A stretch of DNA of 64,000 nt from an uncultured Gammaproteobacteria bacterium (GTDB lineage: Bacteria > Patescibacteriota > Microgenomatia > Levybacterales > UBA12049), in contig CAYMJR010000002.1 in NCBI GenBank assembly GCA_964391315.1, forward strand, positions 89,223-153,222. The letters run 5' to 3'. This document shows, one piece after another, positions 1-64,000 of this stretch (the stretch's first letter is position 1; each line of letters begins with the position of its first letter). The translations under genes were made by a program, and so were the position numbers. Under the pieces are notes generated by a model. That model ran no database searches. It was not told the origin of the DNA and worked only from the letters and a program-made list of their open reading frames with translations.

Positions 1-257
1 CCGTACTTGCTGTTATTGGACTTTTGACAGGTAAAGTCTTGGCGCTTCTTATTATCGGTGGTGTGTTTGTTTTGGAAGCAGGTTCTTCATTGATACAGTT
101 ATTAAGTAAAAAATATTTGGGAAGAAAAATGTTTCCAGCAGCACCAATGCATTTATATTTGCAGAGCAAAGGATGGGAAGAACCAAAAATTGTAATGCGT
201 GCCTGGCTGATTGGTTTCGTCTTTGCAATTGTTGGTATTTTCATCGCCTTCATATAA
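1..257 (+). CDS. mraY: Phospho-N-acetylmuramoyl-pentapeptide transferase MraY, C-terminal fragment (5' end lies outside the window)
   Basis: The frame is open from the window edge (phase of nt 3) to TAA at 255-257. The translation ...GGVFVLEAGSSLIQLLSKKYLGRKMFPAAPMHLYLQSKGWEEPKIVMRAW... matches the conserved MraY C-terminus. It lies directly upstream of ftsW and murG. Confidence 0.85.
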   Translation, partial: VLAVIGLLTGKVLALLIIGGVFVLEAGSSLIQLLSKKYLGRKMFPAAPMHLYLQSKGWEEPKIVMRAWLIGFVFAIVGIFIAFI

Positions 258-274
258 AATAGTTTATAGCTCTC

Positions 275-1345
275 ATGAAAGATCTCGACCTGCCGTTATT
301 TGTTGTTGTTACTATTCTTACCCTCTTTGGTCTTCTGATGATATATGATGCTTCTTCAGTTATCGCCTTTAACGTTTATCACGATAAATATCAATTTATT
401 AAAGATCAGCTTATCTGGGTAACACTTGGGTTTGGCGCACTCTTTTTCTTTTCGAAAATCGATTACCATAAGTGGTTCAATCTTGCTTTGCCGCTTCTCG
501 TTTTTGCAATGATACTTCTCGTTGCCGTTTTTTTGCCAGGAATTGGTTCTGGTGCAAAAGGAGCGCATCGCTGGATTAATTTAGGTTTTACAACTCTGCA
601 ACCTGCTGAATTTGTAAAGCTGGTTTTAGCAATCTATTTGTCAGCATGGTTTTCAAAAAAAGAAAAAGGACGATTCACTGCGTTTGCAATCCTTATTGGT
701 GCAGTATTACTTCTTATGATGTTACAACCTGACATGGGTACTGCGTCAATTATTTTATTTGAAGCAATTGTTGTGTATTTTCTGTCAGGTGGAAGCATCA
801 AACATTTTGCCTTGGCAGCGCCGGTTGTTGCACTTGGTGGATTGATTCTTATCAAACTCGCTCCTTATCGCGCAGCCCGTCTGACAAGCTTTCTGAATAT
901 TGACCGTTCTTTTGACAATATTTCTTATCATATGAAACAAGTACTAATTGCTCTAGGTAATGGGGGATTTTTTGGGCTGGGAATTGGTAATTCTCTTCAG
1001 AAATATTCGTATCTTCCTGAAAATGTAACGGATTCTATTTTTCCGATTATTGCTGAAGAGTTTGGTTTTGTCGGCTCGACAATTTTAGTGCTTCTTTTTG
1101 CTGTTGTTGTTTGGCGAGGATTTGTGATTGCGACACATTCACGGGATACGTTTGGAAAATTATTTGCTGCAGGGATTATCTCATTTATCGGCATTCAGGC
1201 ATTTTTCAATTTTGGTTCCATGACATCACTTCTTCCACTCACAGGTGTGCCGCTGCCGTTTATTTCCTATGGAGGATCAGCTCTTCTTGTCGACATGGCA
1301 GCTATTGGTATTCTTCTTAACATCTCCAAACAAGGTGGAAGGTAA
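275..1345 (+). CDS. ftsW: SEDS-family peptidoglycan polymerase FtsW
   Basis: 356-aa polytopic protein with SEDS motifs (RWINLGFTTLQPAEFVKLVLAIYLSAW; LPLTGVPLPFISYGGSALL). It sits between mraY and murG in a dcw cluster. Confidence 0.85.
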   Translation: MKDLDLPLFVVVTILTLFGLLMIYDASSVIAFNVYHDKYQFIKDQLIWVTLGFGALFFFSKIDYHKWFNLALPLLVFAMILLVAVFLPGIGSGAKGAHRWINLGFTTLQPAEFVKLVLAIYLSAWFSKKEKGRFTAFAILIGAVLLLMMLQPDMGTASIILFEAIVVYFLSGGSIKHFALAAPVVALGGLILIKLAPYRAARLTSFLNIDRSFDNISYHMKQVLIALGNGGFFGLGIGNSLQKYSYLPENVTDSIFPIIAEEFGFVGSTILVLLFAVVVWRGFVIATHSRDTFGKLFAAGIISFIGIQAFFNFGSMTSLLPLTGVPLPFISYGGSALLVDMAAIGILLNISKQGGR

Positions 1346-1365
1346 ATTTCTGTTATAATTATTTC

Positions 1366-2094
1366 ATGCACGAAGTTTCTTTTGAGGTCGATGGACAAAC
1401 TCTTCGCGGGATGATTTTTTATCCGGAGAAAATAAAAGAAAAAAATCCCGCTATTCTTTTTATTCATGGCTGGATGAGTAGTGAAAGAAATTATTTAGCA
1501 AGAGCAGAGGCGCTGACAAAATTAGGTTTTATCTGTTTGATTTTTAGTATGCGTGGACATGGTACAAGTGAAGGAGATATCAAAAAGCAAACGCGTCAGG
1601 ATTTCTTCAATGATGTTCTTGCAGCATATGATTTTCTTGCACGACAAAAGAACGTTAATTCAGATAACATTAGTGTAGTTGGTGCAAGCTTTGGCGCGTA
1701 TCTTGCAGCACTTGTTAGTAAGGAAAGAAATGTTAAAAATTTAGCTTTTCGTGTTCCTGCCAATTATCCAGATGAAACTTTTAATGAAGTGCAATTTAAT
1801 TTTTCTGGGGACAATAGTGCAACGCTTTTACATCCAAAGTTTACAGCACTCCAATCAGAACAAAGTTATGCGTTAAAAGCACTAAGTAGTTTTTCGGGTG
1901 ATATACTGATTATTGAATCTGAACATGATGAATTTATCCCACATCAAATAGTAAAAAATTATTTAAATGCAGTAAAAAATAAAAGTAAATTGGATTATGT
2001 TGTTATGAAAGACACAGGTCATAATCTTTCTAATGAAAAAATGTTGCAAGAGTTTATAACGATATTGACTGATTGGTTTGCTGATCAAGTATGA
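1366..2094 (+). CDS. Alpha/beta-fold serine hydrolase (dienelactone hydrolase / S9-like), cytoplasmic
   Basis: 242 aa. It has an HGWMSS region, the nucleophile elbow GASFG (VVGASFGAY), acidic SEHDEF and C-terminal DTGHNL, which fit a Ser-Asp-His triad. No signal peptide is present. Its stop overlaps the murG start (ATGA at 2091-2094). Confidence 0.7.
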   Translation: MHEVSFEVDGQTLRGMIFYPEKIKEKNPAILFIHGWMSSERNYLARAEALTKLGFICLIFSMRGHGTSEGDIKKQTRQDFFNDVLAAYDFLARQKNVNSDNISVVGASFGAYLAALVSKERNVKNLAFRVPANYPDETFNEVQFNFSGDNSATLLHPKFTALQSEQSYALKALSSFSGDILIIESEHDEFIPHQIVKNYLNAVKNKSKLDYVVMKDTGHNLSNEKMLQEFITILTDWFADQV

Positions 2095-3221
2095 AATTAT
2101 TAATCGTTGCCGGGGGAGGCGGACATTTTGCACCAGCACTTGCTGTTATTGAACAATTACCAAAAGATGTTGAGGTTTTAGTCGTTGGACGGAAATACAC
2201 CTTTGAAGCAGAAAAAACCGAGTCATTGGAATATAAAACAGCACAGCAATTGGGAATCGCATTTGAACCGCTCACAACAGGTCGTTTACAAAGACGACTT
2301 ACTCCCTATACCTTTTTGTCGCTTGCAAAAATTCCTGTCGGATATTTTCAAGCACTTGGGATTGTTAAACAATTCAAACCGGATGTTGTGTTATCTTTTG
2401 GCGGGTATGTTTCTGTCCCTGTTGCGTTTGCAGCAAAGACACTTGGTATTCCGGTTATCATTCATGAGCAAATTCTCAGAGCTGGTCTTGCCAATAAAAT
2501 TGTTGCTACATTTGCAAAAAAAGTTTGTGTATCATGGAAAGAATCAACCAAATTTTTTCCAGAGACGAAGGTAGTTGTGACGGGAAACCCGATAAGGAAA
2601 GTTCAAAGTTCAAAGTTCAAAGTTCAAAGTTTTGACGATAAGTTTCCTCTTATTTATGTGACGGGTGGAAGCAGTGGAGCACATGCAATTAATGAACTGA
2701 TTGAACAATCTCTTGAGAAACTTTTGCAAAAATATACGATTGTTCATCAAACAGGAGATTCACAAACATTTGCTGATTTTGACCGGCTGAAGAAGAAAAA
2801 GGAAGAATTACCCGAAGCACTTCAGAAGCGGTATATTGTGACCAAATTTGTTGATGCGTCTGAAGTTTTTTCACTTATGGATCAAGCAGCGTTAGTAATT
2901 TCCCGTTCCGGTATAAATACTGTTACAGAGCTTTTATCTCTTGGTAAACCATGCCTTTTGATTCCACTTCCTCATGGACAACATAACGAGCAATTGACCA
3001 ATGCACTTTTTGTCAAACAAAAAGGCATTGCAGATGTAGCAACACAAGAAGAATTGACGGGTGAGAAATTATATGATTTGATTACAAAAATGTTTGAGCA
3101 GATTGATGAATATAAGAAACATGGAATCACATCAAAAGAGGAGATCATCCCCGATGCTGCAAAAAATATTATTTCCATTGTCGAACATGTTAACAACGAA
3201 ACGAAAAATACGAGAGCGTAA
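2091..3221 (+). CDS. murG: UDP-GlcNAc:lipid I N-acetylglucosaminyltransferase MurG (GT28)
   Basis: 376 aa. It has the N-terminal glycine loop VAGGGGHFAPALAV, GNPIR, VTGGSSGA, and SRSGINTVTELLSLGKPCLLIPLPH..QHNEQLTNA. Its dcw position is the expected one. Confidence 0.9.
   Translation: MKLLIVAGGGGHFAPALAVIEQLPKDVEVLVVGRKYTFEAEKTESLEYKTAQQLGIAFEPLTTGRLQRRLTPYTFLSLAKIPVGYFQALGIVKQFKPDVVLSFGGYVSVPVAFAAKTLGIPVIIHEQILRAGLANKIVATFAKKVCVSWKESTKFFPETKVVVTGNPIRKVQSSKFKVQSFDDKFPLIYVTGGSSGAHAINELIEQSLEKLLQKYTIVHQTGDSQTFADFDRLKKKKEELPEALQKRYIVTKFVDASEVFSLMDQAALVISRSGINTVTELLSLGKPCLLIPLPHGQHNEQLTNALFVKQKGIADVATQEELTGEKLYDLITKMFEQIDEYKKHGITSKEEIIPDAAKNIISIVEHVNNETKNTRA
2598..2632 (+). repeat. Perfect heptanucleotide tandem array AAAGTTC x4 plus AAAGTTT, inside murG
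   Basis: Read directly: aaagttc aaagttc aaagttc aaagttc aaagttt. It is translated in the murG frame as KVQSSKFKVQSF. Confidence 0.95.
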
Positions 3222-3615
3222 ACAATTTCTTTTAAAAATTTATTCTTTGCTGGGGCTTGTTGCATTGAGTGTTTTGATCGGATATTTCACTTCACTCAAA
3301 CTGTTCTACAAACATGGCTATATTAGCCCTCTTTCAAGTGTGTTGTCACAAGAGTCACAACCCAGCGAAAATACCGATGCAATGAAATCAAAACTTTTGC
3401 AGCAAAAAATTGATGTTGATTCTGTAACAACAGAAAATGAAAACTATAAAATAACCCTCAAAAGTGGTGAGGAAGTTATTTTTTCTTCAAATAAAGACCT
3501 TTCTTCGCAAATCTCCTCTTTACAATTCATCATGTCTCGCCTTACAATGGAAGGTAGACGATTTAAGCGGCTTGATCTAACTTTTGATAAGCCAGTTATC
3601 GTATTGGAGAAATAA
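3187..3615 (+). CDS. ftsQ: Minimal FtsQ/DivIB-like division protein (N-terminal TM anchor plus short C-terminal beta domain; no POTRA recognised)
   Basis: The ATG at 3187 gives MLTTKRKIRERKQFLLKIYSLLGLVALSVLIGYF (basic stretch plus one TM). The C-terminus YKITLKSGEEVIFSSNKDLSSQISSLQFIM...FKRLDLTFDKPVIV resembles the end of the FtsQ/DivIB C-terminal domain. The gene sits between murG and ftsA. The track ORF start at 3094 lies deep inside murG and was rejected. Confidence 0.55.
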   Translation: MLTTKRKIRERKQFLLKIYSLLGLVALSVLIGYFTSLKLFYKHGYISPLSSVLSQESQPSENTDAMKSKLLQQKIDVDSVTTENENYKITLKSGEEVIFSSNKDLSSQISSLQFIMSRLTMEGRRFKRLDLTFDKPVIVLEK

Positions 3616-3617
3616 AG

Positions 3618-4922
3618 ATGAGTGACGGAAGAATTGTCGTTGGTATTGATGTCGGAACATATAAGGTCGTGACAGTTGTCGCGAAAGTAAGTGAAACTGG
3701 TATTCAGGTACTTGGTGTCTCAGAAGTAAAATCGATGGGTATACGCAAGGGACAAGTAGTTGATATCGTAGAAGCGGTTGGTGCTATTAATTCCTCTTTG
3801 GAAGCTGCTGAGCGCATGGCAGGTTATTCTGCATCACACGTTATTGTGTCTCTTGGTGGCAATCAGATCGAAAGTCAAAATTCACGAGGTGTTGTCGCGA
3901 TTTCTGATCCACGTGGTGAAATTTCATCAATGGATTTACTTCGGGTCATTGACGCAGCAAAGGCTATCTCTATCCCATCAACGCGAGAGATTATTCATGT
4001 TCTTCCACGCAACTACATTGTCGATGGTCAGGAAGGCATTAAAGATCCAGTTGGGATGTCTGGTATTAGACTCGAAGTAGATACACACATTATTACTGCC
4101 AATGGTGTCTCAGTCCGCAATCTTGAAAAAGCATTTTCAGAAGTTGGTGTTGATGTCGATAGCTTCGCCTTTAGCGGTTACGCAAGCTCTCTTGCAGTGC
4201 TTTCTGATACTGAAAAAGAACTTGGTGTTGTCCTTGTCGACATTGGAGCTGGGACAACTGATATTTCCATTTATACAGAAGGATCTGTTTCATACTCCTC
4301 AGTGCTTGCAATTGGGGCACGACATGTGACCAACGATTTGGCAATTGGTCTTCGCATTTCTCTTGAGAGTGCAGAAAAGATCAAACTCTACCTTTCTCAA
4401 GAACAATCAAAAAAGATTGTGAGAACAGAAGACGTTGAGACAGGTGAGGAAGGCGAAAAAGGCAAACACTCAGATGAAATTGATTTGTCATCTCTTGGAC
4501 TTCCTGAGGAGATCCGCAAAGCATCACAAAAAACACTTGTTGATGGTATTATCCGTCCACGTCTTAATGAAATTTGTACGATGATTGGTATGGAAATCAA
4601 AAAGAGCGGATTTGGGGGACAAACACCAGCAGGAATTGTCCTCACAGGTGGGGGAGCATTGACTGTTGGTATCCGTGATAGTGCAAGACGTACGCTTGCG
4701 ATGCCTGTTCGCATTGGTCTGCCAACTGATGTGAAAGGAATTGTTGATGAAGTGCAGCATCCGGCATTCTCAACATCAATAGGTCTTATTATGTATGGTG
4801 CAAAAAATACTACGGCTCGTTCGAGCAGTCTCGGTGGAATTTCAATGCCACGCATTGGTAGGTTTGATGCAGGAAAAGCAGTCAAAAAAATTATCAGCTT
4901 CATCAAATCGTTTATCCCTTAA
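3618..4922 (+). CDS. ftsA: Cell division protein FtsA (actin-like ATPase)
   Basis: 434 aa. It has the phosphate loops VGIDVGTYKV and VDIGAGTTDISIY, LTGGGALTVG, and the C-terminal amphipathic helix GKAVKKIISFIKSFIP. It lies immediately upstream of ftsZ. Confidence 0.92.
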   Translation: MSDGRIVVGIDVGTYKVVTVVAKVSETGIQVLGVSEVKSMGIRKGQVVDIVEAVGAINSSLEAAERMAGYSASHVIVSLGGNQIESQNSRGVVAISDPRGEISSMDLLRVIDAAKAISIPSTREIIHVLPRNYIVDGQEGIKDPVGMSGIRLEVDTHIITANGVSVRNLEKAFSEVGVDVDSFAFSGYASSLAVLSDTEKELGVVLVDIGAGTTDISIYTEGSVSYSSVLAIGARHVTNDLAIGLRISLESAEKIKLYLSQEQSKKIVRTEDVETGEEGEKGKHSDEIDLSSLGLPEEIRKASQKTLVDGIIRPRLNEICTMIGMEIKKSGFGGQTPAGIVLTGGGALTVGIRDSARRTLAMPVRIGLPTDVKGIVDEVQHPAFSTSIGLIMYGAKNTTARSSSLGGISMPRIGRFDAGKAVKKIISFIKSFIP

Positions 4923-4960
4923 TATAGTAGGTGGAACTGCTCTCAAACACTAAATACGAC

Positions 4961-4989
4961 TTGCAATTACTTTAGTGATCTGCTAGGAT
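4961..4989 (+). promoter_or_regulatory. Sigma70-like promoter for ftsZ (TTGCAA-17 nt-TAGGAT)
   Basis: TTGCAA is at 4961-4966, followed by a 17-nt spacer and TAGGAT at 4984-4989. The ftsZ ATG (5009) is 19 nt downstream. No Shine-Dalgarno sequence is visible. Confidence 0.4.
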
Positions 4990-5008
4990 TTGGGCAACAC
5001 ACTTCGCT

Positions 5009-6145
5009 ATGTTAATTCGTCCTCAATCAACTAATTTTGCAAAAATCAGGGTCGTTGGTATTGGTGGTGGTGGTGGTAATGCAATTGGTTCCATGATCGC
5101 ACATGGCACAATCCATGGAGTAGATTTCGTCGCTGTCAACACAGATGCACAAGCACTTCTTCTTAATAAAGCAGACACAAAAGTTCACATTGGAGAAAAT
5201 CTTACGAAAGGTCTTGGAAGTGGTGGAGATCCTGAGATCGGCCGTCAGGCAGCTGAAGAATCAGAAGAAAAAATCAAACACATGCTTGAAGGATCTGATA
5301 TGGTTTTCGTCACGTGTGGAGAAGGCGGCGGTACAGGAACTGGTGCTACCCCAGTTGTTGCACGAATTGCAAAAGAAGTTGGCGCATTGACTGTTGCTGT
5401 TGTTACCAAGCCTTTCCTTTTTGAAGGTACACGACGCATGGTACAGGCTGAAGAAGGTATCGATGAATTGAAAGATAAAGTCGATACGTTAATTGTTATT
5501 CCAAATCAGCGAATCCTTGATGTTGTTGATCGCAAACTATCTCTTCTTGATGCATTTAAAGTCGCTGATTCAGTACTCACACAAGGTGTTCAAGGTATTT
5601 CAGAAATCATCACCATGCCTGGTCTCATCAACGTTGATTTTGCTGATGTGCGTTCAATCATGTCTAATGCCGGATCATCTTTGATGGGTATTGGATCAGG
5701 AATTGGCGAGAACAGAGCACAGACTGCAGCACGCAGTGCAATCTCTTCACCTCTTCTTGAAATCTCAATGGACGGCGCACGAGGCGTTCTCTTTAACATC
5801 GTTGGTGGTGCAGATTTGACAATGACTGAGGTTGATGAAGCAGCAAAGATCATCTCTGCTGCTGCAGATCCAGATGCCAACATCATCTTTGGTGCAACAA
5901 TTGATGAGAATATGCACGACCAAATCCGAATCACCTTGGTCGCAACAGGATTTGATCAGACCAAGCAGCGCTTGCAGCAATTTGTGATCCAACAGCCAAC
6001 ACCTCAGATCAAGACGAATACGAATCCAATTAATCCTTTGGGCAATGAAGAGCCAGTACAGCAGACCCAGTCAGATCAGGATAAGGATGATAAGAAGCCA
6101 GAAGACGACTGGGACATCCCCGCATTCTTAAGACAAAGAAACTAA
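5009..6145 (+). CDS. ftsZ: Cell division GTPase FtsZ
   Basis: 378 aa. It has [13 protein letters not shown], the tubulin signature [18 protein letters not shown], and the C-terminal FtsA/ZipA-binding peptide [11 protein letters not shown]. Confidence 0.97.
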
Positions 6146-6213
6146 ACTTCAACATCTAATTGACAACAGTTCTTACAATTGAAATACTTAAGCAGTACTT
6201 ATTGATTGTAGCT

Positions 6214-7446
6214 ATGTTCAATTTTTCATTTTTTCGACAAAATTTTAGAATTTTACTTTTTTTGTTTGTCCTTATCTTCGCCCTCTATTCATCTTTTTTG
6301 ATTTTTACAGCAAGTCAGCATAATAAGGCTTTTGATAAACATTTTACTCTTCTTGCAAGCCAATTCCTTACTAGACACGTAGCACTCAATCCTTACCAAG
6401 AGTTACCTCAAGGAGATGTAGCCAATTATAATAATAATTTTTATCTTTATTTTGGTCCTTTTCCGTCAATTGTTCTGATGCCATTTGTTTTCATTTTTGG
6501 GAATGAATTTCCACAAGTTTTCTTGGGTTTTTCAGCAATGGTTATTTCCTTTGTTGCAGTATATTTTCTCACCAAATCTTTTAAATTTCGAACAGTTGAT
6601 GCACTGTGGCTCGCGTTTTTCTTTGTTTTTTCAACTGTTCTTTTTGCTTCAAGTATTATTGATATATCTGCATATCAGGCGGAGGCGTTTAGTGTTCCAT
6701 TGGTACTGATTGCATTGCAGGAATATTTTTCGAAAAAACGGCCACTTATTATTGGTATATTTTTGGGATTAGCACTTTTGACTCGAGCTGTTCTTGTGCT
6801 AGGGGTTGTTTTCTTTATTCTTGAGTTCTTCCAAAAACGTTTATCAAAAAAACAACTTCTGATACTGTTTTTACCAGTTATTGTGGCCTGTCTTTTATTC
6901 GGTGTATATAATCAAAGACGTTTTCACGCATTTTTGGAAACAGGATATCAATACAATATTACTCTTAAAACCTTTCCACTTTCACAAAATCTACAATATG
7001 GTTATATGAGTCCTGTGCATATCCCAGCAAATCTTTATAGTCTGCTTTTTATGCCACCACAACCTCTTCTGAAAGATCAGAATGGATTTGTTCTAAATTT
7101 TCCGTATTTTAAGGTAAGTCCGTGGGGAGTTGCAATCTGGTATACATCACCATTATTTTTAGTATTGCTTTATAAATTTAGAAAAAGTATTTACACTCTC
7201 TCAACGATTATTACTATTATTTGTTTGGCAATACCCTTACTTCTTTACTATAGTATAGGATATTCGCAATACGGCTATAGATATGCTTTAGATTTTTTGC
7301 CGTTTCTTTTTCTTTTGTTACTCCCTTCTTTTTCAGGCAAACTTACAAAAAAAGACATTACCTTGATTATTCTTGGGGTTTTATTTAATTGTATTTATAT
7401 TGCAAGCATCTGGGGAGATTATCCACTATTCCATCTTCATTATTAA
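6214..7446 (+). CDS. Polytopic membrane protein, putative GT-C-fold glycosyltransferase (PMT/ArnT-like)
   Basis: About 411 aa from the ATG at 6214; the track start at 6160 is a TTG extension. It has more than 10 predicted TM helices. An early loop reads GDVANYNNNFYLYFGPFPSIVLMPF, as in lipid-sugar-dependent glycosyltransferases. The family assignment is by eye only. Confidence 0.5.
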   Translation: MFNFSFFRQNFRILLFLFVLIFALYSSFLIFTASQHNKAFDKHFTLLASQFLTRHVALNPYQELPQGDVANYNNNFYLYFGPFPSIVLMPFVFIFGNEFPQVFLGFSAMVISFVAVYFLTKSFKFRTVDALWLAFFFVFSTVLFASSIIDISAYQAEAFSVPLVLIALQEYFSKKRPLIIGIFLGLALLTRAVLVLGVVFFILEFFQKRLSKKQLLILFLPVIVACLLFGVYNQRRFHAFLETGYQYNITLKTFPLSQNLQYGYMSPVHIPANLYSLLFMPPQPLLKDQNGFVLNFPYFKVSPWGVAIWYTSPLFLVLLYKFRKSIYTLSTIITIICLAIPLLLYYSIGYSQYGYRYALDFLPFLFLLLLPSFSGKLTKKDITLIILGVLFNCIYIASIWGDYPLFHLHY

Positions 7447-7454
7447 TTGAATAA

Positions 7455-7483
7455 TTGACATCTGGTTTTGCTCTTGGAATACT
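7455..7483 (+). promoter_or_regulatory. Sigma70-like promoter (TTGACA-17 nt-AATACT), 8 nt upstream of the ATG at 7492
   Basis: TTGACA is at 7455-7460, followed by a 17-nt spacer and AATACT at 7478-7483, with the ATG at 7492. The TTG start of the track ORF (7468) falls inside the spacer. Confidence 0.35.
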
Positions 7484-7491
7484 TAAGATAT

Positions 7492-8253
7492 ATGGAGAAC
7501 ATTTCAACTCCCCCCCAAAAGCCACTTCTGGTAGATGGACCTCCCACAGTTGAATATATCGAGACAAAAAGGAATTGGAAGAAAATTTTTGAGATCTGTG
7601 CCGTAATTATCATTATTAGTATTCCGCTTATTCTGTCACTTTTTAAAATTGACTATTCGGTTAAAAGTGCCTATGAAGTAGTGAATCCGGCATATGTAGG
7701 GACGTCCTCTGACTATGGAACCTGGGGAAATATTGTGACAGTAGCTAAAAAGTTTATCCAACCGGTTATCCAATTAACGCCTCAACCTACAGCTACACCT
7801 ACGCTCTCACCTGTGCCACCAGCCATGCGACACCAACAGGAGGTACAACAGCCACAGCATTCAGAGCAATCTGTCCCCGCACAGGATCAGAACTGGGCAC
7901 AGTATCAGTATCCCTCACAGGTAAATGATTCACCTCTATCTTATCCTCCTGATGTTCAAATGCAAGAGCCGACGTCGACACCAACAGACATACCCACCTC
8001 AATTCCTACACCCACATTCAGGCCCACCTCAACCCCTACACCCACATTCAGGCCCACCTCAACCCCTACACCCAGGCCCACAATGACTCCTTCACCTGCT
8101 CCTAATAATGACCAAATCGATGTGTATGCAGCGTATACAGCCTGCTATGGTAAAAAAAATAACGCAGCCTGTTCCTATCAGTCGTCTTATGGGGGGATAG
8201 TCAACGGCAAATGCAAGACATCGACTGAAGGATATTTAACATGTGGTCAGTAA
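7492..8253 (+). CDS. Membrane-anchored Pro/Thr-rich repeat protein with a small 4-Cys C-terminal domain
   Basis: It has an N-terminal TM (ICAVIIIISIPLILSLF) and a long P/T/Q-rich region including PTPTFRPTSTPTPTFRPTSTPTPRPT. The C-terminus reads CYGKKNNAACSYQSSYGGIVNGKCKTSTEGYLTC. Confidence 0.6.
   Translation: MENISTPPQKPLLVDGPPTVEYIETKRNWKKIFEICAVIIIISIPLILSLFKIDYSVKSAYEVVNPAYVGTSSDYGTWGNIVTVAKKFIQPVIQLTPQPTATPTLSPVPPAMRHQQEVQQPQHSEQSVPAQDQNWAQYQYPSQVNDSPLSYPPDVQMQEPTSTPTDIPTSIPTPTFRPTSTPTPTFRPTSTPTPRPTMTPSPAPNNDQIDVYAAYTACYGKKNNAACSYQSSYGGIVNGKCKTSTEGYLTCGQ
8005..8080 (+). repeat. 30-bp tandem direct repeat (about 2.5 copies) encoding PTPTFRPTST
   Basis: cctacacccacattcaggcccacctcaacc occurs identically at 8005-8034 and 8035-8064, followed by a partial third copy at 8065-8080. 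Confidence 0.95.
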
Positions 8254-8307
8254 TCCACAAACATCTAAAAATATTATTATAGGCGAAAATTAGCCTCAAA
8301 ATCCGTA

Positions 8308-8336
8308 TTGACACCTATCATAAAACCCCCTAGACT
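8308..8336 (+). promoter_or_regulatory. Sigma70-like promoter (TTGACA-17 nt-TAGACT) with a ~150-nt leader before the 8488 CDS
   Basis: TTGACA is at 8308-8313, followed by a 17-nt spacer and TAGACT at 8331-8336. The next CDS starts at 8488. Confidence 0.35.
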
Positions 8337-8487
8337 AAATGGGTGGAATAGGGTATAATCCTGTCTCGATCTATGAATATGCAGTTTACTAGTGTATCTA
8401 AACTTATCTCACAAGCGCTCCCCGCGTCCTCTTAACGTATCAGTAAATTCAAAGAAAAGAATTAATAAATAAATATTACTATCAATT

Positions 8488-10056
8488 ATGAATTTCTATC
8501 CAACTATCAATACAAATATTTTAAAAAAAGGCAATAATTTGACTTTTTTACAGCTTGGTAAGCTTGAGAAGGTTGTTTTTGGAAAAAGACATGGTTTGGG
8601 AGAGGCATATCTTAAATATGGGAATATGTCTTTGCTTGAATTTGCTCAAAAACAATTTCATGTATCTGAGAACATGCTTATCGACGAGAAGCGCAAAAAA
8701 GAAGTGATTCAAGTTATCAAGGATGAGACAGCAAAGCGTCTCAGTCCTGAAATTGCTGAGCGTATTGAAAAGCAACTGGAGAGAGAATACCTGGCACTTA
8801 CTGCAGACCATTTTGGTCCTTTGAATGATCCACGGTATTTAAGCGGAGAGCTTCTTTCCTATGCTGTTACCCAATATAAAACTATTCCAACTGATCTTTT
8901 AGTACTTTCCTGTGCTCTTGTTTCGTTTGATAATCCTTCTTTTCCACGAGGACATGAATTTCATACCCTACAGAATGGCGTTCCGACAATGAATCAGTTA
9001 GTATTTTTCCCAAGAAAAGTACGTCCATTAATTGTCTCAGGATATCCATCTTATCAACAGGAAAATATCACATCCTTAAAAGAACGAGTTGATTTATACA
9101 TCAGAGAGGGAGTTCTTTCAAAATCTCTCGCTGAAAAGCTTAATGGAATCATTGATGACGTCTATGTTGATCCAGCATTATTTGATCTTCAAACATATTC
9201 AGAACAAATCACAAAGACAAATTTTAAACTTTGGAAGAAAATGGTGGGTGATGATGAGAAAAGCCCAAATCTTATTTTTCTTGAACAAGAATTTATTGTT
9301 AACACACTTATTCTCAAACATCATTTATATACAGATTCTCTTATTAATCGTATTCTTTTTGATACAACAATTTATGATTCATTTGTCAAAAATATGGATG
9401 GTGTTAATAGAGCATTTTCATTAAAAGATAAATCAGGCACTTATCTTTTCTGGGCATTACCAAAGGGACAAAAATATCGACAGCAATTATGGAAAGAGGG
9501 AAATCAACTGGTATCAGCTGATGGTACTTATCGTGTTGATTTGACACCTGATGCAATTGCAAATGCAATTAAAGAGAAAGAATTGATACCAAGTGCTTTG
9601 CTCGATTTTATCGTTTTGGCTTTTTACTATGGTATGTCTCTTCTTGGCGGTTCACGACAGACAACGTATCTTCCTGATATGAAAGAAGCGTTTATGAGGT
9701 TTCTTAACGAAATTGGTGATACTGAAAATAGTAATTTAGTTAAATCAATTCCAGCAGATAAATTTTCAGTTGTTATCTCTGGACTCGCCTTTCTTACCGA
9801 TAAAAATAAAGATTTGATTCCTGCGACAGCGCTTGATTTACTTTTATATGGAGATACAAAGTTTACGGACACAATTAAATATATGGCGCAAACAGCAACC
9901 TTACAGCAGGTAATTGCTCGAATCCTTCCTGATGTTTATGCAGGCGAAATACCAGAAGCAGAGCAAGATGAAAAATTGAAGAACATTACGATTAAAGATA
10001 TTGATGCGCTGACAAATTTTGAAAAAATCGTAGTATCATCTGGATATATAGAATAG
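8488..10056 (+). CDS. Hypothetical soluble protein, 522 aa, no family recognised
   Basis: Long uninterrupted ORF with an ATG start and no TM segments. I can name no motifs. It is followed 14 nt later by the NUDIX gene. Confidence 0.6.
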   Translation: MNFYPTINTNILKKGNNLTFLQLGKLEKVVFGKRHGLGEAYLKYGNMSLLEFAQKQFHVSENMLIDEKRKKEVIQVIKDETAKRLSPEIAERIEKQLEREYLALTADHFGPLNDPRYLSGELLSYAVTQYKTIPTDLLVLSCALVSFDNPSFPRGHEFHTLQNGVPTMNQLVFFPRKVRPLIVSGYPSYQQENITSLKERVDLYIREGVLSKSLAEKLNGIIDDVYVDPALFDLQTYSEQITKTNFKLWKKMVGDDEKSPNLIFLEQEFIVNTLILKHHLYTDSLINRILFDTTIYDSFVKNMDGVNRAFSLKDKSGTYLFWALPKGQKYRQQLWKEGNQLVSADGTYRVDLTPDAIANAIKEKELIPSALLDFIVLAFYYGMSLLGGSRQTTYLPDMKEAFMRFLNEIGDTENSNLVKSIPADKFSVVISGLAFLTDKNKDLIPATALDLLLYGDTKFTDTIKYMAQTATLQQVIARILPDVYAGEIPEAEQDEKLKNITIKDIDALTNFEKIVVSSGYIE

Positions 10057-10070
10057 TATAATAGACCTGT

Positions 10071-10634
10071 ATGAAGGTCCCTCAAGAAGCGAAATTAGTA
10101 TTTCAGGGAAAGATTTTTTCCGTCTACCAATGGGGGCAAGAAATGTTTGATGGCAGTCATGAAACATTTGAAATGCTCAAACGCCCTAATACTATCCAAA
10201 TTATTGCAACACAAGGAAATAAAATCCTCATGTCCCGCCAATCACAACCAAACAAACATAACTATTATTCTCTTTATGGAGGTCGCTCAGAAGAGAATGA
10301 AGATCCCCTTGTAACAGCAAAAAGAGAACTACTGGAAGAATCTGGACTTTCATCAGATGATTGGGAGCTATACAAAGTTTATTCGCCATATCACAAAATA
10401 GACTGGGAGATCTATTTTTATATTGCCCGAAATTGCCAAAAAGTTGCAGAACCACATTTGGATGCAGGAGAAAAAATTGAAGAGATGACATGTACATTTG
10501 AAGAATTTAAAAAACTGGTTGAAGAAGACAACTATCTTGCAAAAGATCTCGCGCTTGATCTCTTCAGGATGGAAAAAGCAGGAACACTTGATGAATTTAA
10601 GAAGAAGCTATTGGATGCTCAGCCTGTTGAATAG
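10071..10634 (+). CDS. NUDIX hydrolase (ADP-ribose pyrophosphatase-like)
   Basis: It has a complete Nudix box, GGRSEENEDPLVTAKRELLEESGL (GX5EX7REUXEEXGU). Confidence 0.85.
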   Translation: MKVPQEAKLVFQGKIFSVYQWGQEMFDGSHETFEMLKRPNTIQIIATQGNKILMSRQSQPNKHNYYSLYGGRSEENEDPLVTAKRELLEESGLSSDDWELYKVYSPYHKIDWEIYFYIARNCQKVAEPHLDAGEKIEEMTCTFEEFKKLVEEDNYLAKDLALDLFRMEKAGTLDEFKKKLLDAQPVE

Positions 10635-11781
10635 CTTTTTGTTTTGATGTTGCTTCTGTTTCTACTAAAGGTAATTCAATAGTAAATGTTGCTCCTTGAT
10701 TTGGTGCACTTTGCAAGCTGATTCTTCCATGGTGGGTACGAATAATGTGTTGCGTAATATACAGTCCCACCCCTAAGCCTTTATACGAATTATTAGGAAC
10801 AGCTCTTTCAAATCTATCAAAGATACGTTCCTGACGGTCTTTTGGAATGCCAATCCCATTATCTGAAACAGTGATTTTGCCAATATGGTCTTTTTTCTTA
10901 ACGGTTATTTCAATTGGTTCATGATCACCATATTTTATTGCATTTGAAATAAGGTTAGTTATTGCTTGATCAATACGCAGTTTGTCAAAGTCTCCGATTA
11001 CATTTTCTTCTGTTTGGAAATGGATAGGACAACCGTCCCGTTCTGCTTTTTCTGAAAAACGATCAATGACCTCTTTGACTAACTGTCCCAAGTCAATCCG
11101 CTCTTTTTCCAAATCGAGTCGTCCAGTCCGGATAAGTGATAAATTAAGAAGATCATTAATCATTTTAGAAAGACGTTTACTTTGTTGTTCAGTGCTTTGC
11201 AGCATATTTAACAATTTTTCAACCGAAAAATTGGCAAGTGAAACATTTCGGATATTGTGCAGGGCAGTTTGAATTTGTAAAAGCATTGCTGAAAGGGGAG
11301 TTTTGAGTTCATGTGATGCAATGGAAAGAAATTCGTCTCGTGATTTGATTTCTTTTTGTTGATAGATAGATTCTTTTTGTAATTGACTAATGAGAGCAAG
11401 GTATTCTTTTTCTTTTTGTTTATAGCTAAGAACATCTTTGGTATTTCTGGTTTTATAAATAATTATAGTAACCATAATCCCCGCAAATACGAAAATCAAA
11501 AGATCTACGAGCGAAGAGAAGTTCTGGATAAAAAATGAGTGAGAAGGAGTAAGAAAAAAATAATCAATTGCAAAAGCAGTTAGAACAGTAGTAATAGTTC
11601 CTGACCGGGCACCACCGTACCAAACACCCGTTGTGACTGCAAGCAGAGCAAGAAGATAATATGCGGCATCACTTGTCAGCAAAAAAAGTAACCAACTGAG
11701 GAGCATTGCTCCTGCACTTAGGCTTATGCTTACCCCCAAAGCTGGAAGAAGATTATTGATTCCCAGTAGTTGTTTCATCAT
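10597..11781 (-). CDS. Sensor histidine kinase (membrane DUF4118-like N-terminus, HisKA, HATPase_c); no cognate response regulator adjacent
   Basis: It has the H-box SIASHELKTPLSAM, N-box LISNAIKYG, G1 DNGIGIP and G2 GLGVGLYI. The N-terminal 4-TM region (VWYGGARSGTITTVLTAFAIDYFFLTP) resembles the KdpD-type DUF4118. Confidence 0.88.
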   Translation of the reverse strand: MMKQLLGINNLLPALGVSISLSAGAMLLSWLLFLLTSDAAYYLLALLAVTTGVWYGGARSGTITTVLTAFAIDYFFLTPSHSFFIQNFSSLVDLLIFVFAGIMVTIIIYKTRNTKDVLSYKQKEKEYLALISQLQKESIYQQKEIKSRDEFLSIASHELKTPLSAMLLQIQTALHNIRNVSLANFSVEKLLNMLQSTEQQSKRLSKMINDLLNLSLIRTGRLDLEKERIDLGQLVKEVIDRFSEKAERDGCPIHFQTEENVIGDFDKLRIDQAITNLISNAIKYGDHEPIEITVKKKDHIGKITVSDNGIGIPKDRQERIFDRFERAVPNNSYKGLGVGLYITQHIIRTHHGRISLQSAPNQGATFTIELPLVETEATSKQKAIQQAEHPIASS

Positions 11782-11870
11782 CTTCTTGAGTAATCAGTAT
11801 ACCCTTCTTTATATCTCTTGACAAGTGATGAGATGATGTGCTCTACTTAATATGTAGATCAGTTTACATC

Positions 11871-12407
11871 ATGAATAGTAAAAAATATTTCTCATCGCTA
11901 GGCTTTACTCTTATCGAACTTTTGGTAGTTATTGCAATTCTTGGTGTGCTTGCAGGAGGAGTACTTATTGCCATTAATCCGCTTGAACAGTTATCTCGAG
12001 CTCGTGATGCTGGGAGAAAGACAACGATTGATTCTCTCGGGAAATCAGTACAGGCTTATTACACGAGCCAGTCAGCTGTTTATCCTACAACAGGAACGAC
12101 ATGGATGAATACGGTTCAAACATCAGGGGAATTAAAGACTCTCCCTACCAATCCTTCCGGAACGAGTTATACAGTTGGATGTAATAATTCTGCTACTCTT
12201 GCACAGAATGGTTATTGTTATAACTCAAATGCAACAGACGCAATTGTTTATACCAGAGCTGAATCAAAATCGAGTACAACAACAGCAGGATGCAATGCAG
12301 CTACGCAAACCACATGGGTTGTCTGGTCCTCAGCTGATGGTAAAACAGGTCTTACCTGTGTTGCTAATGGCACAGATCCTGCAATTGGTGTCACTGGCCT
12401 CAAATAA
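11871..12407 (+). CDS. Type IV pilin / pseudopilin-like protein with class III (prepilin) signal peptide
   Basis: MNSKKYFSSLG|FTLIELLVVIAILGVLAG carries the canonical G/F cleavage-methylation site with Glu at +5. The C-terminal part has two Cys pairs. The track start at 11838 is an upstream extension. Confidence 0.85.
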   Translation: MNSKKYFSSLGFTLIELLVVIAILGVLAGGVLIAINPLEQLSRARDAGRKTTIDSLGKSVQAYYTSQSAVYPTTGTTWMNTVQTSGELKTLPTNPSGTSYTVGCNNSATLAQNGYCYNSNATDAIVYTRAESKSSTTTAGCNAATQTTWVVWSSADGKTGLTCVANGTDPAIGVTGLK

Positions 12408-12416
12408 ACTCCTTGG

Positions 12417-12445
12417 TTGAATACAAGCTCAATTCCCTATATAAT
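12417..12445 (+). promoter_or_regulatory. Strong sigma70-like promoter for ileS (TTGAAT-17 nt-TATAAT), ending 7 nt before the ATG
   Basis: TTGAAT is at 12417-12422, followed by a 17-nt spacer and TATAAT at 12440-12445, with the ileS ATG at 12453. The TTG used as start in the ORF track is the -35 element. Confidence 0.5.
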
Positions 12446-12452
12446 TGTACTC

Positions 12453-15293
12453 ATGTTCAAACCTATTTCGTCAAAAATTGATTTTCCAGCAATTGAGGAA
12501 GAAATACTTCGATATTGGAAAGAAAATAAAATATTTGAAAAATCCATTACCTCGCGTCCTGAAGATAAAGAGTGGACATTTCTTGACGGTCCGCCATTTG
12601 TCACAGGCATGCCTCATTATGGATCACTTCTTTCAAGTCTTCCCAAAGATCTCTTTGGACGATATTGGACCATGAAAGGGTATCGTGTTCGAAGAGTTTG
12701 GGGATGGGATGGTCATGGTCTGCCGATTGAAAATAAAGTCGAGGGCGAACTCGATATTAAACGCAAGAAAGATATTGAAGAAAAAGTCGGAATCAAAAAG
12801 TTTATCGAGCGATGTTTGTATTACGTCAACCAAGTTTCAGGCGAATGGGAATGGTATGTTGATCATATCGGACGCTGGGTTGATTTCAAAAATGCCTACA
12901 AAACATGGGACATTTCTCACATGGAATCAGTAATGTGGGTGTTTCATGAAATGTACAAGAAAGGTTATATCTACAAAGGCTTGAAGGTCTCACTTTATTG
13001 TCCGCATTGTGCAACACCTATTTCCAATTTTGAAGTTGCGATGGACGCTGAGAATTATAAGGAACTTCCTGATGCAGCAACGACATATAAATATCCCCTC
13101 GTTGGCGAAAAGAATACGTTTATCCTGGCATGGTCGACAACACCTTGGAACAAAATTGTTACTCCAGCACTTGCTGTTAATCCAAAATTGACTTATGTGA
13201 AAGTTAAACAAGGCGATGAATATTATATTTTAGCTAAAAATACCTTAAAGATGCTGGATGGCAAGAATGAGATCGTTGAAGAGTTTAAGGGTACCAAACT
13301 TGAAGGAGTGAAATTTGTTCCTCATTATGATTATTACAAAAAAGATGTGAAAGAAGGAGAAAAAGTTTTCGAAATCGTTCTTGATGAATTTGTCACTGCT
13401 GATGAAGGCACAGGTGTTGTTACTCTTGCTGTGTACGGAGAAGAGGATTTGAAAGTCATGAAAGAACAGAATATTCATATGGTCATGCACCTTGATGAAG
13501 AAGGGATGATCAAGCCTGAAGTGCCCTTCTTTGGCGGGATGTATTATCTTAAAGCAAACAAAGCAGTTGAGGAAGATTTGGAGAAGCGGGGACTTATCTA
13601 CAAAGCACAAGAATTGCCCCACAATGTTCCACTTTGCTGGAGATGCCACACACGGCTTTACTACGCGCCAATCGATGCATGGTATGTAAATGTGCAGAAT
13701 CTGAAAGAAAAAATGAAAGAGACCAATGAACTCGTCAATTGGTTCCCCAAACATTTTAAATATGGACGTTTCTTAAAGAGTCTTGAGAATGCGCCTGACT
13801 GGAATATCTCACGAAACCGCTACTGGGGAAGTCCTGTACCTGTTTGGGAATGTGACTGCGGTGAACGTTTTGTCCCAGGATCTATTAAAGAACTTGAAGA
13901 ACGTTCAGGTCAAAAAGTTACCAACCTTCACAAACCAGATATTGATGAAGTAACCGTAAAGTGTGAAAAGTGTGGTAAAGAAGTTCATCGTGTCCCGGAA
14001 GTTTTAGACAGCTGGATTGAAGCAGGATCAGCGTCATTTGGTGAACGCCATTATCCTTTTGAAAAGGATCAACCACCTCTTGATAGTTTTTATCCACCAG
14101 ATTTTATTGCTGAATATACTGGACAGATCCGTGCGTGGTTTTACGTATTACACGTCATTGCAAATGTATTGTCGCTTCGAAAAGACGGTCAAAATATGCT
14201 TTCCCGCAATGTTTTGGTAGAAGGCGTTATTCTTGGAACAGATGGCCGCAAGATGAGTAAGAATTTCAAGAATTATCCTGATCCAAAAGAAATGCTTCAA
14301 AAATATGGAGGAGATGCATTGCGCTTATATCTTATGGGAAGTCCTGTGATGCACGGAGAGGATATCCTGATTTCAGAAGATCAGTATAAGATGCAGGTCC
14401 GCGGTACCATGCTCATTCTTTGGAATGTTTACAATTTTTTTATTACGTACGCGAATATTGATAATTGGAAACCGAACGAAAGTCAAAAATCGAAAGTCGA
14501 AAGCCAAAATGTATTGGATAAATGGATCTTGACTGAGTTAACTGAACTGGTAGCAGCTGTAACGAAAAGTCTCGATGGCTATGATACGGTTACTGCGATT
14601 GATAGTCTGAAAGACTTTGTTAGTGATTTCTCAACTTGGTATATCAGACGAAGCCGTGACCGTGTTGGACCGACAGCACCATCACAGGAAGATAAAGAAG
14701 CATTTTATGAGACTACCTATCACGTGTTGACGACTCTTTGCAAATTATTTGCTCCAATTGCTCCGTTCTTTTCAGAAGCAATGTATCTCAATCTCACAAG
14801 TGAAGAGTCAGTCCATTTATCAGCATGGCCCACATTAAGTCAAAAGTTAAAAGTCGAAAGTCAAAGGCTAATTGAGGATATGAAATTGGTGAGGAAAGTT
14901 GTTGAAGTAGCGCTTGCACAGAGAAAAGAAGCGCAAAAGAAGGTCCGCCATCCACTGGCTTCTCTTCATATAACAGCAGAGTTCTCTTTGTCTGATGAAC
15001 TCAAACAGCTCATTAAAGATGAAGTCAATGTTAAGGAAGTTAAAGAAACAAAAGGGGAGTTTGCTGTTGTCTTAGACACTACCACGACAACTCCAGAACT
15101 TGAAGCAGAAGGACAAGCACGTGATATTGTCCGTCAGATCCAAGACGAGCGTAAGAAGCTCGGGACAGACTTATCAGAAAAAGTTGATGTCGTTTTGGAA
15201 TCCTGGCCAGAAAAGTTTGAAGAATATATTAAAAGAAACGCATTGGTGAATAACCTTATAAAAGGTGAATTTGCAATTAAACGTTTGCAATAA
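12453..15293 (+). CDS. ileS: Isoleucyl-tRNA synthetase, type 2 architecture
   Basis: It has the HIGH-type motif PHYGSLL, KMSKN, the Zn-knuckle pairs CPHCATP/CWRCHT and CDCG..CEKCG, and the C-terminus ELEAEGQARDIVRQIQDERKKLG typical of type 2 IleRS. The start is set at MFKPISSKIDFPAIEEEILRYW. Confidence 0.95.
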   Translation: MFKPISSKIDFPAIEEEILRYWKENKIFEKSITSRPEDKEWTFLDGPPFVTGMPHYGSLLSSLPKDLFGRYWTMKGYRVRRVWGWDGHGLPIENKVEGELDIKRKKDIEEKVGIKKFIERCLYYVNQVSGEWEWYVDHIGRWVDFKNAYKTWDISHMESVMWVFHEMYKKGYIYKGLKVSLYCPHCATPISNFEVAMDAENYKELPDAATTYKYPLVGEKNTFILAWSTTPWNKIVTPALAVNPKLTYVKVKQGDEYYILAKNTLKMLDGKNEIVEEFKGTKLEGVKFVPHYDYYKKDVKEGEKVFEIVLDEFVTADEGTGVVTLAVYGEEDLKVMKEQNIHMVMHLDEEGMIKPEVPFFGGMYYLKANKAVEEDLEKRGLIYKAQELPHNVPLCWRCHTRLYYAPIDAWYVNVQNLKEKMKETNELVNWFPKHFKYGRFLKSLENAPDWNISRNRYWGSPVPVWECDCGERFVPGSIKELEERSGQKVTNLHKPDIDEVTVKCEKCGKEVHRVPEVLDSWIEAGSASFGERHYPFEKDQPPLDSFYPPDFIAEYTGQIRAWFYVLHVIANVLSLRKDGQNMLSRNVLVEGVILGTDGRKMSKNFKNYPDPKEMLQKYGGDALRLYLMGSPVMHGEDILISEDQYKMQVRGTMLILWNVYNFFITYANIDNWKPNESQKSKVESQNVLDKWILTELTELVAAVTKSLDGYDTVTAIDSLKDFVSDFSTWYIRRSRDRVGPTAPSQEDKEAFYETTYHVLTTLCKLFAPIAPFFSEAMYLNLTSEESVHLSAWPTLSQKLKVESQRLIEDMKLVRKVVEVALAQRKEAQKKVRHPLASLHITAEFSLSDELKQLIKDEVNVKEVKETKGEFAVVLDTTTTTPELEAEGQARDIVRQIQDERKKLGTDLSEKVDVVLESWPEKFEEYIKRNALVNNLIKGEFAIKRLQ
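14471..14512 (+). repeat. Degenerate period-7 array (ACCGAAC GAAAGTC AAAAATC GAAAGTC GAAAGCC AAAATGT) inside ileS
   Basis: Read directly. It is translated as ESQKSKVESQNV in a variable linker preceding the DKWIL helix. Confidence 0.8.
14837..14871 (+). repeat. Degenerate period-7 array (AAGTCAA AAGTTAA AAGTCGA AAGTCAA AGGCTAA) inside ileS
   Basis: Read directly. It is translated as SQKLKVESQRL, just after the HLSAWP motif. Confidence 0.8.
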
Positions 15294-15307
15294 AGCAGCT
15301 GATGCTA

Positions 15308-15356
15308 TATGGTTAAATGGTCAAATGGTTATTAACCATTAGCAATTTAGCCATTT
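15308..15356. repeat. Cluster of 8-mer AATGGTTA sites (three tandem direct copies, one perfect inverted copy, one degenerate inverted copy) between ileS and rodA
   Basis: The direct copies are tATGGTTA (15308-15), AATGGTCA (15316-23) and AATGGTTA (15324-31). They are followed by T, TAACCATT (15333-40) and AGCCATTT (15349-56). Positions 15324-15340 form a 17-bp perfect palindrome. Confidence 0.85.
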
Positions 15357-15370
15357 ATCCTGACCATATT

Positions 15371-16447
15371 ATGCGTTCCCGTTTTCCAATCGATTGGTGG
15401 CTTCTGACACCTGCGTTAATTCTCGTTACTATCAGTTTGACTACCTTGCTGTCTGTTAATATTGTATATTTCAGATCTCAGCTGATTTCTTTTGTTATTG
15501 CGATTGCTGCATTTCTTTTTTTCTCCCGAATTAATCTTGATTTTATAAAACAGCTAACAATTCCAATTTATGGTATTTCATTACTGTTGCTAGCTGTTAT
15601 TTTTGCCATCGGTATTGAGAGCCACGGGGCTATCAGATGGGTTGATGTCTTAGGAACGAGTATCCAGTTTTCGGAATTACTCAAACCTTTTCTTGCTCTC
15701 GCATTTATCTCGTTTCTCTCACAAGCTCCATACTCCAAACGAAAAACATATGTCATTTCGTTGCTCTTTCTCATTCCAATTTTTCTTTTGATCACCTTAC
15801 AGCCAGACTTAGGAAGTGGACTTATTTATGTCTTCACTGCGTTTTTTATTTTATTGGTAAGTGGTTTTCCGCTATATTTGTTTGGATTGACACTATTGCC
15901 TATTCTTTTTGCATCACCTTTTATTTGGTTTGTTCTTCATGACTACCAAAGACAACGGATTCTGACGCTTCTTCATCCAACTGTTGATCCTTTAGGAACT
16001 TCCTATAACAGTATTCAGGCAATTATTGCTGTCGGATCTGGGACTTTTTTTGGTCGTGGTTGGTTCCAAGGAACACAGTCTTCCCTTAGGTTTCTTCCGG
16101 AGCGCCATACTGATTTTATTTTCGCAACACTAGCCGAAGGAATTGGCTTTATCGGGGCAGTTTTTGTCGTTTTAACGTTTGCTTGGCTTTGTTATCGGGT
16201 TTATGTGATTTTTAAGAACTCAGAAGACCAATTCAGCAAATTGTTTGCAGTGGCGTGTTTTGGCTTTTTCCTGATTCAAGGATTTATAAATATCGGGATG
16301 AATATCGGCTATTTGCCGATTGTGGGTGTGACATTGCCTTTTGTGTCATTTGGCGGCAATTCGTTGCTTGCAAACTTCATTTTTTTGGGCATTCTCTCAG
16401 CAATTAGTCGATCACAGAAAAAAGAACACGTGCTGGAAATTCGTTAG
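15371..16447 (+). CDS. rodA: SEDS-family protein, RodA-like (second SEDS paralogue)
   Basis: It has IRWVDVLGTSIQFSELLKPFLALAF, the HTDFIFA motif and LPIVGVTLPFVSFGGNSLL. The start is set at MRSRFPIDWW. The track start at 15317 runs through the 8-mer repeat region. Confidence 0.75.
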   Translation: MRSRFPIDWWLLTPALILVTISLTTLLSVNIVYFRSQLISFVIAIAAFLFFSRINLDFIKQLTIPIYGISLLLLAVIFAIGIESHGAIRWVDVLGTSIQFSELLKPFLALAFISFLSQAPYSKRKTYVISLLFLIPIFLLITLQPDLGSGLIYVFTAFFILLVSGFPLYLFGLTLLPILFASPFIWFVLHDYQRQRILTLLHPTVDPLGTSYNSIQAIIAVGSGTFFGRGWFQGTQSSLRFLPERHTDFIFATLAEGIGFIGAVFVVLTFAWLCYRVYVIFKNSEDQFSKLFAVACFGFFLIQGFINIGMNIGYLPIVGVTLPFVSFGGNSLLANFIFLGILSAISRSQKKEHVLEIR

Positions 16448-16453
16448 CTGTTC

Positions 16454-16462
16454 TGCTATAAT
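16454..16462 (+). promoter_or_regulatory. Extended -10 element TGcTATAAT upstream of rplU
   Basis: tgctataat is at 16454-16462, with the rplU ATG at 16474. This leaves room for only a ~5-nt leader. The -35 (TGGAAA) is weak. Confidence 0.35.
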
Positions 16463-16473
16463 TACCCAATACT

Positions 16474-16842
16474 ATGAAATACGCAGTTTTTGCCTCAGGC
16501 GGCAAGCAATATAAAGTAAGTGAAGGTTCAGTTGTTGAGCTTGAAAAACTCCCAATTGAAGCAGGAAAAGATGTTGTTTTTGACAATGTCCTCTTACTTT
16601 CAGAAGATGGCATCGTTTCTGTTGGTCAGCCAACTGTTTTTGGTGTTTCAATTACAGCCAAAGTTTTGGATCAAATTAAAGCACGAAAAGTACGCGTTGC
16701 TAAATTTAAAGCAAAGGCTCGATACCGCAAAGTATATGGACACCGACAACAATTGACCAAAGTTGAGATTCAAACAATCGGAAAAGCAGCAAAAAAAGCA
16801 GAGAGTAAAGCTTCTGAAGAAAAAGAGAAAAAAGCAAAATAA
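16474..16842 (+). CDS. rplU: 50S ribosomal protein L21
   Basis: MKYAVFASGGKQYKVSEGSVV is the canonical L21 N-terminus. The protein has a Lys/Glu-rich C-terminal tail. Confidence 0.95.
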   Translation: MKYAVFASGGKQYKVSEGSVVELEKLPIEAGKDVVFDNVLLLSEDGIVSVGQPTVFGVSITAKVLDQIKARKVRVAKFKAKARYRKVYGHRQQLTKVEIQTIGKAAKKAESKASEEKEKKAK

Positions 16843-16852
16843 ATAACACTAT

Positions 16853-16881
16853 TTGACATTTGTGAAAAGATATAGTAGGAT
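16853..16881 (+). promoter_or_regulatory. Sigma70-like promoter for rpmA (TTGACA-17 nt-TAGGAT)
   Basis: TTGACA is at 16853-16858, followed by a 17-nt spacer and TAGGAT at 16876-16881, with the rpmA ATG at 16901. Confidence 0.45.
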
Positions 16882-16900
16882 TTTCACAATATAACAAACT

Positions 16901-17152
16901 ATGGCACATACAAAAGCACAAGGATCAGTTAAAGGAAATAGAGATTCACGACCAAAGCGCCGTGGTATCAAATTGTATGGTGGACAACAGGCAATGCCTG
17001 GCAATATCATTGTGCGCCAAAGTGGTACTAAATTCTTTGCTGGTGAAGGCGTCTTGATGGGTAAAGATTACACACTTTTTGCAGTTGCAGAAGGAAAAGT
17101 TGCATTTAAAACACGTAATGGTAAACAAATAGTCGAAGTTATTAATGGATAA
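16901..17152 (+). CDS. rpmA: 50S ribosomal protein L27
   Basis: [29 protein letters not shown] is the canonical L27 N-terminus. There is no N-terminal propeptide. Confidence 0.95.
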
Positions 17153-17981
17153 TTTTGCATCAGATAGAATTTACGAACTCGAAACGCATCAATTGCAATC
17201 CAACCCACTGCAACCCCGCGGTGTTATTACTCCCGACTCTTTAACTGATCTTGTTGAATCAATCCGTGAACAAGGTATTTTGGAACCAATTGTTGTTGCA
17301 CGTACGCCAGCTGGCTATCAAATTATCGCAGGTGAGCGCCGATGGAGAGCTGCAAAAGTGTTGGGACTTGCAAAAGTTCCGGTTGTTGTTAAAGAAACAA
17401 CTCCTCAAGGTATGCTTGAAATGTCAATTGTAGAAAACGTTCAGCGTGAAGACCTCAACCCGATCGAACGAGCCCTCGCTTACCGACGATTGATTGACGA
17501 ATTCAGTCTTGGAACAACAGAAGTTGCAAAACGTGTCGGAAAGAGTGTTCCTACAATTTCAAATACCATTAGGTTGTTGTCATTACCAGATGCTATTAAA
17601 GATGCACTGGTTGCTGGAGTCATCACAGAAGGTCACGTACGGCCTTTGCTATCACTTGGGGAGCACAAATTGATGCTTGATGTCTTTAAGACTATTCTTC
17701 GTGATAATTACACTGTACGCCAGACAGAGGAATATGCCCGTAAAGTAAAAGGAGAAGTACAGGAGAAAGAACCAAGTCACAATAAAGAAATTCTTTATAT
17801 CCCAGAACAGGATCAGATGGCAAAAGCAATTGAAGAATGGCTGATTGATGATATTGTTAGAAAAGTAAAAGTCAAAATTGACCAATCACGAAGTAAGGCA
17901 AGAGTTCTTATTGAAGTTAATGGTACCCCTGAAGAAACAACGAGAAAAATTGAAGCAATCCACAAAGCACTTAGTGAGTAA
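17145..17981 (+). CDS. parB: ParB/Spo0J-family chromosome partitioning protein
   Basis: It has the ParB box [28 protein letters not shown] and an HTH ([22 protein letters not shown]). Its start overlaps the rpmA stop by 8 nt. No parA is adjacent. Confidence 0.9.
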
Positions 17982-18534
17982 AGGGGTTATGGACAATCCT
18001 CATGGTATTGATAGGCCAGTAGACAAAGAATGATTTTCCAATAATTGCTGATCTTTTGAGATATCCCCATTCACGTGAATCAGAACTAAAGGGACGATTA
18101 TCTCCCATCACGAGAAAAGAATCATCAGGCACAGTGACTGGTTGGTCCTCTTTGAGAAACGCTCCACCATATGTCCGTACATCACTCCCAAGATATGCAC
18201 TTTCATCAAGTTTTTTCCCATTTACATATACAAATCCATCTTTCAGCATCACGGAGTCACCTGGTGAACCGATAACGCGTTTGATAAAGTCTTTTTCTGC
18301 ATCAGTTGGTGCTTTGAAGACAATGACATCGCCTCTTTTTGGATCTCCAAATCGAAGAGTAATAAGATTTGTCAGTATGTATTCTTTGTCTTTAAATGTC
18401 GGGAACATAGATTCACCGCTTACCTGAAACGGACGGAATAAGAAAATATAAATGACGAGAAAGACTGATGCAGCGAGAAGGATTGTTTGCATGGTATCGA
18501 TGAAGAAGAAGTATATTTTACGGAGAATTTCCAT
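17971..18534 (-). CDS. lepB: Signal peptidase I
   Basis: It has an N-terminal TM, the catalytic Ser box VSGESMFPTF, the Lys box KRVIGSPGD, and GDNRPFSSDSREWG. Confidence 0.92.
   Translation of the reverse strand: MEILRKIYFFFIDTMQTILLAASVFLVIYIFLFRPFQVSGESMFPTFKDKEYILTNLITLRFGDPKRGDVIVFKAPTDAEKDFIKRVIGSPGDSVMLKDGFVYVNGKKLDESAYLGSDVRTYGGAFLKEDQPVTVPDDSFLVMGDNRPFSSDSREWGYLKRSAIIGKSFFVYWPINTMRIVHNPFTH
18069..18080. promoter_or_regulatory. parS-like palindrome ATTCACGTGAAT (12/16 match to consensus TGTTTCACGTGAAACA)
   Basis: A 12-bp perfect palindrome whose central 10 bp (TTCACGTGAA) equal the parS core. It lies 88 nt downstream of the parB stop, inside lepB. No other CACGTG site in the window extends to the core. 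Confidence 0.3.
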
Positions 18535-18589
18535 AGAAATTATTATCTCAATTGGGATGCGTGTTTGTCAATCAAAAATTGATGGGAAA

Positions 18590-19333
18590 TTAATTATTGA
18601 GAAACGCTTTTGCTACAAATCGTTTAACGAATGATTTACTTTTTTCCTTCATGACAAGTTGTTTATGCCTATTGACGCTTTTGACTGTACGGTAAGGATA
18701 TTCAAAGTATGAAGTAATTTTTTTAAATCGTCTGAAAGAGGAGTTTACGATTAATGTTTTATCATGTTCAATTTTACCTACTGATGCAAGATGAATTGCA
18801 AGGTCGATATCTTCGTGAACATCATGGTCATTAAGACAGACAGATTTTTTTACTTTTTCCCATGCGTTTTTGCGGATTGCCATATTTGGTCCTAAAAGGC
18901 AGTCATGTCCAAGCGCTGTTCGCATAAGCATAAAATATGATTTTTGTGATTGCATTGCTGCCTGTTTTGCCAATTCGTTTGATAAATCATAGGTTGTTGC
19001 TTCTCCTGAAACAGCAACGACATCATCATTGATAAAGTTTTGTTTGATTTTTTTAATCCAATCATGAGGGACGATGGTATCAGCATCGGTGCGGGCGATA
19101 ATTTCATAGCGTGCTTCATTAAATCCACGATTTCGTGCTGAAATCATCCCTTGTTGAGATTCGTTGACTATTCGTATGGGATACTTTGCGATAATGTCTG
19201 CTGTTTTATCAGTCGAGTTATTGTTAACAACAATAATCTCATCAGGTTTCTCTTCCTGTTTCATGAGTGCGTCAAGACAATTACCGATGTAATTTTCTTC
19301 ATTGTAAGCTGGTACAACAACCGAAACTTTCAT
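18590..19333 (-). CDS. Glycosyltransferase family 2
   Basis: MKVSVVVPAYNEENYIGNCLDAL..IIVVNNNSTDKTADI..TDADT has the GT-A fold DxD pattern. Confidence 0.85.
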   Translation of the reverse strand: MKVSVVVPAYNEENYIGNCLDALMKQEEKPDEIIVVNNNSTDKTADIIAKYPIRIVNESQQGMISARNRGFNEARYEIIARTDADTIVPHDWIKKIKQNFINDDVVAVSGEATTYDLSNELAKQAAMQSQKSYFMLMRTALGHDCLLGPNMAIRKNAWEKVKKSVCLNDHDVHEDIDLAIHLASVGKIEHDKTLIVNSSFRRFKKITSYFEYPYRTVKSVNRHKQLVMKEKSKSFVKRFVAKAFLNN

Positions 19334-19410
19334 AAGCCTATTGTACTATGTTGGTCAATAGACCACAAGTTTTAATGTTTTTCGCTGAAAAAATAGTATA
19401 TACTACGGTT

Positions 19411-20136
19411 ATGAATCCTAAGATCTCTGTTATTCTTGCCGCGTATAATGAAGAAAAGCTTTTGCCTCGGTGTTTAAAATCTTTACAGGCGCAAACGTTT
19501 CCTAAAGATCAATTTGAAATTATCCTTGTCGATAATAATTCAACAGATAAGACAGCAGAAATTGGAAACGAATTTGGAGTAAGAGTTTATCCATATACAA
19601 AAATACAAGGAGCAGGAGCAGCACGTAAATATGGAATAACCTACGCGAAAGGGGAAATTATTGCCGTAACTGATCCGGATAGTGTAGTTACTCCTGATTG
19701 GTTGGAACAAATAAACAAGCTTTTTGATAATCCAAAGATTGTCTGTATTGGTGGACCAGGGAGATCTGATACAAAAGATATACTGGCAGATATCATTTAT
19801 GCATTTGTTGATAATTTTTGGAGACTCAACAGGATGTTTGGTAAACCTCTTGTATGGGGGTTTAATATGGCATTTCGGAAAAAAGCATATGATGAAGTGG
19901 GTGGATTTAATGAGGAGCTTTTATCAAGTGAAGATTGGGATCTCTCATTTCGTTTGAATAATCGATTTGGAAAAAACAGTTTCTTGTTTGACTACCAATT
20001 AAAAGCATATACTTCTTCTCGTAAACTGAATAAGATGAACTATCTCGGAAAATATACTGTTGATGCATTGCGCAACTATTTTGATTTTGTCATTTTTGGT
20101 AAAAAGAAGGCTGTTCCTACATTTACTGTCCGGTAA
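19411..20136 (+). CDS. Glycosyltransferase family 2
   Basis: It reads MNPKISVILAAYNEEKLLPRCLKSL..ILVDNNSTDKTAEI..TDPDS. The gene is divergent from its paralogue at 18590-19333. The track start at 19348 is an extension. Confidence 0.85.
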   Translation: MNPKISVILAAYNEEKLLPRCLKSLQAQTFPKDQFEIILVDNNSTDKTAEIGNEFGVRVYPYTKIQGAGAARKYGITYAKGEIIAVTDPDSVVTPDWLEQINKLFDNPKIVCIGGPGRSDTKDILADIIYAFVDNFWRLNRMFGKPLVWGFNMAFRKKAYDEVGGFNEELLSSEDWDLSFRLNNRFGKNSFLFDYQLKAYTSSRKLNKMNYLGKYTVDALRNYFDFVIFGKKKAVPTFTVR

Positions 20137-20152
20137 ATTTGTTCCCCACAAT

Positions 20153-20181
20153 TTGTTATTAGCTGCGACATATACTATAAT
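20153..20181 (+). promoter_or_regulatory. Sigma70-like promoter (TTGTTA-17 nt-TATAAT) for the GT4 operon
   Basis: TTGTTA is at 20153-20158, followed by a 17-nt spacer and TATAAT at 20176-20181. The ATG is at 20196 and an in-frame GTG at 20187. Confidence 0.45.
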
Positions 20182-20195
20182 AGTCGGTGAATTCA

Positions 20196-21434
20196 ATGAA
20201 AATTGGTTTTTTTACTGATAGTTACCTGCCACAATTAGATGGTATGGCAACATCTGTTGAAATTTGTGCTCATGCATTGGAAGAACGAGGACATGAGGTA
20301 TACATTATTGCTCCAAGATATCCCCGCTATAAAGATATTACCCCAAATGTTTATCGGTTAACATCTTTTAAATTTGTTGATACACCCGAAATGCGATGGA
20401 CCTTGCAATTACCTGAAAGACCTTTACTCAAAATTCTGAGAATCAATTTTGATCTCATTCATGGACATTCTGGTGGTGGAATGACTTTGTTAGGTCTGGA
20501 AATTGCTCGAGCGAAAGGTATTCCTTTTGTCGGTACATATCACACGATGGTTAGTCATTATGCACATTATTTCTTTAATGGGAAAATAGTTACTCCAAAA
20601 ATGCTCGAATTTGCCACGAAGTTTATTGGTAATTTATGTGATTATCTTATTGCACCAACAGAACGGGTGAAAAAAGACCTTGTTATGTATGGGGTGAAAA
20701 GGCAAATTGAAGTAATTCCAAGTGGAATTGATTTAGATAATTATAAAAATATTGAGAAAGGATTTATTCGAAATTCAGTTGATGTCGCGAAAGATGCAAA
20801 AATTCTTTTGTATGTTGGGCGGTTGGGTAAAGAGAAATCAGTTGACTTTCTTATCCAGTCATTTGCATTGATTCATGAGAAAAGTCCTGATACTGTTCTT
20901 GTATTAGTTGGAGAAGGTCCAGAAAAAAGAAAATTAAAAAGACTTGTTCAATCGTTAAAGTTAAAAGACCACGTAATCTTTTTTGGCAGTGTCAATCATC
21001 ATGAGATCCCAAAAGTTTATGCTGATGCCGATATTTTTGTTTTTGCTTCTCGTACAGAAACACAGGGATTGGTGCTTCTTGAAGCACTTGCATCAAATCT
21101 TCCAGTTGTTGCTGTGGAGGATGATGCTTTTGATAATGTGATCAAAATTTCCAAAAACGGATACTTGGTAAAACCAGACGAAAAACGTTTTGCAGCAAAA
21201 ACATTGGATCTTCTCCATAATCAACGCTTATATAAAAGTTTTTCTGAAGCAGCTGGGAAAAGTGCACAAAAATTTGCAGTCGAAAATACTGCAATCTATT
21301 TGGAAAGACTCTATGAACAGGTTATTAGAGAGAAGGAAAAACAAAATAAAAATAGCATTCCAGTAAAAAGCATCAATAGCGTTAAAGAATTTTTATCAAA
21401 AGCAAACTATAAATTAAGAAAGTACTACGAATGA
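20196..21434 (+). CDS. Glycosyltransferase family 4 (GT-B, group 1)
   Basis: It has MKIGFFTDSYLPQLDGMATSV at the N-terminus and the C-terminal EX7E region FVFASRTETQGLVLLEALASNLPVVA. Confidence 0.88.
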   Translation: MKIGFFTDSYLPQLDGMATSVEICAHALEERGHEVYIIAPRYPRYKDITPNVYRLTSFKFVDTPEMRWTLQLPERPLLKILRINFDLIHGHSGGGMTLLGLEIARAKGIPFVGTYHTMVSHYAHYFFNGKIVTPKMLEFATKFIGNLCDYLIAPTERVKKDLVMYGVKRQIEVIPSGIDLDNYKNIEKGFIRNSVDVAKDAKILLYVGRLGKEKSVDFLIQSFALIHEKSPDTVLVLVGEGPEKRKLKRLVQSLKLKDHVIFFGSVNHHEIPKVYADADIFVFASRTETQGLVLLEALASNLPVVAVEDDAFDNVIKISKNGYLVKPDEKRFAAKTLDLLHNQRLYKSFSEAAGKSAQKFAVENTAIYLERLYEQVIREKEKQNKNSIPVKSINSVKEFLSKANYKLRKYYE

Positions 21435-24055
21435 ATATCCTTTTCCTCGCAAGACGCTTCTATCCTGATGTTGGCGGTGTTGAAAAGCACGTTCTGGAAA
21501 TAAGCAAACGTTTAGCTTCTCAAGGCCAAAAGATAACTATAATTACTCAATCACAAAATAGCAACAAAAAAGATATTTTAGCCAGTAATATAAGTATTAT
21601 TCGTATTCCTCAACATGGAAGAAAAAATGAAAAATTTTTTATTTGGAGATGGTTTTGGAAAAATAGAAATTTGTTACAAGCAGCTGATATTATTCATTGT
21701 CACGATGTTTTTTATTGGTATTTTCCTTTTCGTTTTCTTTACCCTCAAAAACCTGTTTTTACTACATTTCATGGATATGAAAGTTATCCGATAAAGATAA
21801 AAGCAATAGTTGTTAGAAAAATTTCAGAAGCTCTCTCTTTTGGGAATATTTGTATTGGTGATTTTATTAAGAAATGGTACGACACCAAACCAACTATCGT
21901 TTCATACGGAGCTGTTGATCGTTCAAAGTTTGAAGTTCAAAGTACAAAGTTGAGTAAGGAATCTGCGGTATTTTTTGGAAGACTTGATGAACAGACAGGA
22001 GTAGAGACGTATGTAAAAGCATTTGAAATTTTAAAAGAGAAATACCCAAAATTTGAAATGTTAGTCGTTGGAGATGGAAAATATAAAAAAAGAATTGAGA
22101 AGAAAGTGAAAGTAATCGGTTTTCAAGATACTGTTGAAAAATATCTTCATCGATATCGTTTTGCATTTGTCTCACGATATCTTTCCATACTTGAAGCCTT
22201 TGCTGCAAAACGTTTAGTTTTTGCACTTTATGATAATCCGGTGAAAGAAGATTATTTACGGATGACTCCATTTGCAAAATATATGATTATCGAAAAAGAT
22301 CCTGAGAAGCTTGTGAGAAAGGTAGAGTTTATTATGGATCATCCGAAAGTTGAAAAAAAGATGATAGAAAGCGCATATTCATTTGTCAAAAAACAAACAT
22401 GGGATAATTTAGTTGTTCTCTATCTCAACCTTTGGAAGCAAGAAAAAACTTCAAATCTTACTCAAAAAAAGAAAATATTTTCTGGAAGCATTGCTTTTAT
22501 TTTTTCAATTATTCTTTTTCTTGCTTGTATTCTGTATCAAATTAATTTACCTTATGTTGGTCCAAATGCCACAACAGCTAATGCATATTCCTTAATTGCA
22601 CACAATTTTGTCAAATTTGGCTATTTACAAACAAAATTTGCACCAGTTATATCAATCAGCCCATATTTACCAAAAGAACCTGTCTATTATTTTCATCACC
22701 CTGTTTTACTTTCTTTTACAGAATCACTTTTATTTAGAGTCTTTGGAGAAGGCTTTTGGGTAGGAAGACTTTCTGTAATACTTTTTACCTTTGGATCATT
22801 TATTTTATTATATTTTATTGGAAAAGAATCAGCAGATAAAAAATTTGGTTTTTTTGCATTTTTAACAGCTTCATTAATCCCAGGGTATACGATATTTGGA
22901 AAATTGATTGATCATGAACCCTTGGTACTTTTTTATTGCTTATTAAGCCTATTCATAATCTTGAAATATTTCCATGAAAACAAAAAAGGATATATTGTTA
23001 TGGCATTATTTATTTCAGCTTTAGGTGTTATGAGTGATTGGCCAGCTGTTTATTTCCTTCCTTGTTTTCTACCGCTTTTTTTTAAATATAAAAAAATTCG
23101 TGTTGCTGGTTTACTCTTTCTTTCATCTTTTTTGGTTATCGCTTTTTTATTAGGGAGTATATATTTCATACGACCAATAGAGTTTCTCGAACTTTGGGAG
23201 CCAATACAACATAGTAGTATACATAATCTGCTGGTTGTTCCCGAATGGCCGCTTCGTTTTTTTGCGACGACATCCATTCGAACACTTATCTATTTTAGTC
23301 CTTTGCTTGTTATTTTTGCCCTGATAAATATCTATACAATTGTAAAAAACATAAAGAGAAAACAAATATCAGATAAAGATCTAGTAATAAGTGGGTTTGC
23401 TATTTTTGGTGGTTTCCATGTGCTGTTATATTCGTATGCTTCTTTTACTCATCCATATCTTGTTTATTATTTAATTCCATTTGTAGCTTTTAGTTCGGCG
23501 ATGTTTTTACAGAGATATTATGAAAAAAAATCATATAAATTTTTATTTATGATTTTTCTTTTTTGTTTCTTATATTTAATTACCATTCAAGTATATAAAA
23601 ACAAGCAGATTCTTGCAGATCTTTGGAGATATCAACTTATTGTAGCAGTCAGTAAATATCTTGCTCCATATGAGGAAGTTCAGGTTAATGGTCTTTCTGC
23701 ATTAAACTCAGATACTTTTTGGAGATTTTCTATTATTACTTTAGGTAATGACAATGTCTATTCACTAGACACTAAAAAATATAAACACTATATTCATTCT
23801 TGTCCGCAGATATGTAAATCTGACGACGTCCAAGTGCGTTATTTAAAGAAACGATACAACTACAAGCATTTTATTAATTCTGGTGGAGAAGCTTATATAT
23901 TCTTTATTCAACAAACAAAAATTTCTTCTGAACATGAAACTATTAATTTATCTCAATCAGACCAGCAGGTTAACAAAAAAGAAAATATCTTTGATAAGAA
24001 AGTTCACGATATATATCGAAGATTAAGAGATGCACTTCATGTGCCTCAGTTTTAA
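21431..24055 (+). CDS. Fusion protein: N-terminal GT4 (GT-B) domain plus C-terminal polytopic GT-C (PMT_2/ArnT-like) domain
   Basis: 874 aa. Residues 1-~335 carry MNILFLARRFYPDVGGVEKHV and LSILEAFAAKRLVFA (GT4). Residues ~345-800 have more than 10 TM helices, with HHPVLLSFTESLLFRVFGEGFWVGRLSVILFTFGSFILLYFIG typical of GT39/83-like proteins. Its start overlaps the upstream GT4 stop (ATGA). Confidence 0.75.
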   Translation: MNILFLARRFYPDVGGVEKHVLEISKRLASQGQKITIITQSQNSNKKDILASNISIIRIPQHGRKNEKFFIWRWFWKNRNLLQAADIIHCHDVFYWYFPFRFLYPQKPVFTTFHGYESYPIKIKAIVVRKISEALSFGNICIGDFIKKWYDTKPTIVSYGAVDRSKFEVQSTKLSKESAVFFGRLDEQTGVETYVKAFEILKEKYPKFEMLVVGDGKYKKRIEKKVKVIGFQDTVEKYLHRYRFAFVSRYLSILEAFAAKRLVFALYDNPVKEDYLRMTPFAKYMIIEKDPEKLVRKVEFIMDHPKVEKKMIESAYSFVKKQTWDNLVVLYLNLWKQEKTSNLTQKKKIFSGSIAFIFSIILFLACILYQINLPYVGPNATTANAYSLIAHNFVKFGYLQTKFAPVISISPYLPKEPVYYFHHPVLLSFTESLLFRVFGEGFWVGRLSVILFTFGSFILLYFIGKESADKKFGFFAFLTASLIPGYTIFGKLIDHEPLVLFYCLLSLFIILKYFHENKKGYIVMALFISALGVMSDWPAVYFLPCFLPLFFKYKKIRVAGLLFLSSFLVIAFLLGSIYFIRPIEFLELWEPIQHSSIHNLLVVPEWPLRFFATTSIRTLIYFSPLLVIFALINIYTIVKNIKRKQISDKDLVISGFAIFGGFHVLLYSYASFTHPYLVYYLIPFVAFSSAMFLQRYYEKKSYKFLFMIFLFCFLYLITIQVYKNKQILADLWRYQLIVAVSKYLAPYEEVQVNGLSALNSDTFWRFSIITLGNDNVYSLDTKKYKHYIHSCPQICKSDDVQVRYLKKRYNYKHFINSGGEAYIFFIQQTKISSEHETINLSQSDQQVNKKENIFDKKVHDIYRRLRDALHVPQF
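21921..21955 (+). repeat. Period-7 array (GTTCAAA GTTTGAA GTTCAAA GTACAAA GTTGAGT) inside the GT4::GT-C gene
   Basis: Read directly. It is translated as SKFEVQSTKLSK. Confidence 0.85.
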
Positions 24056-24096
24056 ATTGTAAATTAGATTGAAAATATGATATAACCATTGAGAAG

Positions 24097-24813
24097 ATGA
24101 AGAGCGAAATTCTAATTGTCATTCCAACATATAATGCACGGGATGGGATTATTGAAAATATAAAAAAAATTCAATCATTTGTTCCTCAAGCACATATTCT
24201 TATTGTCGACGATAATTCTCCAGACAAAACCGCTCAAATTGTAAATTCTTCTTTTGGCAATGATAAAAGAATAGAGGTTTTAGTGAGAAAGCAAAAAGGC
24301 GGCAGAGGGTCCGCAGTCATTGCAGGATTTAAAGAAGGATTAAAAAATAAAAACTTTCAGTATTTCATCGAAATGGACGCAGATCTTTGTCATAATCCCA
24401 AATATATTAAACAACTTATTACAAAATGTAAAAGAGCAGATGTAGTTATTGCATCCCGTTATTTGCCAAAGTCACGAATATATGGTTGGAACATCAAAAG
24501 AAAATTAATGAGTTTTTCTATAAATACCTATGCTAAATTATTTCTTCGCATTCCAATAAGTGATTATACAGATGGATTTCGATGTTATTCAAGAAAGGCA
24601 GTTGATTTTATTTGCTCTCATGAGATAAAATCACGAGGTTACATTGTCTTATCCGAAGTAGCATACCTTTGCTATAAAAATGGATTTACTTTTGGAGAAG
24701 TTCCAATTGATTTTCATTTCAAACAAATTACCAAGTCAAATTTGAACATGAAAGAAGTGAAGGAAGCAATGTCAACAATAATGAGATTACGATTTACAAA
24801 CTATGCAAACTAA
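24097..24813 (+). CDS. Polyprenyl-phosphate glycosyltransferase, Dpm1/Ppm1-like GT2
   Basis: It has IVIPTYNARDGI..ILIVDDNSPDKTAQIV..EMDADLCHNPKYI..ASRY..SDYTDGFRCY, which matches the dolichyl/polyprenyl-phosphate mannose synthase pattern. Confidence 0.8.
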   Translation: MKSEILIVIPTYNARDGIIENIKKIQSFVPQAHILIVDDNSPDKTAQIVNSSFGNDKRIEVLVRKQKGGRGSAVIAGFKEGLKNKNFQYFIEMDADLCHNPKYIKQLITKCKRADVVIASRYLPKSRIYGWNIKRKLMSFSINTYAKLFLRIPISDYTDGFRCYSRKAVDFICSHEIKSRGYIVLSEVAYLCYKNGFTFGEVPIDFHFKQITKSNLNMKEVKEAMSTIMRLRFTNYAN

Positions 24814-25642
24814 AAAAATTCAAATAAAAAAAACAATATCTGATAGTAAAAGAATTGAAAAATATTTTAGAAATTATTTGGCAATTGGTCCGCTTGGACT
24901 TGCCCTTTGGAGATCTGTTGAAGCAAAACATTTAGGACGTGTAACACTTAAACATCCCATTCTTGATCTTGGTTGCGGATTTGGAGAATTTGCTGTTGCT
25001 TATGCAGATGAACCAATAGACATGGGAATTGATATTAACAGTCGTGATCTTTATATAGCAGCGCAAACAAAAAAATATAAAAATCTTATGCTAGCTGATG
25101 CACGAGACCTTCCTTTTTCTGATAATACTTATGGTTCAATTTTTTCTATTAGTACACTTGAACATATTGAAAATTCAGATAAAGTCTTAAAAGAAGCGTA
25201 TAGAGTCCTTAAACCAGGGGGTATATTATTCCTAACTCTTGAGACAGATGAAGTAGATGCAGCGACATTTTATCGGCCATTTTTGAAACAAATTGGACTT
25301 CCTGGAGTAAGTAGTTTTGTTCAGAAAAAATATAATAAAATTTTCCACAGGGAGACATTACATCCAAAAGCAGTATGGAAGAAAAAAGTAGAAAAAGCAG
25401 GATTTATTTTGGAAAAGACACAAGATATTATTTCTCCAAAAGTAAACCGTCTTTTTGATATTCTGCTTGTGACAGCATGGCCATCACAAGTAGTAAAAGC
25501 TTTTCTTGGAAAAAGAATAGGTATGCATCCTCAATTTGTAACAGAATGGATGGTCAAAAAATTCTTAAAATATGTAAAAGAAGAAGAAAAAGAAGGGACA
25601 AATTTACTCATTCTTGCAAGAAAACCTAAAAAAAATGAATAA
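24803..25642 (+). CDS. Class I SAM-dependent methyltransferase
   Basis: It has motif I ILDLGCGFGEF and post-I/II motifs (LADARDLPF, LKPGGILFL). Confidence 0.8.
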   Translation: MQTKKIQIKKTISDSKRIEKYFRNYLAIGPLGLALWRSVEAKHLGRVTLKHPILDLGCGFGEFAVAYADEPIDMGIDINSRDLYIAAQTKKYKNLMLADARDLPFSDNTYGSIFSISTLEHIENSDKVLKEAYRVLKPGGILFLTLETDEVDAATFYRPFLKQIGLPGVSSFVQKKYNKIFHRETLHPKAVWKKKVEKAGFILEKTQDIISPKVNRLFDILLVTAWPSQVVKAFLGKRIGMHPQFVTEWMVKKFLKYVKEEEKEGTNLLILARKPKKNE

Positions 25643-26417
25643 ATCCCTTAATCCTTTTGTTCTTGAAAGTCGAAGAGCAAAGCTAGCAAAAAACAAAGCA
25701 TATAAGCGCCTCAAGTCTACCTATTTTGCAAAATATCCAGCAATAAAAGATCTTAATACAGCAAAATTATGGGATAAACTACATCTAGAAAAGAATACAA
25801 CAAAATTGGATCATCCAATGGAAGAGGATCGTTTGCGGATAGTTTCGGGATTAATAAAAGGAAATGCAATTTCAGTTTTGGATATAGGATTTGGGTCAGC
25901 AAGTTTGGAAAGAGAATTTTTCAAAAAACATAAAAAAAATATTATTTGGAAAGGTATTGAAATATCTTCAACTCTTGTAAAGAGAGCAAAGAAAGAGTTT
26001 CCTCACTGTCAATTTACCATTGGAGATATCATTAAATTGAATTATCAAAATAAAAGCTTCGATTATATTATTGCATTAGAAGTATTAGAACATATTCCGC
26101 CAAAAAAAACATTCAAAGCATTGAAAGAAATTTATCGTATCATTAAACCAGGAAAATATTTTATTGTTTCAGTGCCTATGAACGAAGGATTAGAAAATTT
26201 GATTGCTCAAGGCGAAAATCCCAATGCTCATGTAAGAACATACACACCCGAATTAATTAAAGCAGAGCTTGAAATTGTAGGATTTAAAATTTTAAAGGAA
26301 ACGATGTTATTTGCATTTCCCAATAACTATAAATTAAAATCATTTATTGCAAAAAAAATAATTCCTTGGAGATTTCAACCAAATAACATAATTATTTTTG
26401 CTCAGAAGCCAATTTAA
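25635..26417 (+). CDS. Class I SAM-dependent methyltransferase
   Basis: It has VLDIGFGSASL, ALEVLEHI and IIKPGKYFIVSVP. The ATG at 25635 overlaps the upstream stop. The track start at 25614 is a non-ATG extension. Confidence 0.75.
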   Translation: MNKSLNPFVLESRRAKLAKNKAYKRLKSTYFAKYPAIKDLNTAKLWDKLHLEKNTTKLDHPMEEDRLRIVSGLIKGNAISVLDIGFGSASLEREFFKKHKKNIIWKGIEISSTLVKRAKKEFPHCQFTIGDIIKLNYQNKSFDYIIALEVLEHIPPKKTFKALKEIYRIIKPGKYFIVSVPMNEGLENLIAQGENPNAHVRTYTPELIKAELEIVGFKILKETMLFAFPNNYKLKSFIAKKIIPWRFQPNNIIIFAQKPI

Positions 26418-27372
26418 TTTTTGAATTTTTATATATACTTTTTACAATATATTTAGGACGTTGTTTCACTTCTTCAAAAATTTTTGCAATATATTCACCA
26501 AGCACACTTATTCCTAACAGCTGAATTGCACCAAGAAATAAAACAATGATAATAATGGTTGATGTCCCTTGTGGTATATTATGCAGAGTTAGTTTGAAGA
26601 TAATTTGTATAACAATTCCAATAAGAGCAATAAAAAATACTAAAAGAGAAAGAAGAGTCATAAACTGAAGTGGAACATATGAAAAAGAAACGATTCCTTT
26701 CGTAGCCCAATGAAAATTTTTTAGAAGATTATTAGTTGTTTTTCCAAACATTCTTTCAGGTCTGATGTAAGGAACTCCAGTTTGCCGAAATCCTACCCAT
26801 GCTCGAAGCCCTCGTAAAAATCTGTCACGTTCAGGAAATTGTTTAAGAATATCAATAACCTTTCTATCAATGAGAGAAAAATCCCCGGCATCAAGAGGCA
26901 TTTTTATATATGACATTTTGTGAAAAATTCTATAGAATAATTTATAGGCAATTGCCATCAAAAGTGGAGCTTCTCGTTTTGTCCGAATGCCGTAGACAAC
27001 ATCATATCCATCAGTCCATTTTTTATAAAATTTTTCAATCAGTTCAGGCGGATCTTGTAGATCACCATCAAGAAAAACAATACCATCACCAGTCGCGATG
27101 TCCATACCGCTAGTAAATGCCATTTGTGAGCTAAAATTCCGTGAATGATTGATTCCAATTACATGGGAATCGTTGTTTACAAGTTTTTTTAGTATTTCTT
27201 CTGTATTATCAGGACTTCCATCATTCACAAAAATAATTTCGTAATTTACGCCAATTTTTTTAAACGTTTTTGTTAAACGTTGATGCATGATAGGAATTGC
27301 TTGAGCATCTCTGTAGCAAGCAATAATTGCGGAAATTTTTTTCTTTTTTACCTTTTTAGATTGACGTACCAT
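26392..27372 (-). CDS. Polyprenyl-phosphate glycosyltransferase, GtrB/ArnC-like GT2 with two C-terminal TM helices
   Basis: It has ISAIIACYRDAQAI..IFVNDGSPDNTEEI..LDGDLQDPPELI..DAGDFSLIDRKV. Two C-terminal hydrophobic helices are present. Confidence 0.8.
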   Translation of the reverse strand: MVRQSKKVKKKKISAIIACYRDAQAIPIMHQRLTKTFKKIGVNYEIIFVNDGSPDNTEEILKKLVNNDSHVIGINHSRNFSSQMAFTSGMDIATGDGIVFLDGDLQDPPELIEKFYKKWTDGYDVVYGIRTKREAPLLMAIAYKLFYRIFHKMSYIKMPLDAGDFSLIDRKVIDILKQFPERDRFLRGLRAWVGFRQTGVPYIRPERMFGKTTNNLLKNFHWATKGIVSFSYVPLQFMTLLSLLVFFIALIGIVIQIIFKLTLHNIPQGTSTIIIIVLFLGAIQLLGISVLGEYIAKIFEEVKQRPKYIVKSIYKNSKIKLASEQK

Positions 27373-27848
27373 GGCTTATTGCTTGCTATCATTTTTTTTA
27401 CAAGCTGGGGCAGTTTCTTAGGATCATCTGGCCAATGAGAAGTAATATTACTTAATATTTTGAGTACTTCTGTATCTTCTTCAGCCCAATGAGAAATACC
27501 ATCATGAATATAATCTTTACCTCTTCCGGATCCAATCAATTTTACAGGTATTTTTTCATAATGCAAGTAATTTCTAATTGTTTCAAATGGTCGATAGAGA
27601 AGGAATGACGTAATTGAATATACAATTGGAATTTTATTACTAAGAGCAAGTCCTACTCCTACGCCAATTAGTGTTTGTTCGGCAGCTCCGACATTAATAA
27701 ATCGTTCAGGAAAGTCTCGGCGAATGTCATCCCACATTCGATATCCTAAATCATTAACGACAATATAAATGTCTTTATTTTTTTGCATCTCTTTATGGAT
27801 ACATTCTGCAAAAAAAGCTCGCATTGATGTAAAGTGTTGTTGCTTCAT
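27348..27848 (-). CDS. Transketolase-like pyrimidine-binding subunit, short form (166 aa; the usual C-terminal domain is absent)
   Basis: It has FINVGAAEQTLIGVGVGLALSNKIPIVYSITSFLLYRPFETIRN (Transket_pyr pattern). Its start overlaps the stop of the partner subunit. Confidence 0.65.
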   Translation of the reverse strand: MKQQHFTSMRAFFAECIHKEMQKNKDIYIVVNDLGYRMWDDIRRDFPERFINVGAAEQTLIGVGVGLALSNKIPIVYSITSFLLYRPFETIRNYLHYEKIPVKLIGSGRGKDYIHDGISHWAEEDTEVLKILSNITSHWPDDPKKLPQLVKKMIASNKPWYVNLKR

Positions 27849-28576
27849 AAGAGTGAACGTATTGCTAAATCGTAATCTTCCTGTTTTAACACATAATAAT
27901 GAGCGTCTTGTCCTTTAAGAAAAGGAAATTGGTCACTTATTGTATGCGCAAAAACAATATGTGAGTTTTTTGTCTTTATTGTTTTCATAATATTTTTAAT
28001 ATCATTCATATTATTTCCATCAATTTTGTGAACTTTAAAACCAAATGCCTTCAGTCTTTTTTTTAGATAGGACAAATTTACTTTATCGTATGCAGACCAT
28101 CCATTAGCATTAATGATAATTTTTAAATTATGTATATTATTCTCATATGCAACTCTCAGAGCTTCCCAAACACTTCCTTCTGCACATTCGCCATCTGAGA
28201 GCATACAGTAAACATTTTTTTTAGGTTCAGCAATTGCCATGCCCAATGCAATAGGTAAACCCTGTCCAAGGCTTCCTGTTGATACATGAATATCATGTTC
28301 GAGATGCCGATCTGGATGGATATTTAATTTCTTTATTTGTTTTTCAGTTAAAAAACCGTATTTCTCAAGAATAACATACCATGCTATTCCTGCATGTCCG
28401 TTTGAAAGAATAAATTTTTCATCCATTTTTTTTGTTTGATATATTCCGTCTATTAAATCAATTGCACTAAGGCATGAACCAAGATGCGACAAATGTGATG
28501 CATGACTTAGTTCAATGATTCTTTTTCTCAACAGTCTTTGTCCTTTTGTTATTTTTTTTAATGAAAATTTCCCCAT
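27845..28576 (-). CDS. Transketolase-like TPP-binding N-terminal subunit
   Basis: It has SHLGSCLSAIDLI, GSLGQGLPIALGMA and LSDGECAEGSVWEAL (TPP/metal-binding GDG-like region). Confidence 0.75.
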   Translation of the reverse strand: MGKFSLKKITKGQRLLRKRIIELSHASHLSHLGSCLSAIDLIDGIYQTKKMDEKFILSNGHAGIAWYVILEKYGFLTEKQIKKLNIHPDRHLEHDIHVSTGSLGQGLPIALGMAIAEPKKNVYCMLSDGECAEGSVWEALRVAYENNIHNLKIIINANGWSAYDKVNLSYLKKRLKAFGFKVHKIDGNNMNDIKNIMKTIKTKNSHIVFAHTISDQFPFLKGQDAHYYVLKQEDYDLAIRSLL

Positions 28577-28579
28577 AAT

Positions 28580-29527
28580 TTATAAATAAAATTTACTGTT
28601 TTTTTCAAACCAAGAATACGTATTTAGTAAGCCCTTGTCAATAGTAAAGTTTGGTTTCCATCCTAATTTTTTTTTTGTTTTTGTGATATCCGCTTTCCAA
28701 TGTGATGTATCCCAATTTCTTTTTGCATATCCACCTTTATCTATTTGTGTTTTTTTACCTGTTACTTTAAAAAGAGTTTGCACAATTTCATCATTTGTAT
28801 ATTCATTACCAGTTCCAATGTTAAAAATTTGTCCTTGAATTCTTTTTCCAAGTGGAAGTGCAGTTATATATGCATTTGTTACATCATCTATATAAATAAA
28901 ATCTCGTCGTTGTTTTCCGGGAGTTAATTTAATAGTACTTTTTGTTAGTAATCCTTTCATAATTGCTGGAATAAACCTTGTAGGTTCTTCAAATGGTCCA
29001 TAAACAGAAAATAATCTAAAAGTAGTAATTGGTTTGTCTTGCAATTTCGCAAATACTTTTGCCAGTCCTGTTGCGCCTAATTTTGTAGCTGCATAATAAC
29101 TTACCGGATCGCAAAAATCTGTTTCTTTCATTGCCTTGTCTTTATATCCATATTCAGAAGAGGAGCCAGTATTAATGAAACATTTATAAGGAATATCCTT
29201 TGATGCTTCAAGTAAATTTTTAAAACCTTCAATATTAACTGTAACAATTTTTTCAAGTTCTGTTTGAAAAGAATATGCACCATATGCTGCTAAGTGAAGA
29301 ATATAATCAGGCTGTGATTTTTCTAATGCATTGCGAAGAGATTTTTTATTTATTAGATCTCCGTTATGAATTATGATTTTTTCTCTAATATCTTTTAGTC
29401 TCCAGGAAAGTTTTGAGGAATGATTTAAAATATGAACAGAATAGTTTTTTTCTAAAAGTTTTCTCGTAAGATTTGCTCCTACAAATCCGCCTGCGCCCGT
29501 TATAAAAACATTTCTTTTCTTTGTCAT
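28580..29527 (-). CDS. NAD-dependent nucleotide-sugar epimerase/dehydratase (extended SDR)
   Basis: It has the Rossmann motif VFITGAGGFVGANL, the catalytic YAATK, and is 315 aa long. Confidence 0.85.
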   Translation of the reverse strand: MTKKRNVFITGAGGFVGANLTRKLLEKNYSVHILNHSSKLSWRLKDIREKIIIHNGDLINKKSLRNALEKSQPDYILHLAAYGAYSFQTELEKIVTVNIEGFKNLLEASKDIPYKCFINTGSSSEYGYKDKAMKETDFCDPVSYYAATKLGATGLAKVFAKLQDKPITTFRLFSVYGPFEEPTRFIPAIMKGLLTKSTIKLTPGKQRRDFIYIDDVTNAYITALPLGKRIQGQIFNIGTGNEYTNDEIVQTLFKVTGKKTQIDKGGYAKRNWDTSHWKADITKTKKKLGWKPNFTIDKGLLNTYSWFEKNSKFYL

Positions 29528-29531
29528 GATT

Positions 29532-29560
29532 TTGTAGTAAACTGCAGAGGTAATTATATA
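29532..29560 (+). promoter_or_regulatory. Sigma70-like promoter (TTGTAG-17 nt-TATATA), ending 6 nt before the ATG at 29567
   Basis: TTGTAG is at 29532-29537, followed by a 17-nt spacer and TATATA at 29555-29560, with the ATG at 29567. Confidence 0.35.
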
Positions 29561-29566
29561 CTGACT

Positions 29567-30463
29567 ATGAAATCAATACAATGTGCGATTTGTGGCAAAC
29601 AACAAAAGACTAAGGTTTTGTATAAACAAACATTTAAAGCAAACGCAATTAACGGAAGAACTTTTTCTGCAAGAAGAACACCAGACAGGCAACATCATCG
29701 TTTTGTAAAATGTAGTAATTGTGGTTTAATTTTTTCAAATCCTATTCTCCCCCCTGAAGAAATTATTAAACTCTATCTGCAAAGTACATTTGATTATGGA
29801 ACCGAATCGGAATATCTGAAGAAAACCTATGGTTTTTATCTAAAAAAAACGCTTAAAAATAGTAACAGAAAACATATTGGACTACTTGATATTGGATGTG
29901 GAAATGGGTTCTTTCTTCAAGAAGCAAAGAATATAGGAGTAGGTAAAGTATTTGGTGTAGAGCCAGGAGAGGCATCTGTTAAGAAAGCACCAAAATGGTT
30001 ACAAAAAAACATAAAAGTTGGGATATTAAAGAAAAATATTTTTAACAAAAATAATTTTGATATTATCTGTTGTTTTCATACGTTAGATCATATTGTTGAT
30101 CCAAATGCATTCTTGCAAATTGTTTACTCGTTATTAAAAAAAGGTGGTAAAGTTTTGTTTATTGTTCATGATACGAGTGGTTTATCAGTAAAGATTTTTG
30201 GAGAGAAATCACCAATATTTGATATTGAACATATTTATTTATTTAATAGAGAAAATTTGGCAAAGCTATTCTTAAAGAATAAATTTAAAAATATTGAAAC
30301 ATTTAGTATTAAAAATACCTATCCATTATCCTATTGGCTGAGAATGAGTCCGTTACCAAAGCAAATAAAAGGAGTAATACTAAATCTTCTCAAAGAAGTA
30401 AAATTAGCTGATTTTCCTCTTTCTCTTAACGCTGGAAATATTGGTATCATTGCTGAGAAATGA
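29567..30463 (+). CDS. SAM-dependent methyltransferase with N-terminal Cys4 zinc ribbon
   Basis: It has CAICGK...CSNCGLIFSNP followed by LLDIGCGNGFF and CCFHTLDHI. It is a paralogue of 39507-40388. Confidence 0.8.
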   Translation: MKSIQCAICGKQQKTKVLYKQTFKANAINGRTFSARRTPDRQHHRFVKCSNCGLIFSNPILPPEEIIKLYLQSTFDYGTESEYLKKTYGFYLKKTLKNSNRKHIGLLDIGCGNGFFLQEAKNIGVGKVFGVEPGEASVKKAPKWLQKNIKVGILKKNIFNKNNFDIICCFHTLDHIVDPNAFLQIVYSLLKKGGKVLFIVHDTSGLSVKIFGEKSPIFDIEHIYLFNRENLAKLFLKNKFKNIETFSIKNTYPLSYWLRMSPLPKQIKGVILNLLKEVKLADFPLSLNAGNIGIIAEK

Positions 30464-32209
30464 TACTGGTATATATTTTCTAATAAACGAAAAACATAAC
30501 GCTATTAGGGCTAAAAAGAATGATAGGATACTGACTAATAATGAAATACTTCTGTCTTTTGTATTCTGAAAAGTAAGTTCTACTTCATAGAGTCCTTTTG
30601 GAAGAGAAAAGGTTACAATTCCAGGGTATGCCGGATTTGTATAGTAAATGGCTTTTTGTTTTCCATTTACAAGAAGTGTCCAACCTGGGAAATAAAGCGT
30701 GTTTTCCTTTATAGTAACTCCAGAGGGTGAGTTAATAATATATTTATGGTCAATGGATGTCCTTGAAAGTGTTTGAATTTCAGCAGTCCCTGATAAAATT
30801 TCTATATGTCCTTTTGGTTTTATTCTTACTTTAGATTTTTTTAAATCTGCCCAAATAGGAGAGCTCGGTTCTAAATATATTTGTATATCAGGTTGTCTTG
30901 CAAATTCTTTTATCAAGTACGCATCCTGAACATCCGGAAGTGCTTTTCTATTGCCCCAATTCAATATTGTATACAGTGCAGTAATAAGACATAAAAGGAC
31001 TATCCAACTATTCTTTTTCCATTTTGATACAACAATTCCTGCAATGATGGATGTACAAAGTACGAGAAATTCTGAAAGTCTATAGGAAAATTGAGAATAT
31101 TTAAAGAAAGGAAGTATGCCCCAAAGCTCTTTTGACTGAGGTGTAATCATGAATACAAGAATGAAAAAAAGAGTTAGAAAGAAAAATAATAAAGGTTTTA
31201 GTTTTTTATCAAAGTTCTTTTTTATCAAAAGATATATTGCCGCAAAAATAATAAATAGTTGCGTGTAACCAATGAGGAATGACAGTTCACCGAAGTGCCC
31301 TTGAAATAACAATCCAAATCTCCAAGGAGCATATAAAAGTTCATTGAGTGGAGTAAAGCTGGCAATATTTTGGGAAAGATTTGCTTGCGTATACTTTGCT
31401 TCGGTAATAACCGGAAGCCAATAAAACATTGTCAGAAGAAATCCATAGATGATTGCTAATGCATAAATAATAAGATCTTTATATGATCTTTTTTTCTTTT
31501 GTATCCAGATAAATAATGCATATGCGACAAGAATCGGTGAGAATATTAATGTGGTAACTTGATGAGTGAGAATAAGCAAACCATAGGAAAAGGCAAAAGC
31601 AAGAATTAATTTGATTGTTGGTTTTTGGAAAAGCTTTTTTGTAAGCAGCAATAATAATGGTAAAAAAACAAACGATAATGTTTCAGCAATGGAGACTCGA
31701 AAATGTAAGTCAACGAGGTGATAAGGAGCAAAAAGATAGAAAAGTGCGCTCACAAAACCGGCTTTTTCACCTAATTCGTCTTTTGCCCATAGATACATTG
31801 TTACGCCTGAAAGGATAAAGGAAAATAGTAAAAGTAGTTTAATGCTGTCCAGGAAAGTAAAACCAACAAAATGAAGAATTGCACCAATAAAATAAGGCAA
31901 AAAATAAGCAAACTGGAAATATGGGTCCCCATATCCCACATTGAATTCGGGTAACCATCGTGGAATAAGATGTTCGTTAAAAAGAATATTATAGAAAGAG
32001 GTTGTGCGCATTGTATGAAGAGAAAGATCTCCACTTTCATATGATCCTGGTCGGAATATGCTAACAATAGGAGGAATAGAAACTAAAAGTATTAAAAATA
32101 GATAATTTGTTTTCTTTTTAGCGAAGAATTTAAAATAAATAATTAGTATAATGAAAGCAATTATAGCCGCAATAATTGCCATAAGTACCATTCTGGTTGG
32201 GTCTTGCAT
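30404..32209 (-). CDS. Polytopic membrane protein with C-terminal extracytoplasmic domain, putative GT-C-like glycosyltransferase/polymerase
   Basis: 601 aa with more than 10 TM helices. Early loops read GSYESGDLSLHTMRT and PRWLPEFNVGYGDPYFQFAYFLPY. A beta-rich region of ~150 aa is followed by a final TM. Confidence 0.5.
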   Translation of the reverse strand: MQDPTRMVLMAIIAAIIAFIILIIYFKFFAKKKTNYLFLILLVSIPPIVSIFRPGSYESGDLSLHTMRTTSFYNILFNEHLIPRWLPEFNVGYGDPYFQFAYFLPYFIGAILHFVGFTFLDSIKLLLLFSFILSGVTMYLWAKDELGEKAGFVSALFYLFAPYHLVDLHFRVSIAETLSFVFLPLLLLLTKKLFQKPTIKLILAFAFSYGLLILTHQVTTLIFSPILVAYALFIWIQKKKRSYKDLIIYALAIIYGFLLTMFYWLPVITEAKYTQANLSQNIASFTPLNELLYAPWRFGLLFQGHFGELSFLIGYTQLFIIFAAIYLLIKKNFDKKLKPLLFFFLTLFFILVFMITPQSKELWGILPFFKYSQFSYRLSEFLVLCTSIIAGIVVSKWKKNSWIVLLCLITALYTILNWGNRKALPDVQDAYLIKEFARQPDIQIYLEPSSPIWADLKKSKVRIKPKGHIEILSGTAEIQTLSRTSIDHKYIINSPSGVTIKENTLYFPGWTLLVNGKQKAIYYTNPAYPGIVTFSLPKGLYEVELTFQNTKDRSISLLVSILSFFLALIALCFSFIRKYIPVSFLSNDTNISSVKRKRKIS

Positions 32210-32278
32210 ATGGCTCTACTATACATGAGATCAGATTAAATTGAAATATGATATACTCTTTGGAGAGTTTTTGTATCT

Positions 32279-33445
32279 ATGGATGTATCTGTTAGTAAAA
32301 AAATAAAAGGTGCTGTTATTCTCATTACAGGAGGGACAGGTTCCTTTGGTAATACCGTTGTTGGAAAACTTCTGCAACTCAAGCCGAAAAGAATTGTTAT
32401 TTTCAGTAGAGATGAAAAGAAACAGTTCGATATGAGAAATAAATTTGATAATCCACTTTTGAAATTTGTCATCGGTGATGTTCGGGATAAGGAGAGTGTT
32501 GATAGAGTAATGGAAGGAATAGATTATGTTTTTCATGCTGCTGCACTCAAACAAGTGCCAACTTGCGAATTTTTCCCAATGGAAGCTGTAAAAACAAATG
32601 TTATGGGTACTGAAAATGTTTTGTCTGCAGCAAGAAAACATAAAGTAAAACGAGTTGTTGTTTTAAGTACTGATAAAGCAGTTTATCCGATTAATGTTAT
32701 TGGTTTATCAAAAGCAATGATGGAGAAAATTATGATATCAGAAGCGAAAAATTTTGAAGAAGAAGGGAAAAAAGAAACAGTATTTTGTGGGGTACGATAT
32801 GGAAACGTTCTTTATACAAGGGGATCAGTCTTGCCTTATTTTATGAATTTAATGAAACAAAATAAAAAACTTTCTGTCACTCATTTCGATATGACACGGT
32901 TTCTTCTTCCCTTATCTCAGGCTGTTGATTTAGTATTACATGCTTTGGTATATGGAGAAAATGGATACATTTACGTAAGAAAATCACCAGCATGTACGCT
33001 TGAGACACTTGCCCAATCAATGTGTGAGATTTTCAACTATTCTCCTGGATTTTATGCAGTGGGCATCCGCGCAGGTGAAAAGATGCATGAGACATTGATT
33101 ACGCAGGAAGAATTTATAAGAGCCAAAAGTACTGGAGACTACTATAAAATTCCACCAGAGAGTCAGGGGCTTGATTATAATAAATATTTTTATAAAGGGG
33201 AGAAAACTGATGTTAAAATAATTACTTCATATACTTCAGAAAATACAAAAAGGCTTACTGTTAAGCAAACGAAGGAAATGCTTCTAAAACTTCCTGAGAT
33301 ACAAAGTGAACTAAAACAGTGGAAAACAGTAAAAGAAACCAAAGAACCAGCATATACAACTACAGCTTCGCTTCGTCGTAAGCGGGGTAGACCACGCAAA
33401 ATAAATCAATTACCTTCTTCGTATCCAGTGAGTAAAGTAAATTAA
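32279..33445 (+). CDS. UDP-GlcNAc 4,6-dehydratase/5(3)-epimerase, FnlA/CapE/WbvB-like, with a ~45-aa basic C-terminal extension
   Basis: Long collinear identity to the CapE/FnlA pattern as I recall it: LITGGTGSFGN, FSRDEKKQ, IGDVRD, DYVFHAAALKQVPTCEFFPMEAVKTNVMGTENV, LSTDKAVYPINVIGLSKAMMEK, RYGNV..RGSV and MTRFL. Confidence 0.85.
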   Translation: MDVSVSKKIKGAVILITGGTGSFGNTVVGKLLQLKPKRIVIFSRDEKKQFDMRNKFDNPLLKFVIGDVRDKESVDRVMEGIDYVFHAAALKQVPTCEFFPMEAVKTNVMGTENVLSAARKHKVKRVVVLSTDKAVYPINVIGLSKAMMEKIMISEAKNFEEEGKKETVFCGVRYGNVLYTRGSVLPYFMNLMKQNKKLSVTHFDMTRFLLPLSQAVDLVLHALVYGENGYIYVRKSPACTLETLAQSMCEIFNYSPGFYAVGIRAGEKMHETLITQEEFIRAKSTGDYYKIPPESQGLDYNKYFYKGEKTDVKIITSYTSENTKRLTVKQTKEMLLKLPEIQSELKQWKTVKETKEPAYTTTASLRRKRGRPRKINQLPSSYPVSKVN

Positions 33446-33449
33446 GTGA

Positions 33450-34208
33450 TTACAAAAAAATTAAAGCAGATTTTATAACGTATTTAAAATAATCATAAAA
33501 AATTTTTGGTTTATAGCTAAAGTGAGATAATGAATCTGTCCGAGCAGTAAGAACATTTGGAATTTCTGTGAAATGAGCATGTCGCTTTTTGAGATAATAT
33601 AACTCTTCAAGGATAATTGAGAAATTATTTTCTTTGAAATGTATCCCTTTTAGTTTTTCCAATCGCACCATTCTAAACCCATTTGTGCAGTCTTTTATTC
33701 CAATATTGAAAAGTGACGAAGCAATGTAATTACCGACGAAAGAAATAATTTTTCTATAGAAAGGAACATTGATAACTTTTCCGTTATGAATATATCGTGA
33801 GGCTTTAATGCAATCGATGTTAGGTCTTGCTGCCTTGATAAATTGAGGTATGAACTTAGGATCATTGGTAAGATCAGAATCCATATGGAGACACCAGATG
33901 TAATGAAGTTCTAATGCCTTTTTTATTCCCATTTCCGAAGCGGCACCATATCCTTTATTTTTTTTGTAGCTTACAATAGTAAGGGTTTTTTTATATTTTT
34001 TTTGTTTTTCCAGTAGAATTTTTTCAGTTGCATCGGTACTTCCATCGTTTACTACTATGAGTATTGTCTGGTGTTTTAGCGTTTGAATTACTTTCTGCAC
34101 AGCATCAATACACCTTGCTGCAACCTTTTCTTCGTTGAACATCGGTATGATAATAGCCAATGAATTGTGGTTAAATTTTGATTCCATCTTCCATAAATGA
34201 TCGTGCAA
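33450..34208 (-). CDS. Polyprenyl-phosphate glycosyltransferase, Dpm1-like GT2
   Basis: It has LAIIIPMFNEEKVA..VVNDGSTDATEKIL..HMDSDLTNDPKFIP..ASRY..KDCTNGFRMV. The start may instead be the internal ATG at 34187. Confidence 0.78.
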   Translation of the reverse strand: MHDHLWKMESKFNHNSLAIIIPMFNEEKVAARCIDAVQKVIQTLKHQTILIVVNDGSTDATEKILLEKQKKYKKTLTIVSYKKNKGYGAASEMGIKKALELHYIWCLHMDSDLTNDPKFIPQFIKAARPNIDCIKASRYIHNGKVINVPFYRKIISFVGNYIASSLFNIGIKDCTNGFRMVRLEKLKGIHFKENNFSIILEELYYLKKRHAHFTEIPNVLTARTDSLSHFSYKPKIFYDYFKYVIKSALIFL

Positions 34209-35367
34209 TTGGCAAGTGATTATCTACTGGTAAATGCCCGCGTAAGGTGTTAGTTCGGAGTCGTCTCACAATATCTTCAGCAATAACTTTTGTTCCTGTT
34301 CCATCACCTAATGGTTGTTTCCAAGTAGTTCCAGTTATTTTTTCAAGCTTTTTAAAGACAATTTCCGGCGTATATTTCTCAGGTTGATCAGGATCAAATT
34401 TGACTGCTGATTTGACGTCATAGACTTGTGGTCTCTCTGTTGCTTTACGGATATTAATACAGGGAATGTTAAGTATACAGGCTTCTTCATTAACTGTTCC
34501 AGAATCAGTAATAACGGCTTTTGCATGAGTCATGAGAACCAGGATTTCTTCATAACCAACTGGATCGACAACGATGAGATTTACTGGTTTTTTTATTTTC
34601 ATTGCCTTCATAATTTTTTGTGTTCGGTAACTTGCAGCAAAATAGACAGGATATTCAGCTTTTTCGATAAGATTCATAATGTTTAGAAATGCTTTTGGAA
34701 TTTCAACATTTTCTCTTCTGTGACATGTCATAAAGTAATATTTGTTTTTTTCTATTCCTCTTTCTGCAAAAAATTTCTCAGTTGCCATTTTTTCAAATTT
34801 ATTTTTTCGAGAAAAATAAAATCTTTCTAATGTGTCAACGGCTGGATTGCCACTCACAACGATATATTTTGGGTTTAGTCCTTCTGCAATACCGCGTTCT
34901 TTGTATTCATCTGCATAGGTATAAATGACATCAGCCATATGGTCTGCGAGGGAGCGATATTTTTCTTCAGGCATCCGCCAATCATAAGAATGCCAACAGC
35001 CTTCAATATGAAGAAAAGGAATATTAAGTTGGATAGCGGCAATACATCCGGCGGCGGTATTGGTATCACCCAGAAAAGCAACTGCATCAGGTTTGAGTTT
35101 TTTTAAAACTGGATATAATTTTGCAATAACTTTTGATACTACTTCTGCATCTGTACGGCCTTTACAATCAAGTTCAATATCAGGCTTTTTTACTTTAAAC
35201 TCTCGAAAGAAAACGCCTTTTAAGTTATCTGAATAATGCTGTCCTGACCAAATAAGAACAAGTTCTATATCCTTTGCCTTTTGCAGGTGTTCAAGTATCA
35301 ATACCGCACGGATAAGCTCAGCACGTGTCCCAAGAACAAAGGCAAGTTTTTTCTTTTTATTTGTCAT
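34171..35367 (-). CDS. UDP-N-acetylhexosamine 2-epimerase (WecB/FnlC/WbvD-like)
   Basis: It has the GT-B-like epimerase pattern: LAFVLGTRAELIR, GDTNTAAG, HIEGCWHSYD, FMTCHRRENV and ITDSGTVNEEA. The start is set at MTNKKKKLAFV. Confidence 0.82.
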   Translation of the reverse strand: MTNKKKKLAFVLGTRAELIRAVLILEHLQKAKDIELVLIWSGQHYSDNLKGVFFREFKVKKPDIELDCKGRTDAEVVSKVIAKLYPVLKKLKPDAVAFLGDTNTAAGCIAAIQLNIPFLHIEGCWHSYDWRMPEEKYRSLADHMADVIYTYADEYKERGIAEGLNPKYIVVSGNPAVDTLERFYFSRKNKFEKMATEKFFAERGIEKNKYYFMTCHRRENVEIPKAFLNIMNLIEKAEYPVYFAASYRTQKIMKAMKIKKPVNLIVVDPVGYEEILVLMTHAKAVITDSGTVNEEACILNIPCINIRKATERPQVYDVKSAVKFDPDQPEKYTPEIVFKKLEKITGTTWKQPLGDGTGTKVIAEDIVRRLRTNTLRGHLPVDNHLPIARSFMEDGIKI

Positions 35368-36229
35368 ATTGTAAAGATGCTTCAAAAGAAATAAGTTCTT
35401 GAAGAGCTTTTTGAATATCGTTAGTGTACTGACTCATCATAAGTAAGTCAAGGTAGCAGCTTGTGAGTTGAACATTTCTTTTCTCACCAGAAATTTTTTT
35501 AATTGAATTTTGTTTATTAGACATTTTTGTTACAGTTTTAAGTATCTGAAATTTTGAAATTGGTCCAAGAGGAGCAAAATGAATAATTGGTGTTTTTTTT
35601 CGCAATTTCTCCCATAGGCCCCTAGAAACAAGTTCATCACAAAATTGTGCAAATTGTAAAGATGTACATCCTGTCCATTTCGCAGTAGAATTTCCGTTTA
35701 TTTTTTTTGTATGTAATGCCCATTCAAGCAGACCCTTATGATTGATAGGATCAAATCCGATAAAGGATGAACGCACTGTTAAGGCTTGTTTTGAATTTGT
35801 TTCACCCAATAATTTGCTGGCTCCATAATCATCGGGAGGGCCAGGAATTGTAACTTCATCAACAATACCAGCTTGTGGTGAGAATACTCCATCTGTTGAG
35901 ATATGAATTAATTTACTTTTATATAATTCTGCAATAATTTCAAGTTGATGGGGGAAAAGAGCATTTGTTGTAATGAGTTCATTTTTGTCTGTTACGTTTT
36001 TAAGGAGAGCAATACAATTTATTATATAGTCAATTTTTTTAAGATGGTTTTTAATATGCTTAAAATTACGATCAGAATTTTCAACAGTGTACGATAATAC
36101 TCTTTTATTGCTTTTTATTGTCTTTCTAGTTGTACCCCACACATTGTCTGGATAGAGTGAGTAAAGATACTCAAAAACAACTCTTCCAACCATTCCATCT
36201 GATCCGAGGATAAGAATATTTTTTTTCAT
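35357..36229 (-). CDS. NAD(P)-dependent nucleotide-sugar reductase, RmlD/WbvR-like
   Basis: 290 aa. It has KKNILILGSDGMVGRVV and the catalytic YGASK. The length is typical of the RmlD family. Confidence 0.7.
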   Translation of the reverse strand: MKKNILILGSDGMVGRVVFEYLYSLYPDNVWGTTRKTIKSNKRVLSYTVENSDRNFKHIKNHLKKIDYIINCIALLKNVTDKNELITTNALFPHQLEIIAELYKSKLIHISTDGVFSPQAGIVDEVTIPGPPDDYGASKLLGETNSKQALTVRSSFIGFDPINHKGLLEWALHTKKINGNSTAKWTGCTSLQFAQFCDELVSRGLWEKLRKKTPIIHFAPLGPISKFQILKTVTKMSNKQNSIKKISGEKRNVQLTSCYLDLLMMSQYTNDIQKALQELISFEASLQYDK

Positions 36230-36230
36230 A

Positions 36231-37502
36231 CTAAGATATAATATGTACCTGAGGCAGTGGAACTATAAATTTGCCTCCTTTTTCAAGATATTTTTGATTT
36301 CTTTTCTTTATCTCTTCAAAAAATGACCACGCAAAGAGAACAACAAAGTCAGGTTTTTCCTTTGATTCTAAAATGTCTGAAGGTACTATTTGTAAGTGAG
36401 TGCCAGGTGTATATGAACCTTGTTTGGCAGGGGCATCATCGATAACATATTCAAGCAATTCATTGGATAACCCACAATAATTCATAATAATTGTTCCACG
36501 TCCGGACGCACCATACCCTGCAATTTTTTTATTCTCATTTTTAAGAGAATAAAGAAGTTTTAACAAATCTTTTTTTGTTTTTTCAATTTTTTTTGCATAG
36601 GAAAGATATGTCTCTAACTTGTGAAATTTTTTCTGTTTTTCTTCTTTGAGACATAGTTGAACATTTTTAGAAATAGTGTGTTCGCCACCACGTTTATTTT
36701 GTACATAGACACGTATTGATCCTGCATGAATTGGTATAAACCTTACATCATAGATTTCCATTTCATACTGGGCGAAAAGATTTTTAAGCGTCATCAAAGA
36801 GTAATAATATTGATGTTCATGATAGATCATGTCGTATTGAAGCTCTTTAAGAACATTTCCTAAATAGTGCACTTCAAAAACGAGGCTGCCATTAGATTTC
36901 AACACTATTTTAATTCCCTTTAAAACATCGTGCATATCTTCAATATGAGCGAGTGTATTGGAACTAAATATAAAATCCGCTTGTCCATATTCCTCTTTTA
37001 TTTTTTTTGCAACAGCTTCAGTGAAATAATCGTTAATTATTGGCATACCTTTTTTGATTAATGGTTTAACGATATTTGCTGCTGGGTCAACACCAAGAGC
37101 ATGTGCATTTTTCTTCAAGACAGCATTAATAAATGTTCCATCGTTACAGCCAATTTCTACGACAAACGTTTCTTTATTTGCATTATTTGTCAAAAGCTCT
37201 TTAACCGTTTGTTGAAAATGATCGGTGAGAGTTTTGATAGCAGAGGAGTGATAAAAATAATCTTTGAAAAGTGTATCAGCGTTTATTACATTAATCGATT
37301 GGAGTAAGAAACAATTTTGGCAAAATGAAATTTTAAGAGGGAAAAACTTTTCTTCTGTGAGTACTTTCTGAGACTTAATAAATCCTCCCGCAAGCGGTAC
37401 ATTGCCTAAATCGATAACAGGTGCTAATAATTTACTGGAGCAAAAACGGCATACATCATAAGATCTGTATTCGCCAATAGTTTTAAATGCAGGAGATTTC
37501 AT
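36231..37502 (-). CDS. NDP-hexose C-methyltransferase-like protein (Zn ribbon + class I MTase + C-terminal C-methyltransferase domain; TylC3-type architecture)
   Basis: It has CRFCSSKLLAPVIDLGNVPLAGGF...FCQNCFLLQ, VEIGCNDGTF and NTLAHIEDM, plus a ~130-aa C-terminal domain ending PLPQVHII. It is a paralogue of 45430-46659. Confidence 0.7.
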   Translation of the reverse strand: MKSPAFKTIGEYRSYDVCRFCSSKLLAPVIDLGNVPLAGGFIKSQKVLTEEKFFPLKISFCQNCFLLQSINVINADTLFKDYFYHSSAIKTLTDHFQQTVKELLTNNANKETFVVEIGCNDGTFINAVLKKNAHALGVDPAANIVKPLIKKGMPIINDYFTEAVAKKIKEEYGQADFIFSSNTLAHIEDMHDVLKGIKIVLKSNGSLVFEVHYLGNVLKELQYDMIYHEHQYYYSLMTLKNLFAQYEMEIYDVRFIPIHAGSIRVYVQNKRGGEHTISKNVQLCLKEEKQKKFHKLETYLSYAKKIEKTKKDLLKLLYSLKNENKKIAGYGASGRGTIIMNYCGLSNELLEYVIDDAPAKQGSYTPGTHLQIVPSDILESKEKPDFVVLFAWSFFEEIKKRNQKYLEKGGKFIVPLPQVHIIS

Positions 37503-37545
37503 GAATGTAGCTGCTTTGGTTATTTATGAGTTATAATAATATACA

Positions 37546-37968
37546 ATGAAGCTAAATAATGCAATAGTTCGCTATTCTGGTTTTTATATTGTGTCTTTAT
37601 CCGTTTTATCGGCTTCCAGTTTTTTCCCGTTACCTTGGGATGTTAAAAAAATCATGTTAATAATATTGTATTTTATGATTTTTTTACCGCTAGTTCTTTT
37701 AGTACTTAACATCAAACATAAGAAGATGTTCTGGTCTTGTTTTATTTTTCTTTTCTTTATCATAGGAGTTTCTGCAGTATGTTTTAGATATTTGCGTAAT
37801 ATATTTTCTAATCACCAAATAGCAAAAAGTGCAAGTGTCGGCTATGCGCAATACTTTGGTTATCCGCTTTATTTAGATTCAATACTTTTTTTTGTTATAG
37901 TTTTTTCTCCCATTATTTTTTATATTATTGTGAAATTAGCAAGATATAGAAACAAACGAATCAAATGA
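37546..37968 (+). CDS. Small 4-TM membrane protein (140 aa), function unknown
   Basis: It has four hydrophobic segments and a basic C-terminus. Its stop overlaps the next start (ATGA). Size and topology are comparable to GtrA-type proteins, but no GtrA motif was recognised. Confidence 0.5.
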   Translation: MKLNNAIVRYSGFYIVSLSVLSASSFFPLPWDVKKIMLIILYFMIFLPLVLLVLNIKHKKMFWSCFIFLFFIIGVSAVCFRYLRNIFSNHQIAKSASVGYAQYFGYPLYLDSILFFVIVFSPIIFYIIVKLARYRNKRIK

Positions 37969-39500
37969 AAAAACAAATTTTTTTACTTATTCTGCTCTTT
38001 TCAGTATTTAGCATTTTTTCACTGAGTAATATAACTAATTTTTGTAGAATTTATCCAACACAAGGAGCGGATAATGAATCACTTTTATTGTGGCAATATG
38101 CTGCCAGCATAGGAATACAACAGTATAAAGATATTTTTTATCCTTATGGTCTTCTCAATTACTACAAAGATAGTAATATATTTTTTGCTCTCATTTATTT
38201 CTTTCTTACCCCTGCGTTATTTATTGGAATATTTTTGGCATTAAAACAGTTATTCCAAGATAAAGTTCTTACTACCGTAGCAACAGTTTCTTTTCTTTTT
38301 TTTATTGGTACAATTACAGGGTTTGAAACATTTACAAGATATGGTCCTTTAGTAGTTGCAGCAATATTTTTTTCTTATGTTTTTTATAAGCGTAAACAAG
38401 GAAATAAAAAAATCCTAATTATAAGTGGTGCTTTGACTAGTTTACTCTTTCCTTTAATAAACGATTTTGGATTTTATACACCAGTTATTTTCATTGTATT
38501 TGCGTTTATTGAAACCTTAATAAGTACTGCATTTAATCTTTCAATCACGACTATAAAACAATTTCTACGACAAACATTTTACTTTTTCTCAGGTTATTTT
38601 CTTGGTCTATTACCATTTTTTTCTTATCTTATTTTGACACATTCTTTTTCAGGATTTTTACTTTATCTACAAAATCTCCACGACATTGCTCAATTTGCTA
38701 AAACACCATTTTTCCATTCGATTGGCTCCATAGATAATATTTTTACTATTGGAATACTTATCTCAACAATTTTTTTCTTGAGTTTTAATTTTTTTCTTGG
38801 CAAAAAAACACAATCTTTTAATACTTACCTTCAAATAGTTCTTACAATCGTTCTACTGCTTCTTGAACAAAAAAGTATCATTCGATCAATTGATACACAA
38901 ATTACTTTTATTGGATTGCTTCTTTTTTTCTGTTTCTTTTATGAATGTATTCTTCTTATGCAGAGTCATAAAGTTGAAAATTCTTTTATTGCTGTTTATT
39001 TTATTAATTTTTTATTCATGATTATCTTTCTTATTGGTCTTCATCCAGTAGATCAACAAATAAATTTATTAAGAGCGTCTAAGAATATATTTAATACATT
39101 TACTAATAAGTCTTGTATTGAACAAAATGTTTCTTATCTTACCTCTCAAAATAAACAACTTTTACAAGTGAAAGATAAGGTTAGTCACATTGAAGGATTT
39201 AATGGGAAAGTTTTTACTTTTCCTGGAGAACCAATCTTTTATATTTTATTCAAGCAAATTCCTCCTTATTATCCAACAATTTATGAAGCAACTCCACTAT
39301 ACGCACAACTGCAATTAATACATTATATTGAAACTCAACACATTAATATTGTCATTTATAATAGTAACGTAAAAAGTATTCATGACGAGGTTCCGGATGC
39401 AGTAAGAGGAAGGTTTCTATATAGTTATCTCCAAACCAATTATTCATTTTATGATAAAGTAGGCAATTATCTTATTTATAAAAGGAATTCTCAAAGGTAG
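37965..39500 (+). CDS. Polytopic membrane protein with soluble C-terminal domain, glycan-cluster associated
   Basis: 511 aa with more than 10 TM helices and a ~130-aa non-membrane C-terminus. No family was recognised. Confidence 0.5.
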   Translation: MKKQIFLLILLFSVFSIFSLSNITNFCRIYPTQGADNESLLLWQYAASIGIQQYKDIFYPYGLLNYYKDSNIFFALIYFFLTPALFIGIFLALKQLFQDKVLTTVATVSFLFFIGTITGFETFTRYGPLVVAAIFFSYVFYKRKQGNKKILIISGALTSLLFPLINDFGFYTPVIFIVFAFIETLISTAFNLSITTIKQFLRQTFYFFSGYFLGLLPFFSYLILTHSFSGFLLYLQNLHDIAQFAKTPFFHSIGSIDNIFTIGILISTIFFLSFNFFLGKKTQSFNTYLQIVLTIVLLLLEQKSIIRSIDTQITFIGLLLFFCFFYECILLMQSHKVENSFIAVYFINFLFMIIFLIGLHPVDQQINLLRASKNIFNTFTNKSCIEQNVSYLTSQNKQLLQVKDKVSHIEGFNGKVFTFPGEPIFYILFKQIPPYYPTIYEATPLYAQLQLIHYIETQHINIVIYNSNVKSIHDEVPDAVRGRFLYSYLQTNYSFYDKVGNYLIYKRNSQR

Positions 39501-39506
39501 AATAAA

Positions 39507-40388
39507 CTATTTTTTTGAAGCAGTAATAATCATTTCTCCAATATAAAACGGCAAAACTTTTTTTGAATTATTGAACATTTTATCCATAGGTTTGAAAAGA
39601 GAATAAAATTCAGGGCCAAAATTATTGAACATATTATATACATAACCAATTGGCAGTTTTTTCCGATGGGGAGTAAAAGTTATGTTACTGAATCCTTCCT
39701 TTTTTAGCGCTTTTTCCAAACCTTCTCTGCTAAATAGATGAATGTGTTCGATAGGAGTATAGGGAGGCCAATATTTTTTCATTATTTTTGCAAGAAATGA
39801 TGAACTATTTGGTGTTTGAATCATGAGAATACCGTTTTTATTTAGTAATTGGTGACTTCGTTTTATCAGTGAGAGAGGATTTGGCACGTGTTCAATTAAT
39901 CCAAGGAGAGTTATGATATCATATTTTTTTTGAGGAAATTTAAAGGTGGTGACATCTGCTTGATAAATTCTTCCTGGAAATTTTTTGCTTGCTATCTCAA
40001 CAGCTTGTTTTTGTAGTTCTACTCCGTATACTTCTGCCTTCTTCTGCGCAATAAGTTTTAAAAAATCGCCTGTGAAACAACCAACATCAAGAACTTTTTT
40101 ATGTATCAATGTTTGATTTCGAGTCTTTAGTTGTTTTTCAAGAATATCTACAAATTCAGCATAGACAGAAGAATATTGTGGAGCGTATTTTCGAAGGAGC
40201 TGATAATTCCCTTTTTTATATTTTTTTGCATAATGTTCCTCTGTTTCTGTAAGTGTGACAAGAGGATATGTTGAAACGAGTTGACAGTTTCTACAACGAA
40301 AATAATAAAAATTTTTATAGGTAAATTCAAAATATTGTTGTTTTTTGCAAACAACGCATTTAGTTTTATTTGGTTTGTCTGAATACAT
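39507..40388 (-). CDS. SAM-dependent methyltransferase with N-terminal Cys4 zinc ribbon
   Basis: It has CVVCKKQ...CRNCQLVSTYP, VLDVGCFTGDF and LLGLIEHV. It is a paralogue of 29567-30463. Confidence 0.8.
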   Translation of the reverse strand: MYSDKPNKTKCVVCKKQQYFEFTYKNFYYFRCRNCQLVSTYPLVTLTETEEHYAKKYKKGNYQLLRKYAPQYSSVYAEFVDILEKQLKTRNQTLIHKKVLDVGCFTGDFLKLIAQKKAEVYGVELQKQAVEIASKKFPGRIYQADVTTFKFPQKKYDIITLLGLIEHVPNPLSLIKRSHQLLNKNGILMIQTPNSSSFLAKIMKKYWPPYTPIEHIHLFSREGLEKALKKEGFSNITFTPHRKKLPIGYVYNMFNNFGPEFYSLFKPMDKMFNNSKKVLPFYIGEMIITASKK

Positions 40389-40450
40389 AATCTTTTTTTA
40401 TTGTCACATATGTTGTAATATATGAGCTAATTAAAGACAAAATTTCATAG

Positions 40451-42988
40451 ATGAAAATATCATTTATTACAACGATTTTCAATGAGGAAAAAACAATTGG
40501 AGTGTTTTTAGACTCATTATTTTCTCAAAGTAGATTACCTGATGAGGTTATTATTGTTGATGGTGGATCAACTGATGCATCAGTTGAAAAAGTTAAGATT
40601 TATGGTTCAAAAATTAAGAAAAAAAAGGTAAGGTTTGAAGTTTCCATAAAACACGGGAATAGGTCAGTAGGGAGAAACGAAGCGATTAAAAATACTACTG
40701 GAGATATTATTGTTTGTTCAGACTCAGGGAATATTTTAGACAAAGATTGGATTAAAAATATCACAAAACCATTTAAAGATAACTCAATAAATGTAGTTGC
40801 AGGATATTATAAAGCAAAACCTCGCAATATTTTTCAAAAATGTTTACTTCCCTTTGTGTTTGTCATGCCAGATAAAGTTGACCCAGATAATTTCCTTCCG
40901 GCGACGCGTTCAGTTGCATTTACAAAAAAAATGTGGAAGAAAGTCGGAGGTTTTGACGAAAGATTTTCTCACAACGAAGATTATGTATTTGCAAATAAAT
41001 TAAAGGAAATGAAAGCAAAAATTGTTTTTGCTAAAGATGCAATTGTTTACTGGTTGCCGCGAAATACTTTTAAAGAGGCTTTTGTTATGTTCTTCAGGTT
41101 TGCCTTTGGTGATGCAGAATCCGGAATGTGGAGAACAAATGTACAATTACTTTTCGCAAGATATTTTTTAGGGTTATATTTTATATTTCTTAGTTTTCTT
41201 TATAGGTCATTAGTTCCGATTGGTATTGTTTTACTTTTCTTTATTCTTTATGTTATATGGTCTATTAAAAAAAATTTTAAATATGTAAAACACAAGAAAG
41301 CATATGTAATTTTACCACTGCTGCAATTTACAGCTGATTTTGCTGTTTTATCTGGAACAACATGTGGATTATTGAAAAAATTGAGAACTATTAATTATTA
41401 TGTGGCAATAAAACAACATGCATTTTTGTTTACCATTATTACTTTCTATGTATTTATAACCTTATTTACTCTACAGTGGGGGATTCCAAATCAAAATCAT
41501 CCTTTTCCCTATCATATGGACGAATGGCATCAATTGCAAGCAGTCGCAAACACATTTAGGTATGGTACTCCGAATACCGCCGGATCTGCAAATGGTACTA
41601 TGCTGCATTTCCTTTTAAGTGGTTTTTATCTTATTCCATTTATGGCCTTAAAAATTATTAATCCTTTTGCATTATCTATTACAAATTTAATTATGAGAGA
41701 AAAAGTATTTGAAGTATTAAGAATAAATACTATCATGTGGGGAGTTCTTTCAATTATTGCCATATATAATATATCTGGTCTTCTTACTACCTCAAAAAAA
41801 CTAGCAATTTTTTTCTTTACATTTTCACCGATTTGGCTAATGCTCAGCGGTTATTTTAAGTATGATATTGGACTTATGTTTTGGTTAGTGCTGTCTCTTT
41901 ATTTTTTTCTTCGTTTTGCCAAAAATTCAAGGAATGAGAACTTTTTAATAGCTGCAATCCCTGCTGGGCTTGCCGTAGCAGTTAAAATAAGCGCTTTTCC
42001 ACTATTACTTTTATATATCTTTTCATATTTTTGGTTCAATCCCTTATGGAAAAACTCATGGAAATATCTTTTTGCAGGATTAGTAGTCTTCGTCAGTTGT
42101 GTAATTCTCTTTGGAATGCCCGATACTGTTTTTGGTAAGGGAAATATATTGGTATATTTATATCAAAATCTTATCCAAAGTCAGGGAGCAGCATCAAACT
42201 TTATACTTCCGACGAATACTTATAGTTATCTCTTTATCACGCTTTATCCATTACTCTTCGGAAATGGAGTATTTATTCTGTTTCTTATTTCCTGCGTATT
42301 TTGGTTAATTACTTTTTTAAAAAGCGGTGTGAACACATTTAAAGTAGAAGTATTTATGTGGATTTCAGCAATTGTGTTTCTTGCAAGTATCGCATCCATA
42401 CAAATATTCGGAAGTGGCAATAGAAGCTTAGTAATGCTGCCATTTTTAGTTTTGTTGATAGTACTTACATGGAAAGAAGTACAAAAATATTCTCTTAAAA
42501 ATTTATTTGTAGTAGTTCTTTGTTTTGCAATATTAGCTCAGGTTTATGAATCACTTGCTTGGGTAAATATACGACTTCATAAAAGTCCTCAAGAAACATC
42601 GTCAGAGTGGATTATTAAAAATATACCTAAAGGAACAATGATTGGTATAGAAAATATACCGGTTTATCAAAACCTTCCAAATATTATAGAAGAAGAGTTT
42701 TATTTGAAACAATATACTGGTGAAAATACTAGTCTCTATAGGTACCAACTTGTTGAATATAAAAGTAAATCATTGCCATCGACAGTCGTTGTAACCAGTG
42801 ATGCAATTGAAAGATTAGTGGTAAAACAATCAGTAAAAAATGATTTGACCGAACGCCTTGATAAAGAAGGATATAAAAAAATTGCTACATTTGAGGCGAT
42901 AAAACCCTTTTCAAAGCTGAAAGATACTGATTTTTATTTTACCTGGCTTGTTGCCGCACCATTATCCACAACAATTTATCAAAAATAG
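40451..42988 (+). CDS. Fusion protein: N-terminal GT2 (GT-A) domain plus C-terminal polytopic GT-C-like domain
   Basis: 845 aa. Residues 1-~225 carry MKISFITTIFNEEKTIGVFLDSL..IIVDGGSTDAS..CSDSG (GT2). The rest has ~14 TM helices with an acidic loop (PYHMDEWHQ) after the first GT-C helix, followed by a soluble C-terminal domain. Confidence 0.72.
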   Translation: MKISFITTIFNEEKTIGVFLDSLFSQSRLPDEVIIVDGGSTDASVEKVKIYGSKIKKKKVRFEVSIKHGNRSVGRNEAIKNTTGDIIVCSDSGNILDKDWIKNITKPFKDNSINVVAGYYKAKPRNIFQKCLLPFVFVMPDKVDPDNFLPATRSVAFTKKMWKKVGGFDERFSHNEDYVFANKLKEMKAKIVFAKDAIVYWLPRNTFKEAFVMFFRFAFGDAESGMWRTNVQLLFARYFLGLYFIFLSFLYRSLVPIGIVLLFFILYVIWSIKKNFKYVKHKKAYVILPLLQFTADFAVLSGTTCGLLKKLRTINYYVAIKQHAFLFTIITFYVFITLFTLQWGIPNQNHPFPYHMDEWHQLQAVANTFRYGTPNTAGSANGTMLHFLLSGFYLIPFMALKIINPFALSITNLIMREKVFEVLRINTIMWGVLSIIAIYNISGLLTTSKKLAIFFFTFSPIWLMLSGYFKYDIGLMFWLVLSLYFFLRFAKNSRNENFLIAAIPAGLAVAVKISAFPLLLLYIFSYFWFNPLWKNSWKYLFAGLVVFVSCVILFGMPDTVFGKGNILVYLYQNLIQSQGAASNFILPTNTYSYLFITLYPLLFGNGVFILFLISCVFWLITFLKSGVNTFKVEVFMWISAIVFLASIASIQIFGSGNRSLVMLPFLVLLIVLTWKEVQKYSLKNLFVVVLCFAILAQVYESLAWVNIRLHKSPQETSSEWIIKNIPKGTMIGIENIPVYQNLPNIIEEEFYLKQYTGENTSLYRYQLVEYKSKSLPSTVVVTSDAIERLVVKQSVKNDLTERLDKEGYKKIATFEAIKPFSKLKDTDFYFTWLVAAPLSTTIYQK

Positions 42989-43000
42989 TATAATAAAACC

Positions 43001-44251
43001 ATGGGTTATACAAAAGAAGCAGTACACGGGGTATCGTGGATCACATTACTTCGTGGTTTAACAAGAGTTCTTACATTTATTCGTATCGCAATTTTAGGTC
43101 GCTTGCTTAATCCAACACAGTTTGGTTATTTTGGCATTGCATCATTACTGTTGGCGCTTCTGGAAATTTTGACTGAAACTGGCATAAATGTTTTTATCGT
43201 ACAGGAAAAAAAACATATAAAAGAATATATTGATTCTGCATGGCTTGTTTCAATTATAAGAGGTATGATTCTAGGATTTTTTATATTTGTTCTTGCTCCT
43301 GTTATTGCACATTATTTTAATTCACCTAATGCAACATTTATTATTATGCTCATGGCAATAGTGCCATTTATCCGAGGTTTTATTAACCCCGCAATTATTA
43401 CTTACCAAAAGGACCTACTTTTCCATAAAGAATTCCGTCTCCGTTCTATTCTTTTTTTTGTTGACGCTTTTGTTTCTATTTGTGTTGCATTTGTGACTAG
43501 AGACTCAATAAGCTTTGTTTGTGGACTGATCGCTTCTGCATTATTGGAAGTCACACTTTCTTATATTCTCATTTCTTTTAGACCAAAAATATCATTTCAA
43601 TTCCAACAAATTCGCCAGATTATCACGAGCGGATGGTGGGTTAATTTAACGGGAATTTTTTCATATTTTGCGGAAAATGGAGATAATATAACAGTAGGCA
43701 AAATATTAGGTGCAGGATCATTAGGTATTTATCAGGTTGCATATAAGTTTTCAACATTGCCAATTAGTGAAATTACAAACGTAGTGAATATGGTGATATT
43801 TCCTGTCTATACTCGATTGTTAGAAGATAAAGAGCGGCTTTGGAAAGCATTTATGAAGGTATCATTGCTTAGCTCACTTGGAGGAATTATGTTAAGCGGT
43901 GCAATATTTATTTTAGCAAAACCAATAATTCTTATTTTTATGGGAGGACAATGGGTGCAGGCAATACCTGTTGTTCAGGTTTTGGCGCTTTATGGAGCTA
44001 TCCGGACAATATTCGGAAATTTTGCACCACTGTTTCTTGCACTTGGTAAACAAGATTATGTAGCTAAAATGACTTTTGTTAGAGTAGCAGCATTACTTAT
44101 TGCAATAATACCTTTAGTAATGAAGTTCAATATGGTAGGAGCAGGATATGCGATGCTTCTTTCAATTTTTGCCGAAATTCCTTTCATCCTTTATTTTACT
44201 TTTTCTGTCTTTAAAAATAAAAAATTATTTAAGATGAAAATTTCACTATAA
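43001..44251 (+). CDS. Oligosaccharide/polysaccharide flippase, Wzx-like (MOP superfamily)
   Basis: 416 aa with ~12 TM helices. The N-terminus (GVSWITLLRGLTRVLTFIRIAILGRLLNPTQFGYFGIA) is typical of polysaccharide biosynthesis (Wzx) proteins. Confidence 0.75.
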   Translation: MGYTKEAVHGVSWITLLRGLTRVLTFIRIAILGRLLNPTQFGYFGIASLLLALLEILTETGINVFIVQEKKHIKEYIDSAWLVSIIRGMILGFFIFVLAPVIAHYFNSPNATFIIMLMAIVPFIRGFINPAIITYQKDLLFHKEFRLRSILFFVDAFVSICVAFVTRDSISFVCGLIASALLEVTLSYILISFRPKISFQFQQIRQIITSGWWVNLTGIFSYFAENGDNITVGKILGAGSLGIYQVAYKFSTLPISEITNVVNMVIFPVYTRLLEDKERLWKAFMKVSLLSSLGGIMLSGAIFILAKPIILIFMGGQWVQAIPVVQVLALYGAIRTIFGNFAPLFLALGKQDYVAKMTFVRVAALLIAIIPLVMKFNMVGAGYAMLLSIFAEIPFILYFTFSVFKNKKLFKMKISL

Positions 44252-44273
44252 ATATGCTAACCATGAGTAATTA

Positions 44274-45425
44274 TTGTATAATACCTCTACATTTTCTACG
44301 CAATTGAAAATAGCAATTTTTTATCATTTAAATTTTGGCGGTGCAAAAAGAGTTGTAATGGATCATGCAAAAGGTCTAAAAGCAAAAGGGCATAAGATAG
44401 ATCTTTATGTAGTTAATCACGAAACAGACGCATTTGATCCATCACCGTTTTGTAACAAAATATATAACTACTCTTTTACTCTTGATTCAAAAATTCCTTT
44501 TTTTAAACGATTTATTAGTGATTATAAAAACTTTTTTTCTTTACAGACATTACACCAAACAATTGCATCAGATATTGAGAAACGTAACTATGATGTTGTC
44601 TTAGTCCATCCCGACAAGTTTACGCAAGCGCCATTTATTTTACGATTTATCAAAAAAATTCCAACAGTTTATTATTGCCAAGAACCACTTCGTATTGTAT
44701 ATGAATACTCTATGCGTTTAAAAGAAAGAGTTAACATTGTCAAAAGGGTGTATGAGGAATTGACGCGGCAATATCGCAAACAACTTGATCGGGACAATGT
44801 GCGCTTTGCAACACAGACAATTGCAAGTTGTTATTATGTAAGGGAAAGGATGATTGAATCATATGAAGTCTATCCAAAAGTAGTGTACTGTGCGGTTGAT
44901 GAGAAAATTTTTCGTTCTTTATCACTGAAAAAGAAGGGGCAAATCTTTTATGTTGGTTCTCCACATGTCTGGGAGGATGGATATGATTTGGCAGAAAAAG
45001 CAATAAAATTGCTTCCGAAAAAATATAGCATGAAATTACATGTGGTTTCTTGGAAAAAAGCGAATGGGGAACGACTGACAGAAGAAGAACTGGTACATCT
45101 TTATAACGAATCATTTGCGACATTCTGTACAAGTCGGCTTGAGACATTTGGACTTGTACCGCTTGAATCAATGGCGTGTGGGGTACCAGTTATTGCGACA
45201 AAAGTCAGTGGTCATCGAGAAACTGTTATTGATGGGCAGACTGGATTTTTGGTTGATTTTGATCCTCAGGAGATTGCAAACAAAATAGTATTGCTTCTTA
45301 AGGATAAGAGTCTTTATAAAGAAATGAGTGTTTCAGCACGTAAACATATAAAAAGAGACTGGACTTGGGAAAAACAAATTATTGAATTAGAACATGCATT
45401 AGATGCGGCTGTACATAAGAGGTAA
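44274..45425 (+). CDS. Glycosyltransferase family 4 (GT-B, group 1)
   Basis: It has KIAIFYHLNFGGAKRVV at the N-terminus and the EX7E region TSRLETFGLVPLESMACGVPVIAT. No in-frame ATG precedes the conserved N-terminus, so the start must be TTG at 44274 or TTG at 44304. Confidence 0.82.
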   Translation: MYNTSTFSTQLKIAIFYHLNFGGAKRVVMDHAKGLKAKGHKIDLYVVNHETDAFDPSPFCNKIYNYSFTLDSKIPFFKRFISDYKNFFSLQTLHQTIASDIEKRNYDVVLVHPDKFTQAPFILRFIKKIPTVYYCQEPLRIVYEYSMRLKERVNIVKRVYEELTRQYRKQLDRDNVRFATQTIASCYYVRERMIESYEVYPKVVYCAVDEKIFRSLSLKKKGQIFYVGSPHVWEDGYDLAEKAIKLLPKKYSMKLHVVSWKKANGERLTEEELVHLYNESFATFCTSRLETFGLVPLESMACGVPVIATKVSGHRETVIDGQTGFLVDFDPQEIANKIVLLLKDKSLYKEMSVSARKHIKRDWTWEKQIIELEHALDAAVHKR

Positions 45426-45429
45426 GTAT

Positions 45430-46659
45430 TTAAATAATTTCCAATTGAGGAAGTGGAAAAATAAAATGTCCACCCGATTGCAAGAAAGCTTGTTCTCTTT
45501 CCAAAAATTCTTCTTTGAAAAACCAAGGTAAAACCAGCATATAGTCGGGTTTTTCTTTTCTCGCTTGTTCCTCAGAGATGATGGGAATATTAACAGAAGC
45601 AATCTTTTTACCCCATTTTTCTGGGTTTCTTTCAACCGCCTTTTCAATGAGTTTATTATCAAGATCAAAATATTGCAGTAATGTATTTCCTCTTGTTGAA
45701 GCTCCATAAAGATATACTTTTTTACCTTCAGTAACTTTTGATTTGATAAAAGAGTAAACTTCTTTTTTTGTTTTTCTTATTCTTTTGGCAAAATCAGTAT
45801 AAATTTTCTTTCGGTGTAAACCTATTAATTTTTCCAACTCTTGTTGTTCATAAACAGAATTTGAAATAGGTCTTTTACCAGCAAAACCTATATAAGTACG
45901 AAAACTTCCCCCATTTAATTCTCTTAATTCAAGATCAAATACTTCAAGGCCATGTCTTTTCAGTAAGTTTTGTAATACAAGAAGCGAATAGTATTCTAAG
46001 TGTTCATGGACAATATTGTCAAAGGCGTTTTGTGTAAGCATTTTTACGAGATAGTTTTGCTGGACTACAAATATCCCATTTTCATCGAGTACTTTTTTCA
46101 CATCTGCAACAAATTGATTTGGATCTTCCATATCATAGAAACAAGAAATTGCAGAAATAATATCTGCTTTTCTTTCCCCGAGTGCTTTTTTGTATGCTTC
46201 ATAATTAAAAAAATCATTAATGACAATATGTGCATGAGCCTTACATTCTTTAGCGAGTTTTTTTATTGGTTCTACACCTACTCGTTCTAATGACTTAGAA
46301 TATGTACTCAATAACGATCCATCATTTGCACCAATATCCATTACAAGCAGTTTCTTTTTTGAAGAATTTAATTTTTCAATATTTTTTTGTGCAATTTCTT
46401 TTAATTCTGTTTTCATTGTTTGATTAATTCCAGATTTATAGCCATAGTGTTCTGTATAAAGAAGAGAAGATGGAGCTGTATGTTTGAGTTGTAATAAATT
46501 ACAATCATTACATAACACAAGAACAAGGGGATAACTCGCTGGTTTTTTATTTGTTGTCACAAAATCTGATAGGTAACTTTTTCCAAGAGAAAGAACAGTA
46601 GTAAGTTTTTTTGATTTACATGATCTGCATTCTCTAATAGGAGTGATTTTAGGTTGCAT
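45430..46659 (-). CDS. NDP-hexose C-methyltransferase-like protein (TylC3-type architecture)
   Basis: It has CRSCKSKKLTTVLSLGKSYLSDF...CNDCNLLQL, MDIGANDGS and a C-terminal domain ending PLPQLEII. It is a paralogue of 36231-37502. Confidence 0.7.
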   Translation of the reverse strand: MQPKITPIRECRSCKSKKLTTVLSLGKSYLSDFVTTNKKPASYPLVLVLCNDCNLLQLKHTAPSSLLYTEHYGYKSGINQTMKTELKEIAQKNIEKLNSSKKKLLVMDIGANDGSLLSTYSKSLERVGVEPIKKLAKECKAHAHIVINDFFNYEAYKKALGERKADIISAISCFYDMEDPNQFVADVKKVLDENGIFVVQQNYLVKMLTQNAFDNIVHEHLEYYSLLVLQNLLKRHGLEVFDLELRELNGGSFRTYIGFAGKRPISNSVYEQQELEKLIGLHRKKIYTDFAKRIRKTKKEVYSFIKSKVTEGKKVYLYGASTRGNTLLQYFDLDNKLIEKAVERNPEKWGKKIASVNIPIISEEQARKEKPDYMLVLPWFFKEEFLEREQAFLQSGGHFIFPLPQLEII

Positions 46660-46749
46660 ATTTCTAAGAGACTTGAAGTATTATAAAGAAGAACTTAGTA
46701 TAATTCAACATGGTATAATATTACTCCAGTAGGCCGTTCTATATATTCT

Positions 46750-48576
46750 ATGACGCTGATTAATAATGTAATTGATAACCTTATATTTCTTAAACATGAT
46801 TTTACCGGTTTCTCAATAAATTTCTTCGGTATAGGACAATTTCTTCTTCACTTGTTTATCGCTTTTTTGATTTTCGTTGTATTTTATTTGTTTGGTCAAA
46901 AAATATACCAATATTTTTTTAAAGAAAAAACAAATTATCCATTTTTTGTGAATATTGCGTTGGGCTATATTGTTATTGCTACTGGAGTAGGTATTCTTGG
47001 TGCGTTTTCTTTACTACAAAAAAGTATTCTCTGGAGCTATTTATTACTTGTTGTTATAGTTGCATTCTCTCAATTCCATTTAGATTTCAAAAGACTGCAA
47101 ATTTTATTACAAAAACTATTACAAAAAATAAGAAAATTTAAAAAGGACGTTATTGTATGGGGAGTACTATTGTTTGTGTTTATTGCATGTCTGCGATTAA
47201 TAACTCCTGAAATAACAGAAGATGGTTATCATACAGATCTACCTCAATTATATCTTGCGACAGGAACAACAATACTTGAAACAAAAGATCCTTTACATGT
47301 AATTCCTTATCCACAACTTGCAGAAATGATTTATATGATTCCTATCTCTTTAGGTGATAAGGAAGTAGCTCGTTTCATTCATTTTGGGTTTTACTTACTG
47401 ATAATTTTTTTACTTTTTTCGATTGCAAAAGAAAAAAAGTTCTCTTTTGTTAAGTTTTCAACATTACTCTTTGTTACAGCACCTATTGTTATCCGATATT
47501 CTCCTTCGCAGTATGTAGACTTTTTTATGGTTTTTGCTTTTCTACTGGCGGTAACACTTATTGAGAAAAATATGTCGGGAAGGAGAATAATTCTATCAGG
47601 TATACTATTCGGTTCAGTTTTTTCGGTGAAAATGTGGACAGTTGTCTATCTGCCTGCAGTAGTTTTATATTATATCCTTCTTAACAGACAATTAAACATT
47701 AAAGATTTATGCAAAAAGTCATTGTTATTTGTGATATCAGCTTTTTTAATAGCACTACTATGGTATGTACGAGCGTTTATTATAACAGGCAACCCAATTT
47801 ATCCTCTTTTTACTAGAACAGAATATTTAGAGGTGACGCATCAATATTTATATTCTTCATATTTTGGCATTAATACAAATATGTTTTTAATTCAGAACAT
47901 GGCAGTATATAGTCCAATTTTTTTTATCGGTGTTGTTTTGTTACTTTTACATATTCGTAAAGTCATAGCGCTATTAAAAAATTATCCTCAAACAATATTT
48001 TTTGCTATTCTTATGGCAGAACAACTTTTTATAAAGGTTGATTTAGGAAGATATCTTATTGCTTGGTATATTTTTGCTTCGATAATTATTTCAGCTGGTA
48101 TTGCAGTTACTTACAAAAATATTTTTGGTCGAGTTACTTTGATATGTATATATCTCATCATGTTTTTCTATTATCTATTTAATACCCTTTTTATATTACC
48201 TTACGGATTTGGGTGGGCAAATAAAAATGCATATTTAACGAGAGTTCTTTCGAGAGATAATGCAAATTATTATGATTTTGATCACTTATTTAGTAAATGG
48301 ATATCTTCTAAAGATGTGGTAGCTACTTATGAAATTGTAAGCTATTATTATATAGATTTTGCACATATTGACATTAACTCCATTTTTAGTAAGGAAAATC
48401 GACAATTCGATTTACTAAAGAAGCATGGTGTAACAAGATTATTAATTAATGGAGGAAATATAGATTGGTTTTGTAAACAATTGGCATTGACTGGGTGTTC
48501 CCCGGAAAAAGTAAAACTTTTAGCAACTTACCCGTCAGACACACAAAAATATAATTTATATTTGATACAATACTGA
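46750..48576 (+). CDS. Polytopic GT-C-like glycosyltransferase (PMT_2/ArnT-like)
   Basis: 608 aa with ~14 TM helices. It has an acidic first-loop motif (ITEDGYHTDLPQLYL) and a soluble C-terminal domain. Confidence 0.6.
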   Translation: MTLINNVIDNLIFLKHDFTGFSINFFGIGQFLLHLFIAFLIFVVFYLFGQKIYQYFFKEKTNYPFFVNIALGYIVIATGVGILGAFSLLQKSILWSYLLLVVIVAFSQFHLDFKRLQILLQKLLQKIRKFKKDVIVWGVLLFVFIACLRLITPEITEDGYHTDLPQLYLATGTTILETKDPLHVIPYPQLAEMIYMIPISLGDKEVARFIHFGFYLLIIFLLFSIAKEKKFSFVKFSTLLFVTAPIVIRYSPSQYVDFFMVFAFLLAVTLIEKNMSGRRIILSGILFGSVFSVKMWTVVYLPAVVLYYILLNRQLNIKDLCKKSLLFVISAFLIALLWYVRAFIITGNPIYPLFTRTEYLEVTHQYLYSSYFGINTNMFLIQNMAVYSPIFFIGVVLLLLHIRKVIALLKNYPQTIFFAILMAEQLFIKVDLGRYLIAWYIFASIIISAGIAVTYKNIFGRVTLICIYLIMFFYYLFNTLFILPYGFGWANKNAYLTRVLSRDNANYYDFDHLFSKWISSKDVVATYEIVSYYYIDFAHIDINSIFSKENRQFDLLKKHGVTRLLINGGNIDWFCKQLALTGCSPEKVKLLATYPSDTQKYNLYLIQY

Positions 48577-48579
48577 TCA

Positions 48580-50778
48580 ATGATATCTATCATACTTGTT
48601 CATTATCATGTAAAAAAGGAAATTCTCTCCTGCATAAAATCAATTTATGCTTCAAAACCCAAAACTGCATTTGAAATTATTGTTGTTGATAATGATGAAA
48701 AGAAAACAATAGAGACTGAATTAAAAAAGCTATTTCCAAATGTTCGATATGTAAAAAATGAAAATAAAGGTTTTGGACAGGGGAATAACGTTGGCGTTTC
48801 ATATACAAAAGGGGAATATTTATTTTTTCTCAATCCAGACACAAAATTACTTAACAATACTCTTGATGAGATAGTAAGTTTTTTCAACAAACATAAAAAT
48901 GCTGGAATTGTTGCTCCTGCAATTTTTGACTCCAATAACGATATTTTTCCTTTACAGGGGACAAAAGAATTAACTCCAATACGGGCAATTTTTTCACTTT
49001 CATTTATTAGTAAATTGTTTCCAAAAAATAAAATTCGCCAGGACTATTATTTAAGTGATTGGGATAAGAAGTATGTAAAAGAAGTCGATGTAGTGCCAGG
49101 AACAGCATTTATGATTAGAAAAGAACTATTTGAAAAAGTAGGGGGATTTGATGATCATTTTTTTCTTTTTTTTGAAGAATTTGATCTTTGTAAAAGAATT
49201 AAAGGTCTTGGCTGGAAAATTTTTATGAATCCTAATGCACAAATTTTTCATGCATGGGGACAAAGCACGCAAAAATCAAAAAAAGATATTGCTCAAATAT
49301 TTCAAAAAAGCAGATTCTATTATCTCAAAAAACATTTTGGTTGGCCTAAAGCTCTAGTAACAGATGCTATTCTACATATAAATAAATTCAGCATTTTTCT
49401 GTTTATTCTGTTGTTAGTTGGTGCTTATTTAAGACTACATAATATTCAGAATTCAATGACATTTATTGGTGATCAAGGATGGTTTTATTTATCCGCAAGA
49501 GATATGCTTCTTTCCGGACAAATTCCCTTGGTAGGGATCACTTCAAGCCATCCATGGCTACATCAAGGTGCATTTTGGATATATTTATTAGCACCAGTAC
49601 TATGGTTCTTTCACTTTAACCCATTTGGGGGAATATACCTTAGTACTGTTATCGGACTATTAAGTATTTTAGGGATATATAGGCTTGGAGCGGAAATGTT
49701 TTCTAAATCAACTGGGATAATTGCTGCGGCACTTTTTACAACCTCACCTCTTATCATTTTGACAGATAGAACGGCTTATCACACCACTCCGATAATGCTT
49801 TGTACGATTCTTGTTTTATATTGTCTCTATAAATGGATGAAAGGAAATGCACAGTACGCTCCTTTCCTTGTGTTATTTCTTGCTGTTCTTTACAATCTTG
49901 AATTAGCAACTTCGCTGCTAAGCGTAACTGTGTTTGTTATTTGGTTTTTTGGGTTTATTACAAAAAAAGCATGGGCGAGAAAAATTTTAAACCGTAAAAT
50001 TCTTCTTTTTAGTTTTATCTTATTTATTCTTCCTATGTTGCCGATGTTTTTTTACGATATTACACATGGATTTCCTCAAACTGTCAAATTATTTGCATGG
50101 GTAGGTTATAGAATTCTTGTTTACTTTGGTTATCCTGCATCAAAGCTAATTGAGTCTGTTTCTCTTAGTCAAATGGTGCATTTTTTTGTAGAAAGTTGTA
50201 GACAGTTGATTTTTTCTTCAAACGCGTTTGTTGCAATAGCAATTTTTATTGCCAGTTTATTTTTTGCAATCTCTCGAATCTTCAAGAATGAAAGTAAGAA
50301 ACCATATGGATTGCTTATTCTTATCAATCTTTTTCTCGTAACAGGATTATTTATTATCAAAACTCCGTCAGGTGCCTATCTTCCGATGATTTTTCCTAGT
50401 GTCATACTTCTTATCAGCATACTCTTTGAAAAATTAATTATCGATACGATAAAGATTATAAAGCTGATAGGAATAGTAGGATTGATCTGTTTGACTGTAT
50501 TTAATACTTATTCTTTTTTACGCACAAATAGCAATGACTTTGTATTTGCGCAGAGGGTGGCTGTGGCAAAATATATAGTGAAAGCATCTGCAAAAAAAGA
50601 GTATAATTTAAAAGGACGGGGACCAGCTAGTGAGTTTGAAAGTTTTACCATGAATTACGAATATTTGACCTGGTGGCTTGGTCATGGTCCTTCAAAGTCG
50701 AATCAGGCATTGCAGTTTGTGGTTGAAGAAAAACCGTCCGGTATTTTTGTTACAAAGGAAGAGAAAAAAAGTTTATGA
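48580..50778 (+). CDS. Fusion protein: N-terminal GT2 (rhamnosyltransferase-like GT-A) plus C-terminal ArnT/PMT_2-like GT-C domain
   Basis: 732 aa. Residues 1-~265 carry IILVHYHVKKEI..IIVVDNDEKK..FLNPDT..FFEEFDLCKR (GT2). Residues ~270-650 have ~11 TM helices with GDQGWFYLSARDM and SILGIYRLGAEMFSKSTGIIAAALFTTSP, typical of ArnT-like proteins. Confidence 0.75.
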   Translation: MISIILVHYHVKKEILSCIKSIYASKPKTAFEIIVVDNDEKKTIETELKKLFPNVRYVKNENKGFGQGNNVGVSYTKGEYLFFLNPDTKLLNNTLDEIVSFFNKHKNAGIVAPAIFDSNNDIFPLQGTKELTPIRAIFSLSFISKLFPKNKIRQDYYLSDWDKKYVKEVDVVPGTAFMIRKELFEKVGGFDDHFFLFFEEFDLCKRIKGLGWKIFMNPNAQIFHAWGQSTQKSKKDIAQIFQKSRFYYLKKHFGWPKALVTDAILHINKFSIFLFILLLVGAYLRLHNIQNSMTFIGDQGWFYLSARDMLLSGQIPLVGITSSHPWLHQGAFWIYLLAPVLWFFHFNPFGGIYLSTVIGLLSILGIYRLGAEMFSKSTGIIAAALFTTSPLIILTDRTAYHTTPIMLCTILVLYCLYKWMKGNAQYAPFLVLFLAVLYNLELATSLLSVTVFVIWFFGFITKKAWARKILNRKILLFSFILFILPMLPMFFYDITHGFPQTVKLFAWVGYRILVYFGYPASKLIESVSLSQMVHFFVESCRQLIFSSNAFVAIAIFIASLFFAISRIFKNESKKPYGLLILINLFLVTGLFIIKTPSGAYLPMIFPSVILLISILFEKLIIDTIKIIKLIGIVGLICLTVFNTYSFLRTNSNDFVFAQRVAVAKYIVKASAKKEYNLKGRGPASEFESFTMNYEYLTWWLGHGPSKSNQALQFVVEEKPSGIFVTKEEKKSL

Positions 50779-51521
50779 TAAGCGCTGTTATTCTTACCAA
50801 GAACGAGGATAAAAATATTCTCGATTGTCTCAAAAGCCTTTCATGGTGTGATGAAATTGTTGTTATTGATGATGAGTCACAGGATAAAACAGTGGAGATT
50901 GCAAAAAAGGAAGGTGCAAAGGTTTTTATCCGGCCCTTACAAGATGATTTTGCAGCACAGAGAAATTTTGGTTTGGAAAAAGCAAAAGGAGATTGGGTAT
51001 TCTTTGTCGATGCAGATGAAAGAGTAACACAAGCATTATGGTATGAAATTATGGCGAAAACAAATGCACCATTTAGCCCATATGCCGGATATTATTTGAG
51101 AAGAGAAGATGTTATGTGGGGAAAGAGATTACGCCACGGAGAAACAGGAAACATCAAAATCCTCAGATTGGCAAAAAAAAATGCCGGAAGTTGGGAGGGG
51201 AAAGTGCACGAAAGATGGAACGTGAAAGAGAAAACAGAGATTCTGCAAAACCCGCTTATTCATTATCCGCATCAGACTATTAAAGAATTTTTGCAGGAAA
51301 TAAATTTTTATACAGATTTGCGGGCTAAAGAACTTCGAAAGCAAAAGGTACATGTTTCCTGGGTTGCAATACTTTTCTACCCCAAAGCAAAGTTTGCAAT
51401 TAATTATATTTTTAAAGGTGGTTTTCTTGACGGTTTACCAGGATTTATTTTTGCAGTGATGATGAGCCTACATTCATTTCTTGTACGCGGCAAACTGTGG
51501 CTTCTGTGGCAGAAAGAATAA
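50775..51521 (+). CDS. Glycosyltransferase family 2 (WaaE/KdtX-like)
   Basis: It has ISAVILTKNEDKNILDCLKSLSWCDEIVVIDDESQDKT and FFVDADERV. Its start overlaps the upstream stop (ATGA). Confidence 0.85.
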   Translation: MISAVILTKNEDKNILDCLKSLSWCDEIVVIDDESQDKTVEIAKKEGAKVFIRPLQDDFAAQRNFGLEKAKGDWVFFVDADERVTQALWYEIMAKTNAPFSPYAGYYLRREDVMWGKRLRHGETGNIKILRLAKKNAGSWEGKVHERWNVKEKTEILQNPLIHYPHQTIKEFLQEINFYTDLRAKELRKQKVHVSWVAILFYPKAKFAINYIFKGGFLDGLPGFIFAVMMSLHSFLVRGKLWLLWQKE

Positions 51522-51635
51522 ATGAAAAAAAGCTATAGTATCATTTTTGTTTTCTGGAGTATTTTCATCCTTGGTTTTTTTCTATTTAATATATTAGTAA
51601 AAAATGGGATCTGCTTATTTTTCTGTCATCAATGA
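51522..51635 (+). CDS. Possible 37-aa hydrophobic micropeptide (below the ORF-track length cut-off)
   Basis: The ATG immediately follows the TAA of the upstream GT2 gene. The translation is MKKSYSIIFVFWSIFILGFFLFNILVKNGICLFFCHQ, a single TM-like segment. There is no other support. Confidence 0.2.
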   Translation: MKKSYSIIFVFWSIFILGFFLFNILVKNGICLFFCHQ

Positions 51636-51696
51636 AACGTTTTTTGACAATTATCTTTTAAATAGAGGCAATTTTAAAACAATTCTAAAGAAATAA

Positions 51697-53277
51697 TTAA
51701 TCTTTAAACTTGTTATATATGCTGCTTCCTACTTTTGAAATAGGATCATAATAATCAAGTCTTCTATAGTGATTTTTCATGTTCATAACTTCAGGATATT
51801 TGGATTTCCCATGGCCAGTAATTTTATAGATTATCAAATTATCTTTTTCATCAATTACATGAAATTTCTCCCATGTGTATTGAGTTAGCAAAGATTCAAG
51901 TTCAAATTTATTTGTATAAGAGAGGGCAAGAGGATGAAGGTAGGGCCCTGTATAGAGTCCGTAGGGATCAGATATTGCCGCAGAGGATATAAATACAGTT
52001 TTTTTATTTTTTAGATATAAATTAATTTCTTTTTCGAGTTTCTCATTACCTACATCTTGCCTATTTACACCGAGTATTTCAATTTGACAACAGTTGTCTA
52101 ACTGCGGTAACGCAAAATGGCTTTCTATAAACAAACTGTCTTTTGGTAATGTTTTAACAAAAGCCTCCTCTCTCATATATGGAACAGGAGCTCTTAAAAG
52201 GTTTAAAGCAGGAAGAGATACAAAGAGTAAATAAAATATTACCACAGGTGCGAGAAAACGATATTTGTTTACAAGGTATCCCGTGAGAAAAGCGAAACCA
52301 AATCCTGCAATGATTGAATATCTACCCATTAAAACAGAATCCCACCATTGATTTATATACACAATTGGTAGTAACCATAACAGTCCAATAAAGAAAAACA
52401 TTTTATTTTTTATATAACAGACTAGTAATGATAGAAATCCTAGAATGACCACAAGACTTGTATAGTTTCTTAGAACAGGAATAAAATTTCTCAAAAAAAT
52501 AAGAAATTTATTGGAGCTAATAACGCTGACTTGTGTAATATTCCCTAAATAGAGACTAGTAAGAGTTAATAGAGGATTAATGTTGAGTATTATAGAAAAA
52601 ATGAGAATTCTTGCCGCTAAGGAGAAAGAAAGAGTTAAAAAGGTTATTATAAAAGTCTTAAAAAGATCATTTTTCTTTTTTAAAAATACTATCAAAAGAT
52701 ATAACGGTATCCATAATAAAACGGCTGAATAGGTAAGAAATGCTATATTCAAAAATATTATTGATAAAATAAAATAAACTTTTCGGTTTTCTGAAAGATA
52801 TTTTGTAAGTGAGTATAGAGATGTAAAGAAAAAGAAAAGATAGGAAGTTTCCACTGTTATCGTTACATTGGTGATCCAAAAAAGTGGGGTAAGTGACATA
52901 ATTGTTGCTGAGATAAGACCAATATTTTTATTGCTAATAAATGTGATGACTTTGTAAAAGTAATAAACAGTAATCGTAGCAAATAAAATTTGAGCAAAAA
53001 TTACTACATATGCAGGGTCATTATAAAAATAGCTTGCAAGGTGAAAGATAGGCCAGAAAAGCATAATGTAAATTTCATGAATTGGATTATGCCCACTAGT
53101 AACTGCGTAATAAAAGTTCGGGTTTTTAAAGAGATTAAGATATTCTTTAGAGTCAAAGAGAACATCGTTGGCATTAATAAATGGAATCCTTGAGAGAATG
53201 AAGAGGATAAGAAGACTAATACCTACTTTTTTCTTTTTAATAAAGGGAGTCACGTTTTTTATTTGTTTTTTACCCAT
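51697..53277 (-). CDS. Polytopic GT-C-like glycosyltransferase
   Basis: About 526 aa from MGKKQIKN, with ~12 TM helices. It has a first-loop acidic motif (LFDSKEYLNLF) and a soluble C-terminal domain. Confidence 0.55.
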   Translation of the reverse strand: MGKKQIKNVTPFIKKKKVGISLLILFILSRIPFINANDVLFDSKEYLNLFKNPNFYYAVTSGHNPIHEIYIMLFWPIFHLASYFYNDPAYVVIFAQILFATITVYYFYKVITFISNKNIGLISATIMSLTPLFWITNVTITVETSYLFFFFTSLYSLTKYLSENRKVYFILSIIFLNIAFLTYSAVLLWIPLYLLIVFLKKKNDLFKTFIITFLTLSFSLAARILIFSIILNINPLLTLTSLYLGNITQVSVISSNKFLIFLRNFIPVLRNYTSLVVILGFLSLLVCYIKNKMFFFIGLLWLLPIVYINQWWDSVLMGRYSIIAGFGFAFLTGYLVNKYRFLAPVVIFYLLFVSLPALNLLRAPVPYMREEAFVKTLPKDSLFIESHFALPQLDNCCQIEILGVNRQDVGNEKLEKEINLYLKNKKTVFISSAAISDPYGLYTGPYLHPLALSYTNKFELESLLTQYTWEKFHVIDEKDNLIIYKITGHGKSKYPEVMNMKNHYRRLDYYDPISKVGSSIYNKFKD

Positions 53278-53397
53278 AAGTATTAGCTCAAGAACTATTC
53301 TATTATACAGCAATTGCCTATCTTTTCCTTTTGCATAGATAATGTTTATTTTTTTATTTTTAATTTTATAATATAATTGTTCAGATTGTATTAGTAT

Positions 53398-55146
53398 ATG
53401 AAATTTATACTAAAAGTTATGAAAATAAAAAAAACTTTGATATTGGGATTTCTTAGTTTCTTATTCTACTTTTTTGCAAGTATTTATATAACTTTTCCAC
53501 TTATTTTTCATCTTGGAGACCTGGTGACCGGACTTGGAGATGAATTTGTTATTGCATGGACACAGAATTATGTCATTCATGCGTTAACGACCAACCCTCT
53601 CTCTCTATTTGAAGCAAATCTTTATTTTCCTTATCATAATACACTTGCTTATTCTGACCTCCATCTTATTTCAAGTATTCTAGGAATAATTCCTCTTGCC
53701 CTGTTTGGTCAACCAATAGCGGTTTTTAATTTTACCGTTATTTCATCACTTATTCTTTTGGGCTTTTCAATATACTTATTATGTTTTTATCTAACGAAAA
53801 ACTTTTGGGCATCGCTACTTGCTGGAACATTGGTAATATTTTCACCTGCAGTTTTAGATAAGGTAGTACATGTTCAAATTCTGGCAATTGAATGGGTTCC
53901 TCTAGCGATTCTTTTTTTCATCAAGTTTTTAGACAAGCAAAAATCCCGGTACATTATGGTCAGTTTGTTATTTTTTCTAATCCAAACGTACAACAGTTTC
54001 ATGCCAGGATATTTTATCCTTTTTTCTTATGTCTTTATTTTTGTTTCGCGATTTCTAAAGAAGAAAAAACAAACATTAAGAATTGTTACTAAAAAAAATA
54101 TTTTGTTAGTTATTCTTTCATTTGTTCTTCTTATTCCTATTATCATCCCATATTACAAAGTATCAAAAGAATTTAACTATACTCGTGATATTCATGATGC
54201 AGTACATTTTGCAATACAACCTGAGGATTTGTTTTATACAATACCTCTTTCTCGATTGGAACCATTTTTAAATGGATTACCATTCAATCAGCATGCAGAG
54301 AATGGAGAATTTAAACCAGGATATCTTGGTTTTATATTTACCTTATTAACAGCTTTTATCGTTTATCGATTCATTCGATACTTTAAGAAGAATAGTGATG
54401 GAATGAATACATTTGTCCTCATTGGATTTTTAGGTCTCGTATTAAGTTTGGGTCCTGTGTTACATCTGGGAAGACAAACTGTCCATATCCCTTTTCCAAT
54501 TCCGCTTCCATATACATTGTTTTATTATCTCTTGCCAGGTTTTCAAGGTTTTCGAAATTCTGCAAGATTTGAGGCGCTATTTATTCTTTTAATAGCAATA
54601 GCAATTGCCTTAGCTCTTAATACTCTTTTAAAGAAATATTCTGCAAAAAAACAAATTTTTGTATATTTCTTGTTAATAGCAGGATGTGTTATTGAATTTA
54701 ATTTTCCGATGAAATTTTATCCAGTTCCGCAAAGAAAAAACTTTCCACAAGTGTATTCCTGGCTTAACACAACACCCAAATATGCATCTGTAATTATCAT
54801 GCCGGCATACAACTGGAATATGCCTTATGCAGCAGAAGAAATAAAAAGAGAATATTTTTCAACGGAAAATTTTAGAAGAACGGTAAATGGATACAGTGGC
54901 TTTTCACCACCACCTTGGCAGGAGTTATTAATGAATCTCCATAAAAATTTTCCAGACGGAAAGACTCTTAAAACTCTTAAAAATTTAGGAATTACCTATA
55001 TCATTATTGATAAAGAGATGTATGATAAAGGATTTAAAGAGAGAAATGAGAATGTTTCTGGAGAAAGAGTTGTGAATTTGCTCAAAATAAATAATAGAGT
55101 AAAATTTATCAAACAAATTGGAGATTATTATATTTTTACACTTTAA
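53398..55146 (+). CDS. Polytopic membrane protein with C-terminal soluble domain, GT-C-like
   Basis: 582 aa with ~12 TM helices. It has an early loop GLGDEFVIAWTQNYVIHAL...ANLYFPYHNTLAYSD. Confidence 0.5.
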   Translation: MKFILKVMKIKKTLILGFLSFLFYFFASIYITFPLIFHLGDLVTGLGDEFVIAWTQNYVIHALTTNPLSLFEANLYFPYHNTLAYSDLHLISSILGIIPLALFGQPIAVFNFTVISSLILLGFSIYLLCFYLTKNFWASLLAGTLVIFSPAVLDKVVHVQILAIEWVPLAILFFIKFLDKQKSRYIMVSLLFFLIQTYNSFMPGYFILFSYVFIFVSRFLKKKKQTLRIVTKKNILLVILSFVLLIPIIIPYYKVSKEFNYTRDIHDAVHFAIQPEDLFYTIPLSRLEPFLNGLPFNQHAENGEFKPGYLGFIFTLLTAFIVYRFIRYFKKNSDGMNTFVLIGFLGLVLSLGPVLHLGRQTVHIPFPIPLPYTLFYYLLPGFQGFRNSARFEALFILLIAIAIALALNTLLKKYSAKKQIFVYFLLIAGCVIEFNFPMKFYPVPQRKNFPQVYSWLNTTPKYASVIIMPAYNWNMPYAAEEIKREYFSTENFRRTVNGYSGFSPPPWQELLMNLHKNFPDGKTLKTLKNLGITYIIIDKEMYDKGFKERNENVSGERVVNLLKINNRVKFIKQIGDYYIFTL

Positions 55147-56347
55147 TTTTCAACTTTTTATCTACTAAATACATAATTACTAAAGCGAGAGGAAAATAGA
55201 CGACTAACAATTTCGGAAGATATTCGAGTGAAAGGACAGGGAACATATTGGCAATCGCAAATAATCCTAAGAACATTTCTTTTTTGTACTGTTTTGCAAG
55301 TATAAAGGTACTGAGTATTAATGGAATAAAGATAGGATATGAATATCTAAATGAAGAAACCATAATCCATGGCTGATCTGATGTCGGTTGAGGAAGTAAA
55401 ATAATAAAATTGGCAAATCCAATAAAACATAAAGTTGCAATATACGGTGGAAGCTTTATATGTCCTCTCAATTTAGCAAACAAGACAAAAAATGGTAAGA
55501 GTAGACTTAATCCCCATAATTTATATTCTGAGTAAAAAGCATTGAACATTGTTAAAGGGTGTCTTAAGGTAGTATCCCACATGTGGGCATGGTTGTTATA
55601 ATAGATGCCTTGGCAGGGAAGAGAGAATTCACATAATGGCCACATAGGGTTTCCAACAGCCAAATAGTTTCGAACGTACCAGAATAGTCCAAGAATTGAA
55701 ACAGGAATAAGAAAAATAATAAATCTTTTAATTGATACTATTTGGAAAATAGTTCTCCAGTAAGCAATAGTTAAGACAGATACATAAGCCAATGCAGAGT
55801 ATTTTGATCCAATCATCATCCCAAATAATATTCCCAGTAACAATGCGTATAAGTTTGTTTTTTTCGGTTTTTGAAGCAAAATAATTGCTAACGTAAAATA
55901 GTTTGCAAGCCACACATCAACACTGACAGCATTGAACCAGCGTGAAATAACAGTCAATGTGCAAATACTTTCCGCAAATAACAGCGACATGTAATATTCT
56001 AATTTGAAGGTTCGTGCCAGATTAAAACAACAAAAGAATAAAACTACAATTGCAATAAGGTTGGAAATAGTTAAGGGAATATGAAGCAGCATTAATAGCG
56101 CATTGATAGCTTCTGAAGCACCTGGGTTAAATATTCCCATGAAAATCTTTGGTGTAAAATGTGATGGTTGGATAAATGTCCCATTTAATATCGTTTGAGA
56201 AATAGGAATATGATAAGTATAACTGTCACCTTGTGCAGGAATTGGATGGATAATTCCTTGGAAAAAATAATAGGTAAGTAAATAAAGAAAAAAAAGTAAA
56301 CCAATATATGCAAATAACTGTGCTGGTTTCATAGGTTTTGTAAACAT
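55136..56347 (-). CDS. Polytopic GT-C-like membrane protein
   Basis: 403 aa with ~11 TM helices. Its first-loop motif AQGDSYTYHIP is related to those of 46750 (EDGYHT) and 56509 (FDALWYH). Confidence 0.5.
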   Translation of the reverse strand: MFTKPMKPAQLFAYIGLLFFLYLLTYYFFQGIIHPIPAQGDSYTYHIPISQTILNGTFIQPSHFTPKIFMGIFNPGASEAINALLMLLHIPLTISNLIAIVVLFFCCFNLARTFKLEYYMSLLFAESICTLTVISRWFNAVSVDVWLANYFTLAIILLQKPKKTNLYALLLGILFGMMIGSKYSALAYVSVLTIAYWRTIFQIVSIKRFIIFLIPVSILGLFWYVRNYLAVGNPMWPLCEFSLPCQGIYYNNHAHMWDTTLRHPLTMFNAFYSEYKLWGLSLLLPFFVLFAKLRGHIKLPPYIATLCFIGFANFIILLPQPTSDQPWIMVSSFRYSYPIFIPLILSTFILAKQYKKEMFLGLFAIANMFPVLSLEYLPKLLVVYFPLALVIMYLVDKKLKIKV

Positions 56348-56508
56348 ATAGGTATATTATTTATCGTAAGAAAATTTTTCGTAATGGATAATGTTAGTTC
56401 CACAATAGAGTAATCTTACAATAGATAATTTTTCTATCTTTGGTCATTTATCTGGACTATTTTATCATAACGTTCAGCTAGAAAAAATAAGGATTAAAAG
56501 AGTGGTCC

Positions 56509-58149
56509 ATGTGTCGTATAATAGAGCTGATGTTTACGTTTGCCTTTCTTGTGGGAATATATTCATATCTCATCGTTTTTTTTGGAATACAAGGATGGTT
56601 GTATAGAGATGCAGTCTTGTGGTTGACTGTTTTATTTTGGGGTAGTTTTTTAGGATGGAGGATTAAGAAGATAAGATGGAATAAAAGGATTAGATTGTTT
56701 GAAAATAAGCCTTTATGCTTATTAGTCATTCTGTTGAGTTTGCAGACAGTTGTTAATTTAATTGGTGTGTTTGGTCCAGAGTTAGGATTTGATGCGCTCT
56801 GGTATCATCTGACGCTGCCAAAACTATATCTGCAACACCATTCTGTGTTCTTTATTCCTGGTGGTTTGCTTTATTATAGCGCTATGCCAAAACTTGCTGA
56901 GGTGCTTTATATAGCAGGAATTAGTTTTGGTAATGAAACAATTGCAAAGTGTATCCATTTTCTTTTTAGTCTGTTAACTTGTCTTGCAATCTACAAATTA
57001 TCACGAAAATTTTTCTCTCCATTGATTTCACTCATTGCAGTAGTTATTTTCTCTGCAAATCTTGTTGTAGGATGGGAATCCATTTCCGCTTATATCGATC
57101 TGATCCGAACATTCTTTGAAGTTATGGCATTGTGGGCATTTATTAATTGGGTCGAGATGAAAAAGCAAAAGTGGTTAGTTTGGTCTGCTGTCATGATGGG
57201 ACTTGCAATAACAACAAAAGTATTGGCTATAGGCAGTTTGTTAATATTTATAATACTTATTTTAGTAGGGATAAGAGAAAAAAGATGGATAATGAGGATG
57301 AAAGACGGTGGAGTGTTTGCGTTGATTGCTTTTATTGTACCGTTGCCGTGGTTTGTGTTCTCATATATTCATACAGGGAATCCTGTGTATCCGTTTTTTT
57401 CAGAGATTTATCCAGTTTCGCCATCGGAGATTAATATTTTTAGTTTTCTAAAAGAAGTATGGATTCTTTTTACACAAGCAGCTGATCCAATTTCGCCGGT
57501 TTATTTGATGTTTTTGCCTTTTATTGTTTTGTTATTTATTAAATCAAAAAATAAGTTCGGGGTAACCAGTTTAAGAATAATTGGATTATATTCTTTGTTA
57601 TCAATTATTGTCTGGTATTTTACTCCAAGAACTGGTGGAGGACGATTTATCATTCCTTATCTTCCCGCATTCTCATTACTTTGTGCCAGTATCGTCTCTG
57701 AAGTCTTAGAAAATAAAAAGAGATATAATTCGTATTTAGGAGAGTTTTTATTAGGTGTTATTATTTTTGTATCAGTATTCTCAATTGGTTACCGATTTGT
57801 GGCAAATAAAAAATATATTCCGGTCATTTTAGGCAAACAGACTAAAGCAGCATTTTTATCATCTCACTTGAATTTTTCCTATGGAGATTTTTATGATACA
57901 GATGGCTATTTCAAAACGCATATAAAACCAACGGATACTGTTTTGTTATTTGGTTTTCATAATTTGTATTACGTTGATTTTCCTTCTATTGATGCATCAT
58001 GGTTACAACCAGGAGATTATTTTAACTATATTGCGACACAAAAAACTGATCTCCCTAAACAATATGGAAATTGGGTTTTAATATACGAAAATGAGCGAAC
58101 AATGGTAAAATTGTATAAAATGCCTGAGCACTTGTATTCATTCAAATGA
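56509..58149 (+). CDS. Polytopic GT-C-like glycosyltransferase (PMT_2/ArnT-like)
   Basis: 546 aa with ~13 TM helices. It has the loop GPELGFDALWYHLTLPKLYL and a soluble C-terminal domain. The true start may be the internal Met (MFTFAF). Confidence 0.6.
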   Translation: MCRIIELMFTFAFLVGIYSYLIVFFGIQGWLYRDAVLWLTVLFWGSFLGWRIKKIRWNKRIRLFENKPLCLLVILLSLQTVVNLIGVFGPELGFDALWYHLTLPKLYLQHHSVFFIPGGLLYYSAMPKLAEVLYIAGISFGNETIAKCIHFLFSLLTCLAIYKLSRKFFSPLISLIAVVIFSANLVVGWESISAYIDLIRTFFEVMALWAFINWVEMKKQKWLVWSAVMMGLAITTKVLAIGSLLIFIILILVGIREKRWIMRMKDGGVFALIAFIVPLPWFVFSYIHTGNPVYPFFSEIYPVSPSEINIFSFLKEVWILFTQAADPISPVYLMFLPFIVLLFIKSKNKFGVTSLRIIGLYSLLSIIVWYFTPRTGGGRFIIPYLPAFSLLCASIVSEVLENKKRYNSYLGEFLLGVIIFVSVFSIGYRFVANKKYIPVILGKQTKAAFLSSHLNFSYGDFYDTDGYFKTHIKPTDTVLLFGFHNLYYVDFPSIDASWLQPGDYFNYIATQKTDLPKQYGNWVLIYENERTMVKLYKMPEHLYSFK

Positions 58150-59366
58150 AAATATTAAAATTTCTTTTTATTCTTCTTCTTATACTTTTTCCTATTGGAG
58201 AGATTTTGCGGTTTGATGTAGGAAATAATATTGTTCTTAAACCACTAGATTTTGTGGCAGGGATAACAGTAGTTTGGTGGATGATATTGCAAGCTCAAAG
58301 TTCAAAGTTCAAAATTCAAAATTTAAAGAAGCACTATTTTATTTTACCATTAGTTTCTTTTGTCGCGATTGGATTTGCTGCATTAGTTATTAATCTTGCT
58401 TGGCTCAAACCACAAGAATTTATAGTTAGTTTATTATACCTACTTCGCTTTGTTTCATACGCATTTTTACTTCCCGTCACACTACAATTCGATAAAATTT
58501 TTAGAAGAAAAATTATTTTTATTCTTTTAATTGATGGTTTGGTAATTCTTATTTTGGGTTATTTTCAATATTTTTTCTTTAATAGTCTGAAGAGTCTTTA
58601 TTACCTTGGTTGGGATGAGCACAAACATCGAATTTTTTCAACATTTTTTGATCCCAATTTCACCGGAGCGTTTTATGTACTATATTTACTGATTATTGCA
58701 GGATTACTGTATGAGGTTTATCGAAAACAAAAACAGCAGGAAACGATTGCGTTGAGTGTTCTTTTACTTTTGACACTCCTAGCAGTATTTTTAACATTTT
58801 CCCGATCAGCTTTGTTGATGTTAATTGTCGGTGGAATAACTTTTTTTGTTCTTATCAAGAAGAAAAAGTTATTATTTTTTCTTTTTGGTGCAATTCTTTT
58901 ATTTGGTATTATTGCATCTCCCAAATTTCACGACGAAAATATGAATTTATTCCGTGAAGCTTCAAGTAAAGCACGGGTCGCAAATATCGAGACAGCGTTA
59001 CGTATTATTCAGGATCGGCCAATTCTTGGGGTAGGATTTAATAGTTATCGATACACAAAATCCTTATATCATTTACAACACGATTGGGTGAATGCACCTT
59101 CTCATGCTGATGCAGGAGTAGATAATAGTTATCTTTTTGTCTTGGCAACAACAGGTATCATAGGTTTCGGCTTTTATCTCTGGCTATGGATTGCTATGAT
59201 AAAAAACGCATTCGTCCTTTACCATAAAAAGATGATGATAGGAGCAATTATTGTTATTTCATCAATTTTTGCAATTTTTACAAATGCTCTTTTTATTAAT
59301 AGTCTTTTCTTTTCTCCGCTTATGCTTTGGTTGTGGCTTGAAGTAGGATTGATTGAAGAGTTTTAG
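58146..59366 (+). CDS. O-antigen ligase / polymerase family protein (Wzy_C domain)
   Basis: 406 aa and polytopic. It has FLTFSRSALLMLIVGG, the periplasmic loop RPILGVGFNSYRY, and SHADAGVDNSYLFVLATTGIIG. Confidence 0.75.
   Translation: MKILKFLFILLLILFPIGEILRFDVGNNIVLKPLDFVAGITVVWWMILQAQSSKFKIQNLKKHYFILPLVSFVAIGFAALVINLAWLKPQEFIVSLLYLLRFVSYAFLLPVTLQFDKIFRRKIIFILLIDGLVILILGYFQYFFFNSLKSLYYLGWDEHKHRIFSTFFDPNFTGAFYVLYLLIIAGLLYEVYRKQKQQETIALSVLLLLTLLAVFLTFSRSALLMLIVGGITFFVLIKKKKLLFFLFGAILLFGIIASPKFHDENMNLFREASSKARVANIETALRIIQDRPILGVGFNSYRYTKSLYHLQHDWVNAPSHADAGVDNSYLFVLATTGIIGFGFYLWLWIAMIKNAFVLYHKKMMIGAIIVISSIFAIFTNALFINSLFFSPLMLWLWLEVGLIEEF
58293..58327 (+). repeat. Period-7 array (GCTCAAA GTTCAAA GTTCAAA ATTCAAA ATTTAAA) inside the O-antigen-ligase-like gene
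   Basis: Read directly. It is translated as AQSSKFKIQNLKK in the loop after the second TM segment. Confidence 0.9.
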
Positions 59367-60070
59367 TTCGTTTTAATTGTTATCTGTTTTGTTGTTTGGT
59401 TATCTGCATCATCAGTGGCTACGACTTTAATTTGATTATCTCCATCATGTAGGGCAAGTGAATATCTGAAAGATCCGTCATTATTACTAATTGCCCAGAA
59501 ATCGTTGACAGTGACTCTAACACCAGGATCTGTTTTACCTCGGACTGTTATCGGACTATCTCCTTTGGAAATTGTCTGTCCATCTTGTGGAAAACTAATA
59601 TCCAGGGATGGAGGTTTGTCGATATAGGTGATGGTAGAAATCGATGAGTAATTACTTTCTTTGTCGTCACCTGTTACTGCTTTAGCTTTAATTTCATTAC
59701 TACCACTTTCAAGTTTAACATCAGTAAACTTAAACGATTTATCTTTTTTGACATCTGCTGTATCTACCATTTTACCGTTAACGTACAGCTTGATTGTTTG
59801 TTTGTCATCTGCATAGCCGCTTACAGCAATTGTTGCACTCTTGGTAGCATCAGCCATTGGATCAAGAACAGGAGGGGCGATGTAGGAAACGGTGTTGATA
59901 TTTGTGTCATTATTGCCGGACGATTTTTTGACTAGCAAACTAAAATTAATGAGAAGCTGTGGACCAAACATGAATAAAAGCACAAGGATAGCAATAATGC
60001 CTCCAATGGTAAGTATCATGCTGTGTATGCTCTGCTCTTGTATATGTCTGCTGATTCGTGATCGTGCCAT
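59363..60070 (-). CDS. Membrane-anchored surface protein with two Ig-like beta-sandwich repeats
   Basis: It has an N-terminal TM (MILTIGGIIAILVLLFMF) followed by two ~80-aa beta-rich repeats: ATIAVSGYADDKQTIKLYVNGK...NEIKAKAV, and ITVRGKTDPGVRVTVND...GDNQIKVVATDDADN. Confidence 0.6.
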   Translation of the reverse strand: MARSRISRHIQEQSIHSMILTIGGIIAILVLLFMFGPQLLINFSLLVKKSSGNNDTNINTVSYIAPPVLDPMADATKSATIAVSGYADDKQTIKLYVNGKMVDTADVKKDKSFKFTDVKLESGSNEIKAKAVTGDDKESNYSSISTITYIDKPPSLDISFPQDGQTISKGDSPITVRGKTDPGVRVTVNDFWAISNNDGSFRYSLALHDGDNQIKVVATDDADNQTTKQITIKTN

Positions 60071-60096
60071 ATTTATGTTTATTATATATCTTTTTG

Positions 60097-60168
60097 AGCC
60101 GATGGCCAGATTTGAACTGGCGACCCGCGGTTTACGATACCGCTGCTCTACCCCTGAGCTACATCGGC
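60097..60168 (-). tRNA. tRNA-Thr (anticodon CGU)
   Basis: Hand-folded cloverleaf: acceptor GCCGATG/CATCGGC, D-stem GCTC/GAGC, anticodon stem GCGGT/ACCGC with loop AT-CGT-AA, 5-nt variable loop, T-arm GCCAG-TTCAAAT-CTGGC, discriminator T. No CCA is encoded. Confidence 0.9.
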
Positions 60169-60230
60169 AATTCAGTCTGGTCGTTAGCCTATTTTAGAGA
60201 ATTGTTGTTCGTTTGTAAACCTGTTGAGCG

Positions 60231-60677
60231 TTAGGATTGTGAGGGGACGTTGGTACCGCGGCTGCCGCGTTCGACATGGCGGCGTCTGGCGACTTTAAGT
60301 TCCACAATTGCTTTGGCAAGTTCTGCTTGGGCATTGGCGAAATCTTGTGCTGTGATGCCAGATTCCTTTTTCTTGATGATTTCTTCTGCGCGTTTCTGTG
60401 CTTCAAGTGCTTTATTAATTTCAATTTCTTCAGCGCGGACTGCGTAGTCTGCGAGAAGGGTAATTTTGTTACTTATCACTTCCAGGAATCCTCCTGTGAT
60501 TGCTAAATATTGGGTTTTGCCGCTTATTTTAACTGTCATTTCACCTGGGAGGACTTTTGTCATGAGGTTGACATGGTGCGGAAGCACTGCGATTTCACCG
60601 TCTGCTGTGTTAAGGACGATTTCGTCGACTTCTCCTGAATAAATTGTTTTTTCTGGTGTAACTATTTCTAATTGCAT
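60231..60677 (-). CDS. atpC: F1 ATP synthase epsilon subunit
   Basis: MQLEIVTPEKTIYSGEVDEIVLNTADGEIAVLPHHVNLMT is the canonical epsilon N-terminus. The gene follows atpD. Confidence 0.9.
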   Translation of the reverse strand: MQLEIVTPEKTIYSGEVDEIVLNTADGEIAVLPHHVNLMTKVLPGEMTVKISGKTQYLAITGGFLEVISNKITLLADYAVRAEEIEINKALEAQKRAEEIIKKKESGITAQDFANAQAELAKAIVELKVARRRHVERGSRGTNVPSQS

Positions 60678-60680
60678 AGT

Positions 60681-61583
60681 TTATTGAGCTGCCTGGGCGC
60701 CTGTTATATCAAGCAACTCGCTCGTGATCTTAGCTTGGCGTGTTTTATTATACTCTAATTTCAAATCTTCGATGATGTCTTTTGCATTGTTGGTGGCATT
60801 TTGCATGGAGAGCATGCGTGCTGCTTGTTCTGATAGATAACTTTCAAGAATTTCCTGATAGATTACCATTTCTATATATCGTTTGAGAAGGTCAGGAAGG
60901 ATTGTTTCGATGTCTGGTTCAAAAAGTGCGAAGTGTTCAGATTCTGATTTTGTTTGTGGTTTGGTTGTAGCCACAGCACTGAGATCAGGAGTCTCTACTT
61001 GTAAGTTGTCTTGGGGTAGTATTGGTAATAACTTAGTCCAGTGAGGGCGTTGGGTAAAGACACTGGCATAATGTGTTGAAAGTACTTCAACTTTGTCGAC
61101 TTTTCCACCAAGGAAATGGTCGTCAATTAATTTAGTAATAGGGTAGACGACGTCAAATTTAGGAAGGGTATTACCAAAAGGGAATGAAGCGACGAGGTCT
61201 CGGCCGATATAGGCAATAGTGCTCTCGATTTTTTTACCAATGGTAATATAAATTTCATCTTTACTATTTGGTCGTCTGATAATTTCTTTCGTGAGATTCG
61301 TAACCAGTCCTCCGCAAAGACCTTTATCTGGTGCAACGACAACGACAAGCGTTTTTCCTGTCTTATCAGTTTCTTTCATGTAGGAAGGTAAGGCTGCTGT
61401 TTCAACGCGGTTGGTTAGATTGCGAGTAACGACTGAGAGCTTGTCTACATACGGACGTGATGCCAGTGCTGCGTCTTGTGCTTTTTTTAATTTTGATGCA
61501 GCAATCATCTGCATGGCGCGTGTTGTTTTGGACACGTTTTGTGCAGTTCGGATTCTTCTGAGTAATGCCATTGTGTTTGCCAT
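60681..61583 (-). CDS. atpG: F1 ATP synthase gamma subunit
   Basis: It has LRRIRTAQNVSKTTRAMQMIAASKLKKAQ at the N-terminus and LEYNKTRQAKITSELLDI at the C-terminus. Confidence 0.92.
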   Translation of the reverse strand: MANTMALLRRIRTAQNVSKTTRAMQMIAASKLKKAQDAALASRPYVDKLSVVTRNLTNRVETAALPSYMKETDKTGKTLVVVVAPDKGLCGGLVTNLTKEIIRRPNSKDEIYITIGKKIESTIAYIGRDLVASFPFGNTLPKFDVVYPITKLIDDHFLGGKVDKVEVLSTHYASVFTQRPHWTKLLPILPQDNLQVETPDLSAVATTKPQTKSESEHFALFEPDIETILPDLLKRYIEMVIYQEILESYLSEQAARMLSMQNATNNAKDIIEDLKLEYNKTRQAKITSELLDITGAQAAQ

Positions 61584-61631
61584 ATGTTTAGGGTTTAGTA
61601 ATTAGTGCTTAGTGATTAGCAAGAAGCAGGA

Positions 61632-63059
<1,428 letters not shown>

Positions 63060-64000
63060 TTATTTAAATGTTTTCTTAAATTGATCTGCTAATTTTTTGA
63101 TGTTTTTCATTGTATCATCAGTTACCTTTGCTCCGCTACCAAGAGTTTCGAGCAATTTCTTGTCATGTTTTTTAACATATTCATGGAGTCCTTTTTCAAA
63201 TTCTCCAACACGCTCAACTTCAATGTCATCAAGCATACCATTGGTAACAGCAGCGATACTTAAGACCTCGTACATTTCTGGAAGTGGTTGATATTGGAGC
63301 TGCTTGAGCATTTCATTGGTTCTTCGACCGCGGTCAAGTTGTGATTGGGTTGCTGGGTCAAGTTCACTTCCAAATTGAGCAAAGGCTGCAAGCTCTCGGT
63401 ACTGTGCCATTTCAAGTTTCATTTTTCCTGAAACAGATTTCATTGCACCTGTTTGAGCAGCTCCACCAACTCGGGAAACAGAAATACCAGTGTTGATAGC
63501 AGGACGGATACCTGCATTGAAAAGGTCTGCTTGCAAGAAAATCTGTCCATCAGTAATTGAGATAACGTTTGTTGGGATATATGCTGAGATATCACCAGCC
63601 TGTGTTTCGATAATAGGAAGTGCAGTAATAGATCCTCCGCCATTTTTCTCATTAAGTCGTACAGATCTCTCAAGAAGACGGGAGTGAAGGTAAAAAATAT
63701 CTCCTGGGTATGCTTCGCGGCCTGCTGGTCGGCGAAGAACGAGTGAGAGTTGTCGATATGCCCAAGCATGTTTGGTCAAATCGTCATAAACAATAAGAAC
63801 GTCTTCACCTTTTTCCAAGAAGTATTCCGCGATAGCACTGCCTGCATAAGGAGCAAGATATTGTGATGCTGCTGGATCTGATGCACTTGCTGCAACAACA
63901 ATGGTGTAGGAGAGTGCATCTTCTTGATTGAGCTTATCAACAACTTGTGCAACAGAACTTTGTTTTTGTCCAATTGCAACATAAATACAGACAACTCTTT
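63060..64000 (-). CDS. atpA: F1 ATP synthase alpha subunit, C-terminal ~313 codons (5' end outside the window)
   Basis: The frame stays open from 63818 to the window edge. The translation reads ...[98 protein letters not shown]... Confidence 0.95.

Follow-up and report, generated by a model that had tools for sequence, protein, structure and literature searches.

How does a perfect tandem array of a 7-nt unit come to lie inside an essential gene, and do the similar arrays in nearby genes derive from it? We analysed a stretch of 64,000 nucleotides (hereafter the window), whose host is assigned to the Levyibacteriota because of its closest relatives. The murG gene is the ORF at 2091-3221, and its array lies on the + strand at about 2598-2632. 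TRF places the array at 2598-2631 with period 7, 4.9 copies and 100% matches, confirming the perfect (AAAGTTC)x4.9 tract reported in an earlier note on this DNA. The region is translated as GNPIR-KVQSSKFKVQSF-DDKFPLIYVTGGSSGA, where KVQSSKFKVQSF is the peptide of the array.

The earlier note had listed four further arrays in + strand ORFs, and we recovered all of them in place. Two are in ileS. Site 1 (14471-14512) has a degenerate period of 7, with units AAAGTCA/AAAATCG/AAAGTCG/AAAGCCA and the peptide NESQKSKVESQ. Site 2 (14837-14871) has the units AAGTCAA/AAGTTAA/AAGTCGA and the peptide SQKLKVESQ, in a loop of IleRS past the conserved WP motif. The array in a GT4::PMT_2 ORF (21921-21955) consists of GTTCAAA in 4.4 copies with 75% matches, and encodes RSKFEVQSTKL. 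The last, in an O-antigen-ligase-like Wzy_C ORF (58291-58328), changes from AAGTTCA to AAAATTC over 5.4 copies with 87% matches, and encodes QSSKFKIQNL. The list of five genic arrays therefore stands, but it overlooked that two of the seven positions distinguish the ileS units AAAGTCG/AAAGTCA from that of murG, and it missed one or two intergenic arrays. One of these (61586-61622, strand unassigned) has period 7 and a stop-containing unit, TTAGTGA, and occupies most of a 48-nt spacer separating two − strand genes. The other (53340-53372, strand unassigned) lies in a divergent intergenic region and is a weak array of AT-rich TAATTTT with 76% matches; whether it belongs to the period-7 set is uncertain because of its low complexity.

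Thus, 64 kb of this genome holds several dispersed arrays with more than one unit sequence (AAAGTTC, AAAGTCR, TTAGTGA and TAATTTT), as is typical of heptanucleotide simple-sequence repeats (SSRs). Intergenic DNA is richer in them, with one or two arrays in 2.2 kb versus five in 61.8 kb of coding sequence; the genome, of the Levybacteria (CPR), is about 97% coding. The exact AAAGTTC unit is common to three of the five in-gene arrays. As a single heptamer, it is only 318th among 2315 in the window, which rules out that it is merely a common word there.

The tandem 7-nt units exceed what composition predicts, a defining property of the heptanucleotide long SSRs of prokaryotes. Order-3 Markov simulations led us to expect about 0.4 matches, both strands pooled, versus the 4-5 arrays observed, so the nucleotide-level excess claimed in the earlier note survives a composition-matched comparison. 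When the window was scanned with (AAAGTTC)n over 28 nt and at most seven mismatches were allowed, four sites were found on the + strand and none on the − strand, and 30 simulations contained no period-7 matches. Period 7 is also over-represented relative to neighbouring periods, again as in heptanucleotide SSRs. Self-match scans of the window at periods 4-12 gave strong arrays at period 7 only, and in perfect-run histograms period 7 far exceeds periods 5, 6 and 8-10. All seven TRF arrays with at least three copies in the window have period 7, as do 13 of the 24 in 613 kb of Levybacteria loci.

Stop codons constrain which arrays can be read through. AAAGTTC is free of stops in all frames, and its complement falls outside the set of stop-free units. 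As had been argued before, only the sense orientation can therefore survive inside a gene. Among AT-rich heptamer necklaces, 224 of 532 lack stops, including about 63 that encode one to three hydrophobic residues. Nearly all in-gene AT-rich units belong to this set of about 63; AATTTTC, with four hydrophobic residues, is just outside it, and the G-rich linker units fall outside the AT-rich class. A return from a T run to an A run that avoids TAA, TAG and TGA needs a base in between, most simply C, which favours the common TCAA core. The family consensus, with this core, is largely imposed by stop-codon avoidance in AT-rich units. No RNA structure is apparent: the array has a fold z-score of about +0.5 and no hairpin, and an Rfam gathering scan of the window found tRNA-Thr only, with no known RNA family at the arrays.

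The murG array is situated between the Pfam domains Glyco_transf_28 (aa 4-146) and Glyco_tran_28_C (aa 188-359). An AlphaFold model of MurG has a coil at residues 164-186, with a mean pLDDT of 54 for residues 171-180. These data support the proposal that the arrays occupy tolerant, length-variable linkers. In relatives, the same linker carries arrays of other units, such as (AAATTTC)n in L005 and (AAGTATC)x5 in L006, and there are further nucleotide-level period-7 arrays in L125, L135, L140 and L159. The linker of L007 has an (AAAGTTC)n array. As previously suggested, it is the nucleotide sequence that repeats. Nor is the site a conserved linker peptide of the ordinary kind, again as suggested, since orthologues encode it with DNA that is periodic at 7 nt but has other units. 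The array is also not a lineage-specific insertion, since orthologues have linkers as long as that of the window and many have heptamer arrays at the site.

The window and L007 MurG proteins are 58.5% identical, and third-position identity between the genes is 46%. The array is the best-conserved 45 nt of murG in this comparison, with 89% nucleotide and 80% third-position identity. The best MurG matches among the GTDB representatives listed are 61-65% identical. Four other sequencing runs (L001-L004) contain the murG array unchanged, so it is not an assembly artefact. At least five runs agree in both array and protein, and each cluster at 90% identity has a single member. Public assemblies contained no copy-number alleles for MurG (7 contigs) or IleRS (9 contigs), which is at odds with a fast-slipping microsatellite. 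Between species, variation at the murG and ileS sites is strong, in both the identity of the unit and its presence.

We searched 120 orthologues each of MurG, IleRS and GT4 for heptamer-compatible peptides, and the matches were essentially at linkers. MurG had 13 matches, every one at aa 158-185. The 25 matches in IleRS are spread over four sites, and 19 of the 21 in GT4 are in the linker. IleRS site 1 lies between the catalytic and anticodon-binding domains (Pfam tRNA-synt_1 extends to aa 646, and Anticodon_1 begins at aa 701), and orthologues have arrays at the same place. Its final unit overlaps conserved S/T-Q/E-N codons, and the unit tracks the local codon variant (ACT, TCT or AGC, then CAA AA), which is suggestive of local seeding. 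At site 2, orthologues have (AAAGTTC)n, (GAATTCA)n or (AAAACTC)n. L205, whose IleRS is 85% identical, has (AAATCTC)x3.5, and L206 combines (AAAACTC)x4.5 at site 1 with (GAATTCA)x4.7 at site 2. The latter gene speaks against a single genome-specific unit, kept by concerted evolution, as a rule, and units were not concordant in contigs common to the MurG, IleRS and GT4 searches. There is a weak tendency to share units in the window (three of five arrays) and in metagenome loci.

The GT4 array occupies the linker between two Rossmann-like domains, Glyco_transf_4 (aa 14-120) and Glycos_transf_1 (aa 169-317) in Pfam. The Wzy_C array, as judged by eye from the translation, is in a loop past the N-terminal hydrophobic segment. 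This array looks lineage-specific because 150 representative homologues all lack one there; the loop is about 5-7 aa longer in the window than in these homologues. Four of the five in-gene arrays are thus at or near domain boundaries, and the fifth is in a membrane-protein loop.

The earlier note viewed the five arrays as copies of one dispersed element founded at murG. We do not support this view, because the arrays share neither flanks nor target duplications, their units differ between sites and between close relatives, and stop-codon avoidance accounts for much of their consensus. The five window arrays and 80 metagenomic (AAAGTTC)n arrays have no flanking sequence in common, and neither terminal repeats nor target duplications were found. 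The 80 metagenomic arrays begin and end at an arbitrary phase of the unit, within unrelated surrounding sequence. Also lacking are the conserved ends that a MITE, REP or RPE-like mobile repeat element would be expected to show. As far as sequence comparison can tell, the arrays are not a new mobile element. In close relatives, arrays can be missing or replaced by an unrelated palindromic element, and in-frame RPE-like palindromic elements occur at the same linkers of other Levybacteria. The Rickettsia palindromic elements (RPE) of Ogata et al., reportedly described in 2000, are said to be mobile, 100-150 bp long, conserved in sequence and inserted in frame into genes. Like RPE, the window arrays are repeats that housekeeping proteins tolerate in frame within their surface loops. 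However, they measure about 33 nt and are tandem, without a palindrome or conserved flanks.

Heptamer arrays are not restricted to the Levybacteria or to genes. The Chloroflexia locus L187 has 10 arrays in 21 kb, each with a different unit, and the four that we read directly are all between long ORFs. Intergenic spacers in Chloroflexota are filled by heptamer arrays of about 4-5 units, and arrays also occur in Thermomicrobiales, Saccharibacteria and other lineages. In unrelated metagenomic bacteria with a GC content of 0.29-0.68, in-frame (AAAGTTC)n arrays are present in carB, uvrA, leuS, larC and a Mur ligase gene. These arrays are perfect, AT-rich and 30-35 nt long, with abrupt borders, even in GC-rich genes (L264, L236 and L268). 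Lengths of 30-35 nt characterize 32 of 38 metagenomic (AAAGTTC)n arrays in ORFs, versus 11 of 31 outside (p = 5e-5). At least 11 of 80 metagenome loci, chosen for one AAAGTTC array, have a second period-7 array of the same unit, and most co-resident arrays have unrelated units. In viral contigs, the 17-mer of the AAAGTTC unit is 1.5-5 times commoner than controls of the same composition. It had 117 matches, compared with at least 120 for AAATTTC and 76 for ACAGATT. Because the controls ranged from 24 to at least 120, the idea that AAAGTTC is uniquely special is unsupported.

Knowledge of bacterial heptanucleotide repeats goes back to 1990, when Mazel et al. reportedly described the STRR units CCCCAGT, TTGGTCA and CAACAGT of heterocystous cyanobacteria. 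The window is similar in having dispersed short heptamer arrays of few copies, with several unit families per genome. By contrast, STRRs are mainly intergenic and cyanobacterial, whereas the window units are A-rich, stop-free and translated in a Levybacterium. STRR1-3 units do not occur in the window arrays, whose units are AAAGTTC-like and whose host is in the Levyibacteriota. The resemblance is one of kind and not of membership.

Long SSRs (LSSRs) of prokaryotes have units of 5-11 nt, of which heptamers are the most abundant class, according to the summaries of Mrazek, Guo and Shah (2007) in PMC4679880 and PMC4692102. As summarised there, polymerase slippage with a 7-nt preference has been proposed as the origin of heptanucleotide LSSRs. 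The cases in this literature include some within ORFs (PMC4679880, PMC4692102), so the claim that no element of this kind had been described does not hold. Tandem heptanucleotides of Calothrix PCC 7601 were the subject of a report cited in PMC4692102 and are also mentioned in PMC4748335. The window arrays agree with heptanucleotide LSSRs in their head-to-tail 7-nt units, the dominance of heptamers, the scattering of arrays in the genome and the phylogenetic scattering of the class. They differ in that most are read in frame within genes, including two known to be essential in model bacteria. A literature search on the unit sequence itself found nothing relevant.

A parallel to the coding arrays is provided by TAACTGA repeats, which occur in marine Beggiatoaceae, cyanobacteria and Bacteroidetes with 2-6 copies per array (PMC4679880). 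A few lie in ORFs, in the stop-free orientation, and encode the 7-aa periodic peptide LSVISYQ; the stop-codon argument was already made for them, and most are peripheral in their proteins, one of which is a MurG (PMC4679880). The window arrays share the low copy number, the stop-free orientation in ORFs, the 7-aa periodic peptides and MurG as a host. However, TAACTGA is a single favoured unit located mostly upstream of start codons, where a role in translational regulation was proposed (PMC4679880), whereas the window arrays have many units, lie mostly in interdomain linkers within genes and recur at orthologous sites. The GGGAATC / GGGGAYT repeats of Xanthomonas and Nostoc sharply prefer about four units, and their loci differ strongly in length and sequence among close relatives (PMC4692102). 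The window arrays are comparable in copy number, and at their sites the unit and its presence vary strongly between species, but they are A/T-rich, unstructured and coding instead of G-rich.

We consider it probable that the arrays belong to this known class of heptanucleotide SSRs, have a local origin and survive within genes. What seems new is that linkers of essential genes are repeatedly occupied in frame, with turnover of the unit. A local 7-nt unit would be tandemly duplicated in place until it reached about 4-5 copies, or about 33 nt. Within coding sequence, the unit would have to lack stop codons in every sense-strand frame, and the net length change would have to be 3n, meaning steps of three units (21 nt, 7 aa) because 7 is not a multiple of 3. 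Moreover, the resulting 7-aa periodic, S/K/Q-rich peptide would need to be harmless, and the site would need to be a permissive surface or interdomain linker. The array would then be translated as a flexible spacer, requiring no function of its own. Point mutation would erode arrays, and their rapid loss or re-formation at the same permissive sites would leave lineages with differing units at one site. We infer the duplication mechanism, the multi-unit steps and the neutrality of the arrays.

Some observations sit less easily with a local origin. A local seed is unlikely for the AT-rich arrays in the GC-rich genes of L264, L236 and L268. The presence of AAAGTTC in three of five window arrays despite its rank, the viral-contig excess of its 17-mer and the conservation of the murG array relative to L007 also count against it. 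In addition, steps of one unit cause a frameshift in essential single-copy genes. Simple stepwise slippage therefore cannot build the arrays, and a multi-unit event must be assumed. It is conceivable, although we do not favour it, that a dedicated multi-unit "burst" process produces heptamer arrays. For example, a 7-nt template could be copied reiteratively during repair or replication restart, adding roughly three units (about 21 nt, for a total of about 33 nt) in one event. The footprint of such a process would include in-frame arrays in essential genes, where 1-unit intermediates are impossible, and the cluster at 30-35 nt; arrays would keep arising anew in the same linkers of Levybacteria, and perhaps also in Chloroflexota and other phyla. 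Given that every 1-unit change is lethal, in-frame arrays in essential genes are a natural filter, whose survivors reveal both the event size (multiples of three units) and the tolerant protein sites. If real, the burst process would offer compact genomes a general way of gaining new linker peptides.

Other explanations are less probable. One is that a block of about 33 nt of (GTTCAAA)n is written or copied in by a templated process, with selection of in-frame copies in tolerant loops; the writer might be a repair polymerase, a reverse-transcriptase/telomerase-like enzyme or template switching from another array. Such a cassette would account for perfect AT-rich arrays with abrupt borders in unrelated genes of widely differing GC content, for the narrow length range of in-ORF arrays and for the impossibility of 1-unit intermediates in essential genes. 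The unit shared by three window arrays and the second AAAGTTC array in at least 11 of 80 selected loci also fit. We nonetheless regard it as rather unlikely, since there are no common flanks, terminal repeats or target duplications, arrays start and stop at any unit phase, co-resident arrays mostly have unrelated units, the two ileS sites of L206 differ, at ileS site 1 the unit matches the flanking codons and other heptamers are similarly common. Still less likely is a functional cis element read in a 7-nt register in DNA or RNA. Examples would be a platform for OB-fold/cold-shock-type proteins, one protein per heptamer, or translation pausing at domain boundaries that aids co-translational folding. 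The location at domain boundaries, the reuse of sites across Levybacteria, the conservation within murG and the length limit near five units are consistent with this idea, and CspB reportedly binds such repeats (review in PMC4679880). However, the unit varies between orthologues and between sites, close relatives lack arrays or have the palindromic element, no RNA structure is apparent and tolerance alone predicts the domain-boundary location equally well.

Phase variation, in which 1-unit changes would toggle a downstream domain or gene, is suggested by L159, a Levyibacteriota MAG. Its murG is broken exactly at (AAATTTC)x4, and one more unit would repair the frame, making this a possible minus-one-unit allele. 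Also, GT4 and Wzy are surface-polysaccharide genes, which are typical targets. Contingency-locus SSRs are known in host-adapted pathogens such as Haemophilus influenzae (PMC2651432, PMC3315296), and share with the window arrays a non-3n unit inside or beside genes. Yet they are long, highly polymorphic tracts in dispensable surface genes, whereas the window arrays have five units or fewer, are invariant among samples (at least five runs, clusters of one member) and occupy, among other genes, the single-copy murG and ileS, both essential in model bacteria. Misassembly may account for the L159 frameshift, and heptamer arrays are a likely cause of such frameshift calls in MAGs. Phase variation is thus very improbable. 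Ordinary conserved low-complexity peptide linkers, or chance, have almost nothing to recommend them. Related peptides (K-hydrophobic-Q-x-S-x-hydrophobic) do recur among orthologues, but peptide selection cannot explain the codon choices or a 7-nt periodicity in each lineage, and the Markov comparison together with periodic orthologue DNA of other units refutes this explanation.

In our preferred reading, of locally formed SSRs, the arrays repeatedly supply CPR proteins with lineage-specific linker peptides, and they show where MurG, IleRS and GT-B enzymes tolerate insertions. Outside these proteins, the arrays of UvrA and LarC are in long variable linkers, for which homologues of solved structure gave no net insertion size. 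The CarB protein with an array has a net gain of 7 aa relative to that of E. coli.

The five period-7 arrays that the earlier note had described inside + strand genes are confirmed by their coordinates, repeat matches and ORFs, and all are read in frame. The murG array (2598-2631, + strand) consists of (AAAGTTC) x 4.9 with 100% matches. It lies inside ORF 2091-3221, which is MurG by Pfam (Glyco_transf_28, aa 4-146; Glyco_tran_28_C, aa 188-359), and its translation is GNPIR-KVQSSKFKVQSF-DDKFPLIYVTGGSSGA. Two arrays occur in IleRS (site 1, 14471-14512; site 2, 14837-14871), one in the linker of a GT4 glycosyltransferase with a fused PMT_2 domain (21921-21955) and one in a loop of a Wzy_C protein (58291-58328), all on the + strand. 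The closest relatives of MurG and IleRS are metagenomic proteins; those that carry a name belong to Levyibacteriota (Levybacteria, in the Microgenomates group of Patescibacteria/CPR), and the top MurG match among the GTDB representatives returned is 61-65% identical. Given that the murG array is unchanged in contigs of four further sequencing runs, it is real DNA and no assembly artefact.

Self-match scans at periods 4-12 gave strong arrays in the window at period 7 only. (AAAGTTC)n is matched over 28 nt with at most 7 mismatches at four + strand sites and at no - strand site, above the composition-matched expectation of ~0.4 for order-3 Markov sequences, both strands summed. No common flanks were found among the five in-gene arrays. 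In an AlphaFold2 model of MurG made with 30 orthologues, the two domains are confident (mean pLDDT 86.8); residues 164-186 are coil, with a mean pLDDT of 54 at residues 171-180. RNA folding around the murG array is no better than that of shuffled sequence (z = +0.51), and tRNA-Thr is the sole match in an Rfam scan of the window.

The window is ~97% coding. The density of arrays is 6-11 times higher in its intergenic DNA than in coding DNA. The clearer intergenic array (61586-61622) has a TTAGTGA-like unit that contains stop codons, and takes up most of the 48 nt that separate two - strand genes (60681-61583 and 61632-63056). The higher density and the stop-containing unit are consistent with a selection filter acting on arrays within genes.

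Heptamer arrays recur at the same linkers in other genomes. Linker length in MurG orthologues (53-72% identity) is close to that in the window, and many of them contain peptides that translate other arrays: KFQISNFKFQI corresponds to (AAATTTC)n and KYQVSSIKYQVS to (AAGTATC)n. The DNA at the same murG codons is (AAATTTC)n in comparison locus L005, (AAGTATC) x 5 with one mismatch in L006 and (AAAGTTC)n in L007. At IleRS site 1, a locus with 85% IleRS identity to the window carries (AAATCTC) x 3.5; in a 1.14-Mb Levybacteria chromosome the arrays are (AAAACTC) x 4.5 at that site and (GAATTCA) x 4.7 at site 2. These orthologues bear out the proposal that the repetition is at the nucleotide level and lies in tolerant loops. 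They speak against a conserved peptide as the alternative, since the orthologous DNA is itself periodic with other units, and the murG array is not a lineage-specific insertion. Some lineages have period-8 arrays at IleRS site 1, as in protein P0138 (L125:20701-20757; (CAAGTCAT)x3, translated QVIKSSSH), so period 7 is dominant but not exclusive.

A 9-aa window was regarded as heptamer-compatible if some stop-free heptamer array could encode it, with one mismatch allowed. Such peptides occur in 13 of 120 MurG orthologues (every one at aa 158-185), in 25 of 120 for IleRS (four sites) and in 21 of 120 for GT4; in summary the test matches linker positions only, which for GT4 means 19 of the 21 in the interdomain linker. 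The window's Wzy loop is ~5-7 aa longer than in 150 representative homologues, none of which has an array there. In a neighbour-joining tree of MurG with the linker left out, array-bearing lineages are interspersed with lineages whose linker is unrelated, and the (AAGTATC)5 sequence, for instance, has a sister with a different linker that resembles a palindromic element. This interleaving indicates that turnover is fast relative to protein divergence. To our knowledge from the literature searched, this repeated in-frame occupation of the same essential-gene interdomain linkers across a phylum of the CPR, while the unit turns over, is new, as is such occupation in housekeeping genes of unrelated bacteria.

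Array-holding linkers also carry in-frame GC-rich inserts in other Levybacteria (e.g., L128:10508-10585). They were seen in MurG (P0008, P0019, P0025, P0087), IleRS (P0134, P0135, P0162, P0176) and GT4 proteins (P0258, P0281, P0292, P0304, P0331), with translations such as ...IPGLTRNPEIDSRLRGNDK, ...LLSVARNDEK or ...VIPDLIGDPRSLDSRLRGNDN. Read by eye, the L128 insert appears palindromic (GTCATTCCTGG/CCAGGAATC, ATTCCCGC/GCGGGAAT). These inserts resemble a REP/MITE-like element that the frame tolerates, a tolerance that is also a feature of Rickettsia palindromic elements.

More than 120 metagenome stretches, ranging in GC content from 0.29 to 0.68, contain the AAAGTTC 25-mer. Among 80 loci fetched, 38 have the array within an ORF that encodes 250 aa or more, and the sense is always KVQSSKF. 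Pfam domains in the host ORFs (CarB, UvrA, LeuRS, penicillin amidase, PolX, P-type ATPase, LarC and Mur ligase) show that these are genuine genes. The arrays are perfect, their borders fall at any unit phase and their flanks are unrelated. Lengths of 30-35 nt are found for 32 of 38 arrays within ORFs versus 11 of 31 outside (Fisher p = 5e-5), and the array-bearing CarB has a net gain of 7 aa relative to that of E. coli. Most of these loci hold additional heptamer arrays, mainly of other units. As a control, 17-mers of several units were counted in viral contigs, giving 117 stretches for AAAGTTC, at least 120 for AAATTTC, 76 for ACAGATT, 33 for AAGATTC and 24 for AAAGTCT; AAAGTTC is therefore one of the favoured units and not unique. 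Five IMG/VR contigs with a GC content of about 0.6 (L087, L021, L051, L037, L054) have 5-13 heptamer arrays apiece. Their units, GTTCAAG, GTTCAAC and GTTCAAA with complements, occur in both orientations, and suggest a unit family that a single GC-rich host or phage group prefers.

Outgroup loci obtained with the same MurG query extend the pattern. A Chloroflexia MAG locus (L187, GC 0.68) has 10 heptamer arrays in 21 kb, all with different units, and the four that were read directly are in spacers that separate long ORFs. In L187:3100-5600, the spacers are crowded with perfect arrays of CGAATGA, ACTCAGC, AGTGCTG, CTCGTTA and ACTCACG, and some octamer arrays (CCCGACTA and GGGCAGTC) are also present. 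Thermomicrobiales (L168) and Saccharibacteria (L200) loci have nine and five heptamer arrays, and some occur in Paceibacterota, Nitrospinota and Methylomirabilota. Over 1.4 Mb, perfect runs of period 7 are far above those of periods 5, 6 and 8-10, and seldom exceed ~35 nt.

The earlier note knew of no described element of this kind, but heptanucleotide repeats are an established class (PMC4679880, PMC4692102), and the window's arrays are not of an undescribed kind. Among long simple-sequence repeats, heptanucleotides are the commonest type in most prokaryotic genomes, and a 7-nt DNA polymerase contact was put forward to explain this (Mrazek et al. 2007, as cited in PMC4679880 and PMC4692102). 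The STRR of cyanobacteria are tandem heptanucleotides (mentioned in PMC4692102), and four units are preferred for the GGGAATC repeats of Xanthomonas (PMC4692102). TAACTGA repeats in Beggiatoaceae are now and then within ORFs, translated LSVISYQ, and the stop-codon argument on orientation that applies to the window's arrays was already made for them (PMC4679880).

The best-supported reading is that each array would be a heptanucleotide simple-sequence repeat made in situ and then filtered by selection, which would retain sense-oriented arrays with stop-free units, a net change of 3n and benign peptides, in permissive linkers. The arrays are not the single seeded element that the earlier note proposed: flanks are not shared and units vary at orthologous sites. 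Heptamers with at most two G/C form 532 necklaces; only 224 are stop-free in all frames, and ~63 of the latter encode 1-3 hydrophobic residues. Almost every observed AT-rich in-gene unit belongs to this last set; the exceptions are AATTTTC (four hydrophobic), just outside it, and G-rich linker units, which are not AT-rich. Because passing from a T run to an A run without TAA, TAG or TGA needs an intervening base, most simply C, the TCAA core that had been read as a family consensus is favoured by stop avoidance. At IleRS site 1, the final unit overlaps conserved S/T-Q/E-N codons and the unit tracks the local codon variant, which argues for local seeding.

Rival models retain some support from four observations. 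Perfect AT-rich arrays are found in GC-rich genes, no copy-number alleles are on record, and AAAGTTC is the unit of three of the window's five arrays, yet ranks only 318 as a single heptamer. Moreover, between the window and L007 the array is the best-conserved 45 nt of murG (codons 166-182), tied with the G-loop motif. Its identity is 89% (80% at third positions), versus 64% (46%) for the whole gene, whose proteins are 58.5% identical. This likeness could reflect convergence on a favoured unit or nucleotide-level constraint, which cannot be told apart in this pair.

With a 7-nt unit, each one-unit step within a gene is a frameshift. The gain of 7 aa in both CarB and Wzy, together with the concentration of lengths at 30-35 nt, leads us to infer that arrays in essential genes arose by multi-unit events. 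In a Levyibacteriota MAG (OFTM197; L159:10001-11103, JAJDCG010000001.1), murG is broken exactly at (AAATTTC) x 4: a TAG follows the array, the C-terminal domain goes on in another frame, and a further unit would restore it to frame. The break may mark a true slippage allele that is one unit short, or an error of assembly.

Two other features of the window were observed. A 30-nt tandem repeat, CCCACCTCAACCCCTACACCCACATTCAGG, is present at 7993-8074 (2.7 copies, 96% matches) within ORF 7468-8253, and is codon-level. The GT4 glycosyltransferase and its C-terminal PMT_2 (GT-C type) membrane domain form one 874-aa ORF (21431-24055). Each of the 120 homologues listed for the GT4 part is a stand-alone protein (333-404 aa), which makes this fusion, or missed stop, look unusual.

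Follow-up and report, generated by a model that had tools for sequence, protein, structure and literature searches.

A dense, GT-C-rich gene region of a Levybacteria genome as the probable main locus of cell-envelope glycan biosynthesis

Multi-component transmembrane glycosylation systems are a known precedent (PMC8035078), and lactococci use a pathway that is primed on polyprenyl monophosphate, flipped by Wzx, and both polymerised and ligated by GT-C enzymes (PMC10821137). The locus described here belongs to a system type already known and represents an unusually dense, little-studied form of it in an ultra-small CPR bacterium (Levybacteria), an affiliation that agrees with the small, streamlined genome proposed in the initial annotation. 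Within the 64-kb window (the whole stretch of DNA analysed), the 41-kb region at 18590-59366 is probably this Levybacteria (CPR/Patescibacteria) bacterium's main locus for biosynthesis of cell-envelope glycan. Genes are designated below by their first coordinate, families were assigned from Pfam and NCBIfam profile scores, and orthologue presence was counted per gene among 71 related loci. The earlier description, in which lipid-linked-sugar (GT-C) chemistry prevails in a glycan-assembly cluster, was borne out by ten GT-C proteins, whose GT-C domains occupy approximately 16 kb (39%) of the region, while its count of about 36 genes fell to 33 real genes (coding fraction 97.8%); the ORF at 32231-32641 (- strand, 136 aa), which overlaps the FnlA-like gene, was rejected as spurious. 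The remaining inventory was recovered in full, comprising eight GT2 domains (18590, 19348, 24097, 26392, 33450, 50775, and the N-termini of 40451 and 48580), three GT4 domains (20187, 44274, and the N-terminus of 21431), six methyltransferases (class I 24803, 25614, 29567, and 39507; Methyltransf_13/14 36231 and 45430), nucleotide-sugar enzymes (28580, 32279, 34171, 35357, and the split transketolase 27348/27845), one Wzx-like protein (43001), and one Wzy-like protein (58146). Enzyme families, membrane topologies, catalytic-residue conservation, synteny, and base composition were observed, and the mechanism we infer is probably best modelled as a wall-glycan pathway conserved in the lineage, which runs on a polyprenyl-phosphate carrier and is completed by GT-C enzymes outside the membrane.

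The AT-richness first noted by eye was confirmed by calculation, with 31.7% GC inside the region against 38.4% to the left and 41.6% to the right; per-gene GC3 was 0.233 inside versus 0.300 outside (Mann-Whitney p = 5e-5), a result that held for soluble proteins alone. The accompanying interpretation as an accessory island was not upheld, as low cluster GC was common to 13 of the 13 relatives tested and the locus lay between the same conserved housekeeping genes in relatives with 40-60% identity. Dozens of Levybacteria carry, with signal peptidase/ParB on one side and the atp operon on the other, a backbone in the order GT4, GT-C, GT2–GT-C, Wzx, GT4, GT2–GT-C, GT2, GT-C, and Wzy_C, preceded by IleRS–FtsW–L21–ParB–signal peptidase in approximately 21 loci, i.e., those of the 71 reaching far enough upstream. 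The right border (Wzy_C, Ig-like protein, and atp operon) was identical in a relative with 55% identity in the fusion protein. The conserved order and borders, the per-gene orthologue counts, and the shared low GC indicate that the locus was inherited vertically and not imported. Only some inserted modules appear to be accessory, and because of their insertion the locus is approximately twice as long in this genome.

All ten polytopic proteins previously considered GT-C-like were assigned to GT-C: six passed the Pfam gathering score for PMT_2 or PTPS_related (C-terminal domains of 21431, 40451, and 48580, plus 30404, 51697, and 56509), two were assigned by paralogy, and two by AlphaFold and Foldseek. 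The GT-C proteins encoded outside fusions, and a small membrane protein next to one of them, were:

30404..32209, - strand, backbone GT-C (PTPS_related); PF10131 55.8 bits (gathering score 26.4), ~12 TM helices
37546..37968, + strand, small membrane protein; no Pfam or NCBIfam family
37965..39500, + strand, GT-C of a CPR-restricted family, by AlphaFold (pLDDT 87) and Foldseek
46750..48576, + strand, GT-C of the LIC_10190-like subfamily; ~12 TM helices, paralogue of 56509 (E 3e-22)
51697..53313, - strand, accessory GT-C (PMT_2, 40 bits); in 1 of 71 related loci
53398..55146, + strand, GT-C of the DUF6311/DUF7657 family; AlphaFold pLDDT 90, C-terminal alpha/beta outer domain
55136..56347, - strand, accessory short GT-C-like protein; 403 aa, ~9-10 TM helices, paralogue of 46750 (E 2e-8)
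56509..58149, + strand, backbone GT-C (PMT_2, 43.6 bits)

Acidic residues of the first outer loop were kept across orthologues in eight of the ten GT-C proteins, and catalytic competence is predicted on this basis. Conserved positions included E58, D61, and H65 after TM2 of 30404 (orthologue in 33 loci), D95, W98, Y99, and H100 of 56509, which holds the same position in locus L081, and E157, D158, Y160, and H161 of 46750 (orthologue in 15 loci; PMT_2 23.4 bits, under the Pfam gathering score). The short protein 55136 had no Pfam match and scored 21 bits against LIC_10190, and the loop after its TM1 carries GD41SYTYH, the motif of the LIC_10190-like subfamily. Profile searches with 37965 gave no Pfam or other family match and its 73 homologues were all from Patescibacteria and all annotated 'hypothetical'; its model matched AftA in the PDB (Foldseek E 3.5e-4), followed by DPY19, STT3, PglB, ArnT, and Pmt, with transporters at a probability of <=0.1, and D36 in the loop after TM1 was nearly invariant (>=90% conserved). 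For 53398, which has more than 388 CPR homologues (50-68% identity), the top 28 Foldseek matches were all GT-C, the first being STT3 at E 1e-7; D48 was invariant, G47 and E49 nearly so, and the WWD motif was absent. The credible PDB matches of both models were confined to GT-C proteins (AftA, DPY19, STT3, AglB, PglB, AftD, and ArnT), which assigns a predicted GT-C fold to the two. The 17 orthologues of 37546 have the core FPPPEI…KIVGYxQYYGYPFYFD in common, each lying just upstream of a 37965 homologue, and the overlap of the 37546 3' end with the 37965 start suggests translational coupling. Outside the membrane, the ten GT-C proteins would, with the Wzy_C protein, polymerise, attach, and decorate the glycan using polyprenyl-P-monosaccharide donors.

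Three further GT-C domains occur in fusion proteins, and five glycosyltransferases were predicted to be soluble:

21431..24055, + strand, GT4–GT-C fusion, 874 aa (Pfam); GT4 at residues 1-337, PMT_2 with ~9 TM helices from 349
40451..42988, + strand, backbone GT2–GT-C fusion, 845 aa (Pfam)
48580..50778, + strand, second backbone GT2–GT-C fusion, 732 aa; GT2 68 bits, PMT_2 35 bits, 33 loci
18590..19333, - strand, accessory soluble GT2, ordinary MftF/HpsE-like; Glycos_transf_2 114 bits, 1 of 71 related loci
19348..20136, + strand, soluble GT2, EpsD/MftF-like (Pfam, NCBIfam)
20187..21434, + strand, accessory GT4; Glycos_transf_1 149 bits, Glyco_transf_4 112 bits
44274..45425, + strand, backbone GT4; Glycos_transf_1 91 bits, 44 loci
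50775..51521, + strand, backbone soluble GT2; 75 bits, 27 loci

In the 40451 protein, residues 1-225 form a cytoplasmic GT2 and residues 233-272 a conserved TM hairpin, followed by an 11-TM PMT_2 domain and a C-terminal outer domain. Its homologues number more than 411; the best 120 of them showed 44-60% identity and were almost all full length (approximately five short fragments). Invariant residues were D37, D91, E176, and D177 in the GT2 domain and Y354, M356, D357, E358, W359, H360, and Y471-D472 in the GT-C domain, where K470 was nearly invariant. In L055-L065, the 40451 orthologue is split into two adjacent genes, GT2 and GT-C, and this Rosetta-stone arrangement points to a functional linkage of the halves. 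The GT2 domain of 48580 is similar to rhamnosyltransferase and HpsN, and a single TM helix precedes the conserved D298 and W301. Orthologues of 21431 in 36 relatives were stand-alone GT4 proteins of 340-370 aa, and none of the best 150 matches from a search of 1.84 billion representatives contained both halves; the fusion is thus specific to this lineage, and the exact protein was called in seven independent assemblies. In its GT-C domain, the first outer loop lacks a conserved acidic residue. The number of TM helices between the cytoplasmic domain and the first outer loop is odd in all three fusions (three in 40451, one each in 21431 and 48580), and each is predicted to join a cytoplasmic transferase and an outward-facing GT-C in one polypeptide. 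An oligosaccharide would be assembled on polyprenyl-phosphate at the inner membrane face by the soluble GT2 and GT4 proteins and the cytoplasmic domains of the fusions. The accessory 20187, with an orthologue in none of the 71 related loci, resembles alpha-monoglucosyl-diacylglycerol synthase over its full length (NCBIfam Mgs 220 bits, cut-off 400; residues 4-386 on model positions 1-394 of 398) and may synthesise a glycolipid anchor.

Polyprenyl-P-monosaccharides would be supplied by three GtrB/Dpm1-type synthases:

24097..24813, + strand, Dpm1-type synthase (GT2, no TM helix); PDB 5MLZ 80 bits, residues 4-231
26392..27372, - strand, accessory GtrB/ArnC-type synthase; PDB 5EKP GtrB 247 bits, full length
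33450..34208, - strand, second Dpm1-type synthase (GT2, no TM helix); PDB 5MLZ best, 84.5 bits, residues 12-245

PDB and NCBIfam matches agreed with the initial annotation for these three. For 24097 the PDB order was Pyrococcus Dol-P-Man synthase 5MLZ followed by ArnC and GtrB, with NCBIfam matches to AglJ, PpgS, PgfS, and ArnC. It scored 68 bits against 33450, and both carry an MDADLxHxPK-type motif (EMDADLCHNPK in 24097, HMDSDLTNDPK in 33450) and match 5MLZ over the whole catalytic domain. The 26392 protein (ArnC 140 bits; PgfS 235 bits; two C-terminal TM helices at ~227-296) is a predicted full-length GtrB orthologue, with no orthologue in the 71 related loci.

Five donor synthases had been counted by including the fusions, a reading lowered to three since the GT2 modules carried by 40451 and 48580 cluster with 18590 and 19348, which are ordinary soluble GT2s. 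The closest paralogue of these modules is 19348 (phmmer 48-52 bits to both modules; hhalign 147 against that of 40451), and hhalign gave 147 and 144 against ordinary GT2s versus 50 against GtrB, where the GT-A core alone aligned. A profile of the fused-GT2 family scored 53.7 bits for TarS and 44.5 bits for TarP compared with 21-23 bits for GtrB and ArnC, so that the domains are TarS/EpsD-like, unlike GtrB/ArnC, and look like ordinary glycan-elongating GT2s. Nor is 18590 Dpm1-like (NCBIfam best mftF-like/HpsE; ArnC 26 bits). In 11 loci the gene immediately downstream of the 40451 orthologue is a 24097-type Dpm1-like GT2, and in seven a Dpm1-like GT2 follows the 37546–37965 pair, an adjacency that argues for functional linkage with GT-C; the GT-C half of 40451 more likely receives its donor from the Dpm1-like gene that adjoins it in relatives than from its own GT2. 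The 64-kb window holds neither a GtrA-type flippase nor a chain-length regulator, and it also lacks an LCP ligase and a priming phosphoglycosyltransferase of Bac_transf or MraY type, which leaves the pathway as drawn incomplete. Given the absence of the last, a Dpm1/GacI-type GT2 may carry out priming on polyprenyl monophosphate, the mode of initiation known from the lactococcal pellicle (PSP) pathway; otherwise, a priming enzyme would be encoded elsewhere.

Genes for sugar tailoring were distributed among these glycosyltransferases:

24803..25642, + strand, class I SAM methyltransferase (Methyltransf_11, 71 bits)
25614..26417, + strand, class I SAM methyltransferase (Methyltransf_25, 56 bits)
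27348..28576, - strand, split transketolase-like pair (Pfam Transketolase_N, Transket_pyr; NCBIfam transketolase 129 and 63 bits)
28580..29527, - strand, NDP-sugar 4,6-dehydratase/epimerase (SDR); Epimerase 163 bits, GDP_Man_Dehyd 152 bits
29567..30463, + strand, class I SAM methyltransferase (Methyltransf_23, 82 bits)
32279..33445, + strand, UDP-GlcNAc 4,6-dehydratase/5-epimerase, FnlA/PseB type (Polysacc_synt_2, 320 bits)
34171-35385, - strand, UDP-GlcNAc 2-epimerase; Epimerase_2 246 bits, wecB 203 bits (cut-off 210)
35357-36229, - strand, RmlD-like reductase (RmlD_sub_bind, 42 bits)
36231..37502, - strand, sugar C-methyltransferase type; Methyltransf_14 180 bits, Methyltransf_13 67 bits
39507..40388, - strand, class I SAM methyltransferase (Methyltransf_23, 101 bits)
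45430..46659, - strand, second sugar C-methyltransferase type, backbone; Methyltransf_14 157 bits, 32 loci

Sugar identities derive from family-level matches under equivalog cut-offs, including FnlA (412 bits) and PseB (322 bits) for 32279. The FnlA-type dehydratase, 2-epimerase 34171, and RmlD-like reductase 35357 are a candidate three-enzyme route to UDP-2-acetamido-2,6-dideoxy-L-hexoses, and the pathway would thereby use an unusual 2-acetamido-2,6-dideoxy-L-hexose. This module recurs in L011, L030, L039, L043, L061, L068, and L071; synthase 33450 sits within it. Branched or methylated sugars would arise from the two C-methyltransferases, of which 36231 contains zinc-binding, SAM, and C-terminal domains, and from the transketolase-like pair (TPP-binding subunit 27845-28576, pyrimidine-binding subunit 27348-27848), for which a two-carbon branch on a keto-sugar is inferred. 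The pair accompanies 28580 (LegB-like and dTDP-glucose dehydratase, ~134 bits each) and 29567 in L029, and an orthologue of 24803 follows the GT4 gene in nine relatives.

The genes for export and completion of the glycan, and the gene adjoining the region, were:

43001..44251, + strand, backbone Wzx-type (MOP) flippase; Polysacc_synt_3 209 bits, MOP flippase 165 bits, TuaB 137 bits
58146..59366, + strand, Wzy_C-domain protein (75 bits), ~11 TM helices
59363..60070, - strand, membrane-anchored protein with Ig-like (Glucodextran_B/Big) domains; Glucodextran_B 77 bits

The flippase gene is conserved more widely than any other of the backbone (53 loci), and its product would carry the lipid-linked glycan outward. 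Sequence comparison with the PDB gave no relative of the 58146 protein, which may act either as a polymerase or as a ligase/O-oligosaccharyltransferase; its matches to O-glycosylation ligase TIGR03097 (50 bits) and to repeat-unit polymerase TIGR04370 (36 bits) fell below the respective cut-offs. A 59363-type gene, conserved in the interval from Wzy_C to the atp operon, has the same position in L081, and its product, weakly similar to the CPR pilus protein PamR (36 bits), is a possible acceptor or glycan-binding partner.

The locus at 18590-59366 comprised 33 closely packed genes and was 97.8% coding according to the ORF listing and Pfam and NCBIfam scans of every ORF. A further ORF at 32231-32641 (minus strand) was treated as spurious because it overlapped the FnlA-like gene and had no family. 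The GT2, GT4, methyltransferase, Wzx, and Wzy_C counts of the initial annotation matched these scans and its inventory was accurate. The main features, with genes named by their start coordinates, were as follows.

GT2 domains (eight): 18590, 19348, 24097, 26392, 33450, 40451 (N-terminal), 48580 (N-terminal), and 50775
GT4 domains (three): 20187, 21431 (N-terminal), and 44274
Methyltransferases (six): four class I, plus 36231 and 45430 with Methyltransf_13/14 architecture (sugar C-methyltransferases)
Wzx flippase: 43001 (Polysacc_synt_3 209 bits; MOP flippase 165 bits)
Wzy_C protein: 58146 (Wzy_C 75 bits)
FnlA/PseB-type dehydratase: 32279
2-epimerase: 34171
RmlD-like reductase: 35357
SDR dehydratase/epimerase: 28580
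Split transketolase: 27348/27845
Left flank (housekeeping): FtsW, MurG, FtsA, FtsZ, histidine kinase, pilin-like protein, IleRS, second FtsW/RodA, L21, ParB, and signal peptidase
Right flank: tRNA-Thr (60096-60168), followed by the atp operon

The locus was first described as containing about ten polytopic GT-C-like proteins, and all ten were assigned to GT-C by Pfam, paralogy, or AlphaFold models combined with Foldseek. Hydropathy analysis displayed 9-13 TM segments in each. Six passed the Pfam gathering score, with PMT_2 in 21431, 40451, 48580, 51697, and 56509 and PTPS_related in 30404. The 46750 protein scored slightly under the Pfam cut-off and was a clear paralogue of 56509 (E 3e-22), 55136 was a paralogue of 46750 (E 2e-8), and all three had weak matches to the NCBIfam LIC_10190 family. 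Neither 37965 nor 53398 had a usable family, and alignment of their homologues and AlphaFold modeling (pLDDT 87 and 90, respectively) gave helical bundles with a small C-terminal alpha/beta domain. Foldseek searches of the PDB matched 37965 with AftA (E 3.5e-4), DPY19, STT3, PglB, ArnT, and Pmt, and 53398 with 28 consecutive GT-C structures from STT3 (E 1e-7) down to ArnT. For both models, matches of probability 1.0 were to GT-C structures only, with transporters at 0.1-0.28 or less and TM-scores of ~0.1. The alternative that most of the polytopic proteins are transporters or other non-glycosyltransferases fails because Pfam, paralogy, and Foldseek place all ten in GT-C.

Acidic residues were examined in the loop that follows TM helix 1 in each GT-C module, with a threshold of at least 90% conservation in orthologue alignments. 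Conserved acids were identified in the first outer loop of seven proteins.

40451: YxMD357E358WH
48580: GD298QGW
46750: E157D158GYH
56509: FD95ALWYH
30404: E58…D61…H65
37965: FD36xQ
53398: GD48E49

A matching GD41SYTYH motif in 55136 and ND50…D54 in 51697 were both read in a single sequence. The GT-C half of 21431 had no acidic residue conserved in the first loop of its family, and D197-W198 was invariant elsewhere. Co-location with three polyprenyl-phosphate sugar synthase genes suggests that these GT-C enzymes may use lipid-phosphate-linked sugar donors.

More specific assignments within GT-C were rejected. The fold likeness of 53398 to STT3 was real (E 1e-7, TM-score ~0.5), but the sequence contained no WW/WWD motif and no STT3-family sequence match, which argues against an STT3/AglB/PglB oligosaccharyltransferase. 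The PMT_2 domain and DE motif of 40451 were present without a MIR domain in any protein, as opposed to GT39 protein O-mannosyltransferases. The possibility that the small membrane protein 37546 is an N-terminal part split off from the longer homologues of 37965 (650-670 aa) was also rejected, as BLASTP gave no match and the extra length was C-terminal in the alignment. Pfam and NCBIfam likewise gave no support for 37546 as a GtrA-type flippase or a GacJ/WpsB-type activator. Its orthologues (37546-37968 here; related loci L016-L071) shared a core KIVGYxQYYGYPFYFD that resembles PYKDIFYPYG in the first outer loop region of 37965.

The stand-alone GT2 proteins 24097, 26392, and 33450 had been designated polyprenyl-phosphate sugar synthases, and full-length similarity to characterized members supported their prediction as lipid-linked-donor synthases. 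The 26392 protein was a full-length orthologue of GtrB (PDB 5EKP, 247 bits, residues 12-314 aligned to 27-330) with two C-terminal TM helices, and scored 235 bits to PgfS and 140 bits to ArnC. The best PDB match of 24097 and 33450 was the Pyrococcus Dol-P-Man synthase 5MLZ over the whole domain (80 and 84.5 bits), followed by ArnC and GtrB. These two proteins formed a pair (68 bits to each other) that lacked TM helices, as in the Dpm1/GacI type, and carried MDADLCHNPK- and MDSDLTNDPK-type motifs.

Five candidate donor synthases had originally been counted by including the fusions, and this number was reduced to three since the fused GT2 domains ally with ordinary GT2s rather than GtrB. The GT2 domains of 40451 and 48580 grouped with the soluble GT2s 18590 and 19348 (phmmer 46-52 bits), and hhalign of the fused GT2 profile scored 147 to 19348 and 144 to 18590 versus 50 to GtrB, the latter over the GT-A core only. 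Searched against the PDB, the fused-GT2 family profile matched TarS (53.7 bits) and TarP (44.5 bits) before GtrB (23 bits) and ArnC (21 bits), while NCBIfam gave EpsD and rhamnosyltransferase models and no ArnC, PgfS, or PpgS match. The fused-GT2 motifs also depart from DADLxxxP, and a genuine Dpm1-like gene adjoins the 40451 fusion in 11 loci. The rival reading, in which 40451 and 48580 carry polyprenyl-phosphate sugar synthase domains and each fusion is a self-contained donor maker and transferase, is possible but on balance doubtful. It is kept because the layout in genomes with split genes matches CsbB–YfhO-type pairs: the stand-alone 40451-type GT2 of ~310 aa consists of a GT-A domain and two TM helices as in GtrB/CsbB/ArnC and adjoins its own GT-C gene like the CsbB–YfhO or YkcC–YkcB pairs (PMC8035078). 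The TM hairpin region 228-302 of 40451 was also strongly conserved, in agreement with this rival.

The GT2–GT-C fusion 40451 (845 aa) belonged to a family of at least 411 matches, the best 120 of which were nearly all full length (~5 short fragments) with 44-60% identity; among the best listed, matches with a name were from Patescibacteria or Levybacteria. Orthologue alignment demonstrated that catalytic residues were kept in both halves, and three TM helices lie between the cytoplasmic GT2 domain and the DE loop, which therefore faces outward. The two halves were separate genes in the related loci L055-L065, sometimes with the 37546–37965 pair in between, giving Rosetta-stone evidence that they work jointly. 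A second GT2–GT-C fusion, 48580 (732 aa), was a backbone gene, i.e., one recurring in related loci, and was present in 33 of them.

The GT4–GT-C protein 21431 (874 aa) is a real, recent, and lineage-specific fusion. All 36 of its 36 orthologues in relatives were stand-alone GT4 proteins aligning to residues 1-337, and an exhaustive search of 1.84 billion representatives identified the halves only in separate proteins, none of the top 150 matches carrying both, such that a widespread GT4–GT-C fusion was rejected. An assembly artifact was likewise rejected, as the exact 874-aa protein was called in seven independent assemblies. An A7 homopolymer occurs at 22463-22471, the fusion junction, where slippage could join or separate two reading frames.

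The locus had been judged by eye to be more AT-rich than its surroundings, and the computed GC content was 31.7% compared to 38.4% in the left and 41.6% in the right flank. Per-gene GC3 was 0.233 inside versus 0.300 outside (p = 5e-5), a difference that persisted in soluble proteins alone, so the locus deviates in composition from its flanks. A scan of one genome per species retrieved 71 related loci, mostly from Levybacteria, that were annotated with the proteins of the window. Many of the metagenome-assembled records carrying a Levybacteria-type locus (L010-L072) are titled “uncultured Gammaproteobacteria,” “Pseudomonadales,” or “Negativicutes” and look like mislabeled third-party assemblies.

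Synteny was conserved across these related loci, with a recurring left border of IleRS–FtsW–L21–ParB–signal peptidase followed by a backbone in the order GT4 – (methyltransferase) – GT-C 30404 – (46750-like GT-C) – GT2–GT-C 40451 – (Dpm1-like GT2) – C-methyltransferase 45430 – Wzx – GT4 – GT2–GT-C 48580 – GT2 – GT-C 56509 – Wzy_C. The right border was the same in the Levybacteria locus L081 (fusion protein 55% identical), consisting of a 53398-like protein, PMT_2, Wzy_C, Ig-like protein, and the atp operon. Orthologues in the related loci numbered 53 for Wzx, 48 for 40451, 44 for GT4, 33 each for 30404 and 48580, 32 for the C-methyltransferase, and 27 for GT2. The span from signal peptidase to Wzy_C was 14-21 kb with three to five GT-C genes in relatives, compared to 41 kb and ten GT-C genes here. 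Modules rare or absent in the other loci included 18590/19348/20187, the GT-C half of 21431, the GtrB orthologue 26392, the transketolase–dehydratase–methyltransferase block, 51697, and 55136, and the FnlA block and the 37546–37965 pair were common to subsets of relatives.

The earlier suggestion of an accessory island did not hold, and recent acquisition of the locus via HGT is highly improbable. Its GC content 7-10 points under the flanks, the tRNA-Thr gene at its right edge (60096-60168), and the absence from related loci of some genes (26392, 20187, 18590/19348, 27348-29567, 51697, and 55136) are features in favor of such an event. However, acquisition of the whole locus was refuted by the presence of the backbone between the same housekeeping genes in 40-60% identical relatives, where its protein conservation equals that of the flanking ParB and signal peptidase. 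The cluster genes were also below the housekeeping flank in GC in 13 of the 13 relatives with both measurable (mean −5.3 points), so that low GC is itself conserved at this locus, a trait known from many surface-glycan loci. The locus had neither an integrase or transposase gene nor a repeat boundary. Only the inserted modules are candidates for having moved between genomes.

From the observed enzyme families, their topology and conserved catalytic residues, and the synteny and linkage of the genes, a pathway is proposed in which GT2 and GT4 enzymes of the cytoplasm, together with the cytoplasmic fusion domains, would build a glycan on a polyprenyl-phosphate carrier that Wzx would move outward. 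The three GtrB/Dpm1-type enzymes would provide polyprenyl-phosphate monosaccharides, and polymerization, attachment, and decoration of the glycan would take place outside the membrane through the GT-C enzymes and Wzy_C protein. In relatives, the gene for the Dpm1-like GT2 immediately follows the 40451 fusion in 11 loci and the 37546–37965 pair in seven, suggesting that the 40451-type and 37965-type GT-C modules draw their donor from its product. An FnlA-type dehydratase, RmlD-like reductase, and 2-epimerase constitute the established three-enzyme route to UDP-2-acetamido-2,6-dideoxy-L-hexoses, and the locus putatively makes these sugars according to family-level matches that were all below equivalog cut-offs. 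No phosphoglycosyltransferase (Bac_transf, Glycos_transf_4/MraY) or Wzz chain-length regulator was identified in any ORF of the 64-kb window, which also contained no LCP ligase; priming and chain-length genes could lie elsewhere in the genome. The closest worked-out precedent is the lactococcal pellicle, where priming on undecaprenyl monophosphate by a GacI-type GT2 is followed by chain extension by cytoplasmic glycosyltransferases, flipping by Wzx, and polymerization and attachment by GT-C enzymes (PMC10821137). Multi-component transmembrane glycosylation systems provide the general frame (PMC8035078).

Two other products were weighed against this wall glycan. A locus devoted mainly to protein O-glycosylation, with GT-C enzymes and a PglL/PilO-like Wzy_C enzyme acting on pilins, S-layer, or other surface proteins, is considered unlikely. 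PMT_2 domains occur in seven proteins and 40451 has an invariant, PMT-like DE motif in its first outer loop, but PMT_2 is a general GT-C family that includes enzymes decorating teichoic acids and rhamnan (PMC8035078) and MIR domains were absent from the proteins of the locus. The 53398 fold resembles oligosaccharyltransferases but lacks the WWD motif. The Wzy_C protein 58146 had “O-glycosylation ligase” as its best NCBIfam match (50 bits), but this and all other specific polymerase and ligase models were under their cut-offs, and no PDB relative was found by sequence. The Wzy_C domain is common to polymerases, WaaL ligases, and PglL-type oligosaccharyltransferases. Protein glycosylation would also be in line with the finding that 26392 had its highest-scoring named match (235 bits) in PgfS, which belongs to the protein-glycosylation system of Streptococcus mutans, and with the Ig-like surface protein as a conserved neighbor, but the many cytoplasmic glycosyltransferases, Wzx, and numerous GT-C enzymes fit polymer assembly at least equally, and the two readings are not mutually exclusive.

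Assembly of a lipoglycan on a glycolipid anchor like lipomannan/LAM, with 20187 making glucosyl-diacylglycerol and GT-C enzymes extending it with polyprenyl-phosphate sugars, is improbable. The actinobacterial LM/LAM are assembled by GT-C-dominated chemistry with Dpm1-like donors, a logic shared with the locus, and the window lacks an LCP ligase. In addition, 20187 (20187-21434) matched the alpha-monoglucosyl-diacylglycerol synthase Mgs over its full length with 220 bits, but this was below the equivalog cut-off of 400 bits. Furthermore, 20187 was absent from all 71 of the 71 related loci and is therefore outside the conserved pathway, and Wzx and Wzy_C point to a route via a carrier lipid. 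The proposed wall-glycan pathway on a polyprenyl-phosphate carrier is compared below with characterized systems.

The GtrA/B/C, CsbB–GtcA–YfhO, GacI/J/K/L, and ArnC–ArnT systems share with the locus GtrB/Dpm1-type GT2 synthases (here 26392, 24097, and 33450), GT-C transferases with acidic first outer loops, adjacent GT-A and GT-C genes, and a small membrane protein that adjoins GT-C and, in relatives, the Dpm1-like GT2, while the Wzx-type flippase is a GacK-like feature. Unlike these systems, ten GT-C enzymes per three donor synthases are encoded in a single locus, compared to three pairs spread over 4.2 Mb in Bacillus subtilis (PMC8035078); no GtrA-family flippase was found in the window; and three GT-C domains are fused to cytoplasmic GT2/GT4 domains, none of them predicted to be donor synthases. 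The lactococcal PSP pathway (WpsA/B, WpsC–F, WpsG as Wzx, and WpsH and WpsJ as GT-C; PMC10821137) likewise has a Dpm1/GacI-type GT2, no phosphoglycosyltransferase in the locus, a Wzx flippase, and cytoplasmic glycosyltransferases that could extend a polyprenyl-monophosphate-linked sugar. Its GT-C enzymes are proposed as polymerase and ligase (PMC10821137) and GT-C enzymes are also present here, but the locus differs in far more GT-C proteins, a Wzy_C protein, fused GT2–GT-C proteins, and no detectable WpsB/GacJ homologue.

A large GT-C battery acting outside the membrane on polyprenyl-phosphate sugar donors, as predicted here, is also found in mycobacterial and corynebacterial arabinogalactan/LAM assembly (Ppm1/DPA; Emb, Aft, Mpt, and PimE), and the nearest structural matches of 37965 and 53398 included AftA and AftD. 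In contrast, no orthology was evident at the sequence level, the predicted sugars are 6-deoxy-hexosamine and methylated, and the host is a CPR bacterium with a ~1 Mb genome and the enzymes in one locus. Wzx/Wzy O-antigen, capsule, and secondary cell-wall polymer loci have the same Wzx, Wzy_C, GT2, GT4, and nucleotide-sugar genes, a GC content below the rest of the genome, and variable gene content in a conserved frame. They differ in that the window had no identifiable initiating phosphoglycosyltransferase, chain-length regulator, LCP, or WaaL-type partner and that GT-C enzymes outnumbered cytoplasmic glycosyltransferases.

Approximately 4% of a ~1 Mb genome (size estimated from contig sizes in relatives) is spent on surface-glycan synthesis, which together with the neighborhood of division and wall genes and phylum-wide conservation makes the locus a good candidate for the pathway to the main non-peptidoglycan wall component. 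A bolder and rather unlikely extension is that Levybacteria, and perhaps many CPR, assemble their main wall glycopolymer largely outside the membrane by a GT-C battery, with the logic of mycobacterial arabinogalactan having evolved independently in bacteria with ~1 Mb genomes and variable modules setting the “serotype.” In that case, single-polypeptide GT2–GT-C enzymes would couple cytoplasmic to extracytoplasmic glycosyl transfer, and two GT-C families would be restricted or nearly so to CPR, one of them without a Pfam model and with an obligatory small membrane partner. The lifestyle of CPR bacteria involves attachment to other cells. If this extension is true, the surface “serotype” would govern host attachment and phage recognition. 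To our knowledge, almost nothing is known of CPR surface glycans. A full-text literature search retrieved no paper linking Patescibacteria with GT-C and no relevant work on GT2–GT-C fusions, and the recent reviews and Tn-seq study consulted mentioned at most an unspecified extracellular polysaccharide. New aspects are the CPR lineage with its essentially unstudied surface glycans, the GT-C density, the conserved GT2–GT-C fusion family (at least 400 members), the GT-C family lacking a Pfam model with its obligatory small membrane partner, and the placement of the DUF6311 family in the GT-C fold; these three families are also targets for further work. Every component is of a known kind and the overall logic is that of systems in Firmicutes and Actinobacteria, such that the locus extends established glycobiology into a new lineage and represents no new principle.

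Several minor features were observed within the locus and in its flanks. The 20187 GT4 may make a glycolipid anchor. The transketolase pyrimidine-binding subunit (27348-27848) has only 166 aa and lacks a Transketolase_C domain. Its gene shares 25 bases with the 3′ end of 26392, the GtrB gene, and may have been truncated by insertion of 26392. The left flank contains two FtsW/RodA (SEDS) paralogues (275-1345 and 15317-16447, 149 bits to each other), one within a dcw-like block and the other adjoining IleRS. Two sizeable proteins without a Pfam family are encoded at 6160-7446 (428 aa, ~12 TM helices), directly after ftsZ and possibly a further envelope enzyme outside the originally delimited locus, and at 8488-10056 (522 aa). 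The gene at 11838-12407, adjoining IleRS, encodes a pilin-like protein that bears a methylation motif at its N-terminus and is a possible glycosylation target. A membrane-anchored Ig-like (Glucodextran_B/Big) protein at 59363-60070 (14578-15396 in L081) is conserved between Wzy_C and the atp operon and had a 36-bit match to PamR, a CPR pilus protein described recently. An apparently truncated ATP synthase alpha subunit was dismissed, as the reading frame merely leaves the window end. In the atp operon (60231-64000, minus strand), the F1 genes have the order alpha–beta–gamma–epsilon versus the canonical alpha–gamma–beta–epsilon, an arrangement found in six independent assemblies of the organism, while the Levybacteria relative L081 has the canonical order.
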